A stretch of 64,000 nt of DNA from Octopus vulgaris (taxonomy: Eukaryota). Positions 1-64,000 of the stretch are shown piece by piece. The position numbers were made by a program, and so were the translations under genes. Below the pieces are notes generated by a model. The model did no database searches, was not told where the DNA came from, and saw nothing but the letters and a program-made list of their open reading frames with translations. The first letter of the stretch is position 1, and every line of letters starts with the position of its first letter. The stretch covers positions 60,202,001-60,266,000 of the forward strand of contig OX597828.1 of NCBI GenBank assembly GCA_951406725.2, in the 5' to 3' direction.

Positions 1-620
1 CAGAAATAGGTGTGCTGCAGTAGAGGAGATTCATGGCTACCCAGCGAGAGAAAAGAGAGTGAGAGAATGGGAAACAGCAAAAGTGCAAGAGAGAGCAGGA
101 AAGAGATGGTGAAGTGCCATGGTGTACTCACAAGTAACAAGGATCAGAGCATAGATGTGATGGTGAAGTAAGGAAGAGAGAGGTCATAATATACACACTC
201 AGGTATTGCCTAGAAGGGGCAAGTAGAGAGTGTGGATTGCAGTGACTGGCGAAAACCTGAGTATAAAAATGGGGTGGGGAAAAGCAGTGATCAGGGCAGT
301 GTGGGCAGGGAAGGGGATTAGAAGACAATTACAGTTTATGAAGAGGAAATGTGAGGAAAAGAAAGATGCAGTTTAGAAGAGATGTAGTTTGGTTTCTTGG
401 AGCAGGGTGTGTGAAAATTTTGTTGGTACATATGGGTGGGACACAATGCTTCTAGCACTTAGTTTCACTGACTTGTGTTGGTCTTTTCTAGAACCTCATA
501 TCACTAAACATCTTGGTCCATTGTCATTTCCTGCATGAGCCCTAACATTGTAAGATCAGTCCTCACCACTTTATCCCTTGTCTTCCTAAGTCTCCCTCTT
601 CTACAGGTACCATCCACTTT
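1..620 (-). mobile_element. RTE-clade LINE 3' end (ORF C-terminus plus 3' UTR), truncated by window edge
   Basis: Minus ORF 504-734 contains VDGTCRRGRLRKTRDKVVRTDL..LGL..EMT, the same C-terminus as the RTE copies at 14330-14460 and 19557-19740; 1-480 is homologous to 49350-49820 and 23380-23650. Confidence 0.75.
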
Positions 621-2431
621 ATTTTTGCAGATTTCAATCTGTTGATTTTTGCTAATGGTATTATTTTTGCTGTTTATCTGTAGACATTCAACAAAGTTCC
701 TGACTTCAAAGCATGTGTCACTGACTAACATCATTTATTGTTCCTTTAGCATAACTTTGAATTTGTTGGATACTTTTTTTGTATTTCATAATGCTGTATA
801 TTTGTATTCCTAAACTGTTTCATTCTGACCATTATATTGAATCTATGTTTTTATGTTCTCTTTAATATGAACATCTATCAACCAAGATACATATTTCATA
901 TGCATTTATTATATTGGTTAATGTATATTATATTATAGTATTGTATTTAATTTTATAGTATCACTTACATTCTATTTCTCTCCCCTTTAATTAATTGGAC
1001 TGATTTTTTTACATATCCCTATGAACATACGTATATTTAATTTTTAAAAAAATTTTCTGTATGCCCTTGTATATTTCAAAATTGAATTTTGTCCGTTGTA
1101 TTAGAATCAACTTTTTTCTGTTATTTTGTGCTTTTCCATACTCTATTCTTCTTAGCTTCTATGCATTTTCTTCCTTCTTTTTCTTACATGACTGTAAATT
1201 TCCTCCCTTGTAGTAAGTTCATTTATTCATTTAAAGAAAACAAGCCATACAATGCTTCAGATGAAAAACACCCATGGGTTGCACAGTTGTAATTCTATAT
1301 GTCCATTTTTATACAATCGTAGAATTGGAAGAGCTTAAAATGGTCTTTTAGAAAAGAATATTGTCAATTCTCTAAAAGTGATATGGAAAGATAATGCTGC
1401 AGCAGGTTGAAAACGTTAACTTTATTGACAGGTCATTTAAAACTAACATAAAAAGAACCTTCTAAATTAGGACTGAAAGTAATAAATGAAATAAAGGGAA
1501 ACTGTAGATCAGAACCCACATATAAGTCTAGATTCATTAATATATGTTTCGCTAATAATGTTGCTAGTTTATCACCTGAAACTGAAGTTGCACAATAAAG
1601 ACAGGTAAACATTCAAAGTCAGGCTGGGATCACAACTAAAATTCTGTTTTTGCAAAGAACTATCTCACAGACTATTGTAGTTATAAAGTGCAGCACTATC
1701 AATTAATTAACAGAAACTCAGAAACAGTTAAAATATGACTTAAATCCCAACTTTCATTAATTGAACCAAGAACTAATAGTGACAGAAGTAAAATAAAAAA
1801 TGAATCTGCCGAGAATAAACTGAAACAACTGCAGCAGAAGAAAGAGGCTTGTAACTACCTTGCTCAAGTTTGTGAACATGGAAAATCTTTCTTACATATA
1901 ATAAACACAATGTGTCCTATCAGTTACACTTGGGGGAAAGAAGAGTAAAAAAACAAAGGGAGTGGGAATGAGTGTCAGTCAGAGACAGTAAAGCAAACAA
2001 ACAGCCTTTAAAGATTTTGCCCTGAAAGACACTGGTATTTGAATCAAAAACTGCAAAGTTTTATCATAAATTGTAATTTACTTTCTCAATTTCACGCACA
2101 CACACACACACACGAATGTCTATATGAAATTAGATATTAAACACTTTCAAAATATTATTCCCTTAACATACAGATAGATGTTATGTGAATGAGAATATAT
2201 ATACACTTTCATTTTATTGATTTTAATCCATTTTTTCATGTTTTCCTTTTCTGAAACAAGCCCTTACTTCCTTTTCCAAGTAAAGATAACATATTTTACT
2301 GATTTCATTGAACTAAAAAATGTAAACAAGCATGCATGTGCGTGTACACATTCACAGACATATACACATATTTATATGTATGCACATCCATAGGTATATA
2401 TAAATATTATGCATATGTATGAGTGTATGTA

Positions 2432-2477
<46 letters not shown>

Positions 2478-2631
2478 TATACAGGGAGAGAGGGGGGATA
2501 GTGAGCTATGTCTATATGTAAATGTGTATGTATGCATCTATGCATCTTTCCCCCTCCCTATCTCTCTCTCTCTCCATATATATATATATATATATATATA
2601 TACTTCATTGAAAAGCAGCAGAAATATCACA

Positions 2632-2677
2632 AAAACTGTTACTCAGAGTTTCATGTTCCCGTTCGTCAGGCAGTTTT
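2632..2677 (-). ncRNA. Minimal type-I hammerhead ribozyme (slightly degenerate)
   Basis: Minus strand reads AAAACTG-C-CTGACGA-ACGGGAACAT-GAAA-CTCTGAG-TA-ACAGTTTT: stem I, CUGANGA core, short stem II (ACG/CAT, imperfect), GAAA, stem III, GUA site; stem I closing pair is mismatched. Confidence 0.6.
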
Positions 2678-2684
2678 GTTTAGA

Positions 2685-2715
<31 letters not shown>

Positions 2716-2771
2716 CATATATACATATATATACTTTGTGATGGCATAAATATAAATATATATATATATAT

Positions 2772-2830
<59 letters not shown>

Positions 2831-4143
2831 ATCAATAATTAGTATTTAATGTGTCCTTCTTTTGCTTTTATAACTGCTTTTATGCATTTTTGCATACTTG
2901 AGACTAAGGTGGCGCAAGTGACTGAATCAATTTTTTACCACTCTTCATGAATTTTGGCTACTAATTCACTTTTTGAAGACAGTATAATAAACATATAAAA
3001 TTTGTACAAGTGTCAGAATTTCAATTATGCATAGTAAAGTGGTGGAAATGAATGGGATGTTATCATTGAAAATTTTAGCTAAGGAAGGTTGATAAACTTG
3101 ATCTAACATGTTGGTGTAAATGTTAAAATTCATTCTGCCCTCATATGTGAACATTCCTGGGCCTGAAGATGACATACAACTCCAAACTATTATGCTTTCT
3201 CCTCCAAATTTCCCCAACTTTATGGCAAACATAAACAGCTGCAGGTGTTCCAAAGATCTGAGCAGAAAAAGATTTACTGCTTATTTCTGGTATCCAATAA
3301 AAAATTTGTACAAGTGTAAGAATTTCAATTACGCATAGTAAAGTGGTGGAAATGAATGTGGAGAACCTACATCAAAGTTACTTTCATCAGACCAAACAAC
3401 TTTACACCAATCATCATCAGTCCAATCTTCATGCTCTTTTACCCCAAACAATTGCTTTTTTTTCATGTTCACCTCACACAGCAACAGCTTCTTTCTGGCC
3501 CTACATCCTTTGAGCCCGGCTTCTAATAACCTTCTTCTCACTGTGCAAGTTGATATATCCTTGTTTGTTGCTACCCAAAACTCAGCAGCTATGTCAGAAG
3601 AGGTATTTTTCCTATCTGCCAGAGATGTCCTCTTCAGCAACCTGTCTTCCCTCATGGTTGTACACCTTTGCAACCTTGTCCTTTACAGTTTTTGAAAGAA
3701 TTGGTCTCATTGTACCTTTTGAGGGACCTTTTCTTGAGCATTTCAGTTGTCTTGCAATTTCAACTTGTGTGAATCCTTCACTGGGTAATGCAATGATTTG
3801 AGTCCTTTCAGCTTCAGAAATCTATTTCTTCGGATACATTTTCAACAAATATTAACCACTGATAATTTATCAATGAGATATTCACTGAAAAAATGATGGC
3901 AAAAAACGTTTCTGTCACACAATGATTGGCAGAAAATTGACCCAGCCACTTGTGCCAACTTAGTCTCAAGTATGCAAAAACACATTAAAGCAGTTATAAA
4001 AGTAAAAAGAGGACATATTAAATATAATATTGATAATTATTGATAGGATAGACTCTAGAATATTTATTTACTGTTTTCAATTATTGAGTTTCAATTATAT
4101 TATCTATTTTTTCCTACCTGTTCCATAATTATAGCCAGGGCTG
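2831..4143 (-). mobile_element. Tc1-family DNA transposon, defective, intron-containing, with long inverted repeats
   Basis: Minus ORFs give HTH, TVRRRLLEAGLKGCRARKK, VVWSDESNF and KFGGESIIVWSCM; about 110 bp inverted repeat 2831-2936 vs 3932-4044; right terminus ...ccataattatagccagggCTG|TA. Confidence 0.9.
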
Positions 4144-4146
4144 TAT

Positions 4147-4209
4147 AGATAACCGAAGAGATGGTGTTGTGGATTTCCACTTCGGCATCTGAAACTCAGA
4201 GTTTTATCT
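4147..4209 (+). ncRNA. Type-I hammerhead-like motif, variant core
   Basis: AGATAA-CCGAAGA-gatg..gtgg attt ccac..catc t-GAAA-CTCAGAG-TT-TTATCT: 6-bp stem I, U4C core variant, GUU site. Confidence 0.55.
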
Positions 4210-4305
4210 TGACTACCGAGTAATGTAACATATTGTATAGATAAATTTCCTCTATTTACATAATATTGAGGTCTCTTTCTTTCTTTTGTTATCTTACCGT
4301 TTTAT

Positions 4306-4354
<49 letters not shown>

Positions 4355-4430
4355 TATATATATTAAAAAAAAAACTGTATGCAAGCAACAATAAATCTCT
4401 GAACGAGATGTAAACAGTAATTGCACGACA

Positions 4431-4546
4431 ATGTAAGGTATACTAACCATCTCAAAAGCCAGCTGGAGACGATGATCTCCTGGGACTACAAGCTACAGTA
4501 ACACCCACCCTTAGTGGTTAGCTGTATTGAGATGGCTAGTATACCT

Positions 4547-4551
<5 letters not shown>
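4431..4551. repeat. Small foldback / MITE-like hairpin
   Basis: atgtaaggtatactaaccatctcaa (4431-4455) is the reverse complement of 4527-4551 with 1 mismatch. Confidence 0.75.
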
Positions 4552-4583
<32 letters not shown>

Positions 4584-4619
4584 AGGTATATGTGTACATA
4601 TATATATATATACATACGT

Positions 4620-6440
4620 ATAGTTGAAATTCACAGAAAAACAAGACAAAGACAGGTGTATGAACAACAAGCAGATGTATTAGTTTGACACTCAGGAAAG
4701 TGAGAAAGTATTTTATGTTTTTTGAGCCTGCGCTCTTCAACAGAAAGGAATAAGAGAAAATAAACTGGGAGAGAAATAACTTGTGGATTTAGCGATCAAG
4801 CATGGCGACTGGTTGTAAAAAATGGTTTGACCGGAGAGGTAGAAAGAAGGGGAAATAATAAAGTATTGGTGATCCCAAAACAAAGGTACGCATATGTGTG
4901 TGTGTGTAGATGTGCATCTAATGTGTGGGTGTGTGGATGATGGTGTGTGGTTGTGAAGATGATGGTGAGGGTGCTGGGAAGAGGTCAGTGCTAGTGTGTG
5001 TGGAGTGGTGTAGGGTGGGTTGGGGTAGTGGAGGTGTTGAGTGTGGGTGGAAAGGATATGAATGAAGAGAGAAGGTGGGTAGAAGTGAAGAGAAACGTAT
5101 GTGTCAGATGTAGAGAGGAGAGGAGTTGAGCCTATGTGGCATGGAGACAGAAGATTAATTCCTGTTCATGGCAAAGGCAGGAGTCCAGATGGCCCCTGTG
5201 CAAAGACAATCCAAGCACAGACAGGTGTTGTAGTGAATGACCAATAGAGTGGAAATGGCATGAGACCAGGGTGTCATTGCTGAGTCTGATGTCTCAGAGG
5301 TGCTCCGTGAACTGGTCATCCAAACAGCGTCCCGTTTGACCAATGTACAGAGAAGGGCAGAAAGAGCAGGAGATGCAGTAAATGACATTGCTAGAAGTGC
5401 AGGTAAAGGAGTTGGTGATATGATAGGGACAATGATTGGCATCTGTGAGGATGGTGGTATTGGAGAGGTAGGGGCAAGCACAGCAGCAGAGGAACAAGCC
5501 AGGTTGTGAGGTGGGGTTAGGGAAGAAACTGTGGACCAGGAGGTCATGCAGGTTGTGGGCTTATTTGTATGTTGGAAGGGGTAGGTTGGGAAGATGTGCA
5601 AGATGGAGTGGTCAGACTGGAGTCGCTGGAAGGCTCAGAGAATGGTGCGTTGGAGGGGCGGTAGGTGAGGGGAAACAGCAGATGGGCAGTGGCAGGGCAG
5701 GTGCAGTGAGAGAGAGAGCAGTCATGGTCCACAGAAGGTGCTCTGGCAAGAGCTGTGTAGATAGTGGTGAGGGGATATCGACGAAGGATGAAGTGGCGAG
5801 CCATGAGTTGAGACTGAGTCTCAGTCATGGTTGTCACTGCAGAGCCTGTGCAGATGGAGGAATTGGGAGTAGGGGATGGAAAGCTTAGTGTGGGTAGGGT
5901 GGGAGGAGAAGTTAAGGTATTAGTGTGAGTCAGTGTGTTTGTAGTGGATGGAGGTAGTGAGAGCGGAGTGGTGTATGTTGACTGAAATGTCGAGAAATGT
6001 GATGGAAGTGTTGGAAATAGTGCAGGAGAATTCGAGGGCAGGATGGAAGGATTAGACAAAAGAGTGGAAGGAGTCTAGTTGTTCACGGAAGAGTGAGGTC
6101 GCACTGATACAGTCATCAATATAACAACTGTATAGTTTTGGAGTGGGAGCAGTGAATTATGAGAATATTTGGGCCTCAATGTAGCTAGCAAACAGGTTTG
6201 CATAGTTAGAGCCCATTCTCATTCCCATGGCCACTCTCTAGACCTGTTGGTAAAAATCTCCCTCGAACAAGAAGCAGTTGAGGGAGAGAACAAGTTCAGC
6301 CAGACAAAGAAGTGTGGAGGTGTTAGGCTGGGGGTTGGGTTGAAGGTCTAGGAAGTGCAAGAAGTCCTTTGTTGTGTGGGATCACTGTGTATAGACTCTT
6401 GATATCAAGAATGAAGAGAAGTTTAGAGGTACCAAGAAGG
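4620..6440 (-). mobile_element. Penelope-like element (RT C-terminal half, GIY-YIG endonuclease, 3' terminal region), decayed
   Basis: Minus ORF 5294-5497 FTCTSSNVIYCISCSFCPSLYIGQTGRCL..QFTEH (GIY-YIG); minus-strand GMRMGSNYANLF and YIDDCI RT motifs at about 6100-6230. Confidence 0.9.
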
Positions 6441-6699
6441 AAGGAACTACTACTATATATATGTGTGTGTGTGTGTGTGTATATGTATATATGCCTATAT
6501 TTATGTATATGTATGTATGTGTGTATGTATATATATATATATGTGTGTGTGTGTGTATATAGATAGATAGATAGATATAGATATATATAAATATATATAA
6601 TATATATATGTATGTATGTATGTATTTGTACACACACACAGTATGTGGACAATATTGTCACTCAAAATGGTACAACTGTATCTGATTCTTCAAGTCCTT

Positions 6700-7520
6700 C
6701 ACTTCTGTGAATGTACATTTATTTACGAGATTGCTAGCATTTATCATTGGTTTCTCTCATCGCGTTGATGTGCCATTTTCTGTCATTAATAAAACTGTCA
6801 GCATTTTTGACAACATAAGAGTATTTGGCTTGAAAGATGCTGCTGTAGAGAGAGTAAATCATATCAAAAGCTTATCATGGAATACCAGCAAGTTTATGGC
6901 ATCCTACCTTGAATGTCACCTTCATGCATTTCAAGAACAAGAGATCTTCACCATTTATTTCCAGCATAAAAGACACAACATTGATGGGCAAGAATTGTAT
7001 GCTCTGTGAATCTAAATCTGAAGACATCAACCACATTTCTCCAACTGCAAGAGAAGGCTTTTAGATACTATCTTCCCATGATGCAGTGTCCAAAGCAGTC
7101 TGAAATAGAATAAGTATAAAGAAAATACCAGCTGACAAAGTTGACTTGAAACCAATGGGCCAAAAGAATATTGATGGACCTTTAAGAAAAAACAACCACT
7201 GAGTCAAAACACAATCAGCCAGATATTGTTCTGTGAGACCACAAGAGAAAATTTGTTTTGTTTTGAAAATCAGTTGTGACCTGAAAAATACCATAGAAAG
7301 AAAACATCTAAAGACCATTAATGAGGAGTTTGCAAATCCAGTACCCAAGATAGATTTTTGTTTCATACTTGTTATTGGAACAACAGTATACATACCAGTT
7401 TACCTGGAGCGGATTTTGGCTGAATTTGGGGTCTTTGAGAGAGATTGTGACTCCTTAATTCTTATGCTACAAATGATCATAATATCAGGGACAATAAAAA
7501 TCTACAGGCCTTAAGATTTT
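6700..7520 (+). mobile_element. R4/Dong-like non-LTR retrotransposon 3' fragment (CCHC plus restriction-like endonuclease)
   Basis: Broken frames read LHAFQEQEI, CMLC..K.EDINHI..C, HDAVSKAV, KHNQPDIVL and ..VIGT; typical RLE-clade C-terminus. Confidence 0.65.
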
Positions 7521-7626
7521 AAGGATAAAGGCAACAGGATTGTTGCCTTCAGAACCTTGTTGCCAAGCAAGTGGCTGCTCAAAATTAACAAGAGAGAAAG
7601 AATACATACACACATTCACTCACTCT

Positions 7627-7667
<41 letters not shown>

Positions 7668-7915
7668 TAGTTATATCAATGTAGTTTGTTTATCAGTGTC
7701 CTTGCAATAATTCTATTTTATAGCCATCAGGCAACATTGATGTTTCTTTTTTAGCCAGTTACCTTCAATCTGTCTTTTCTGTGATGTATGTGTGTGTATA
7801 TGAGAGTTTTTTTAGTTTATTTCAGCAATGTCCTGTTTTGTGTCAACTATGTATATGTTCACTAGTTGAATTGTATTTTAATAAACTTCATAATTTTCTT
7901 CTTTTTTTTATATAG

Positions 7916-7983
7916 CTCTCTCACTGATCTGACATACCTAGGTGCAGGTGAAAACAATCTAAGTACATTACCACAAGAAATAG
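7916..7983 (+). CDS. SHOC2: SHOC2/Sur-8 leucine-rich repeat scaffold, internal coding exon (68 nt)
   Basis: Polypyrimidine tract + TAG acceptor, G|GTAAAG donor; encodes SLTDLTYLGAGENNLSTLPQEIG, matching my recollection of human SHOC2 [23 protein letters not shown]; phase-compatible with the exon at 34476. Confidence 0.93.
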
Positions 7984-8283
7984 GTAAAGTTTTCAATATT
8001 ATTATTTGTAGCAAATACCATAGTATTAAAAGTAAGCATCTGATGATCTAAGTCCAAATGCCAGCATTGTTTTTTTTTCAGTTGATGCCATCTGACTCCA
8101 CAAAACCCAAGAATTGTGCCAAAATAACAAATATCAAGCAAAGTAGTTATTTTCCTTCTAACTATCTAGCATTGTGCCTCCAAATAATATATAGTGTGTG
8201 TGTGCATTTCTATATATACATTTGTATGTATATATGTAGTTGTATCTCTCTTTCCTTGTCTCTCTACCTTTATATATATATAA

Positions 8284-9003
8284 GCACGACCTTCGGACGT
8301 TAGGTCTCACCATGGAAATGACTAGAGACCGAGACCTATGGAAGTATGCTGTGCGTGAGAAGACCCGGCAAGACTAGTGAAGCCATAATCCGTGGCCCCT
8401 ACCTGGGACGTAGTCAGTCCACCTGTGCATACCTTCCTTCTTGTGACACTTGTGAAGACCTGTTGAGGCAAGTGAGAATCGAATCGAATCAAATCAAATC
8501 AAATCGAACCAAATCAAAATAGATGAACATCAATGGAATTTGTATCCTTGTGGTACCAGTGCCGGTGGCACATAAGAAAACCATCCGAACGTGACCGTAG
8601 CCAGTACCGCAACGACTGGCCTCCGTGCTGAGGGCACGTAACAAACACCATCTGAGCGTGGCCGTCCGCCAGCCTCGTCTGGCACCTGTGTCGGTGACAC
8701 ATAAGAAAACACCATCCGAGCATGGCCGTCAGCCAGCCTCGTCTGGCACCTGTGTCGGTGGCACATAAAAAACACCATCCGAGCGTGGCCGTCTGCCAGC
8801 CTCGTCTGGCACCTGTGTCGATGGCACATAAAATCACCCACTACACTCTCGGAGTGGTTGGCGTTAGGAAGGGCATCCAGCTGTAGAAACACTGCCAGAT
8901 CTGACTGGCCTGGTGCAGCCTTCGGGCTTGCCAGACCCCAGTTGAACCGTCCAACCCATGCTAGCATGGAAAGCGGACGTTAAACGATGATGATGATGAT
9001 GAT
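8284..9003 (+). mobile_element. Young 5'-truncated RTE LINE copy (ORF end, 3' UTR with ~58-bp tandem units, (GAT)n tail)
   Basis: Begins in the ORF end (KHDLRTLGLTMEMTRDRDLWKYAVREKTRQD*); (GAATC/AAATC)n microsatellite; 3-4 tandem units accatccgagcgtggccgt.gccagcctcgtctggcacctgtgtcggtggcacat; ends taaacgatgatgat. Confidence 0.9.
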
Positions 9004-10252
9004 GAGTCATCCCATAAATAATGCAGTTTTTTCAATTGCAGTTGAGGGGGGATGGAATAAACTGCCTGCATCAACTTGCTATAAAAGCAGGTATAATTTT
9101 ACCTTGTACTTATTCTTAGTGCAAGTTTTGAAGAGTACAGTTCTATTTTAACAGTTATTTTTTCAAAGCTATAATGGAAGTGACAAAGGCATATTTTGCT
9201 TTATGAGTTCAATAAAAGCAACAGAAAGTGTGAGGAATACTAATGCAGTAAATGAAGATTGGACAATAAGTGTAAGCCAGTTGTGCTTCTAGAAATTTCA
9301 AGTTGTAAACTACAGCCTAGAAGACGAGCCTTGTCCTGGAAGATCTGTCGAACTCAACGAGGACATGCTGCAAACTCTGGTGGAACAAAATCCCATCGTA
9401 ACCATTGAGGAACTAGCAAAGAAGCTTGGATCTGATCGTTCAACCATTCATCAATAGCTGCATGCTATTGTAAAAGTTAGAAAATTGGGTCAATAGGTTT
9501 GTCACAAACTTTCCGAGTCTAATTGCACACAGAGAGTGAATATGTGCTCTTCTTTGCAGTCATGTCTCATGAATGAACTTTTTTTGGACCGAATAGTGAC
9601 TGGTGACGAGAAATGGGTTCTCTATAAAGATATCAAGCACCAAAGACTGTGAGTAGGGAAAGGAGAAAGACCGGCACCCCAGGCTAAAGAAGGTCTTCCC
9701 CCACGTATGGTGTTGTTATCTGTTTGGTGGGATTTGAAAGGTTTAGTCCACTTTGAACTTTTAAACCCAAACCAAATGATAAGAAAGATCTACTGTGAGC
9801 AGCTTGAGTGGTTTAAATCAGTGGTAGAAGGAAAAATGACCATCTTTGGTTTCAAGACGAAAAGTGTTCTTCCATCAGGATAATGCTTGGCCACATACAG
9901 CAAGGATGACATTCCAAAGGCTGGAAAAGTTTGAATGGGAAACAATGCCCCAACCCTCCATATTTGCCAGACATTGCCCCATCTGATTATCATTTATTCC
10001 TCAGTCTTCAAAATCGTTTAGATGGAAAAAATATGAATTCTGTAGATGAGACAGAATAGTACGGAAGGAGTATTTTTCATCACATCACGGACAACTGAAT
10101 TGTGGAAGAGGGGCCTTGCAAGTCTACTGGATAGATGGAAGAGCATTGTAGAAAATGAAGGCGAGTATATTTTAAATAAAAAAAAAAGGACTTTATCTTA
10201 ATTTTGAAAAATAAAAGTATAAAATAACTGCATTATTAAAGAGATGACCCAA
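9003..10252 (+). mobile_element. mariner transposon, near full length, decayed
   Basis: TIRs gagtcatcccataaataatgcag ... ctgcattattaaagagatgacccaa|TA; motifs IVTGDEKWV, VLLSVWWD, FHQDNA, PDIAPSDYHLF. Confidence 0.9.
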
Positions 10253-10302
10253 TATATATATATATATAAAGTCCTTTTTTAATTAAAAATATACTCTCCT
10301 TC

Positions 10303-10338
<36 letters not shown>

Positions 10339-10375
10339 GTATATATATATATTCTCCTATAAATATATATATATA

Positions 10376-11590
10376 CAGGGTGCAGTAAATGCATTGTTGT
10401 CTAAATTATGCAAAAATGAAACTAACACTGATATCTCATTTTTACAGAATTATTTATCAAAATTATGTTAAAATATCATGAGTTATTAAAGAGTATTCAA
10501 TAAAATTGCCAATGGCTTCAACCTTGGCCTCTAGACGACTTCAGAATCTCCTGCAACTGTTCTGAACAGTCTCCTTGTTTAAGTTGGCGAATTCAGCCAT
10601 AATCCTTGCCTTCAGTTCATCTTTAGTGTTACAAAGGTTTTTCTTGGTCTCTTGTTCAACTGTGCCCCATGCATAATAATCAGGGGGTTACAGTCTGGGG
10701 AGTTAGGTGGCCTTATGTTAGGGGTGATGTGGTCACAGAAATTGTCTGGTATCCATGACTGGATTCTCCTGCATGTGTTTGCCTGACATAGGGTCTTCCA
10801 GCAGCCACCATCTTAACCCAGGGTAGCACTACCTCCTCCAGGCACTTGATGTAAGCCTCCGTGTTGAGTCTGAGGCAGAAATTTTTCTCGTCTGAGAAAA
10901 ACCAAAGCATGTTCTGTTGGAGGGGACACTTGGTTTTGTTCAAAAGCTTTGTAGTGTGATCTTTCCTCTTGTCCTTGATGGCTTTGGATAAAAATTGGCC
11001 CTTTCTCATCTTGTATGAGGAATACCAAATGTCTTCAAACACTACCTGCCTGATGAGTAATTCAGACTCTCCCATGACCCTAGCAATGGACCTGATTGAC
11101 TTGGAGGGATCATTGTCAGTCATGGCCTGGATCTCACCAACAAATTCAGAAGTTCTTTTCTTATCAGAATGATCAGAGTGAGTTTTCTGAGCTGCCATAC
11201 CTTGTAATCACCATCAGACTCATCCAACTCTTTCCAAATCCTCTGCACTGTCCTCAGATTGACACCCAAACACTCTGAAATGTTCATATTGGAGCTTCCA
11301 GCATGAATGCCAAGCAGTACAGCATGGTCATTTGCAAATTTCTGGCAGAGTGAATTGTGTCATGGTACTGTTTTTCTCGCACGTGGTGCCCAACTGACCC
11401 TGCTATACTGTGTAGTTGACAAAATCAAAAACAAACAATGCACATGCACAAAAAGAAAAATATAAAATGGTGACAATTTACCCATCAATCAGGTCCATCG
11501 CCAGGTACATGGGAGTGTCTGAATTACTCATCAGCCAGGTAGTAAATGAAGACATTTGGTATTTCTCATACAAGATGAGAAAGGGCCTAT
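10376..11590 (-). mobile_element. maT/DD37D-like Tc1-mariner element, internally deleted, with adjacent inverted internal piece
   Basis: TA|CAGGGTG terminus; minus ORF FFSDEKNF and YIKCLEEVVLPW; PPNSPDCNP; 11484-11588 is an inverted copy of 10997-11100. Confidence 0.75.
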
Positions 11591-11667
11591 ATATATATAT
11601 ATCTGGCCATGTAGTGCATATAGAAGATAAGATACCAAAGCATCTGTTCTATAGTGAGCTATATATT

Positions 11668-11880
11668 TAAGGTGGTGAGTTGGCAAAAACGTTAGCACAT
11701 CGGGCGAAATGCTTAGTGGTATTTTGTCTGCCGCTATGTTCTGAGTTCAAATTCTGCCAAAGTCAACTTTGCCTGTCATCCTTTTGGGATTGATTAAATA
11801 AGTACCAGTTACGCACTAGGGTTGATATAATCAATTTAATCCGCTTTGTATAGCCCCTTGTGGGCTGTAAAGAAATAAGA
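11668..11880 (+). mobile_element. tRNA-related SINE (octopus-type) inserted in an RTE remnant
   Basis: ggtggtgagttggcaaaaacgttagcac..gttctgagttcaaattc (B-box-like) ..aaataagtaccag..; flanked by an RTE C-terminal remnant ending ICKSLAGLKSH. Confidence 0.75.
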
Positions 11881-12689
11881 TATATATATAAAAGAAATCG
11901 CCCTCTGAATCAAGAAAACCAGTGATGCATTTAGAGAAATGAAGTAGGTAGTTTATGACCTCAGAGAAGTTAGACATGCAGTGAATTTGCATATTTGCAT
12001 ATGCATCATATGGTATCTCTATTTGCAGGGAATATGAAAAAGAATGTGTCAAGAGACACATGACTGGAATGTCATAAGAATCTTCATCAAAGCACCCACT
12101 AAAAAGGCACTCATAATTTCTACATATGTAAATCCCTAGCAGGACTGAAAAGCCACATTTGTGCTTGTTATGTTTAAAACAACTCAAGTGATTGCATTAA
12201 TTGAAATCTACTTGTAACCATCATGTGTCCACACACACATATAATCATCGTTTTAATGTCCACTTGTCCATACTTACTGAATTTGTTGAAAATGACTTTC
12301 TCATGTTGGATGCCCTTCCTGTCACCAACTTCATTTGGAATATTTCCATACTGTCAGACATCTTTTCACCAAAGATTTAAAACAAAAGACATCAATTGTA
12401 TGACAGTATTATTCATTTGCAGCCATCATATGACATCAAAACAATGACACAGTTACATGCACACACACACACACTTATGTATGGCTGTATTTATGTATAT
12501 GAATGTAGTCATTTTTGAGGTTTGTGCTGAAGATGCATACCAGTGCACAGCTCACTACAGAACAGATGCTTTGGTATCTTATCTTCCATATGCACTACAT
12601 GGCCAGCCTAATGCATCTAAACAGAAAAGAAGAAGTTTGCCAATGTTCAGTGACGTAAGGACCAAAGAACTGAAGTATTTTGGATTCCA

Positions 12690-14950
12690 AGACTGTGTGT
12701 GAGAGAAACTCATGATGTCATAGACAAATGTGTCCGCATGGATGATGGTGCCCTTGCATTTAATGATTCTGCAAAGACAAAGGCTCGGAAATGCCATTAT
12801 GAAAGACTGCTGAATGTGGAGAATGAATAGGAGGAGGAGCGTCTGCCAAATGTTGACCCAACTGAGGGACCAGCTACCCGAATCAACAGTACCCTGGTAG
12901 ATAAAGCAATTAAGGATACAAAGACAGGGAAAGCCCCCAGCCCATCAGAAATCACTGCTGAGATGCTTAAAATATCTGTATTGTAAATCAGTTAGTTCAC
13001 AAAGGAGTCATACCCCAATGACTAGTATAGCAGCACTGTAGTCAACTGTTACAAAGGTAAAGGGTGATTCTTTAGATAGAAATAACTACTTGCTGAATCA
13101 GGTGATGGTCATGGAGATGTTCATAGCCCAATTAATTAGGGAGAGAATTAGCCTATATGAGATGCAGTTTGGTATTGTACCAGGTAGACACACCACTGAT
13201 GATATAGTTCTGGTAAGGCAACTGCAGGAGAAATATCTAGCCAAAGATAAACCTTTGTACTTGGCTTTTGTTGACTTGGAGAAAGCCTTTGACAGGGTCC
13301 CCCAATCCCTTACCTGGTGGTCAAGTGAAACCAGGGATAGTCAAGTGGTTGGTAAGAGCTGTACAAGCTCTGTACAAAGATGCTGTCAGTAAGGTGAGGG
13401 CTGGCAATGAGTATAGTGAAAAATTCCAGGGGTTCATCAACAATCAGTCCTCAGCCTCCTCTTATTCATCATAGTCCTCCAGGCAATAACAGAGAAATTC
13501 AAGACTGGCTGCCCTTGGGAGCTCCTCTATGCTGATGACCTTGCTCTAATAGTTGAGTAACTACCAGAACTAGAGATGAAGTTTCAAGTGTGAAAGCAAG
13601 GTCTAGAATCAAAGGGCCTTAGAGTCAATCTAACAAAAACCAAAACCCTAGTAAGTAGGAAGGCAGACAAATTACAAACTTCTTCAGGTAGATGGCCCTG
13701 CTTGATCTGTACAAAGGGGTAAGTAGAAACTCCGTAAGTTGTACCCGGTGTAAACTATGGTTGCATAAGAGGTGCAGCAATATCAAAGGAAGGTTAACCG
13801 GGAAGATAGTTTTTGTGTGTGGTAGATGCACAGGGGCAATAAATACCAAAGATGTACAGAAAACAGATTCCATCATATGCCAGGGGGTAGGGAACTACAA
13901 GTAGTTGATAGCTTCTGCTACCTAGGTGACCAAGTCTGTAGTGGGAGTAGATGCTCTGGGAGCATAGCCACTAGAATAAGAATAGCCTGGGCAAAGTTCA
14001 GAAAACTCTACCTCTGCTGGTAACAAGGGGCCTCTCGCTCAGAGTGAAAGGTAGACTGACGCATATGTGTGAACAGGCATGCTACATGGCAGTGATACCA
14101 TGGGCCATGTCTGTTGAGGACATATGTAGGCTTGAAAGAAGTGAAGCTAGTATGAATCACTGATTGTATAATGTTAGTGTGCATACACAGCAGAGTGTAA
14201 ACGCCCTCATAAGACATAAGAAACATCAGATGTGATGTGCAAGAGAGATGACTGCACTGTTATGGTCATGTGCTGCGTATGGAAGAGGAGAGCTGTCTGA
14301 AGAAGTGCCACACCCTAACAGTGGAAGGAACCTGTGGAAGAGGTAGACCCAGGAAGACATGGAATGAGGTGGTGATGCACAACCTTCAAACATTGGGCCT
14401 CACAGAGGCAATGACAAGAGATTGAGACCTTTAGAGATATACTGTGCTTGAGAGGCCCTGGCAAGTAAAGTGAGATCACAGCCATAGCTGATACCAGTGT
14501 TGCATAAACAGCCCATTTAAAAGTACCCTTGAATCGTTAGGCGATATGCTGTGTTTGAGAAGACCTATTGAGTCAAGTAAAGTCGAAAATTAAATTGGAA
14601 ATTGTAGTTGTGGCCAATGCCAGTGCCACCTGACTGACACCTATGATAAGCACCATTCAAGCATGGGTCAATGCCAGTGCTGCTTGACTGGCTCCTGTGC
14701 CAGCGACGTGTAAAAAACGCCATCTGAACATGGTCGATTGCCAGTGCTACCTGACTGGCTCCCATCCCGGTGGCATGTAAAAAGTACCCACTACATTCTC
14801 AGAGTGTTTGGCATTTGGAAGGGCATCCAGCTGTATAATTAATGCCAGATCAGATTGGAGCCTTGCGCAGCCTCCTGGCTTGCCAGTCCTCAGTCAAACT
14901 GTCCAACCCATGCCAGCATGGAAAACATACATTAAACGATGATGTGGAGG
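12690..14950 (+). mobile_element. RTE-clade LINE, 5'-truncated, decayed (RT, Cys-rich insert, 3' UTR)
   Basis: QFGIVPGRHTTDD, RQLQEKYL, LAFVDLEKAFDRVP, LLYADDL, VDSFCYLG, EGTCGRGRPRKTW; (GAT)n tail. Confidence 0.92.
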
Positions 14951-15358
14951 AGGAGGATGATGATGATTGCTGGATAGTTACTGGGTTGGATGTGGTGCTG
15001 AAGAAGGAGCAATAACTATTAAAGCAAGGTCATCAGCATAGAGGAGCTCCCAGGGGCAGCTTATCTTGAATTACTCTGTTATTGCCTGGAGGACTATGAT
15101 GAATAGGAGTTATATACATCCATTATCTATTTTTCTATCTTCAGTTGCATTGTTTACATGGATATATTTGTATACAAAACATTGTAACTTTCAAGTTTGG
15201 ATCTAAAAATTATCTAGAAGATAACTTAAAAGTCATTGAATCACATTACTAACACAAAAGTAGAACAGTATTGACTTATAAACCTTTAATATGCTTGGTA
15301 GTGTATTAGGGTGGGGAAAGCCAAATACGATGTCCCTACCAGTAATTAATATACATAT

Positions 15359-15445
15359 AGGTACAGGCATGACTGTGTGATAAGAAGATTGCCTTTCAAC
15401 CACATAGTTCCAGGTTCAGTCCCACTGCATTGCACCTTGGGCATT
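15359..15445 (+). mobile_element. tRNA-derived SINE head fragment
   Basis: ggtacaggcatgactgtgtgataagaag..ggttcagtcccactgcattgcaccttgggca; same family as 34168 and 42537. Confidence 0.7.
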
Positions 15446-15900
15446 GATCAATCCAAAACTATCTGAATTATTTTATGAATTTCTGTCAGTCTACATCTTC
15501 GCTTTCAACATGTGTGTATTATAAGGTGATAATTTGGAGTGGTTGGACAATTTAGCATCTATTTTCAGTGTATAGGCATAGTCCCCTCTGTACCTTTAAT
15601 TATAATTGTATTTTATACTATTATAAATCTCTATATATGAATTTACCTAAATAGGTCTATTTTATATGCTGGCCACTGATGAAATTTTAAACTATTTTAT
15701 CCTTTAATCATAATTGAATATATATATCATCATCATCATTTAATGTCCGCCTTCCATGCTGGCATGGATTGGATGGTTTGACAGGCAGAAGACTGCACCT
15801 GATGTCTGTATCTGTAATAACCTCGTGCTTGGGCAGTAGTTAGTCATGGTCTTCCTCAGTTACAAGTGGACAGCCATCATCATTTCTCTGTGTGTGTATG

Positions 15901-15956
<56 letters not shown>

Positions 15957-16123
15957 ATATTAATGTTTGTTTTTATGGTATAATAAAAACAATTTTACAT
16001 TAAAATTAAGGATTACCCAATACATGTGGTAGAGTATGAATTTGTTTTTTGACAATAATAATATTGACTGTGACTTCAAAGTTTAAGCTGGCTAACATAG
16101 CAGACTTTATGTATGTGCACATG

Positions 16124-16154
<31 letters not shown>

Positions 16155-17204
16155 GTATATATGTATATCAGGGGCGTGCACTCTCAGGTATGCAAGGTAT
16201 GCGTTGCATGCCCTGTGATTTTTTTATCCATATGATCGGAAAATTAAATAAAATAGTTACTTTGTTTCAAAGAAAATCCGTCCAGTTGTATTTTTCTCCC
16301 CTTCTCTCTCAGTGACTCTACTTCTGCTTTTAGAAGTCATGCATTGACAAGACCAGCATGTCAGACACTCCCTCTCTGTCTCAGTTTGTCCTTCCTTCCT
16401 CTCTCTCTCACTCTTAGCGACTTGTTTAAAAGACATGCTAAGGGGATAGGGCATTTGAAATATTTTTACCCCCTTCCTCTTTCTCTTAGTGGCTATGCTG
16501 TGGGAAGACCCGCATGACCTCCCTCTCTGTCTCTTACTTTGTCCCTCCTTCCTCTCTCTCTCTTAGTGAATTGATAAAACAGATGCTAGGAGGAAAGGTC
16601 GTTCATAATATTTTGTACCCCCTTCCTCTTTCTCTCAGTGGCATGTCATGCTATGAGCTGATACCCACTTTCTGTATCTTTCTGTTTTGTTGAAATTGAC
16701 TTACAATTTACGCCGGCGCTTCCACGTGTGTTCGTATATAAGAACAGCCTTTTACGAAATGAGTGAAATGTGTGTTATAAACGATATTTTGAGAAATAGT
16801 TTTTCGAAAGGAGAATTCGATGGAAAATAATTAATTATATCGGTGGGAGACCAACACCGAAAAGGGCTAATGCATTAGATAACATTGTTAAAAAAAAGAT
16901 TTCCGAAGGAAACAGCCTCACGGCTTATTATTACCACAAAGGAAAATTATCATTTCATAATCAGCCTTTTTGAGCACATCATTGAAAATCCTGAAGCATG
17001 GGATGATACCACCATAAATTCAGCAATTGGATTCTTACAAACTTTAAAAGTCCTGATTTCTTATTTTTGTTAGAAGTATTCAGTGAGATTTTTCTTTTTT
17101 CATATTTAACATCCTCCAGAGTAAAAGTCATGACATAGTGTATTGTAAAGATCAAATAGATAAAACTAGAACTGTACTCGAAAACAAACTTGATAATTTT
17201 TCAA

Positions 17205-17522
17205 TCTCTTTTACTTGTTTCAGTCATTTGACTGCGGCCATGCTCGAGCACCGCCTTTAATCGAGCAACTCGACCCCGGGACTTATTCTAACGGTCTATT
17301 TTGCCGAACCGCTAAGTAACGGGGACATAAACACACCAGCATCGGTTGCCAAGCAATGCTAGGGGGACAAACACAGACGCACAAACACACACTCATATAT
17401 ATACATATATACCACGGGCTTCTTTCAGTTTCCGTCTACCAAATCCACTCACAAGGCTTTGGTCGGCCCGAGACTATAGTAGAAGACCCTTGCCCAAGGT
17501 GTCATGCAGTGGAACTGAACCC
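17205..17522 (-). mobile_element. Young tRNA-derived SINE nested in the hAT element
   Basis: Reverse complement of the ggttcagttccactgcatgacaccttgggcaag..gtagacggaaactgaaagaagcccgt..aagtaaaagag family; CpGs retained. Confidence 0.85.
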
Positions 17523-17740
17523 GGGGGAAAAATATGGAGTCGATGTAGGAATCGGAATTCAGAGATCCAAGAATATATCTATTGAGCCCCAACGACATTA
17601 TAAAATGCTTTATAACAAAATTATCAGTACAATAGTTGACCAAATTACAGCACGATATTCATCCTTAGAAGAGTTTAAATTCATGGAACTTTCGAATTTC
17701 AACAAATTTGATGAGTATTGCAAACAATTTAAAAATCATG

Positions 17741-17970
17741 GGTACTATTTAAGAAGAGTGGTCCCGGTGCATCCACACCAGCTAGTCGTGACTAGTCGAT
17801 CCTTACTTTGTGTTTTATTTATTTTGTTTAAAACATTATTTACTTTGTGTTTTTGTGTTTTATATATTTTGTTTAAAAAATTTATTTACTTTGCTAGATA
17901 GTCGTAGGATCGACTAGCCAGCGCGGATGCGCGAGCACGCGCAACGGGACCACTCTTCTTAAATAGTACC
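17741..17970. mobile_element. MITE nested in the hAT element
   Basis: TIRs ggtactatttaagaagagtggtcccg / cgggaccactcttcttaaatagtacc, plus an inner IR ctagtcgatcc / ggatcgactag. Confidence 0.8.
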
Positions 17971-18200
17971 AGGGCGACGTTTTTTTTTTATTCTAGGTCA
18001 TACGGGGTTGATTGCATATTCAGAATCTCCCATATGTAAATCGCAGGAATTCGAAAATTTTTTTTACTGAAAAATTGCCCGGGGGTGGGGGTGGAAGAAA
18101 TTCATTGCATGCCCAGCCCGGAAGTCACCGCACGCCACTGATGTATATATACACTCATATATATATATACACATACATATATGTATGTATATATATATAT

Positions 18201-18610
18201 ATCATCATCATCATCATCATTTAACGTCCGCTTTCCATGCTAGCATGGGTTGGACGGTTCCAATGGGGTCTGAGGAGCCCGAAGGCTGCACCAGGCCAGT
18301 CAGATCTGGCAGTGTTTCTACAGCTGGATGCCCTTCCTAACGCCAACCACTCCGAGAGTGTAGTGGGTGATTTTATGTGCCACCGACACAGTGCCAGACG
18401 AGGCTGGCAGACGGCCACGCTCGGATGGTGTTTTTATGTGCCACCGACACAGGTGCCAGATGAGGCTGGCGAACGGCCATGATCGGATGGTGTTTGTTAC
18501 GTGCCCACAGCACGGAGGCCAGTCGATGCGGTACTGGCTACGGCCACGTTCAGATGGTTTTCTTGTATGCCACCGGCACTGGTACCACAAAGATACAAAT
18601 TCCATTGATA
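18201..18610 (-). mobile_element. RTE LINE 3' UTR fragment
   Basis: (ATC)n head then reverse complement of the 8520-9000 3' UTR. Confidence 0.9.
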
Positions 18611-18734
18611 TATATATTTATTAATAGATAAGTGTATTTTTACCTTGTTAACAATATTAATAGCGTTCTGTCTATTGCTATACAAATCCATCATTTTTTG
18701 CTAAAATGTCTTATTGACGAGTTTCGTTTTTTTC

Positions 18735-18820
18735 ACTTTCCTGAGGAGAAGATTGCATTGTTTATACCATTTATTCTTTTGAATAGTATCAGTGGAATTT
18801 TCGAAACATGTGTCGAAAGT
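18735..18820 (+). ncRNA. Type-I hammerhead ribozyme with extended stem II
   Basis: ACTTTC-CTGAGGA-gaagatt.cattg..tattc tttt gaata..cagtg.aattttc-GAAA-C-ATGT-G-TC-GAAAGT: 6-bp stem I, intact core, GUC site at 18812-18814. Confidence 0.8.
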
Positions 18821-18960
18821 AAAAATATTTGATTACACCTGCGTTAACTCCATTTTTTTATTCATATATATATATTTATTATAATATATATAATTGTTAT
18901 GTTTTGGTTTATGTTTTTCATTGTTATAGTGGTTTTATCTCTAATTTAAATTATATATAT

Positions 18961-20504
18961 ATCATCATCATCATCGTTTAACGTCCGCTTTCCATGCTAG
19001 CATGGGTTGGACGGTTCAACTGGGGTCTGGCAAGCCCAAAGGCTACACCAGGCCAGTCGGCAGAGTTTCTACAGCTGGATGCCCTTCCTAACGCCAACCA
19101 CTCCGTGAGCATAGTGGGTGCTTTTTATGCGCCACCGACACAGGTGCCAGATGAGGCTGGCGAACGGCCACGCTCGGATGTTGTTATTTTGTGCCACCGA
19201 CACAGGTGCCAGACGAAGCTGCCGAACGGCCACGCTCGGATGGTGTTTTTTACGTGCCACTGGCACAGAGGCCAGGCGAGGCTGGCACGGCCACGATCGG
19301 ATGGTGTTTGTTACGTGCCCACAGCACGGAGGCCAGTCGATGCGGTACTGGCTACAGCCACATTCGAATGGTTTTCTTATGTGCCACCGGCACTGGTACC
19401 ACAAAAATACAAATTCCATTGATGTTCATCGATTTTGATTTGATTTGATTTTCACTTGCCTCAACAGGACTTCACAAGTAGAGTTATGTGTCCCAAGAAG
19501 GAAGGTATGCACAGATGGACTGACTACGTCCCAGGTAGGGGCCATGGGTTATGGCCTCACGTGTCCTGCCGGGTCTTCTCGCGCACAGCATACTTCCAAA
19601 GGTCTCGGTCTCTGGTCATTTCCTCGGTGAGACCTAAAGCACGAAGGTCGTTCTTCACCACCTCATCCCAGGTTTTCCTGAGTCTACCTCTTCTACAGGT
19701 TCCCTCAACCGCTAGGGTGTGGCACTTTTTCACACAACTATCTTCATCCATTCTTACTACGTCTCCATACCAGCGTAGACGCCTCTCTTGCACACCACAT
19801 ATGATGCTTCTTAGGTTCAACTTTTCTCTCAAGGCACTTACACACTGTCGGGTATGAACACTGACATTACACATCCAATGGAGCATACTGGCTTCATTTC
19901 TTGCGAGCTTACGCATATCCTCAGCAGTCACGGCCCATGTTTCACTGCCATGTAGCATGGCTGTTCGCACACATGCGTCATACAGTCTGCCTTTTACTCT
20001 GAGCGAGAGGCCTTTTGTCACCAGCAGAGGTAAGAGCTCTCTGAACTTTGCCCAGGCTATTCTTACTCTAGCAGTTACACTTTCGGTACACCCACCTGCT
20101 TTATACTGACTCGGTCACCTAGGTAACGGAAACTATCAACTATTTCAAGTTTTTCTCCCTGGAATGTGGCGGAAGATGGTCTCTGCGCATTTTCAGTCTT
20201 TATTGAACCAGAGCATCTGCCACATACAAAAACTATCTTCCTAGTTAGCCTTCCTTTGACATTGCTGCACCTCTTATGTGTCCATAGCTTACACTTGGTG
20301 CATCTTATAGAGTTCCTACCTACGCCTTTTCTACAGATCAAGCAGGGCCATCTACCTGAAGGTATTCGAGATTTGTCTACCTTCCTACTTATTAGGACTT
20401 TGGTTTTAGCTAGATTGACTCTAAGGCCCTTCGATTCTAATCCTTGCTTCCACGCCTGAAACTTCACCTCGAGTTCTAATAGTGATTCAGCAATTTGAGC
20501 AAGG

Positions 20505-20505
<1 letters not shown>
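18961..20505 (-). mobile_element. Young RTE LINE, 5'-truncated
   Basis: Minus ORFs 20075-20560 and 19557-20021 (WKQGLESKGLRVNLAKTKV, Cys-rich insert, VDSFRYLG, MLHGSETW, LRWYG, GRLRKTW); 3' UTR tandem units and (GAT)n. Confidence 0.93.
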
Positions 20506-20555
<50 letters not shown>

Positions 20556-20581
20556 TACATACATATATTATATATATATAA

Positions 20582-20627
<46 letters not shown>

Positions 20628-20775
20628 CAAAAAGCAATAAAGATTCAAGTTAATTTAAATGAATTTACTTGAATATGGTACCTAACTTAGATGCACCAAA
20701 AAAACTATACTGATTTAACAATACAGTAATGTGGGGTGATTATAAGCGAGAATGAAGCAACAAGAATGGATAGGT

Positions 20776-20866
20776 TTTTAGTACGATCGTTTCATACAAG
20801 GACAGGTTTTATTAAAAGTTGCAAAAATTACAGCATATAAACATGTCCCGTACTCATCAGCTAAAA
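20776..20866 (-). ncRNA. Type-I hammerhead ribozyme (left arm, antisense to SHOC2)
   Basis: Exact reverse complement of 21438-21528. Confidence 0.85.
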
Positions 20867-21437
20867 TACATGTGAGTTCTCTAGACATCCTAGTGGTTGA
20901 GGCTAGTGGTGAAATCAAATAGCTACAGCCTCTTGTAAATAGCAGTAATCTGATTAATGTGACAAATACCTATTCATATAGCAAGATTTGATACCTACCT
21001 CATTGTGTTCAACCATTGATAAATTTATCGCCGGTGAATATGAAATTCCTTGAAATTTACACCTACACCATTGGAAATTGTGCATCTATACAAAGGATTA
21101 ACTCACCCTCTCTGTAATGCTAATAAGCAGGAATTGAAACCCACCTCGTTATAATTGACAATGGATAAATTTGCTTTCTGTGAGTATGTAACCCCTCATC
21201 ATATCTCTGGAAATTCATATGTGCACTGTGGATCGGGTCACCTTCTCTGTGATGCTATTAAGACTTTTTTGAAATTCTGTGATGCTATTAAGACTTTTTT
21301 GAAATTCTGTAATAAGACTGTAAATCATCTTTAAGGAACTTTAATGAACTTTTGAAATCTGTTTATGTTATTTAATTATCTACATTACTTCATGAGTATA
21401 GCCTCAACCACTAGGATGTCTAGAGAACTCACATGTA

Positions 21438-21528
21438 TTTTAGCTGATGAGTACGGGACATGTTTATATGCTGTAATTTTTGCAACTTTTAATAAAACCT
21501 GTCCTTGTATGAAACGATCGTACTAAAA
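21438..21528 (+). ncRNA. Type-I hammerhead ribozyme (right arm, sense to SHOC2 pre-mRNA)
   Basis: TTTTAG-CTGATGA-gtacgggaca..tgtccttgtat-GAAA-C-GATC-G-TA-CTAAAA: 6-bp stem I, canonical core, long stem II, palindromic GATC loop III, predicted cleavage after A21522. Confidence 0.88.
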
Positions 21529-21802
21529 ACCTATCCATTCTTGTTGCTTCATTCTCGCGTATATATATATATATATATATATCAACACACACACGCATAT
21601 ATATACCAGAGTAAGACCTTAAATGTGAAACAAAGTGGGAAAAAAAGTACTCTAGAGGTAGAGTAATATGCTTTATAAATAAAGCTGCAAATATATCACA
21701 AAGCCTGTTTCATGATCCCATTCTTAAAGAACAGGAATGTGAAATTCTGAGTAACAGTTTTATGTTATGTCTTTGCAATTTTGTTAATAAAGTGTGTGTG
21801 TG

Positions 21803-21844
<42 letters not shown>

Positions 21845-21846
21845 TG

Positions 21847-22185
21847 TATATTATATAGAGGGCATTACTATACAGAAATGCTACACGCTAGGAGGGACTC
21901 TTAAAATTAAAACTACCAAAAGAAATAAACACATTGTATCAAATGCGAGGGAATGCAACTCTCGAAGTGAGCCTTTTAAAAACAGAATTCAGCTGCAAAT
22001 CACATGATTTCATAATTAGTGCAGAAATGCACTTTTTTATCGTCAATGCAAGCATAATTCAAGATTATAAAGAATGCACAAAAATCAACATACCAAATGA
22101 ACACCCAATGTATCCAGCATAGCATATAGAAATGTTCAACTTTTATACATCTATTTATGTATAGTAATGCCCTCTATATAATATA
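21847..22185. repeat. Segment bounded by a 28-bp perfect inverted repeat
   Basis: tatattatatagagggcattactataca (21847-21874) / tgtatagtaatgccctctatataatata (22158-22185). Confidence 0.7.
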
Positions 22186-22329
22186 AATAAATATATTTAA
22201 GAGAAAAATTGTCAGTTCTTTCTCTTATGAGGTTTCTCACGCTAACTACTTGATAAATTTTTATAAAGATTTTATCCTATTTTAAAATTTATATGTATAT
22301 ATGTACACACACACATATGTACATATATT

Positions 22330-23650
22330 GTCATCATTATCATCATCATCATCATCATCATTTAACAGCATTTTTCATGCTGGCATAGGTTGGACAGTTT
22401 GATAGGTGCTGGTTAGATAAAAGGCTATGCTAAGTGCTACTGTCTACTTTGGCATGATTTCTACTGGTAGATGCCCATCTTAACACCACTCCTTTACAGA
22501 GTGCATTGGGTGTGTTTTACATGGCACCAGCAAAATCACCAAGTAACTTGCAAGACAAAAGATCCGTCCACTGGAAATGGGAGGAGTATTGTGCCAGGTG
22601 ATGAGAGGTTAAACCTGTGGAGGAAATATGTGGCTGTTCCAGTCAGAGAGAGAGAAAGAAAATGGTAGTGAAGGTGTGCCAAGGTGTACTCTCAAGATAC
22701 AAGGAGGTGAATGTAAGTGAAGTGGTACACAGGACTAGACAAGGTGAGTCAACAGGGAGTTCATAAGAGTGGAAGAGAAGGAAGGACAAGGGGGAGAAGG
22801 GGATGAAGTTAGTGGTGAACATAGAGCAATGATTCAGTTGGCAGGGAGAGGATGGGTGAGAGAGAGATGACAAAGTGGCACTGGGGAGCAGGGAAGTAAG
22901 AGAGATTGTAGTGCAAAATGAGATGATTGGTTCATTGGAAAGAGAATGAATGTAATTTGTGGATGGAGAACACCTAATACACAGCACTTCGCTGTTTCAA
23001 GTGATTGGTACTTCTTTACACAGCACTTTATTGTACAGCCATTGGGACAACCAGCTTCATTCCTCTCTAGTCTTAGCATGTCCTCTGTATTCAGGGTGCA
23101 CATTTCACTATCATGGAGCATAGATGTTTGTACATAAGCATCATACAATTTGCCTTTTACTCTGACAGAGAAATTTTCTGTTGCCATCAGAGATAATATC
23201 GTTGAACTGTCTCCATCCTATTTTCATTCCAGCAACTATACTTTCAGAACATCCTCCTCCACTGCCAATTTAGTCACTTTATAACAGAAGCTATCTACAA
23301 CCTCAAGGAAACTTGTTTGCATTTGAGAAAATCTAATTCTTGTGTCAATATTATCTATTGTTCATGTGCATCTGCTACAGGATTGGGAAGTGGGAGAAAA
23401 CCAGAGTGTATGAAGAGGAAATGTGAGGAAGAGAAGAGATGTAGTTTGGGTTCTTGGGGTAGGGTGTGTAAAAATGTTGTTGTTACATGGGGATGGAACA
23501 ACACTTCTAGAACTCAATTTTGCTGATGTGAGCAGGTCTTCTCTAAGACTCATATCGCCAGACATTTCGGTCCATTGTCATTTCCTCCATGAGCTCCAAC
23601 ATCATGAGATCAGTCCTCACCACTTAATCCCATGTCTTTCTGGGTTTCTC
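22330..23650 (-). mobile_element. Old RTE LINE fragments (RT end plus 3' UTR)
   Basis: Minus ORF 22834-23187 RVKGKLYDAYVQTSMLHDSE..EDMLRLERNEA; (ATC)n at 22330; second ORF-end/UTR piece at 23380-23650. Confidence 0.75.
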
Positions 23651-23658
23651 TCTTTCAC

Positions 23659-23694
<36 letters not shown>

Positions 23695-23699
23695 ACATA

Positions 23700-26600
23700 T
23701 GTACTTCTTATATACACTGTTCAACCTGTTTTAACTCTATTTTTTATAATTTGTTTCTATGGTTATTATTAGTGCTCTCAATATACCCTTCAACACTATC
23801 CTTTTTTATCATTTCCAGTACTACTACTATTGAGATTTTTAGTATTTCAATTATTACTCATATTATTTTTGCCATTGTCTATATTACTATTTTTATCAGA
23901 ATTTTTTGGACAAGCTTGATTAGTATTGCAATCATTATTCAAAGGATTATTTCTGTCTTTACCCTCTTTAATGGTGTTAGTGACCTCCTGGATTATCTTG
24001 CTATTATTGAGCTTAAGAATGTAGTATTCTAAGTAATTAGATGTTGCATATAACAGTTTCACCTTATATCTGTTAAAAGTCTTGTGGTATTTATTAAATT
24101 AAGAAAAGTGCCTATCCAATGCAGTAAAGCAGTCCCTAGCAATCTTGGATAATGCGTGTAATCCAAAAAAGGAATTATACCATAAAACATCGCATTTTCT
24201 ATATTTGATGTTCAATCTGTTATGACTAGTATAATCTGTGGGAGGGTTGCTATCTCAAAAATTCTTGTTAGACTTATAATTAATATTTAGATTAACCCTA
24301 TTTTCCCCTTTAGTGTTATTCATTGTGCCATTTTTGTCTTTCTTGGGTTAAGACAACCACCTTCATCTATTTTGTGTTTGTAATTTCTTCTACTAAAGAA
24401 GTATACATTAATAAAATTATTATCAGGTATGTATTTAACTTTCTCAGTATATCCAACCCCAGCTAATGCTACATTTGCTGAAAATCTAGATATTCGATTG
24501 GATATATTGTTTACAATTCCCTTTATGATAGAGGGTGGGTGATTGAATTTTTTATTGACATACCCTAGATTTTTGTTTAGTTTATGGTATAATTTAGTAT
24601 CCAGACTAAATGTTTCATCAAGAAAGTTTACCCTACAGTAATTATTTTATGTAGTAACAGATAGTCCAAAATTTTTGCAGAACTTAAATAATCATCTCTC
24701 CATTTCTAATTTACACCCATCTAATATGATGAGAGGATTTTCCCTATATAGATTCCCCTGCCACCATCACTTCCCTGCTTAGAAAACCAGGTCTCTTTCT
24801 GGAATAGGAAATATATTCTGAGGAGATCAGTGACTTGTGCTGAGTTGCTTGATCCCATTACTATTATTATACTGAAACAGTCAACCCTATCAGATCTCAT
24901 CCATAGTTTATTACACTGTAATACAATTTATTTTTTCTAAATCTTTTCAATGTTTTGTGGTTTTTTACTTCTGATTTCAAAAATATCCTTAGATTTTACT
25001 TATCCTCAATATATTAAAAGATTGAAAGAAAAAGTGCTTTAATGACCTTATTTACATTATGTGACAATATCAATCAAGTAATATTTTTGTAATCATTTTT
25101 TGCATTTCACTTTAAGCAAAAAGGAAAATGTAAGTTTTATATGATGAGATTACACTAGAAATGCATTGAAGACTGTGTTTTCCTACTGTGAGATCATTTA
25201 TGGGCAAGTGACCATAGTCTCCCATCATGACAGTATCCCGGTCTTCCTTGGTATCTCTTCTCCATTGCAGCAGAGTCATGATGAAATCTCTCAATAAGAT
25301 CCTCACCTAAGTTTTCAGGAAAGAGTTTAAATATGAAGGACATTTGACAGCCTAAGTTCTTAAAACTCTCAATAAGCTTTATCACCAGCTGCTTGTAGTT
25401 GGGATCTTTGTCTGTTACCTAGGAAAGCATGAACTGTATCACAATATGTACACCATGCCTCTCTTTCAACATGACTCATTGCCTTTTCAAGTTTCTCTGG
25501 CTTCAACATTGATTGTAAGAGGTTGTCTGATAACACTTTGCTTTCCCAGCTGCATGTCATTTCATGGAGTCACTTAACATTCCAGTAGTGTTCATGATCA
25601 CTTTTGCTGTTCCATCAGTAAAGAAAGCACAAATATTTTGTGTATTCACCCTGCAATCCAAGCAAAAATGCATTCAGCTTAAAATCATCACAAACATTCC
25701 ACTTACAGTCCACATTGAAGAAGCTTTTTGACATTTTCGTATTCTTCTTCTATCTGCACAGAATATGCGGTAAGCAGAGATGGATACTGATTTTCACTAG
25801 GCAGTAAAACTGCTTTGAGGATTCTTGCTGAGCTGTCTGTGTAAAGTTGCCATTCTTTTTGGTCATTATCAATTCCAATAGCTGCAAACAAGCCATTTAT
25901 AACAACTTGAACTATAGTATGAGTTTTATTAAAAGAAAACTCTGCTAAACGGTTTTTAACCTTTACATTTTGATTATTTTAGCAAGCATATGAAATTTCG
26001 ATTAGATTTAAACATTATGATGAGATTTTCTTACATCTTCTGGTGGTTGTGGTACCAGTAACTTGTCATCATGGGCTTGTCTTTCTTTAACTCTTCTGTA
26101 CTTCATTACGTCAGTCATGCAAAAATAGCAATGATGGCCTTTTGGCTCTTGCTATACTCTTGGAATAGCAAAAGGCATGGCTCTTCTTGCATCTTGCACC
26201 TCTTAACCATTCTTCTAAATTAGATTGACAACTCCCACATATTACATGGCAGTGGGGCAAAGCTTATCTTGGCCAGCCAACAAAGTAGAGACTAAGCAGT
26301 CCAGTATTTGGCACCTTTCACAATTGTATGTGATACATGTTTTGTTCCAACATAGCATCTGCACATATAACAGAAAATTTAGAGTAATGTTCAGAATAAA
26401 GGGCAGAAATAGAAAAAAATATCAATATACACCTTAATGGACAATCCCTCTACTACACAAGAAAGGAATTCCTCAATTTTCTCAGACTGAAATGAAATTG
26501 GCATTCCTGCTGAGTACCATGAAAAGCTTATCACTGGTCATTCATTAGCAGTTTACATTGAGTCAAAAACACAATTTTCCCTAGCTAGCTCAAATTTTTA

Positions 26601-27250
26601 GTACAAATGAGCAGATGATCCTTCCCCTAAACAATACATCTGTTAATAATTAGCCTCATTTGATATATCTCAGCAACAGTCAGTAGTAGAGAAAAAGTAA
26701 AATCATTTTCAGAATCAACACAAAAAGTTGCATAATAAACACTTAAAAAATTAGGATAAACAATGCTTATGCAAAATTTTGTAACATTGTGTTATCAGAA
26801 TCTATCAGAGTGTATCTATATCTGACCTAGATAAATCAGAATTATGCACAGCATGACTGCAGCCTTGTGGCTGAATAAAAGAATGCAAAAATTTGAGCCT
26901 TAAGTAGTATAGGGTTAATAATAGAATAATAATTCGATATATCCAGTTGTATAAATTTGCTAATCTTTTGAACATCCAATAACCTCTAGTAAGAGTTTAA
27001 TCGTAGGTCTAAGATTCAGTAGTATTCTATCAATAATATTTTTACTAATGCTATCTATATCCAACTTAGATATAGGTAGGATTTTTTGTCTATTTCTTTA
27101 TTTCTGTATTTTGCATTTTCATTATAATCATATTTTGTCTATCACTATATCTTAGGATTTAGCTTTATCTATAAACTGCTGAAAATGACACATCACTTTC
27201 AGTATGCATTCTCATACTGAGTGAAATGATGGTAGGATCTAATGAAAGAC
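23700..27250 (-). mobile_element. Penelope-like RT remnant, split by the Chapaev3 insertion
   Basis: Minus strand MGSSNSAQVTDLL (~24840), VNFLD and PPSIIKGIVNNISNRISR (~24480-24630); after the insertion SKNIIDRI and QLDISNYYS (~26920-27070). Confidence 0.65.
24914..26791 (-). mobile_element. Chapaev3-like (CMC) DNA transposon, complete ends, decayed transposase
   Basis: TTA|CACTGTAATACAA ... TTGTAACATTGTG|TTA (CAC termini, 3-bp TWA TSD); minus ORFs EWQLYTDSSARILKAVLL and FPENLG..ERFHHDSAAMEKRYQG; family assignment from recalled motifs. Confidence 0.8.
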
Positions 27251-27599
27251 TTATTTAAACAATCACTTGAGGAGGTGCATTTTACACCTTGGATAGATGA
27301 TAATGATTACACAACATCTCACCAAAGTACTACAGGTATAAAAATTGTAACCTCTTTATATACACTCTATGAATACTATGGAATTCTTGATGTATATCCC
27401 GTAGCAAGAGCATTTCCATTGTATGATGACATCAGGTAGCCAATAACTGTGGACAACTTTTGCATAGCATATGTGTGTGTGTATAATTATATGTAATATC
27501 ATCATCATTGTTTATCATCTATTTTCTATGTTGACATGGGTTCATTTGTTTGACAGGAATTGGTCAGCTGCACCACTCTTGAATTGTCTGTTTTAGCAT

Positions 27600-28190
27600 G
27601 GTTTCTATGGCTATCAATCAACAAAAATGAACAAAAGAGACAGTTAAGCCCTTGGAACCCCAAGTTGCAACCAAAAATGTTGATTATGTCATATTTCTGT
27701 GGAATACATCACACAGGATTAGTAGCTGCCCAAAAATGTTATCATGGTACTACCACCATATACAACATGACATTGTACAATGCCATTTGAAAAACTGTCC
27801 TGAAATAAATTGAGAGAATCCCCCTGTTATACATACACAAATATCAACACAATAAATATTGGCAGAACACTCTCGAGACCAAATATTTGTTGTTTGGGAT
27901 GGACAAGAAAAAATATGTGCCATCATTGAGGTCAGCTACCCTGATGATATCAATATCTCTTCAAAATTCAAAGAGAAACAGGATAACTATGGACAACTGC
28001 TTTGAAAACTCCAGCTTCTTTATGAAGATTATAAATTCACATTTATACTAATTATAATTGGTGCACTTGGTTTTGTGAATAAATGCCTAAGTGACAATCT
28101 GGATAAGCTAGGATTTTCAGAAAAAGAAATTAACAGCTAATTTGCATGTTACAAATACAGTCTGTAAGTGGGATAGTAAAAGTATGCATG
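27600..28190 (+). mobile_element. R4/Dong-like RLE retrotransposon 3' fragment
   Basis: RP..VVWDGQEKICAIIEVSYPDDINISSKFKEKQDNYGQL..IIIGALGFV, a PD-(D/E)xK restriction-like endonuclease. Confidence 0.75.
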
Positions 28191-28699
28191 CTTTTCTCAG
28201 AGAGCAAAACAGAGGCTTTCATATTTGTTGACCTCAACAAAGCATTTGCCGTTGTAAGCAGAAAAGGTCTACAGCAAATCCTAGAGCATCTCCACATAAT
28301 CCCTTGACTTCCTGAGATCATGCAGTATGGTGAACTCTCCTCTGGTTACTGAGATAGAGGATCACCAATGAAAGGCTCCCTAAAGAAATCCTTCAGCATC
28401 TGTCACATTGATCACCATCAGTGGTCTGTTCTTATCCATGAGCATGAGACCTAATCTCAATGTTCTTTAGGCAACAGCCTTTTTTGAAGGCATCTGGAGA
28501 ATCCTTGCAGAGGTGGAGGAAAAATAAAGACACCATCACCAAGCCTGATTAGTCCACCTTCCTATTCAGTTTCTGTGGTTATGCCTGTTTGTCTCAAACT
28601 GGACTCATAGAGCATCAGCAAGCATAATTCTGATTTATCTAGGTCAGATATAGATACACTCTGATGGATTTTGATAACACAATGTTACAAAATTTTGAG

Positions 28700-29330
28700 C
28701 ACATCCCTCTTCATAAATCTTCATTTGTAAAGATAAGCCAAGGAGTGTGCATACATAGGTGTGTGTCGGTCGGTCGGTCATTCCAGAAGTTTTCGGAGTT
28801 TTACAGAAGAGACATTTTTTAATTTCAAAGAAATACAAAAACTCTAATCTCCTTCAAAGTAGGATCTTTTGCACTTGTAGCACTCTAGCCACTTCATGAA
28901 GGCCTCATGGAAGTCCTTTGAAATGAAGGTGTCCAGGACCCTTGTTACAGCCTCCTTCATCTCCTCCAGCATGGGGAACAACTAGAAGTCACAGAGAGCA
29001 AGGTCTGGAGTGTATATAGGGTGAGAGATAGTCTTGATGCCCATCTCTGTCAAGTAGTTGATTATCAGGATGGAATTATGGATTGGTGCAAGTGCTCTGG
29101 CCTTTTGCAACAAAATCTCTTCCTGAACTTCTTCAAAACCTCCACAAAGTACTCTTTGTTGACCATCTGGCCAGAGGGAACCAAATAGATGTAGATGATC
29201 AAAAAAGGGGGTCATCATGAGCTCCTTGGTGGACTTACACAGAGGAATTTTGACGATGTCCACTCACTGGAATTCATTCAACACTTGCAGTACAAGGTGA
29301 TGGAAAATCTAAGCAAGGGAATCAGGCTTT
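28700..29330 (-). mobile_element. mariner 3' fragment
   Basis: Minus ORF YLTEMGIKTISHPIYTPDLALCDF. Confidence 0.7.
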
Positions 29331-29479
29331 GGCAAGAGAGATGGGTGTTGGAATCACCACCATGAAGCTAGTACTGAATGAGGACCTATGATACCACTCC
29401 TACAAGAGGTGCAAGGGACAAATTCTGACAGGCGAGGCCCCCGAACAATTTGAGTCATCCTGTTGACCTGATGAAAAGA

Positions 29480-29850
29480 ACTTCTGCCAGGACCAGCTTC
29501 ATGACACAGAACAACAGGGGCTTTGTTTACAATCCATGTGATGTCCCATGTAATATGATAACCAAGATCCCCAAACTGTGATGTTTTTTTAATGTGTCTC
29601 CAGTGAAGGTAACATTATGTTACCCCTCATCTTTGAATAGGGCCTTAAGCTCAATTTAATGGCTATGTGAAGCTGCTGGAGACTATGGCCAATCCCTGGC
29701 TGGAGAGAACTACTGTCAATCTCTGGATGGAAGGCCATATATGTAGCAGCAGGATTCAGCTCTATGCCATGTCTCCTGAAAGAGTCAGAAGTGGTTGTTG
29801 GAGAATTTCTACAATTTCACCAGCCCCACGTTCTGGTTTCATACTTTGTG
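29480..29850 (+). mobile_element. maT/DD37D-like transposase fragment
   Basis: DEKNFCQDQ, VSSEGNIMLP, YVKLLET..PWLE, QQDSA; related to 10376-11480. Confidence 0.6.
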
Positions 29851-30699
29851 GATGCATATATATTTGAGCTTTAAGTTATCAGGAATGTCATATATATGGT
29901 AAGGCATGAAAAGGCAGAGTGATAAAACAAAATGAAAAATATAATGAAATAAAAGAGGGTAACAATAAGATATGATTAAAGAGAAATGGAATAAATAGTA
30001 ATATTAGAGTGATATGAGCAAGTACCAATGTAGAAGTATGGCCCTACCATTAAAGATAATAGTACAGTAACTGACTGAATTGTGTAATATTAACAGGTCT
30101 ATGTAATAAACTACATATAGTATGAGGTATAAATGTAAAAATCGTAGCAATTCTGTTGTGTATTTAGTGAAAAAGAGATACAGCAAATATAATAGAAAAA
30201 AGAACAGTGGAAGAAAAAATAATAAATATAACATAAATAAGTAGAAATAAAATTTTTTTAATTGACAGATTAGAAGAATGGATGGCAGGATTGTATAAGA
30301 AAGTAATATATATGGATACAAAGCATATGATTATACCTATGTGAAAAGAAAAAATCCCGGAATATACGTGTAAAAGAAACAAATATATGTGTGGAGATAT
30401 CATCACCATGTGTGACACAAGAAGGGTTGCCTGTAGTGGAGTTGGATGTTGTAAGGTGCAGAAATAGTAAGTACCATACCTAGGACAGAGTTAGGCCCAT
30501 ATGAAGGATGTCCTCAAGCAGTGGTGAGGTAACAGAAAGTGTGTACCAGTTATTAGACTAGGTGACAGGTCTACATATTAAGCTCAGGAGAATGACAAAC
30601 AAAGTGTCGGGCACCTAACAGAAAGCTACGGATTAGTGATTGGGTTTACTGAGTGAAATACCAGTACAGTTATAAATGTTTTGGATGTGGATTTAAGAT

Positions 30700-32290
30700 C
30701 TATGGACGATAAGGGAAATAAAAGAAGCCAGAGAAGAAGAAAGCTATGAAAATTCAGCAATGATCTTGTGGTATTTATGCAGGCATAGTATCAGAACTTT
30801 GTTACATTTGTTAATAATATTTCTAGTGCTTTGACTAAGTACAGGTTGCACTCACCCCCTCCTCCCACATATGGGAGTACAGTTCTCACCATTGACCAGA
30901 TTTCATATAGCACTTTCTTCAGTTTTATGTCCTATGATCAGCTCAGCCAAAGATGTAGACTTATGCTTACTAAAGTTCTTAAAAGAGTGGATGTGATTAT
31001 AGAATCTATGTTAAAATTGGGAAGATGTGGCTTCGATGTAGTGGAAAGTATTACTATAAGTAGTGACAGTGTCCCTGTAATCCATATTCTTCCTAAGCCA
31101 TTGGTTATCTAATGGACAGTTGGAAGGGATTCAAAAATTACATAACCCTGGAGAAGTTCAAATGAATGGAGTTTCATTTTAAGTCCCCAGTTCAACTGAA
31201 TTTCTTTCTGTGAATAGGTACCCTATGGTCCATTGCATGCTGCCTTTGAGAGCCATTATTGTGTTGGGCTGAACTAGGGTTAACAGGTTCAACCAGAAGA
31301 GCTATGCTGGGTCCTTATATATCTTAGGGTTCAGCTTTCTGTTATTTAGGGCAGCTAAATTTGGCACCAAGTTCGGTGTGGCTGAGTAGGATAACTTGAC
31401 ATTGTGTTGTTTGAATATTCTATGATATCTAAGTGTAGGGAGAAAACACTTATCAAGAGCCCTGACAAAGATGCCAGATTAATCAGTAGCAATGTTCAGT
31501 ATAGGGTGGTGGTGGTGGTGGTGGGGGTAAACCAAATTATATTCCTCTTGTGTAATTTGTTACTATGCTTCCTAGGTGGCAGATCTAAACACATCTGTTG
31601 ACTGTGTTAACTGAGGCTAGATATGCTCTTTCCCCCTAGGATGGGGTACCATAAGGTGTTGCTTAAGGTCTATTTTATTTAGGATCTTCGTTGCAGAATA
31701 CAGGTTTTGTAACCTACCGCCATGGTGGTCTATTTTAATGTTATTTGATGCATGGCTAAACCTAGTGCCCTCTAATTTAAATGACATCTAGAGGTGATTT
31801 GTAGAGAGAGCAAGTACGCCTCCCTGAGGCATATATAATATTTTCTCTGTTCTTAGCCCTGGCCAATGCTTCATTATAGTATTTGGCATTCTGCATGATG
31901 ATGTCACTGTTAGCAGACAGTCTCAGTATTCTAGTGGAGATACTATTTACTATCAATTTGATGACCACTCTAGGGTAATGAGGGTTTCTATTCACATACT
32001 GCAGATTTTCATGGGGTTTGTGACAAGCACTACACAAAACTATGTTTAGGTGCAATGTTACATCTAAGAAGTTTGTCACTCAAGTGTTCCTATCTATGGT
32101 AACAGCTAGTTCTCAGATACTGGAAAAAAAAAAAACTAATTCTTTTGCTTTTTCATTTTAGGTCTACTTTACTATATTTACAGAACGTGAACAGGGCATC
32201 ATCCCTCTATAAGTCCACCTCCTGTATCAGGAAAGACAGACTTAATTTGCTGTAATAAATACAACACTGCCAAGTCAGTAGATTGCATAT
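30700..32290 (-). mobile_element. Penelope-like element remnant (RT thumb plus GIY-YIG)
   Basis: Minus ORF 31777-32079 NFLDVTLHL..HKPHENLQYVN..ISTRILRLS..YYNEAL; RDDAL near 32200; YIEATSSQF.HRFYNHIHSF near 31000. Confidence 0.75.
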
Positions 32291-32429
32291 TTGATTCAGG
32301 TCTAATGTTTAAAACTGCAAATATGTAAATTTTTACTCGGAACTTTTGCATTAACTGGCAAAGAGAGCAGAGTTGATATGAAACAGTTGTAACTGATCAT
32401 TAAAAATGTGTTAAAGCCTTTCTTTGACC

Positions 32430-32790
32430 TATTTGGTTTCCCAACCACATGTTTCTAGGTTCAGCAACATGCGGAAGGGAAGCAAACTTCCATTCACACA
32501 ACTATGTATGGCACCTCAGGCAAGTGTTTTCTGCTATAGCCCTTGTTCTACCAAAGCCTTGTGAATGGATTTGGTAGATGTAAATTGCAAGCTCATCATT
32601 TGTGTGTGCATGTTTGTCCTCCACCTCCTCTTGATAATTGGTATTGGTTTGTTCACATCCAAGTTGCCTAGCAGTTCAGCAAAAGAGATCAATAAAATAA
32701 GTACCAAGCTTATAAAAAAAGTTCTGGGTCAATTTGTGTGGCTAAACCCTTCAAGACAGTGCCCTAGTATGGCCACAATCCATACTTATA
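32430..32790 (+). mobile_element. tRNA-derived SINE, old
   Basis: ccaaccacat..ggttcag..ggcaagtgttttctgctatagcc..aaataagtaccaagc. Confidence 0.65.
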
Positions 32791-33829
32791 TATATGATAA
32801 TTAGCACATTCAATTTTAATTGAATGTGTTGTGTAGGACACCTTAAACTGCTGTATACTTCTCGAGTTACCATCTCGCACCAACTACATTGGTTAATGAA
32901 ATGATCATCTGTACTAGTGGCTGGCACTACTGTATCACATGACTTCACTGTTACAATAAGATCGTCAGCAAAAGCCAGCCTTGCATCAAGTATAATTCCT
33001 GAATCAGGCTGCTCATTATGGTCTTGAGCATGTCATTTCATTTCATGTTATTCCTGTCTACTCAGAATAAAAACAAGTACCAGCTGAATGCTAGTGCATC
33101 TTTCTCTGCTTCCAGATAGGCCGGTTCAATGAGTGAGATAGTTGAGTGGATGTCAGTGTCTGCTCACAACTATATAGTCATCAAAAACAATTAACTAATT
33201 GCATGATACATGTTACCAAGCTTTATTCATTTATGGATGATGACTGGTTTTTATATGCATTTATATTTGTGCTTGTATGTGCACTGTAATTTTTTAATTG
33301 GTATAAAAACAAAGTTTGAAGATAACTGTAGAATAACATAAAAAACACTATGTGGAAAGTTTAATATTTTCCTATGATTGTATTTATGTGCATGTATATG
33401 TACATATAGGAACATACAGTTGAGAAAAAGTTACTCCATGCTTCATATGTAGGCTGAAGCACTATTTTCAATGAACAGACATCAACAATCAGCCTACTTA
33501 TGATACAGAATTTTTCACTTGTAACTTTTGGTAGTCTTCCCCGCCAAAAGGTCTTTAGAATGGATGATTCAAAGATCCTGAAGTTAATGACCTTATATTC
33601 AAACTGTGTAGCAACCAAGGAAAAAGTATTTTTATTGAAAGAAAATGATTAAATTGGTATTTATATTTTTGTATCCTCCCCAAAATCTAGACTTGTTTAC
33701 TTTGAGTTGTGACTGGTTCAGTGATAAAACATTTAATGTTGTCCCAGCTGGTAATTGTATATCATTCATGTTTTTGTAAATGAATCTCACTCTCCATGGG
33801 ATTGCACCAAAAAATTCCCCTCCGAGGCA

Positions 33830-34105
33830 CAAGTCTGGACAAGGTTGTTTATGGAAGACCAGTAATCATCCATGCATACCAGCCTCCTCTCTCTATGCCA
33901 CTGATGTTATCCAAGGGTAAGGCAAAGGCTGATACAGATTGGCACTAGTGACGTTGCAACTCATTTCTACAGCTGAGTGAGCTGGAGCAACATGAAATGA
34001 AGTGTCTTGCTCAAGAACACAACACATAGCCCAGTCCAGGAATCAAACTCACTACCTCATGATTGTGAGCCCAATACTCTAACCACTGAGCTATGCACCT
34101 TCACC
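33830..34105 (-). mobile_element. tRNA-derived SINE (second family)
   Basis: Minus strand ggtgaaggtgcatagctcagtggttagag (A box)..gtgagtttgattcc (B box)..gttcttgagcaagacacttcatttc. Confidence 0.75.
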
Positions 34106-34167
34106 ATAAACTAATAAATAACTACATTATTTTATCTAGCAGTATTTATTCTATAAAAAATGATATA

Positions 34168-34410
34168 GGTGCAGGCATAGCTGTGTGGTAAGCAGCTAGC
34201 TTCCCAACCACATGGTTCTGGGTTCAGTTCCACTGCATGGCACCTTGGGCAAGTGTCTTCTACAATAGCCTCAAGCCAACCAAAACCTTGTGTATGGATT
34301 TAGTAGGTGAAAACTGGAAGAAGCCTATCGTATATATATATATATATATAAATTCAAGGTGATGCCAGAGTATGGCCACAGTCTGATGACTGAAATGAGT
34401 AAATGATAAA
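34168..34410 (+). mobile_element. tRNA-derived SINE
   Basis: ggtgcaggcatagctgtgtggtaag..gggttcagttccactgcatggcaccttgggcaagtgtcttctac. Confidence 0.8.
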
Positions 34411-34475
34411 AAATATATAAAACATGAAGTTTAAAACATTTTAATAAGCAATAATGTTGATTTTGTTCTTTTTAG

Positions 34476-34645
34476 GTTGTCTTGAAAATTTGGAGTCTTT
34501 ATATATAAATGACAACCCTGAACTTCACAGTCTCCCATATGAATTGGCTTTATGTGGAAACTTACAGATTATGAGCATAGAAAATTGCCCTCTGAGTCAA
34601 ATTCCTGGAGAAATTGTAAACAAAGGACCATCTCTTGTTATTCAG
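34476..34645 (+). CDS. SHOC2: SHOC2 penultimate coding exon (170 nt)
   Basis: tttTAG acceptor, CAG|GTTATT donor; (G)[56 protein letters not shown] vs recalled human [56 protein letters not shown]. Confidence 0.96.
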
Positions 34646-34769
34646 GTTATTACATTGTTGACATTTTATTATTTTATATTTTCTTCACTTAAATCTGAAT
34701 TTGTCACTTTTTGTGAATATTCTATTTATCAAATGTTTTGATAATTCAGTTTTTTATTTATTTTTCCAG

Positions 34770-34808
34770 TTCCTGAAGCTGCGTGGTCCTTACTATTGTC
34801 AGATGTGA
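34770..34808 (+). CDS. SHOC2: SHOC2 terminal coding exon to stop codon
   Basis: ttttcCAG acceptor after a 124-nt intron; FLKLRGPYYCQM-TGA vs recalled human FLKMQGPYRAMV*. Confidence 0.93.
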   Translation, partial: FLKLRGPYYCQM

Positions 34809-37800
34809 GAATAAGAAAAATAGAAGACTATATTACCTTTTATATTCCATCACTGTTCTTACTATTGCTGTTCAAGTGATGCTACTAATTTTGCTGGGCT
34901 GCCAATACTGCTGTTATTGTTGTTCTCTTAGATATACCAATACCAGTTTGCTTCATTAAATAGTCAGTCATCTTTGTGATGTATCTGCCTCTCCAATCTT
35001 TCTTTCTAAATATACAGTTTCAGTTTCTCAAGTTTTTTTACACAACAGTTTATGAATCTACTGGCTAATGTTAGATCTCTTTAGATGATTAATTCAATTA
35101 CCACTATTATTTTTAAGTAGAATTTTTCTCTATCTGTCTCTCTAATAGTGCCCAGTTAAAATCAACCAGGCCTTTCAATTGCAAACAGTTTACAGTTTTT
35201 CCCTAGTACTAGACAGCTATATTGGGCTATTTTTGCCTGTCCTTCCTATACTTCAGCTTCATAATAATTTTAAAGAATAAATTAATGTCTAATGAATCAG
35301 TGTAACTACAGAAAGTATAAGGATTCACAAATGGATAATTGAAAGCTATGTGTCTTGGAAATAGATAATTTCATTTTTTTTTAATCTGCTGATAAATATA
35401 TATATCATAATAATAAAAAAGGCTTTTGCTGCTGGCACTAATTTCTGTTATATCACCTCATCCCTGCTGATATTTTTTTTTTATATTTATTCATTTTTCC
35501 CCACAGCTCTTTCTGTATTCAAATTTTGTATGAACTTGCCCAAATCACAGAAATTGATTTATGATATTGTCCTTGTGCATTTTTAAAAATAACATACTAT
35601 AATTTAGTATGTACTAATATTAATTCAATTGAATCAAACAGTTTTTTTTTTAGTAATTTTCACAACAGAACATTTTGTTTCTTTAGCTTTTTTTTTTTTT
35701 GTATAAATCATTCCTATTCTTCAGTAATTATTTTATAATATTTTATTTTCATAAAAGTTTATATTATTTAATTTTTATTTTAGTCACTTATTCATATTTC
35801 ATTTGTTCATATTTTTTTAAGAAAATAAAAACTTTCAAGGAAATGTCTATTAACAAAGAACATGAACCCTCTTGTTTTAATATGACATGAAAACATGCCT
35901 CCCTTTCATTGACTCTTGCTTTATATTTATTTGATTGACTCTATTTGCTCTATACTTCCAAGATCACTTCAGAAATAATGTTAATCCCTTTGCACATATC
36001 AAAAATGTGCTAATTTATTTAAGGAACCAAATATTTGTCAAATTTAGGCTTTGCTAACATTTGAATCAATTTTAAATGGTTACAATTTCACCACACCACC
36101 TGAATTTTATGAATTTTATTAAAAAGAACAAATCCTAGCAGGAAATAATGTTAGCATCTCAAGCAATACTTCAACCAGGATTTACTCACAGGTATCAGTT
36201 CTGAGTCTGACTTTTTATCAGGGAATAAGGGAAAACATTTTTCATTGATAAAGATTTTAAAAAAATCTACTGAATTCACTTCAATTAATAAATCATTTCT
36301 GAAATATTAATTTTGTTGATATTATTACCTTTTATAATTGTTATTCAATTATGCTGATGCAGCACTGAAATCTCACTTGTAAATAGGCAAAGTTCAGTGC
36401 GAGTTAAGTGTCTACAGAAAAGTATGTTAAATACTAAGAAATGAGAGAACAAAACAAGAAATAGTAAAATTAACATTACCTTCTGTTTTTTATTTATTTA
36501 TTTTTTTTTTTTTTTGAGTGATTACAGCTGCTAACCAAATATTAAAAATTTCCACAAACAAAAATGAGATTTATTTTATGAAATAAAAAATTGTATGTTT
36601 AGTAAGAAAAATATATGCATTTTTAAAAATATATATAGAACACGTTTTTAGCATTAATTTTTATAATGCTTTTTTTTCTTTTTCTGTTTTTTTTTTTTTT
36701 TTTTCTTAATAATTTGAAAAAAACTAAAATAAATAACAGTTGCAATTACAGTAAATCTGTTTAAATTAAATGAGAGAATAAGAAAAATTTATGTTCATTT
36801 TCTTACTTTATTAACATTGTTAATTCATCAGATTTTGCTACACTTTTATTTATGTTATGAAGAGATTATTTTCCAATGATCTTTTCATTTTATTAGTATT
36901 TTCATTTCTTATTTTATTTCAAATGTAAAATATTTTGAAACACTTAAATTTATCGTATTTTCTCTTTTTCCCTTCTTTTCTACTCTTTCATTCTCTAGTC
37001 TTATTTTCATAAACTTCTTAATTCTAAAGAAAGTATATTAAGAATTTAAGGAAACTGACGATTATCTATACATGCAAAACAGTTTTATAAAGTTTGCAAA
37101 ATTGAATAAAATATGTGTGCTATGAGGAGGGATTAATTCTAATTCAGTAAAATATTTATTCCAAAACATCAATGATATTTGATGCTATTTATATTTTCTT
37201 TCACTCTTTTTGTTAAGAATATTTCCTATCTTAGGATAAAAATCCCTAATATGATGAAAGTGAATGGAAGAAAAGTTATTTAACTTAGTAAATCTTGTTG
37301 AAATTTATTGTTTTTGTTCAAAGTTTGTACATTGAATAGTTAATTACATAAATGTAAATCACAAGAAATAAATATATTTGACAAATGGACACCAAACTGC
37401 TCAAAATGTTGTTTTAATCAAAATCAGAAAAGACAAAGATACCTGCCTAGAAAACTTTTGTATCAATAACACATGCACACACAAACACATAAAAGCATTG
37501 TTTAAAATGTGTTTTCTTTAGAAATATATTTGTTAAAGACTTTTTATGTTAAAATGTGTTTATATTTAGATGAACCTCCCTCTCAAAGTCAATAAGTTTT
37601 ATATTGGTATGAATCCAGAAAATTTTAGAAGAAAGAAAGTAGGAAGTTATTTATGTTTTTACAAGGGCATTAGAAAAGTAAGTGAAACAAACAGTTTCAG
37701 TTAGTTATTAAAATTCAGTCATTGAGTTAGTTCACCAAAAACTGGTAGCATATCTTCTAAATTCTCTAATGATAATGATCATTTGTTAATTTTGCTTGAA

Positions 37801-39050
37801 GTGTTACAGTGTTTTTTCCTGGGGACACAATATCAACATTTGCCTTCAGAAGCACTTTCTATTTTCCTCCAAGTTAACCAAATTTAGAATGTATCTTTTA
37901 CAGAGTTAGAAGTTCAGGTTCTAATTTATATTTAAATATTTTTCTTTTTTATTTGAAATTTAGACAATTTTTCAGATATTATTGGAAGAAGAAAGCAACT
38001 TGAAAGTAAAGAAAAAATATTATCTGTAAAATTATAAGATTTTGTAGGTGAATTAAGCAGCAAAGTATTTTCAGAGTGTAAAAATTTATAGAGCTTAAAA
38101 CATGACATTGCAGACTCTATTTATCACAGTTTTACATATATTTAAGCATTTTATGAAAGAAAAAGAAAATTCTACCTGTGAAACACTAAATTACAATTAT
38201 TTTTGTAATTTACTTCAAATTTTGATTAAGTAAAAAGGAAAATACATCTGTGAACATCAAGAGAATGAGTGTTCTCTTTTTCTTGAGTGCCTGATTCAAT
38301 GTTTACAACAAAGTGGATACTTCTAAAGATATTGTTTTCTACTTTTAAGCCCTGCCACTTTCAAGACAAAAGCAGATTAATGAAATTTTAATATAGTGAG
38401 TCATTCTACTGACAATATATAAAAATACTAGCTAATACGAGAAGACAGTATTCATTAGAGTGGAGCCAAGTGAAACAGTTATATGAAGTGAAAATACAAG
38501 GAAGTCCTGGTTTCATTTCTTCATACAGCATTGATTACAAGAAGAATTACCAATCACAACTGCCTACAATAACAGAAAATGGAAAACAATTATTTTCATG
38601 GTAGTGTTTATCACAGTTTTTTGTATTTGCCAGATCTAGTTGCTAATTACTGAAAGGTTGCTGATGTGCAGCTGTCTGCATTCAAATTCTTGTTGACTGG
38701 TCACTCATTGTTTTTGCCTATTTTGGGGAGACCTTAGCAACTGTAACTAGATTGTCTCCTGATGACATCAAGTATTTTGCAATTTTTAATGGTCAGTTAT
38801 TTTGCTGATGGCAGTCAGTCTGGCCAAAGAACATGATTGGTTCATTTCTTTATAGCATTGTCTGGTTGTTGTTGACAAGAAACTGGAAAATATGAGTTTC
38901 AGGTTCAATCTGAGGCAAAGACCTGCTACATTACTTCTCAGTCAGATAGTTGATTTTATTCTGAGGGAAGTCAAAATACAAGTGGAAACATGGAAAGAAA
39001 AGGAGACAATAACTAAGAATACATTTTGCTTGTTTTGTTAATTGTTTTTG
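34809..39050 (+). other. SHOC2: Putative long SHOC2 3' UTR / TE-free downstream region
   Basis: About 4.2 kb U/A-rich sequence with no recognisable TE, unlike the flanks; several AATAAA (first at 35276); true end unknown. Confidence 0.5.
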
Positions 39051-39769
39051 TTTACTGCTACAGCCCTGGACTGACAATTCCTAATGAGGGAATACAGTGG
39101 ATAGAAACTGAACAAAGTTCCATTATATGTAGGTGTATACACACACACACACATATGTAATAAAGAAAAGGCAGTAAAGCATAAATTTCAAAAATGTTTC
39201 ATAATTCAATTGTTTTCTACAGTTGTTTCAGTGGGTATAATAAAAACATTATCACTTATATACTTACTGATAATCAGCTCATATTCAGCTCTCAGTCTAT
39301 GATTACTAATTTTGTCTTTAATATAAATTCATTTTCTAAAGTAAATGAAAATTCTTATACATATTCTGACTAATAATAATCAACCAATGCTTATTGCTAA
39401 AAAAAAATAATCAGAAATCAAAATATTACTTGATATGATTTTCCTTATCAATAAATGTTAAAACAAAAATTCTGCAGATATTCTTTAAAATTCTTGAAAA
39501 TTTTCAACCCCATCATAATGTTACCAAATCTTTAATAAAAGGTAGTACATCAGCATGGACGCAGTCAAATGACTGAAGCAAGTAAAAGAATATTAGAATA
39601 AAGTCAACTATTAGACTATTGCATTCCACAACACTTAACTTAGCTTCTAATATAGTAACTTCAATTCATTAAGTTAAATATTACCTCTTAACATAATAAC
39701 TTTATCAGTATTAAGAATGAACAACTCAACATAGGTTTGTAGTTAATAACTTCAGAAAGACACAGAGGA

Positions 39770-41570
39770 ACACCTGTCTCAAAAAGGATGTTAGGAAAAC
39801 TCAAAGACCCAGCAAACCAGCTGCAATTCAAAACATCTGATGAGAAGGATAGAACACAACTGGAAGGTTTTGTGGAGCAACTTCCTGAGGGCTACAGACC
39901 AAGGCTGTGGTTGATGCAAAGACCCATGGTGGTGGAACAAGGAGGTAGACAGTGCTATAAAAGCAAAGTGACAGGCTTGGAATGACTGGGAAAATGGTGG
40001 AAGCAGAAGTAAGAGATTTACATAGCAAAGGGAGAAGCAGCAAATAGATTTGCCAATGTTCTACTGCATAAGGATCAGAGATATGAGGTGTTCTGGATTG
40101 CAATCAGTGTATCAGAGAGAATAGAGACGTTATAGATGGAAAATGTGTGCAAATGGCTAATAGTATTCTTGCACTTAATGATTCTAAGAAAGAGGCATGG
40201 AAGTCCCACTATGAAAGGTTACTGAATGTGGAGAATGCATAGAAGGACAGTCATTTGAATATAGACCCAACTGAGGGACCAGTCATCAGAGTTGACAGCA
40301 GTACCCTGGTAGCTAAAGCAATTAAGGATATGGGCTAATTAAGGACTGAGATGCTTAAATATGTGGTGATGTAGGATATAGCCTTGTCACTGGTATAGTT
40401 AATCAGGTAATGCAGAAAAGTGTCATACTCAATGACTGGTGTAGAGCATTATAATCAACTGCTACAAGTGTGAAAGAAATACCTTAGAAACAGAGTGGTA
40501 TCAAACTGCGAGACTAGGTCACAAAAATTGCAGTGAGAATTGATTAGGAAAAGAGTAGACTAGATGAGATGCAGTTTGTGCCATAGTAGAGTGCTACAAC
40601 TACAGAAGTATCTAGCCAAAAGTAAACCATTGTACCCAGAGAAAGCTTTCAATAGAGTCCTTCACTCTATTATTTTGTGATCTTTAAGGAAATTAGGATT
40701 TGATGACTGGTTTCTTACAGCCATACAAACCATGTATAGGGGTCTTTCAGTAGATTGGCAGTCAGCCATGAATGGAGTGTACTTGAAAAAGTTCACCAGG
40801 GCTCTGCCTTCAGTTCCCTCAGAAATTCGTGACTGGCTGCCTGTGGGAACTACTATATACTGATAATCATGCTCTTATAGTAGAATCTATAGCAGAATTG
40901 GAAAAGAAATTCCATGTATGGATGTAAAACCTGGAATCAAATGACCTTAAAGTTAACTTAAGAAAGACCAAAGTTGTAGAAAGCAAATAAGACACTCTTT
41001 CTGTCAGGTAAATGGCTTTATTGAATGTGTAGGTAAGGTGTTGGAAGGAATTCCATTCAATGCACCTAGTGCAAGCTTTGGCCACATAAGGGGCATAATG
41101 GCATCACAAATAGCTCAACAGAGAAAGGAGACTATGTGGCAAATGCAATGCAATAAACTCTACTAAAGGCACACAGGAATTAAATTTTCTCAAATGCCCA
41201 GGAGGCTCCTTAGAAGTTGTAGATAGTTCTGTTACTTAGGTGACCAAATTAACAGTAGCAGTGGATGTTCTGAAAGTGTAGTTGCTAGAATAAGTATAGG
41301 ATGGAGAAAGTTCAGAGAGTTATTACATCTGTTGGCAATGAAAAGCTTCTCTCTCAGAGGGAAAGGCAAATTGTATGATCCTTGTGTACAGACGGCTATG
41401 CTCCACGGTAATGAGACATGGACTCTGAATGCAAAGGACATATGAAGACCAAAGAGAAATGAAGCTAGCATGATCCAATGGATGTGCATCATCAGTGTAC
41501 ATGTATGGCAAAGTGCAAAAGTGATGACAGAAAATTAGGCATAAGTGGAATCAGATGTAGCCTGTGATAA
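39770..41570 (+). mobile_element. Old RTE LINE, heavily decayed
   Basis: AWKSHYERLLNVENA, EKAFNRV, VVDSSCYLGD-like, MLHGNETW; homologous to 12690-14300. Confidence 0.8.
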
Positions 41571-41589
41571 AGTTGATCATGGTGTATGT

Positions 41590-41840
41590 CACAAGCAGTG
41601 TGATCTTGGTGTAACTGGAATACTTGGAGTGGCTACATGACTTTTTGTAAGATAGAAGCCAGGCTGTGGTTGCCAATGGAGCTATATCCATGGAAACACA
41701 AATAGTGAGTGGTGTCCCACATGACACTGTCTTAGGACCACTGATAATCATAATGGCCATCTCAGATATGCCCTCAGCTGCTCAGATAGCCACCCGTACT
41801 AGCTATACAGAGGATACAGAACACATCTGCAACAGGAGTT
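41590..41840 (+). mobile_element. CR1/L2/Jockey-group RT fragment
   Basis: WLHDFL.DRSQAVVANG..SGVPHDTVLGPLII..ISDMP. Confidence 0.6.
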
Positions 41841-42536
41841 GAACATATACACTCATATATGTGCAGATACATGTACACTTATGTATACACATAAATATAA
41901 CAATGTAGAAAAATTAATAATATAATGAAATTAAAAGTATAAAATTATAAATTATTCAATAATAGAAAACAGATGGTTAACAAGTTGCTCAGATAAGGTC
42001 TGGTTGATTCAGTTTAAAGGTTTTGCATACTAACTACAAATATCTTTTCTTTAGATATTACTTAAAAACTCCATATCAGGGATTTGGGTTGTTTTTTTTT
42101 ACTTTTCCTTTATTATTATATTTTTATTTATTTATTTTAATCTCAACTTTCGCTTTTAATCTTTAATTTTAATTTTGATTTCAATTTAATCCCCTACCTT
42201 TTTCTAACTTCTATTATATTTCTTTTAATCATTTGCAATATTTATTTCTTGACATAGTCTATTACATTCTGCATCTTTTTACTCTTTCTTACACAAAATT
42301 TTTCAATTCAACTATTGTTTATACTTATTTTTCTGCTACAGTCTATTGTAATTTGCTGCCATTAATGCACCATTATTTTACAAATTAGTTACCCAATCAG
42401 ATTTAAATGCTTATACATTGAACTGGTATCAGCAAAATATTATATATACTCAGGATTTATAAAATTTCATTATTCTGTATCAGTCTGATGAATAGTTGTT
42501 TTTGAGGTTTTTTCAGTTTTAATAAAATATATCTAG

Positions 42537-42885
42537 ACATAAGTGTAGCTCTGTGGTATGAAGCTTGCTTCCTGACCACATGGTTCTGGATTCAGTCCCA
42601 CTGTGTGGCACCTTGAGCTATAGTCTTGGGCCTATCAAAGCCTTGTGAGTGGATTTGGTAGACAGAAACTGAAAGAAAACCGTATGCATGTCTTTGTGTC
42701 TGTGTTTGACAACTGGTGTTGGTGTGTTTACATCCCCATAACTTAGCAGTTTGGCATAAGAGACCAATAGAATAAGCACCAGGCTTTAAAAAGAAATAAG
42801 GACTGGAGTCAATCCATTCAATTAGAAATTCTTCAAGGTGGTGTCCCAGCATAGCTACAAATGACTAAAACAAGTCAAAGATAAT
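42537..42885 (+). mobile_element. tRNA-derived SINE, near full length
   Basis: Same family as 17205-17522; head, gtagacagaaactgaaagaa core, tail aaacaagtcaaaga. Confidence 0.8.
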
Positions 42886-42889
42886 CATG

Positions 42890-43570
42890 GCCATACACCC
42901 ATATGTTATTTACAGCCATGCCCCCCACCCCCTGACATGCAAATATCTAACCTTTGTCAAAACTCTCCGATCTCCCCAACACCTGTTGCATGCCCCTCCA
43001 CTCTCATTCATCTACCTACCTACACATTCTGCATGTCCTCACATATCTTCCTTACCCCCCTCCCAGTTTCCCTCACACTCTTATGAACCACCACCTCTAT
43101 CCCCTCTGTAGTACTTATACCCATTCACTCTGCAGCCAGGCCCCAATGCATTTCCAACATCATCAATTTCTCTCTCTTTCTTACTGTTTCTCTATCTTTT
43201 TCCCCAACTCTCTCCCACCTTCCTTTCCCTTCTTTGGGGACAGCAAATTTATCTCCTCTATAGTATGACAACTGTCTCTGTCCATCATACTCTAACCTCT
43301 TGCTTGGCACATAGACACTTTCCTTGGTTTCACACCTTTCAGCTAAGAGGTAACTGTCTTGTAAGTTACTATGCAACCTTGCTAGTGCCACATAAAAAGC
43401 ACTCAATACACTCTGTAAAGTGGTTGACATTAGGAAGGGCATCAAGCCGTAGAAACTATGCCAAAACAGACAATTGGAACCTGTTGCAGTTCCCCAGCTT
43501 GCCAGCTAGCTACTATCAAATCGTCCAACCCATGCCATGCCAGTATGGAACACTTGTTAAATGATGATGA
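42890..43570 (+). mobile_element. RTE 3' UTR remnant (pyrimidine-rich subfamily)
   Basis: Ends taggaagggcatc..ccaacccatgcc..ttaaatgatgatgat like other RTE tails. Confidence 0.6.
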
Positions 43571-45269
43571 TAGTGTGTGTAAATATATATATATATATAT
43601 ATATATTACTAGTGACAGAAGCAGCATAAGCATTAGTTCAAAATAGCTGTCTGTATATCTTATAAGTATACTGTAAAAAACCCAGAAATCTGTGTCTTGT
43701 ATAAATGTATAGTGCCCAAAAGCACATAAGTATATCAGTAGCAGACAAGAAGCATCCATCAGTTGTGGTGGAATTGCTAAATCTAGATTTCTGCTTCTTT
43801 GAGCAGTTACATCTGTAGACAAATTTAGCCTCTACTTATACAGAAAAAAAAAATAGTGATTAGCAGACCACTAGTGTTGTAAATAGCCAACAAGTTGGGT
43901 AAAAATTCACTACTAATGGCATTAAGTAAGATATACAGAATACCATATATATATATATATATATATAAGCAAAAGTGCTAGTTCTAAAACCTAAGAAATG
44001 AATGCAGGACTGGTATGATGGTAAGGGTTTGCTCCCCTGCCTGCAATTTTATTGGATGCATCATTAACCAGCTGGAGGAGTCCACTCGAATGGACAGCCA
44101 TGTTAAAGTGGCTACAAATATTACAACTGCAATTATCTCTTAGAGAGATTTTTAAACTAGCATTTTTGCTTGTTGCAAGATTAGCAACTGTGTGTTCACT
44201 TGAAATATATTATGAGCAGAAGTAAGCTGCTATCATCTCCAGTAGACTTGTGTCAGGCTTTTTTGGTTGTCGCTTATTTGTGTTCATGAGTTCAAATTTG
44301 TTATATAATTAATGTTTTACCATTATTGTTGCACTTGTTGGAATTGAGCTGTTATTTATTTGTTAACTGTTATTTTCACCCTTCTGGGCAGAAAAGATTT
44401 AAATTTTGAAATACTGTGAAAGCAACAACTGACTAGAATTGCGATTTTTACCCTTTGCAGGGTAAAAATTATTTTTTGTCAAAAGTTATTTTTGCCGAAA
44501 ATTATTTTTCCTCTAATTTTATTCCTTTTTAAAAGAATTTGTTTACTGTGAAAATTTTCACCTTATGGAGTACAATTTATTGTTGAACGAAGATTTCCCA
44601 GAGATGGAAAAGGATAAAAATAATGAAAATTTAATGCAAATGCAAAACGAAAAGCAAAGTTTTTCGGCCATGGTAAGCAGCAACATGATAACAATGGAAA
44701 TTACCATGGCAGAACTTTTTAAAAAACAGGTTGTGATACAAAATTAGTCTCTCCTCAATATTGCAGCAAATACTATACTACACAAAATGTACAGTATGAA
44801 AGGAAACAGAATTATCTATACATATAAATTTGATGTGGGCGATTCTTTCTTGTCATGGGATTCACAGTCAAATGGCTAGGTGGAATTGCATGAAAAATTA
44901 CACGTGTAGAATGATCCGGTGGTGATGCTGGGCTTTGAGTTTTTTTCATAGGCCCTATGGTTACCGAGATAATCTACTATAATAATACACTTGGGTTTAT
45001 GAATGAGAAAGGGAAGGGATAAAAAATAAAATAAATAAAACACCGTTTCAACTCTGTAAATATATGTGTGTGTATGTAAAAGGGAGGTATTTGTGTGTGT
45101 GTTTGTGTGTGTATGTGTGAGCAAGCAATAGAAGTGGGATGGTTCATCTTTGTTCACTTAGTATTTGGGTTTATTTTTTGATTTGGTTGAATCCTGGTTG
45201 CTTTTTTTTTTTGTTGGTCAGTTATTTTTAGTGCTTTGACAGAAAAAGTAATTCTAAAATTGATTTTTA

Positions 45270-45655
45270 ATGTCTCTCTCTCTATCCGCTCAGTCGAAGT
45301 CAACTCTCGGTCACTCGTTGGATCAGTGTCCTCCAGTCAGTTCTATCCTGGGCCGCTATGCCCATTCCGGTATCACTCTTGATGGTGTCAAGCCAGCGGG
45401 TTCTTGGTCAACCTCTTCCTCTCTTGCCACTGACCATTCCGAGCATGATGTCCTTCTCCAGGGATTTTCTCCGCATAATATGACCAAAATATGCCACTCT
45501 ATGCTTGGTGATCCTAGCTTCTAGCGACATTTTCGGCCTTATCTGCTTAAGAACTTCTCCATTGGTGAGCCTCGCTGTCCATGCAATCCGTAAAAGTCTT
45601 CTCCAACACCAAAGCTCGAATGCATTAATTCTCTTCTGGTCAGCTTTCTTTTTAA
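45270..45655 (-). mobile_element. RTE-BovB-like LINE 3' fragment
   Basis: Minus translation KADQKRINAFELWCWRRLLRIAWTARLTNGEVL..AYFGHIMRRKSLEKDIMLGMVSGKRGRG*PRTRWLDTI. Confidence 0.85.
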
Positions 45656-45659
45656 TGTA

Positions 45660-45749
45660 AGCGTGGCCAAAGAAGTTGAATGCTTACACAGAGCAGGTTT
45701 TACAGCCACATCATCCAAACTGACCAGGTGAAACCGGGCTTAGCTGCTA

Positions 45750-45750
<1 letters not shown>
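45660..45750 (+). mobile_element. Possible Helitron 3' end
   Basis: Imperfect GC hairpin ccaggtgaaaccggg, 8 nt spacer, CTAG (45747-45750) followed by T. Confidence 0.45.
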
Positions 45751-45786
<36 letters not shown>

Positions 45787-45885
45787 GTGTGTGTATGTAT
45801 GTGTATATATATATATACATTATGTGTGTGTATGTATGTATATATATATATATATACATTATGTGTATGTGTGTGTGTATATATA

Positions 45886-47177
45886 CGAGGGGCGTTCAAT
45901 AAGTAATGCCCCTGACCCACTTCCCGTAGTAGTAGAGCAACGAAACTTGGCACAGTTATTAGTCTTTTTCTACATAGGAACCACCCAGAGTTACACATTT
46001 CTCCCCTCGTTTGATGCAGCTCTGGAGACCGTTTTTGTAGAAGACCCCAGCTTAGTCCTCCAACCACGACGTGACTTCAGAAATCAAGGCTGCATCATCT
46101 GGGAAACACTTTCCTTTCAAAAACAACTTCATGGATGGGAAGAGGTGAAAATCAGAGGGTGCAAGGTCAGGAGAGTAGGGGGATGGGGGAGGAGTTCATA
46201 GTCGCACGCCTGTGCTTCTGATCTGGCGACACGTGAGTTGTAGACCTGGAGTGTTGTACTGCAGGAGGAGGATGCCTTTGCTGATCTAGCCCCGCCTCTT
46301 GATTTTGATAGCTTCTCTTAATTGCCTCAAAAGTGAAGCATAATAGGCTCCTGTAATTGTGGTACCCTTTGCCAGGAAATCTGTCATCACTACTCCGTCC
46401 TGGTCCCAGAAGACTGTGAGCATGACCTTGCCAGCGAAGGGCTGAACCCTTGCCTTCTTTGGAGGAGGTGAGTCATGGTGCTTCCACTGCATTGACTGGG
46501 GTTTGATCTCTGGATCATAGTGATGGACCCAGGTTTCATCCTGTGTAATCAGTCTTTTGAAAAATTTTGACTCATCTTCTTGGCACATCTCCAAATTCAT
46601 CCTCGAGCACTCGACGCGTTCTTGCTTCTGGAAAGGTGTGAGCAACCTGGGAATCCATCTGGCAGACACCTTTTGCATATGCAAATGGTCATGAATGATA
46701 GTTTCCACAGACCTGGTACTAATCTTGACCTAATGGGCTATTTGGCGAATAGTTATGCGTCGATCTTCCAAAATGGCAACCTCAACTTAACGGACAAATG
46801 CCTCATGAATGGCAGAAGGGGGCGACCAGATCTGGGAGCTGTTTCCACAGAGTTCCGACCATGTTTGAATTCACGATGCCAGCGTTTTACAAGGTCATAT
46901 GATGGGGCATCATCACCATAAGTTACTTTCATTTCATCAAAAGTCTCCTGTGGTGTGCATCCTTTCAAATACAAAAACCGGATCACTGCTCGACACTCAA
47001 CAGGCTCCATTTCACATTTGGCTCAGTTCAAACACCTGTAAATCAGAAACCACAATTAGTTCAGAGCTGTAATTTGCCACTTAATCTATAGAGATATAAA
47101 TAATTGCACATGCAAAATTTCAGCTAGATCAAACAACTGCATGTTGGTCAGAGGCATTACTTATTGAACGTCCCTCG
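45886..47177 (-). mobile_element. Full-length mariner element (1292 bp), frameshifted transposase
   Basis: TA|CGAGGGGCGTTCAATAAGTAATGCC ... GGCATTACTTATTGAACGTCCCTCG|TA; ORFs MEPVECRAVIRFLYLKG, SARWIPRLL, ITQDETWVHHY, PYSPDLAPSDF. Confidence 0.95.
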
Positions 47178-47206
<29 letters not shown>

Positions 47207-47209
<3 letters not shown>

Positions 47210-47372
47210 GTCTTGAATGGCACAACAATGCACTATAATAACAACAATGTTATAATTTAATTATCCATAGTCTGACAATAATTATTATATCAGATTATGG
47301 ATAATTAAATTATAACATTTACTATAGTTCATTGTTGTTATTATAGTACATTGTTGTGCCATTCAAGACACA
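47207..47372. repeat. Nested foldback palindrome (~165 bp)
   Basis: Outer arms tgtgtcttgaatggcacaacaatg.actataataacaacaatg and inner arms aatgttataatttaattatccata.tctga are each matched by a reverse complement. Confidence 0.85.
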
Positions 47373-47516
47373 TTATATTTTATAAACAATACACAATGCT
47401 TCAGGTGAACTGCAATACTCTCCTATATTATGTGTGTGTGTGTGTATATAATTATTTTCGTAATGTGATAAAAAAACCCAAGGCTGAGTAGATTTTAGAA
47501 CATTTATAGATAGAAG

Positions 47517-47568
47517 GTCTTACAGCTGTTTCCAGGATATTTATCAATTATATCCCTTCATCGGAGAC
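47517..47568 (-). ncRNA. Minimal type-I hammerhead, U4C core variant
   Basis: Minus GTCT-CCGATGA-agggatat..atatcctg-GAAA-C-AGCT-G-TA-AGAC; palindromic AGCT loop III. Confidence 0.7.
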
Positions 47569-47605
47569 GGTGTGAGAGGATGGTTAAGTCATAGTTAATT
47601 TATAT

Positions 47606-48107
47606 AACGAAGTACCAATATTTACTGGAAATAGCGAACGTAATAATACGACGCTAATGTATAGCTTCACCGCGTATGTACTAGCAAAAATGCGTGTGTG
47701 CAACAAACTAGAAAAAATTGTCTTACCTCCAGGGAGAACATCTGAAAGATGAAATACCTGGAAAAGAATAATGTGGGACCTGCGCAGGTTTCAGATTTTT
47801 CAAGATATGTCTGCCACCCATAAACTTGATCTATCTTCATCAGCTAAACATATACCACGACAACCTTTCAGATGTTACCACATTAATGCCATTACACTCG
47901 ACTGAAACGCCGAAACACTAACAGCACGAGAATGGTGAAGAAGTTTCAATAAATTAGTAATGCAATACTAGATATTCTCCCTGGAGGTAAGACAATTTTT
48001 TCTAGTTTGTTGCACACACGCATTTTTGCTAGTACATACGCGGTGAAGCTATACATTAGTGTTGTATTATTACGTTCGCTATTTCCAGTAAATATCGGTA
48101 CTTCGTT
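47606..48107. repeat. 133-bp inverted repeat enclosing a hammerhead-like motif
   Basis: 47606-47738 is the reverse complement of 47975-48107 with about 3 mismatches. Confidence 0.85.
47771..47850 (-). ncRNA. Hammerhead-like motif with fully palindromic stem III, weak stem I
   Basis: Minus CTGATGA-agat..caag..cttg..atct-GAAA-CCTGCGCAGG-TC; flanks tgtttag / ccaca pair poorly. Confidence 0.55.
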
Positions 48108-48827
48108 GTACCATATATTTACTTCTTTGTGCTTGCCACAGTAATGCAAACTCACTATAATGCTGAAGTGTATTAAACTATGAAAGACATGCCACCTCAC
48201 TTTAGCAAAGAAATGAGTGGCCAAAGTTTTATGGTTAATCCAGTGGCTACATCACAGAAGAAAAAGGATGGGGAGGAAGCTGAATTTGTGCAGCTCCTCC
48301 CCAAACTAAAATTGTAAGTACTAAGTTAGGGTGTATAAATGCACGTGACCTAGGGTCAAACTGGAAACAAACTTGTCTCTTTGATGACCTTAAGTCACTA
48401 GATCAACCATAGTAAAGCAGTACAGTGTAGCTGGTGGACCTCCCAGCCAAGGTTTAAACATTTTTAATTATATTGTTTAATTATATTTTAATATGTCATC
48501 ATATTTTTAAAACTCATTTATGAACACATTTTGTTTGTAATGTCCTCTATATCCGATATTTATTATCATAATAAAGAGTAAATCTTTAGCAGACAAGGTG
48601 TCCAGTACTAAGGAGTGGCAGAAACAGCCCAAAACTAGGACTGGTATGCTGGTTCCATTGCTAGTAGGGCTTCACTCTCCTGCTCACAATTTTATCAGAT
48701 GCAGTTGTGTATTGTTAACCAGCTAGAGGAGATGTCCTCTTAGGGTTAAAAAATTGTAGTAGAGTCTACTCAAATGGACAGCCATGTTAAAGTGGCTACA
48801 AATATTACTTAATATATATTTATATAT

Positions 48828-49820
48828 CATCATCATCAGTTAACGTCTGTCTTCCATGCATGCATAGTTAGAACAGTTAACAGGAGCCAGCCAGGTAGAA
48901 GACTACCCCAGGCTACTGTGTCTGTTTTGGCAGGGATTTTACAGTTGGATGCCCTTCCTAAAACCAGCCACTCTGCAGAGTGGGCTCAATGCTTTTTACA
49001 TGGCACTAGCACAGGCGAGGTTGGTTTTGACATGATTTTTACAGCTGGATGCCCTTCCAAATGGCCACCACTTTACAGTGTGGACTGGATGCTTTTTACA
49101 TGGCACCAGCACTAGCAGGGTCATCAAGTAACTCACAAGACAAGGAATTTTGTGAGGGGGAGGGGCATTTGTGTCAGATGATGAAAGGTTAGTGTGACAG
49201 AGAGACAGAAACAGGTATCTTGCTATATAGTAGGTACATGGTTGCCCAGAGAGAGAGAGAGAGGTACAAGAAAGAGGACAGAAATAGATGTGCTGATGTA
49301 AAGGAGATACTTGGTTACCTAGTCAGAGAGAAAAGCAAGAAAAAGAGAGAGAGAATGATCAAGAATGAGGGCAGAAACAAGTATGCCTCAGTAGAGGAGC
49401 TACATGGCTACTCACCCAGCGGGAAGAGCAAAGGAAAGAGAGAGAGAGTGGGAAATAGTAAAAGTGCAGAGAGAGCAGTAGATAGATGGTGAAGTACCAT
49501 GGTATACTCACAAGTAACAAGGATCAGAGCATAGATGTGATGGTATAGTAAGGAAGGGAGAAGTATGGAGGTCATAATATATGTGGTCAGGCATTGCTAA
49601 GAAGGCGCAAGAAAGGAGTGGGGATTGCAGTGACTGGCAAAATCCTGGGTATAAAAATGGGGTGGGGGAAAGCAGTGATACAGTGAACAAGGCAGTGAGG
49701 ACAGGGAGGGGGTGTGAGAGACAATCATAGTTTGTGTAGAGGAAATGTGAAGAAGAGAAAGACACAGTTTAAAAGAGATGTTTCTTGGGGTGAGATGAGT
49801 GAAAAATTTGTTGTTACATG
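48828..49820 (-). mobile_element. RTE 3' UTR remnant
   Basis: (CAT)n head, repeated acagctggatgcccttcc units; distal part homologous to window positions 1-440. Confidence 0.7.
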
Positions 49821-50249
49821 TGATTGTGACACATATATATTGGTAAAAAATATAAGGAGTGCATTGCATTACATAAATAATATTTCAAGGATTTAATAAA
49901 AACATAAATGTAAAATTTAACAAAACCATAACACATGAAAAATTTGTAGCTAATTCCTTGTCAATCAACATCCTAGAGATCATGATAGTTTCGTGCCGTT
50001 GTTGTTAAAACCATTCTCTCTTGGAGACACCAGTTGCAAAAATCCACTGGGAATAGCTAATGAATGTACAGGACAATGACGAAAACAAACGAGGCAAACA
50101 AATAATTATAATAATCATACATACATATATATATACACACACATATATATATATATATTTATATATATATATACATATTCTGCATATATATATATATATT
50201 TTTTTTTTTTTTCCTGATGAAGGCCATTTTATGGGGTTACCTGGGCTTC

Positions 50250-50694
50250 CCATCCACAAAGGATTTAGCAATTCAAGAGAAACATCCAGAATTGGCCAAC
50301 AGGAAGGGTATTGTTTTCCAACATGATAATGCAAGACCGCACGTTTCTTTGGGAACCAGACAAAAATTGCTGCAGCACGGCTGGGATGTGTTACCCCACC
50401 CTCCATATTCACCAAATATTGTTCCTTCAGATTTCAACTTATTCACATCTCTGCAGAATAGTCTTAATAGTAAAAATTTCAATTCCTTGGATCACGTAAA
50501 AAGATACCTTGATGAATTCTTTGCCATGAAACCACCTCAATTCTGGGAAGAGGGTATTTTCAAGTTAAAGGAAAGATGGAGACACATTGTGCAACAAAAT
50601 GGTTTATATTTGGTTGATTAAAAATGTAATGGCAAGTATTTATTGACCTTTTTCTTTCCTCTAAAAATCGATGCGAACTTTCCTGACAACCCAA
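50250..50694 (+). mobile_element. mariner 3' fragment
   Basis: ORF 50217-50621 FQHDNARPH..LPHPPYSPNIVPSDFNLF; TIR ..actttcctgacaacccaa|TA. Confidence 0.88.
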
Positions 50695-50715
50695 TATATA
50701 TAAATATATATATAT

Positions 50716-50947
50716 GGTGGCATGTAAAAAGCACCAATCCGATCATGGCCGTTGCCAGCCTCGCCTGGCACCTGTGCCAGCGGCACGAAAAAGGCACCCA
50801 CTACACTCAAGGAGTGGTTGCCATTAGGAAGGGCATCCAGCTGTAGAAACAATGCCAGATCAGACTGGATCCTGGTGCAGCCTTATGGCTTCCCAGATCC
50901 CGGTCAAACTGTCCAACCCATGCTAGCATGGAAAACGGATGTTAAAC

Positions 50948-50978
<31 letters not shown>

Positions 50979-50980
50979 CA
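50716..50980 (+). mobile_element. RTE 3' UTR fragment with (GAT)n tail
   Basis: One tandem unit plus the conserved terminal segment. Confidence 0.85.
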
Positions 50981-51099
50981 ACAACATCAACAGAGGCAGC
51001 TACAACAACAAATCAACAGCATCAGCAGCTACAACTACATCGACAGCAGCAGCAACAGTGGCAACAACAATAATAGGTACAGCACTGACATCACACATC

Positions 51100-51670
51100 C
51101 ACAAAAATATATTGGTTGTACTGGAAATTCATTCAAGAAATGATTTCCCAACCATTGATCCTCCTTCAGAGTCCCAGAAAGGAGATATGTTACATCGCTG
51201 GTTAACCACATTTAGCAACTAAAAGATCACAGAATTCCACAATTGATCTCATGGAAAATCCTCAGAAACCCAGGCCCCTACATCAACAGGATGAAATGCT
51301 GCAAGCTATGCATAGCCGAACATGCAAAAATCCTAAGGGACTCAATTGAGCCAAGTCTATAATTAACTCCAGAATGGAGATTTTGGGGCCATGTTTGCAC
51401 TTTAGGAGATTTCTGCTGGCCTTTTGGGAACTGCTGGAAACTGATAGCTAATGGGAGAGGGAGATAATCCCCGATTGTTTACTCTCACAGTTGAACAATG
51501 GCAGTACAGCCATTGGCAAAGGGAGATAATCCAGACGTTCCCCTCCATATTTTAAAGAGGTCGTAGGCCAACAAACCTTGGGCTTTGACGATACGCCATA
51601 AAGTTAAACCCTTTATGGACAGGAAACCCAGGGTAACCTCATAAAGTGGCCTTCACCAGGAAAAAATATA
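51100..51670 (+). mobile_element. Penelope-like GIY-YIG 3' remnant
   Basis: KYIGCTGNSFKK*FPNH*SSFR..TSLVNHI*QLKD..ISWKIL. Confidence 0.7.
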
Positions 51671-51807
51671 GACTGCGCTACTTCTTAGAGTGTGCTTCTC
51701 CAGATTTATGTTTTTCTAAAAATTATGTGTGTGTGTAGTGAGAATTTACAAAAAAACAAAAGACAAAGACAGGTGGGTAAACAACAAACAGATGTTATAT
51801 ATATATA

Positions 51808-51848
<41 letters not shown>

Positions 51849-52664
51849 GAGGTGTGCTTTGTTAAGAATGTATAAGAGTATAAATAGAGCTCATTCATCC
51901 TTAGAATTCCCAAATAGCCGGTAGTATTCTTATGGTATGCTACCAATTCTAGTCTAAGATATTCTCCTGTGTGTGAAAATAAAATTAAAAAGTAGAAGAG
52001 TCAAAAATGACCTTTGCCTTGAGGAAGCACTGAGTATTCTACTGAGTAATGAAAATCTAGGGAATAAACATGATGAGAAAATTCCAAGATGTAACCACTG
52101 TGCCAAATATGCATTTTCCAGATGGAACAATGTATAAATTATAATTATTATCATTCTATCTAGCTAAACCCATTTTTTACTGCCTTCACTTATGTATAAG
52201 AGTGTGTATTTATGATGGCGCATTCAACGATATAACTATGTACATGGAAATGAGTAGATAATTGTATAAGCATCTATGTATAGAAGTGAATGGGTTTATT
52301 GATATGTAGGTGAATATGCATCTGAATATATGAACATATATTTTATATATATATATGCATGTATGTGAGTGTATGTGTGTGTGTGTGTATGTCTGTGTAT
52401 TTATGGAAACACTCAGTGGTGTATGGTATATCAGTGTGTAAGTGATTGTATAAGTATGAGCTAATGGATGAATGTATTTTGCATAATGGAAGAGTTTGGC
52501 ATGTGCAGAATAACATGCTGAAACTGAATAAATAAACAGACAACGTTGCAGCTCATGTCAAATGTGATAACACACTCATACCGAGTGTTTGTTAGTTTCA
52601 AAGAAGAAGCCATGGATGTTGCAGCATGGAAATCTAGATTTACTTATGAAGACAGCAACTGAGT

Positions 52665-52786
52665 ATCGCCTGAGGAGATACATATAGATCTTCTTATACA
52701 GGTAAATCATTACATAATTTAATTTAATCTTAACTTTAAATCCTGTATATGCGAGGATCTGTATGTATCGAAATATTTGTAGCGAT
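52665..52786 (+). ncRNA. Type-I hammerhead ribozyme with very long stem II
   Basis: ATCGC-CTGAGGA-gatacatatagatcttc.tatacagg..cctgtata..gaggatctgtatgtatc-GAAA-T-ATTT-G-TA-GCGAT; stem III has a U-G pair. Confidence 0.78.
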
Positions 52787-52844
52787 TAAAAAGATGCCTA
52801 ACTGAACTTAATCTTCCTTTTGACTCTTTTACTTTTTACTTTAT

Positions 52845-53610
52845 ATCAAAATAGATGAACATCAATGGAATTTGTATCTTTGTGGTACCAGTGCCGGTGG
52901 CACACAAGAAAACCATCCGAACGTGGCCGTAGTCAGTACCGCACCGACTGGCCTCCGTGCTGTGGGCACGTAACAAACACCATCCGATCGTGGCTGTTCG
53001 CCAGCCTCATCTGGCACCTGTGTCGGTGGCACATAAAAACACCATCCGAAGACCCGGCAAGACTAGTCAGGCCATAACCTGTGGGCCCTACCTGGGACGT
53101 AGTCAGTCCACCTGTGCATACCTTCCTTCTTGTGACACTTGTGAAGACCTGTTGAGGCAAGTGAAAATCAAAACAAATCAAAATAGATGAACATCAATGG
53201 AATTTGTATCTTTGTGGTACCAGTGCTGGTGGCACACAAGAAAACCATCCGAACGTGGCCGTAGCCAGTACCGCATCGACTGGCCTCCGTGCTGTGGGCA
53301 CGTAACAAACACCATCCGATGGTGGCCATTCGCCAGCCTCGTCTGGCACCTGTGTCGGTGGCACATAAAAAACACCATCCGAGCGTGGCCGTTCGCCAGC
53401 CTCGTCTGGCACCTGTGTCGGTGGCACATAAAATCACCCACTACACTCTCGGAGTGGTTGGCGTTAGGAAGGGCATCTCCAGCTGTAGAAACACTGCCAG
53501 ATCTGACTGGCCTGGTGCAGCCTTCGGGCTTGCCAGACCCCAGTTGAACCGTCCAACCCATGCTAGCATGGAAAGCGGACGTTAAATGATGATGATGATG
53601 ATGATGATGT
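52845..53610 (+). mobile_element. Young RTE 3' end preceded by a tandem partial duplicate
   Basis: 52845-53048 repeats 53178-53380; 53049-53610 nearly identical to 8360-9003. Confidence 0.9.
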
Positions 53611-53624
53611 GAGTGTGTATATAC

Positions 53625-53687
<63 letters not shown>

Positions 53688-53695
53688 ATTATATA

Positions 53696-54185
53696 TTAGG
53701 TTGTCCGGATAGTTCTGAGCATTAATATGCAAAATGGGATATAAATAAAGTTATCTAGATGCATTTTGACTCCATCTAAATTGTTAAATGTTTTTCTTTG
53801 CAATGAGTTCTGTAGAGACAAAAACAAGAGGTAGTCAGCTGGTGCAATATCAGAAGAATATGGTGGATCGGGTAAGAGATCCCAGCCAAGTTCATGAAAC
53901 TTTGTTCAGGTAATCAAACAGGCATTGTCTAGTTGGAACAAAACTCCTTTCTTTTGGCAATCTCTGGCCTCAATTCTTTGATTTTTGGTTCAAATTAGCC
54001 AGCTGAAAACAGTGCACATCAGAATTAATGGTCTGGTTTTGTGGAAGAAGCTCATAGTAAATAATGCCTTTATGATCTCACCAAACACAAAGCATAGCTT
54101 TTTTAGCATGGATATTTGTCTTTAATTGGTGTTTTGGGGGATCCTTACACAAGCTCCAGGATGTTTTTTGCACATCATTTTCATA
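53696..54185 (-). mobile_element. mariner 3' fragment
   Basis: TA|TTAGGTTGTCCGG terminus; minus LFQLDNA, WDLLPDPPYSSDIAPAD. Confidence 0.8.
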
Positions 54186-54413
54186 CAGATGAGGTAGATG
54201 GAAGTGAAGACTGCAGGGTCTGGTGGAACAGCCATGGGGCATGCATGGGCAGGAAGCACATGCGGGCAGTTCGAGCAGAGACGGCAGCATGCAAGGACGT
54301 GGTTATTTCTTGACAGTGATTGCTCATTCCGCCTAGGTCAAGAGGTAAGGTCTTTGTATTTCTTTCTCACTTTTACTTCTTTTTCTGTTGCCTTCTTCCT
54401 CCATCACACTACA
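54186..54413 (+). repeat. 5' LTR (missing its first ~50 bp)
   Basis: Direct repeat of 58067-58287, ends ACTACA. Confidence 0.9.
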
Positions 54414-57400
54414 AGCTATTTCGGCCCATAACAAAAAAAAAAAACCAATGATGAGTGTAGTCCGTATTTCGAACAATATGGTCAAACCATTTTGTGGTGA
54501 CACTGATGTAGTCGCTTGGTTGAAGAAGATGAAGTTGGTTGCGACGCTCCACGGTATAAGCGACTTAGCGAGCTTTATACCGCTGTACCTAGATGGTTCG
54601 GCGTTGGCGCTGTACCTAGAAATGGAAGAGAGGGACCAACTTAGTGCAGAAAAAATAGAAATCCGTTTGATGGAGACCTTTGCAGAGGGAAAGCAAAGTG
54701 GACTGGCGAACAGGTTGATGTATTTGCGAACAATCTCAGAAGATTGGCTAAACTGGCGGGATATGAGGGAGAATCACTAGACTGAATGGTTAAGTTAGCG
54801 TTTGTGACTGGCCTTCCTGACCACATGTCGGTCGAGTTGCAAAAGCTACCAAACATTAACTCTATGGCGATGGCAGACATTGTATCTCAGGCTTGCATGC
54901 TAGGACGATGCTGGTAGCAGTGACTGCAACAACGAAAAGTGGCCAAGCAAGGAGTAGCAGAGAGGGGTCAAACAAGGAACGTGTGCAACCATTCAAGGGA
55001 CAGTGTTTCCGGTGTCAGGGCCCGCACATGGTACGAGACTGCAAGTCACCCAAGCCTGAGGTCATTTGCTACCAGTGTCAAGAAACAGGGCATATAGCCA
55101 GCGAACGTCTGCAGGGAAACAGTCTAAGAGAGACTACTGCGCCGGTAGTTATCCCTTTGAATCAATAGAGGCACGTTTATCATCATTACCTGTAGTCGAC
55201 ATTCTGGTGGAGGGGAAGATGTCACGATGTACAGAAGTGGTAGAGATGTGGAGTGGAGAAAGCAGTGTAAGAGCAGTCGACGGAAGAGAGGTACACTGTG
55301 AAGGCATTACAGATGCGCAGATTGTGGTGCAGGGAACAAAGCTGACGCTGCGAGCAACAGTAGTTGGCCACTTGGTGGACGAGATTGATGTGGTGATGGG
55401 GATGGATGCAATCACCCATTTAGGAGGTATCACTGTCAACGAGGCCGGTGTAACATTCGGGTTTGCGAGGAAACCGTGTATGGTGAGACTGTGCATTGGT
55501 GAGAACCGTGAAAAGTATACTGCACACGCCATTGAAGACCAGGACTTCGATGGCCAGATGTGGACAGTGGAGTGGCACTGGAAGGGAGAGCCCCCGATGT
55601 TAGAAAATAAAGTGGGCTGCTATCAGCATATTCTAAAAGGAGATGCCAGAAGTAAGTTCGAGGAGGAGGTGGAGCAGTGGATTAAGGAGGGTATATTGAT
55701 CCCTTGGGAAGGAGAAGTAGAGAGCGGAGTCCTGCCATTGATGGCACTGGTACAGCCCACAAAGCATAAGGTCAGGCCAGTGCTTGACTTCCGAGAGCTG
55801 AATGACCACGTATATTGTCATACGGGTAGCGAGGCCACAGATGTCTGTGGGGACACCTTGCAAGAGTGGAGGCAGATGAAAGGGGCCTCCATGATCGTCA
55901 ATTTGAAGTCAGCATACCTGCAGGTGCATGTGGCTGAGAGATTGGACGTATCAGCTTGTCAGGTATAAGAGCTGGACATACTGTCTGACCAGGTTGGGGT
56001 TCAGGCTAAATTCAGCGCCAAAGATTATGGCAACAATTCTCAAGGCCATCCTGGGAAAGGTGGACAGAGTAAAAAGGGCCACCAATTCGTACATTGATGA
56101 CATTCTGGTGGATGAAACCGTAATTCCAGAAACAGAGATCATAGGCCACCTGAAGAGTTTGGGACTGATCGCCAAGCCACCAGAGGCAATGGAGGGAGGC
56201 GCTGAACTGGGCCTCAAGCTATGGAGAGACAAGGCCGGCGCATTGGTGTTCTGGTGAGGGAACGAGATCCCCGAACTGGGCAGCAACACAAGTAGACGGG
56301 AACTTTTCTCGGTGTGTGGGAAGCTGGTGGGACACTACCCAATTGCAGGATGGCTCCAGACAGCATGTAACTTCATCAAGAGATGAACCAAAGTGGAACG
56401 ATTGAGTGGGGGAGAAGACGACCGACATGATACAGGAAGTCTTGATCAGAGTGAGAGCAGAGGATTCAGTGAGGGGCAGTTGGTATGTTCCCAAATCAAA
56501 GAGCAGGATTGTATGGTGTGATGCCAGTAGCATCGCAATAGGGGTTGTCTTGAAAGTTGGAGGCGTCGTGGTGTAAGATGCAGCCTGGCTCAGGAAAATG
56601 GATGACTGCAATCATATCAATGTAGCGGAGTTGGATGCCGTGTTGAAGGGAGTGAACCTAGCATTGAAGTGGGGACTGTGCACCATAGAAATCAGAACCG
56701 ATTCAGCCACTGTACTTGGTTGGGTGACAGCAGTCATCACCAATGAGCAGAGGGTGTGAACCAAAGGGGCCGTAGAGATGTTGGTAAAGCGTTGATTGGG
56801 GATACTGCATGAACTAACCGCTGAATTCGATCTGAAGCTGAGCATGATCTTTGTGCCTTCCAAGAATAACAGGGCAGACGTCCTGACCAGGGTAAAGTGA
56901 GCCTGGTTGCAGGTGCCAGAGGATGCGGAGCAGGATGCAGCTGCAGTATGCTGTTTGAGTGACTTGGAGTTGAGAAGATTGCATATCATGCATCACATGG
57001 GGGTGGACAGGATGTTGTTCCTAGCCAGAAAAGTTGACACTGATGTAACAAGATGGAGTGTGCAGAGAGTGGTTAGCAGCTGTGACAGGTGCCAGTCCAT
57101 CGACCCTGCTCCGAGTGTACATGAGGCGGGAAGTATTCCAGTGGACCACGATTGGAAACAACTGGCAGTGGACATAACACACTACCGGCAGGGAACATAC
57201 CTCTCAATGACTGCGGACCAGGGCTGTTGGCCATATGGAGGGAGTTGAAGACGGGGACCGCAGTGGAAATAGTGAAAGTATTGAATGAGATATTCCTGGA
57301 ACGAAGCCCCGTGGATGAACTGCTTCTGGATAATGGCACTGCATTTCACTCAGAGGTGCTGAAAGAAATGCTTGATGGGTGGCAGGTCAACTGTTTCTTC

Positions 57401-58017
57401 AGGGCGGCATACTGGCCAAGTGGAAATGGGGTGGTGGAAAGGCATCATAGTACCATCAAGACCATGGCAGAGAGGGGCCACATTTCACCAATCGAGACTA
57501 TATTTTGGTACAATATGTCACCCAGGTCAGGACAGGCTGAAGAGTCGGTGCCACACGGCAATATTCAGGTATGAGTGGAGGCATCCGTGTACTGCATCAA
57601 TGCAACCTGGGGTAGAGGAAGAGCATGCCTTCGTGCAGGTTGGGGTAGAAGTTTGGGTAAAACCCCCAAATGCACGGTGTACATCACGATGGGGAAAGGG
57701 AACAATAACCTTCATCAATTCGAAGAACAATGTCTATGTCGAAGGTATGCCATGCCACGTTTTGGATGTGCAGAAGATTGTCAATGCCTCAGAGGATAAA
57801 ATCAGCAGCAGTGAGCAAGAAGATGAAGACAGCAACAGTAGGAAAGATGATGAAGCCAGCAGCAGCATGCCAGTCCCGGGATTGCACAGCGACTAGAGGG
57901 AGTGGCACCCTCCTCCCTGGTTGGCCGATTATGAAACCAGTTAAGGTGTGAGTTCGGGAGCAAGGAGTGAGTGGGAAGCGGGTTGAATGATCTGTAGATC
58001 GGTGGGGGGGGGGGGCG

Positions 58018-58287
58018 TGTGGTGTTATGGACTATGATGAGCTATGTGGTGTTGGTGGAGAGATTGCAGATGAGGTAGATGGAAGTGAAGACTGCAGGGG
58101 CCGATGGAACAGCCACGGTGCATGCGTGGGCAGGAGGCACGTGTGGGCAATTTGAGCAGAGACGGCAGCGTGCAAGGATGTGTTTATTTCTTGACAGTGA
58201 TCGCTCATTCCGCCTAGGTCAAGAGGTAAGGTCTTTGTATTTCTTTCTCCCGTTTGCTTCTTTTTCTGGTGTCTTCTTCACACTACA
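58018..58287 (+). repeat. 3' LTR (270 bp)
   Basis: TGTGGTGT...ACACTACA termini directly after the PPT. Confidence 0.92.
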
Positions 58288-58654
58288 CTTTTAAACCCAA
58301 ACGATAACAAAGGAGATCTACTGTTAGCAGTACTGGAAGAAAAATGACCGTCTTTGCTTCCAAGATGAAAGTTGTTCTTCCATCAGGATAATGCTTGGCC
58401 ACAGTAGTTTGAATGGGAAACGATGCCTCACCCACCATAATCACCATACATTGCTCCATCTGATTATCATTTATTCTGCAGTCTTCAAAATCATTTGAAC
58501 AGCAAAAATATGAATTTTGTAGACAAGGTCAGAACAGTACTGGGATAATTTTTCGTCACGGTCAAGATGTAGAAAATGAAGGAAAGTACATTGTTTACCC
58601 TGATTATGAAAAATAAAAGTATAAAAAAACCGTATTATTTATGGGATGACCCAA
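58288..58654 (+). mobile_element. mariner 3' half (same family as 9003-10252)
   Basis: Homologous to 9759-10252; FHQDNA, IAPSDYHLF; TIR ..tttatgggatgacccaa|TA. Confidence 0.85.
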
Positions 58655-61600
58655 TATCTACTAAAGACTCGAATGGTTAGCTGCTAGATGACGTCAGCAA
58701 CCCCTCAGAAAATCCTGTTTATGTGTTTCCAGTTATTTTTACATCTGAAATATTGCGATTCGAGGTAAATTCCTAAGTAATTGTATATAAATCAATGATA
58801 GATGATCGTTTTTATGTCACAGTCCAGCAGCAAATAAATGTTTCTGTAGCATTTGACAGGGAGAAAGAAAACGGAGAAAATATGCAACTAGAAAGAAATG
58901 AGTTTTTAAGAATGGAAATCCAAACAAAATCATATATTGTGAGAGAGGGAGAAAATAGATAAAATCGTAAATCAATCTGATATAAGATACATTATACGAA
59001 TTTAAATCTATCTGAATACTTTAATTTATCGACTCCAGAACTTGGAAAGAGGAAAGTTGTAGAAAAGAGGACGCCAGAGACAGAAATAATAAATTATACA
59101 CAGTTCTCTTTTATTTCCTACGTACCATCAGTATTCACACCTCTATCAGCCGATACGATACAATAATAGAGAGAAAACAGCGCGTTTACTTCCAGAAATT
59201 TGTAAAACAGAGGTTCGAATGGTACAGTAGCTATTTTCAATTATGACATTCATAAGTTTCTATTTCACATGCTGTAGAAGTTGCAATGCATATTTTCTTG
59301 AAATAAGTTATTTTGGGTCACGAGTGGTAGTGTGAACGGAAATTTTGCTGTAACAAAGAAAACCAATTGTTGGCGAAAGCGAAATATTATTGCTCTCTCA
59401 TTCTTCCAATAAACTGATGGGAAACAGTGCAACTAAAGTTTCACTTGGTTACTACAAAGCAAAGTTAACTTTAGCAGAGTTTGAACTCAGAATGCAATTG
59501 ATAACATGACTACTTTGTCCGACGCTTTAACAGTTCTGCCAATACACCGTTCCCGAGATAGAATTTGAAAACAGACCTTAAAGAAATATAACTAGATGAA
59601 GCATTCTACTAATTCTGCCAACTTCTAATAATCACTCTCTAGAAAAATCCTCGTTCAATATGCATTTGCTTCCATAGACGTGGTTAACATCTCGCTAAGG
59701 TTTGCACTGAAAATAACGTATAGGTCAACGGGAATTACCTCCCTTGTCTGAACCTCTCCTATTCTGGATGTCATTACACTTGTTAAAGGCGTCGGGACAT
59801 GGCGAAGCAGACCCCGTTTCTGGGCAACTTTCACCCGAAAAGTTCATTTACGAGCTTTATTAATGGCAATGATAAACCTCCGAACGTAAGTTAAACCACA
59901 TTTATAACCATTGTCTCATGTGTTTATGACTTTTGTCAATGTTAAAAAGTTGTACTTATAACATCAATTTAGGTTAAACTCACCATAATTGAGAGATTTT
60001 TCTTTTTTTTTGCCAGATTATTTTATTTTCGCGTCCTCACTTCTTCCCCGCTAGCGTATTTATTACACAGATAATGAAGTGGCGCCTCATTAAGAAAAGT
60101 TTTTTTGTAAATTGTTGAAATGTTCATATGATAATGAATATCTTTTATTTTAAGTCAATTACCAACCATCACAATTACAGATTTGTCAAATGGTTTTAAA
60201 CAAGTTGGTCTTTGTACCTTATTATTATTTATGAGTTTATTACTCATCATCCCACCCTCAGCTTTACGTTTCCGTACACAAACTAGTTTTGGAAATGTTG
60301 GAATTTTGACCTTATACTTCTGTAGTTATTATATAAAACCACCTGAAAGTATTAGAATGTTCTCGTCAGGTTTCTGTTTACTTTTCACATATTATTGTGA
60401 GGGCATACTTCGGGTTTTGTTTCCTTGTATCTTACTGTAGTTTCTTTACTTCTCTGATTAATCAGTAACATACCAAAAAGTACAGCCTTCTGTCCTTAAT
60501 TTATAATGGTGTTGAATTATTTGCCCAGTTTAAAATAAGTATTTTCCTTTTCTTTTCGTCTTAAATCTGAAGCATAACAATTGAATAATCTGGAAAGCAT
60601 TAAAACTATTCTTTTATCCCAATTTTCAAATTATGTTATTAATAGCCAAGACGATTCTTCATATTAAAACCGTAAACACAAAAGAATACAAACCAGATTA
60701 ACATAAACGTCATTAAATTTACTAAATGAACAAACTATAGTACTTCGAATGCGTTAACTTTTTCAAAAATGAAGTAGATATTTAACAAGGATAATATTGT
60801 TTGATACAATATACTCCACCAGATTCTTTTTGTGATCGACATGCAGGATGTTACGCTGCTTATTCAAGAAAATGGTATTGTATGAAACAACTCTTTCCTG
60901 TTAAATATATATTTTATACTTATAAAACATTATTAAATATATACATTTGACACTTTGTTGTTTCTTTAGAAAATTTAATGATACTCGTGTTTGTATTTTG
61001 CTATTCTGGTTTTGTTTGTTTTCTTTTGAGTTTATGGCCGTAATATGAATCGCCATATCCAAACTACTTTTATAATCATGCAATAAAGACAAAAACAGCT
61101 GATGTTACCGCGTATTGTTGTAGTTCACCGATATGATCAGAGCCATTTCAGCTTTGGACATCAGTCTTTTCTTCAGGAATAGTTTACTCAAATTTTCACC
61201 ATTTTTCAAAGACAGTAAAATAGGGTGTAGTTTGGAAGTTATTTTTAGAAAGTTGAGCGACTACATAGAGGCGTTAACTCGACTGAATTGTTTTAATGCT
61301 TGTTTTGAATGGATTTCTACGAAGTCAATTAAACTGATTGTAAAAACCGATTTTTAAACGATACCACCTATTTTCATTTGAGCATTTCAAGCAGATTGCC
61401 TCATTTGTTTTCGGTTTATGACCTCAAAATTAAAGTGGAAAATTATAAGCAATGAAGGAGGAAAATGAAAAATTTGAACAGCTGGCTTTTTTTTTTTTCT
61501 AGGGCGGGAGACAGGATGACAAGATCGCAAGCTCTGTTGAAAAACAGGAACTGGAAGAAATTTCTTTTAAAAAGTGTGCGTGATGGGGTAAACAACACAC

Positions 61601-61744
61601 ATGGTAGCGAAGAGATTGCATTTGAACGCAGCGAATGTTTAAACCAACAGTTAGTTGTTATATCACAAGCTTTAACTTCAACAACTCGATCACTCCCCCT
61701 CCAAAAACCTTTGAATCACAAAGAAGTGTTCTGAGATCATTTAA

Positions 61745-64000
<2,256 letters not shown>

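Follow-up and report, generated by a model that had tools for sequence, protein, structure and literature searches.

We found that the eight hammerhead motifs in a 64,000-nt window of the Octopus vulgaris genome (the whole stretch of DNA analysed here) are real, and that most of this material is of a known kind in a new, very dense setting. Seven motifs, representing six families, are very likely the 3' ends of 5'-truncated, protein-coding Penelope-like elements (PLEs) that belong to the Hydra clade or lie next to it. The eighth very likely belongs to a 431-nt non-coding repeat, for which an enzyme of that type probably makes the copies. Two features depart from the published picture: stems II of 44-93 nt, and insertion at (TA)n by a family, F18735, whose protein has no CxCx5C motif. 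The features of the window, with family assignments as proposed from motifs and layout, are as follows.

2603..2686, minus strand: putative 3' end of a Hydra-type PLE (F2632); hammerhead 2677-2632 with a stem II of 10 nt, mutated here; between (TA)n tracts.
4147..4308, plus strand: putative 3' end of a Hydra PLE (F4147); hammerhead 4147-4209, stem II 31 nt; terminates in (TA)n.
18618..18867, plus strand: putative 3' end of a Hydra-like PLE without linker zinc finger (F18735); hammerhead 18735-18820, stem II 55 nt; short inverted arm at 18618-18655.
20625..20905, minus strand: short inverted arm of F21438 (20741-20905) and 3' tail reaching (TA)n; hammerhead 20866-20776, stem II 60 nt.
20912..21560, plus strand: long arm of F21438, the last 650 nt of the 1.5-kb 3' UTR of a putative Hydra PLE; hammerhead 21438-21528, stem II 60 nt; terminates in (TA)n.
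47429..47605, minus strand: putative 3' end of a Hydra-type PLE (F47517); hammerhead 47568-47517, stem II 25 nt.
47606..47976, minus strand: most of a candidate 431-nt non-coding retrozyme unit (F47771); hammerhead 47848-47772, stem II 44 nt, 12-nt palindromic stem III, stem I mutated here.
47970..48130, plus strand: inverted second arm of F47771 (3' part of the unit).
52002..52835, plus strand: putative 5'-truncated Hydra PLE (F52665); hammerhead 52665-52786, stem II 93 nt; collinear with loci L091/L345.
52009..52137, plus strand: last 42 codons of the predicted F52665 endonuclease in the window copy, with the second Cys of CxxC, the conserved E and N, and CxH.

All eight motifs listed by the first-pass annotation were recovered at their positions and on their strands, with core starts at 2669(-), 4153(+), 18741(+), 20860(-), 21444(+), 47564(-), 47843(-) and 52670(+). 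Its range for stem II, about 10 to about 93 nt, agreed with our measurements (10, 31, 55, 60, 60, 25, 44 and 93 nt for the motifs in order from 2632 to 52665). Also, when descriptors were compared with shuffled controls, as that annotation had proposed, the window matched above chance. A strict type I descriptor (stem I of at least 4 bp, stem II of at least 3 bp, zero mismatch) found 4 of the 8 motifs, compared with a mean of 0.00-0.04 in local dinucleotide shuffles (sets of 100 and 50 shuffles), and a relaxed descriptor found 7, compared with a shuffle mean of 0.32 and a maximum of 1. A background of about 4.4 matches per 800 kb for the relaxed descriptor speaks for chance matches in AT-rich DNA, an explanation whose probability these counts, together with the placement of each motif in a repeat family with a consensus that folds, reduce to a negligible level. 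The window copy at 47771 failed both descriptors and has the hammerhead fold only as its family consensus; the stems of this copy and of the one at 2632 are mutated relative to their own consensus. Rfam gave no match in the window at the gathering threshold, and no hammerhead was among the best 150 of 172 matches at E<=10.

The arms carrying motifs 20776 and 21438 are 99% complementary and have the layout of a single insertion, which rules them out as separate insertions; as two arms of one insertion, they bring the eight motifs down to seven events. The earlier claim of about seven unrelated families needs a qualification: there are seven interspersed families, unrelated in the DNA around the ribozyme, but six of them encode homologous proteins. 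The adjacency to (TA)n noted in the same annotation was borne out: at the element end, 5 of 8 motifs lead into (TA)4+ (background, 16% within 150 nt).

Linking the families to Penelope reverse transcriptase (RT) and GIY-YIG reading frames, another check proposed at the outset, succeeded for six of seven, and together with family structure it upheld the assignment of these type I hammerheads to the Penelope/retrozyme kind. In these six families longer copies lead upstream into an RT and GIY-YIG-type frame. L240/L347 link F2632 to RT and endonuclease, and L351 links it to the start of the open reading frame (RWK, DKT); F4147 has the end of an endonuclease about 200 nt upstream in L135, L146, L343 and L344; and in F21438, frames of 766-954 codons stop about 1.5 kb upstream (L031, L035, L037). 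F18735 showed a complete pLTR-ORF-pLTR layout in a 2.8-kb unit in L352. For F47517 a coding link is suggested by decayed copies: L267/L348 have a decayed endonuclease about 1.1 kb upstream, and L266/L349 have one on an inverted arm. Antisense RT pieces beside F47517 in L350 and L355 were not assigned to it; they are unlike each other and were therefore not used as a link. The order of RT followed by C-terminal GIY-YIG in one frame was seen in long frames of F21438, F18735 and F4147, and in pieces of F2632, F47517 and F52665.

The predicted protein P0001 carries RWK, DKT, YRDD, CxCx5C, IY-x10-YIG, CxxC, E, N and CxH, the motif set that is diagnostic of Hydra elements (PMC8557442, section 11); its first 26 residues are antisense of an inverted arm and were rejected as protein. 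RWK and DKT were present in F21438 and F2632, and DKT with RWL in the one F18735 copy read. The CxCx5C linker precedes the endonuclease in F21438, F4147, F52665 and F47517, and the single F2632 copy read, a decayed one, has CNFx5C. C-terminal CxxC and CxH around the conserved E and N were found in the Hydra-type proteins. No match to Pfam was obtained for any of 9 frames, and a PDB sequence-profile search gave none. These motifs and the layout suggest a placement of the six families of or beside the Hydra clade.

The first-pass annotation had regarded all families as non-autonomous, retrozyme-like elements. Most copies are indeed short and non-coding, F47771 fits this description, and a tandem array of a 359-nt retrozyme was found in L281. 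However, six families extend on their 5' side into Hydra-type frames, as the 52665 copy in the window itself does, and no short head-to-tail unit was observed in those six. Extended to all seven families, this explanation is very improbable, and it is already refuted for F21438, F18735, F4147 and F52665. Since six families are protein-coding and represented by truncated copies, with only F47771 non-coding, the term non-autonomous is wrong for most.

All seven family consensuses have the core CYGANGA, GAAA and UH, their three helices are arranged as in type I, and each has a self-complementary stem III. Core and a 3-bp stem I were intact in 23, 29, 29, 30, 26, 28 and 14 of 30 copies in the seven families. 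These observations argue that the motifs are type I hammerhead ribozymes, with self-cleavage predicted. We also considered that the motifs may be Hydra PLE ends whose hammerheads, above all those with long stems, no longer cut and serve as a structural signal (RT binding or a priming point) or are passengers. Copies start downstream of the predicted cut and not at it, PLE hammerheads cleave poorly in vitro (PMC4209133), ribozyme-less Naiads are successful according to published work, and unconstrained minimum free energy folds of the seven consensus regions were mostly not hammerheads. Set against this are the retention of C-Y-G-A-N-G-A, GAAA, UH and a self-complementary stem III in seven otherwise unrelated families and compensatory changes in stems I-III among the relatives of 21438, and this reading appears unlikely. 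In that alignment (A2, six relatives of 21438) covariation was strong: compensatory changes fell in all four helices, with 6 pairs, a number reached in 0/500 shuffles. In A3 (eight relatives of 18735) it was weak, with 3 covarying pairs, reached in 167/500 shuffles. Both alignments consist of few, related sequences whose structure was assigned by hand.

The families are interspersed repeats, with 86-2855 first-look candidates per family. Within a family, copies share one 3' end, set at (TA)n or at a constant tail, are truncated to different extents at the 5' end and often carry a second arm in inverted orientation. Per family, 15-28 of 30 copies have (TA)4+ close to the 3' end, which supports the earlier suggestion of TA-microsatellite targeting, and 5-21 of 30 have an inverted arm upstream. 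In the mechanism that we propose, tandem units would be transcribed by read-through and the RNA cut by the hammerhead, which probably dimerises via stem III; the element endonuclease would nick a (TA)n tract. RT would then start copying at a constant position that lies about 37-190 nt 3' of the predicted cut, and early termination would leave mainly the ribozyme-bearing end, which may explain the motif density; a second priming event would leave the inverted arm. Since copies hold an uncut ribozyme and F47771 copies exceed one unit, the template would be either uncut multimeric RNA or a circle closed by re-ligation.

F47771 is a 431-nt non-coding head-to-tail unit whose longest frame is 91 codons in the doubled unit, and its structure suggests a non-LTR retrozyme. 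The head-to-tail junction was present in 21/30 copies, dimers in L105 and L108 carry two hammerheads 431-433 nt apart, and the insertion footprint is the same as in the coding families. No coding partner was found in 1.95 Mb of genomic sequence; the copies of F47771 that were read are 30 of 736 candidates and the chance copy L342. This sampling, and the inverted arms flanking the window copy, speak for two other origins of F47771, as terminal repeat of a coding PLE that escaped notice or as an inverted-end DNA transposon (MITE). Against both, arm length and breakpoint vary among copies, the 3' end meets the 5' start at one fixed junction, and no other sequence was seen upstream in the 1.95 Mb, so that we consider these origins quite unlikely; the inverted repeat at 47603-48110 was rejected as a MITE. 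Four contig sets guessed to be RNA cover pieces of the retrozyme unit on L108:1050-2000, a region holding part of the tandem only plus an unrelated abundant repeat, and are blind to ends, strand and circles. As retrozymes bearing a PLE footprint, F47771 and the L281 array support the still-indirect proposal of mobilisation by PLE enzymes.

In F18735, the linker contained no cysteine in 9 independent loci nor in a 50%-identical relative in L152, and because CxCx5C is absent we file this family as Hydra-like and not as a strict Hydra member. At least 150 genome copies align end to end with the linker-less query at 94-100% identity, three copies have 778-codon frames, and 30/30 end at (TA)n. The protein model (pLDDT 72.7) matches reverse transcriptases, with a bacterial DRT2 RT as top fold match, level with telomerase, at ranks 2 and 3, and its predicted C-terminus resembles GIY-YIG clusters (0.93-0.96); a single-sequence fold of the endonuclease was discarded (pLDDT 41). 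The microsatellite bias of such elements was left unexplained, with the linker zinc finger proposed as its cause (PMC8557442).

The first-pass claim of a large, diverse population is supported by densities in the window and in an 800-kb sample; the sample extrapolates to about 40,000 (strict) to 110,000 (relaxed) motifs genome-wide. Hammerheads with a long stem II are missed by Rfam and by descriptors with short spacers, so ribozyme counts in genomes of this kind are probably much too low. The description of this population as poorly catalogued applies to these families as far as could be judged, but not to their kind (PMC8557442, PMC4209133). A bolder reading, on which we are almost evenly divided and lean slightly against, is that F18735 is a young self-mobilising lineage that lost the finger and inserts only at (TA)n, making the finger-targeting proposal wrong for elements with a C-terminal endonuclease, and that the genome holds about 100,000 hammerheads, many in a working long-arm form missed by short-stem descriptors. 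With apparently whole frames, F18735 and the linker-bearing F21438 and F4147 offer a natural comparison for TA targeting.

Craig et al. 2021 (PMC8557442) described Hydra PLEs that carry hammerheads and insert at (TA)n, among them Hydra-1_Obim of Octopus bimaculoides. The families found here share with that clade the C-terminal GIY-YIG-type domain, RWK, DKT, CxCx5C, CxxC and CxH; a type I hammerhead close to the 3' end whose stem III is short and self-complementary; and (TA)n insertion, pLTR structures, tails and inverted 5'-truncated arms. In contrast, the hammerhead listed for Hydra-1_oBim is unlike all seven when compared by eye, listed stems II are about 12-26 nt as opposed to 44-93 nt in four families here, F21438 (954+ codons, 1.5-kb 3' UTR) exceeds the stated size of <3 kb, and F18735 is without the CxCx5C linker. 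With metazoan non-LTR retrozymes (PMC7229834, Cervera and de la Pena 2020; Li, Clavereau and Pollet 2026, bioRxiv 10.64898/2026.07.22.740005), F47771 (431 nt) and L281 (359 nt) share short non-coding head-to-tail units with one type I hammerhead each; those retrozymes form long arrays, whereas F47771 is dispersed as 1-1.8 units that, like PLEs, have inverted arms and a tail and sit at (TA)n targets. Compared with the metazoan minimal hammerheads of Cervera and de la Pena 2014 (PMC4209133), diverse single or inverted motifs from truncated PLEs, helix II is longer here, and our extrapolated count, obtained with different descriptors, is far higher than the roughly 4,000 of coelacanth and 9,000 of Xenopus. 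Common to both are many heterogeneous families per genome, mostly as single motifs of truncated PLEs, along with opposite-strand pairs at a spacing of 100-700 bp and predicted dimers.

All eight hammerhead motifs reported in the first-pass annotation were present in the window, where G+C is 36% and (TA)n is abundant. A strict type I descriptor was passed by four of them (cores 18741+, 20860-, 21444+ and 52670+), against means of 0.00–0.02 in 100 local dinucleotide shuffles under five strict settings and 0.04 in 50 further shuffles. With a relaxed descriptor, which tolerated a single mismatch in each stem and, where stem II (the hammerhead helix of variable length) begins, an offset of one base, seven motifs were found versus a mean of 0.32 in 50 shuffles. 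The remaining motif, 47771, failed because stem I is changed in the window copy; its family consensus pairs. The window motifs are real and far above chance, and for the most part they are accounted for by known biology. Among the best 150 of 172 Rfam matches listed for the window there was no hammerhead, and none reached the gathering threshold. Stem III was self-complementary in all seven family consensuses (perfectly in three), as expected of hammerheads that fold as dimers (PMC4209133).

A genome search placed all motifs in interspersed repeats of seven families, the motifs at 20776(-) and 21438(+) being two arms of one insertion (the inverted one 165 nt long with a tail, the other 650 nt). 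For each family 40 candidates were scored and 30 fetched, these being the copies closest to the window copy rather than a random sample.

Repeat families, named by window motif start. (TA)4+ was counted only inside the tested span near the 3' end, in 30 copies per family.
F2632: 2019 first-look candidates; (TA)4+ in 23/30; upstream inverted arm in 18/30
F4147: 86 first-look candidates; (TA)4+ in 28/30; upstream inverted arm in 21/30
F18735: 1916 first-look candidates; (TA)4+ in 17/30; upstream inverted arm in 7/30
F21438: 1215 first-look candidates; (TA)4+ in 16/30; upstream inverted arm in 14/30
F47517: 2855 first-look candidates; (TA)4+ in 15/30; upstream inverted arm in 5/30
F47771: 736 first-look candidates; (TA)4+ in 26/30; upstream inverted arm in 14/30
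F52665: 487 first-look candidates; (TA)4+ in 22/30; upstream inverted arm in 8/30

The 3' end was constant among family copies and was followed by (TA)n or a constant tail. F21438 and F18735 are very young families, with 99–100% identity among the copies closest to the window's; F52665, F47517 and F2632 (about 90–95%) are older. Covariation, suggested earlier as a family test, appeared real for the 21438 set, in which six relatives (five found by homology) had 92.5% of cells paired and 6 pairs altered on both sides (0/500 shuffles). It appeared weak for eight 18735 relatives, with 89.8% paired and 3 pairs altered on both sides (167/500 shuffles).

Elements also stack in shared (TA)n tracts: an F2632 3'-part fragment (21729–21790) lies just past the (TA)n closing the 21438 arm, and 47771 lies upon 47517. 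Not linked to the eight motifs are further decayed remnants of Hydra-type reverse transcriptase (RT)/endonuclease at 24383–24760(-), 30945–31151(-), 31804–32276(-) and 51108–51320(+). At 54186–58279, direct repeats of 213 nt, 91% identical and 3.9 kb apart, enclose broken frames that resemble gag, protease, RT and integrase, which we take by motifs to be a Ty3-like LTR element. Judging by motifs, the fragments at 13042–13392, 19557–20644, 22834–23217 and 41232–41534 are presumably RTE-type LINE RT, and those at 3329–3682, 10713–11207, 46286–46729 and 50115–50621 presumably Tc1/mariner transposase. An abundant element with internal 62–63-nt tandem repeats and a (CAT)n end occurs at 8501–9005, 18201–18626, 18961–19479 and 52833–53607, and a TA/TATG microsatellite of >2.2 kb (61748–64000) continues past the window edge.

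The anticipated link to Penelope RT/GIY-YIG frames was found for six families. In F21438, frames of 954, 882 and 766 codons (loci L031, L035 and L037) stop about 1.5 kb before the ribozyme; at L031:3466–6327 and L035:2052–6377, a long Asn-rich insert precedes the endonuclease and the 1.5-kb 3' UTR is pyrimidine-rich. Of the F18735 loci, 18/30 had a protein match, and L352 has a ribozyme-ORF-ribozyme unit of 2.8 kb with an inverted arm ahead. The F4147 endonuclease stops about 200 nt before the ribozyme, and the window copy of F52665 begins within the last 42 endonuclease codons. For F2632, an upstream walk came to L240, where both endonuclease and RT are present and which is collinear with L230; in L351 the ORF starts behind an upstream ribozyme. 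The weakest link is that of F47517, where the walk reached a decayed endonuclease in L267 common to inverted arms in L255 and L266. Family proteins carry RWK, DKT, YRDD, CxCx5C, IY-x10-YIG, CxxC and CxH, which PMC8557442 gives as diagnostics of Hydra, a clade of Penelope-like elements (PLE) whose GIY-YIG endonuclease is C-terminal. Family frames had no match in Pfam or in a PDB profile search. The predicted F18735 protein model matched RTs, with DRT2 first and telomerase at ranks 2–3, and its C-terminus resembles GIY-YIG clusters.

F18735 is linker-less: the region of the CxCx5C zinc finger before the endonuclease contained no cysteine in 9 independent loci, nor in a 50%-identical relative in L152. 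This linker has been connected with (TA)n insertion in PMC8557442, yet (TA)n closes all 30 F18735 copies, directly after the fixed 3' end in 17 and past the tail in 13. It is possible that F18735 uses a linker-bearing enzyme in trans; all 150 genome matches scored against the linker-less query were end-to-end at 94–100% identity, three of them in 778-codon frames. A literature search on this theme matched only PMC8557442, whose Fig. S7 may include another linker-less member.

F47771, for which no coding partner was found in 1.95 Mb of sequence, has a 431-nt unit whose 3' end joins the 5' start at a single junction in 21/30 copies; its tail is the opening 65 nt of the following unit. The doubled unit holds no frame above 91 codons, and L105 and L108 each carry two ribozymes spaced 431–433 nt. 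This layout is that of a retrozyme, a short non-coding hammerhead repeat, as described in PMC7229834 and bioRxiv 10.64898/2026.07.22.740005. The insertion footprint is the same as in coding PLE families, and F47771 was probably moved by a Hydra enzyme. A retrozyme bearing the PLE footprint is also found at L281:2100–4740 (L281 being C1:20000001–20010000), where a 359-nt unit is tandemly arrayed in two back-to-back arms flanked by (TA)n tracts. The array carries seven minimal hammerheads, five of them on the + strand and two on the - strand.

Motif density was sampled in 80 stretches of 10 kb, placed at round coordinates over 29 contigs and totalling 800 kb. The sample contained 19 strict matches, where none of 15 shuffles had any, and 44 relaxed matches against a shuffle mean of 4.4; the L281 array contributed 7 of each. 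Without this array, extrapolation to the 2.8-Gb genome (227 contigs) puts the total, within a wide margin of error, at about 42,000 motifs for the strict descriptor and 114,000 for the relaxed one. The window was 2–4 times richer than the sample (Poisson P 0.017 and 0.03, nominal values since the window was a picked stretch). Stem II was 46–78 nt in 17 of 23 relaxed non-array sample matches with a short palindromic stem III. The descriptor is biased to long stems, because few of 9 F2632 BLAST matches in the sample passed it. Published Hydra hammerheads have stem II of about 12–26 nt by our count by eye in PMC8557442; a file of that paper lists a plant PLE hammerhead with a 53-nt stem II, and long stems therefore have precedent.

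Anatomy and insertion footprint are directly visible in the copies. To produce them, tandem transcripts would be processed by the hammerhead, a (TA)n target would be nicked, and reverse transcription may start, judging from coordinates, at a fixed point 37–190 nt downstream of the predicted cut and terminate early; a second priming event could yield the inverted arm. Because copies carry an intact ribozyme, the template would be an uncut multimer or circle, as already proposed in PMC4209133.

The interest of these elements rests on the linker-less family, the long-stem hammerhead form and the genome-wide scale. Thirty-one recently active Penelope-like families are recorded for O. vulgaris in PMC13282606, whose main text does not contain "ribozyme" or "hammerhead"; a term search of PMC8967140 likewise returned neither. 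Hammerhead counts of about 4,000 in coelacanth and 9,000 in Xenopus (PMC4209133), and over 6,000 in Acropora and up to 120,000 in axolotl (PMC7229834), have been published. Compared with published Hydra elements, F21438 is longer, owing to its Asn-rich insert and 3' UTR. Hydra-1_Obim of O. bimaculoides, listed in PMC8557442, shares the (TA)n preference seen here, and its hammerhead, compared by eye, is unlike those of these families.
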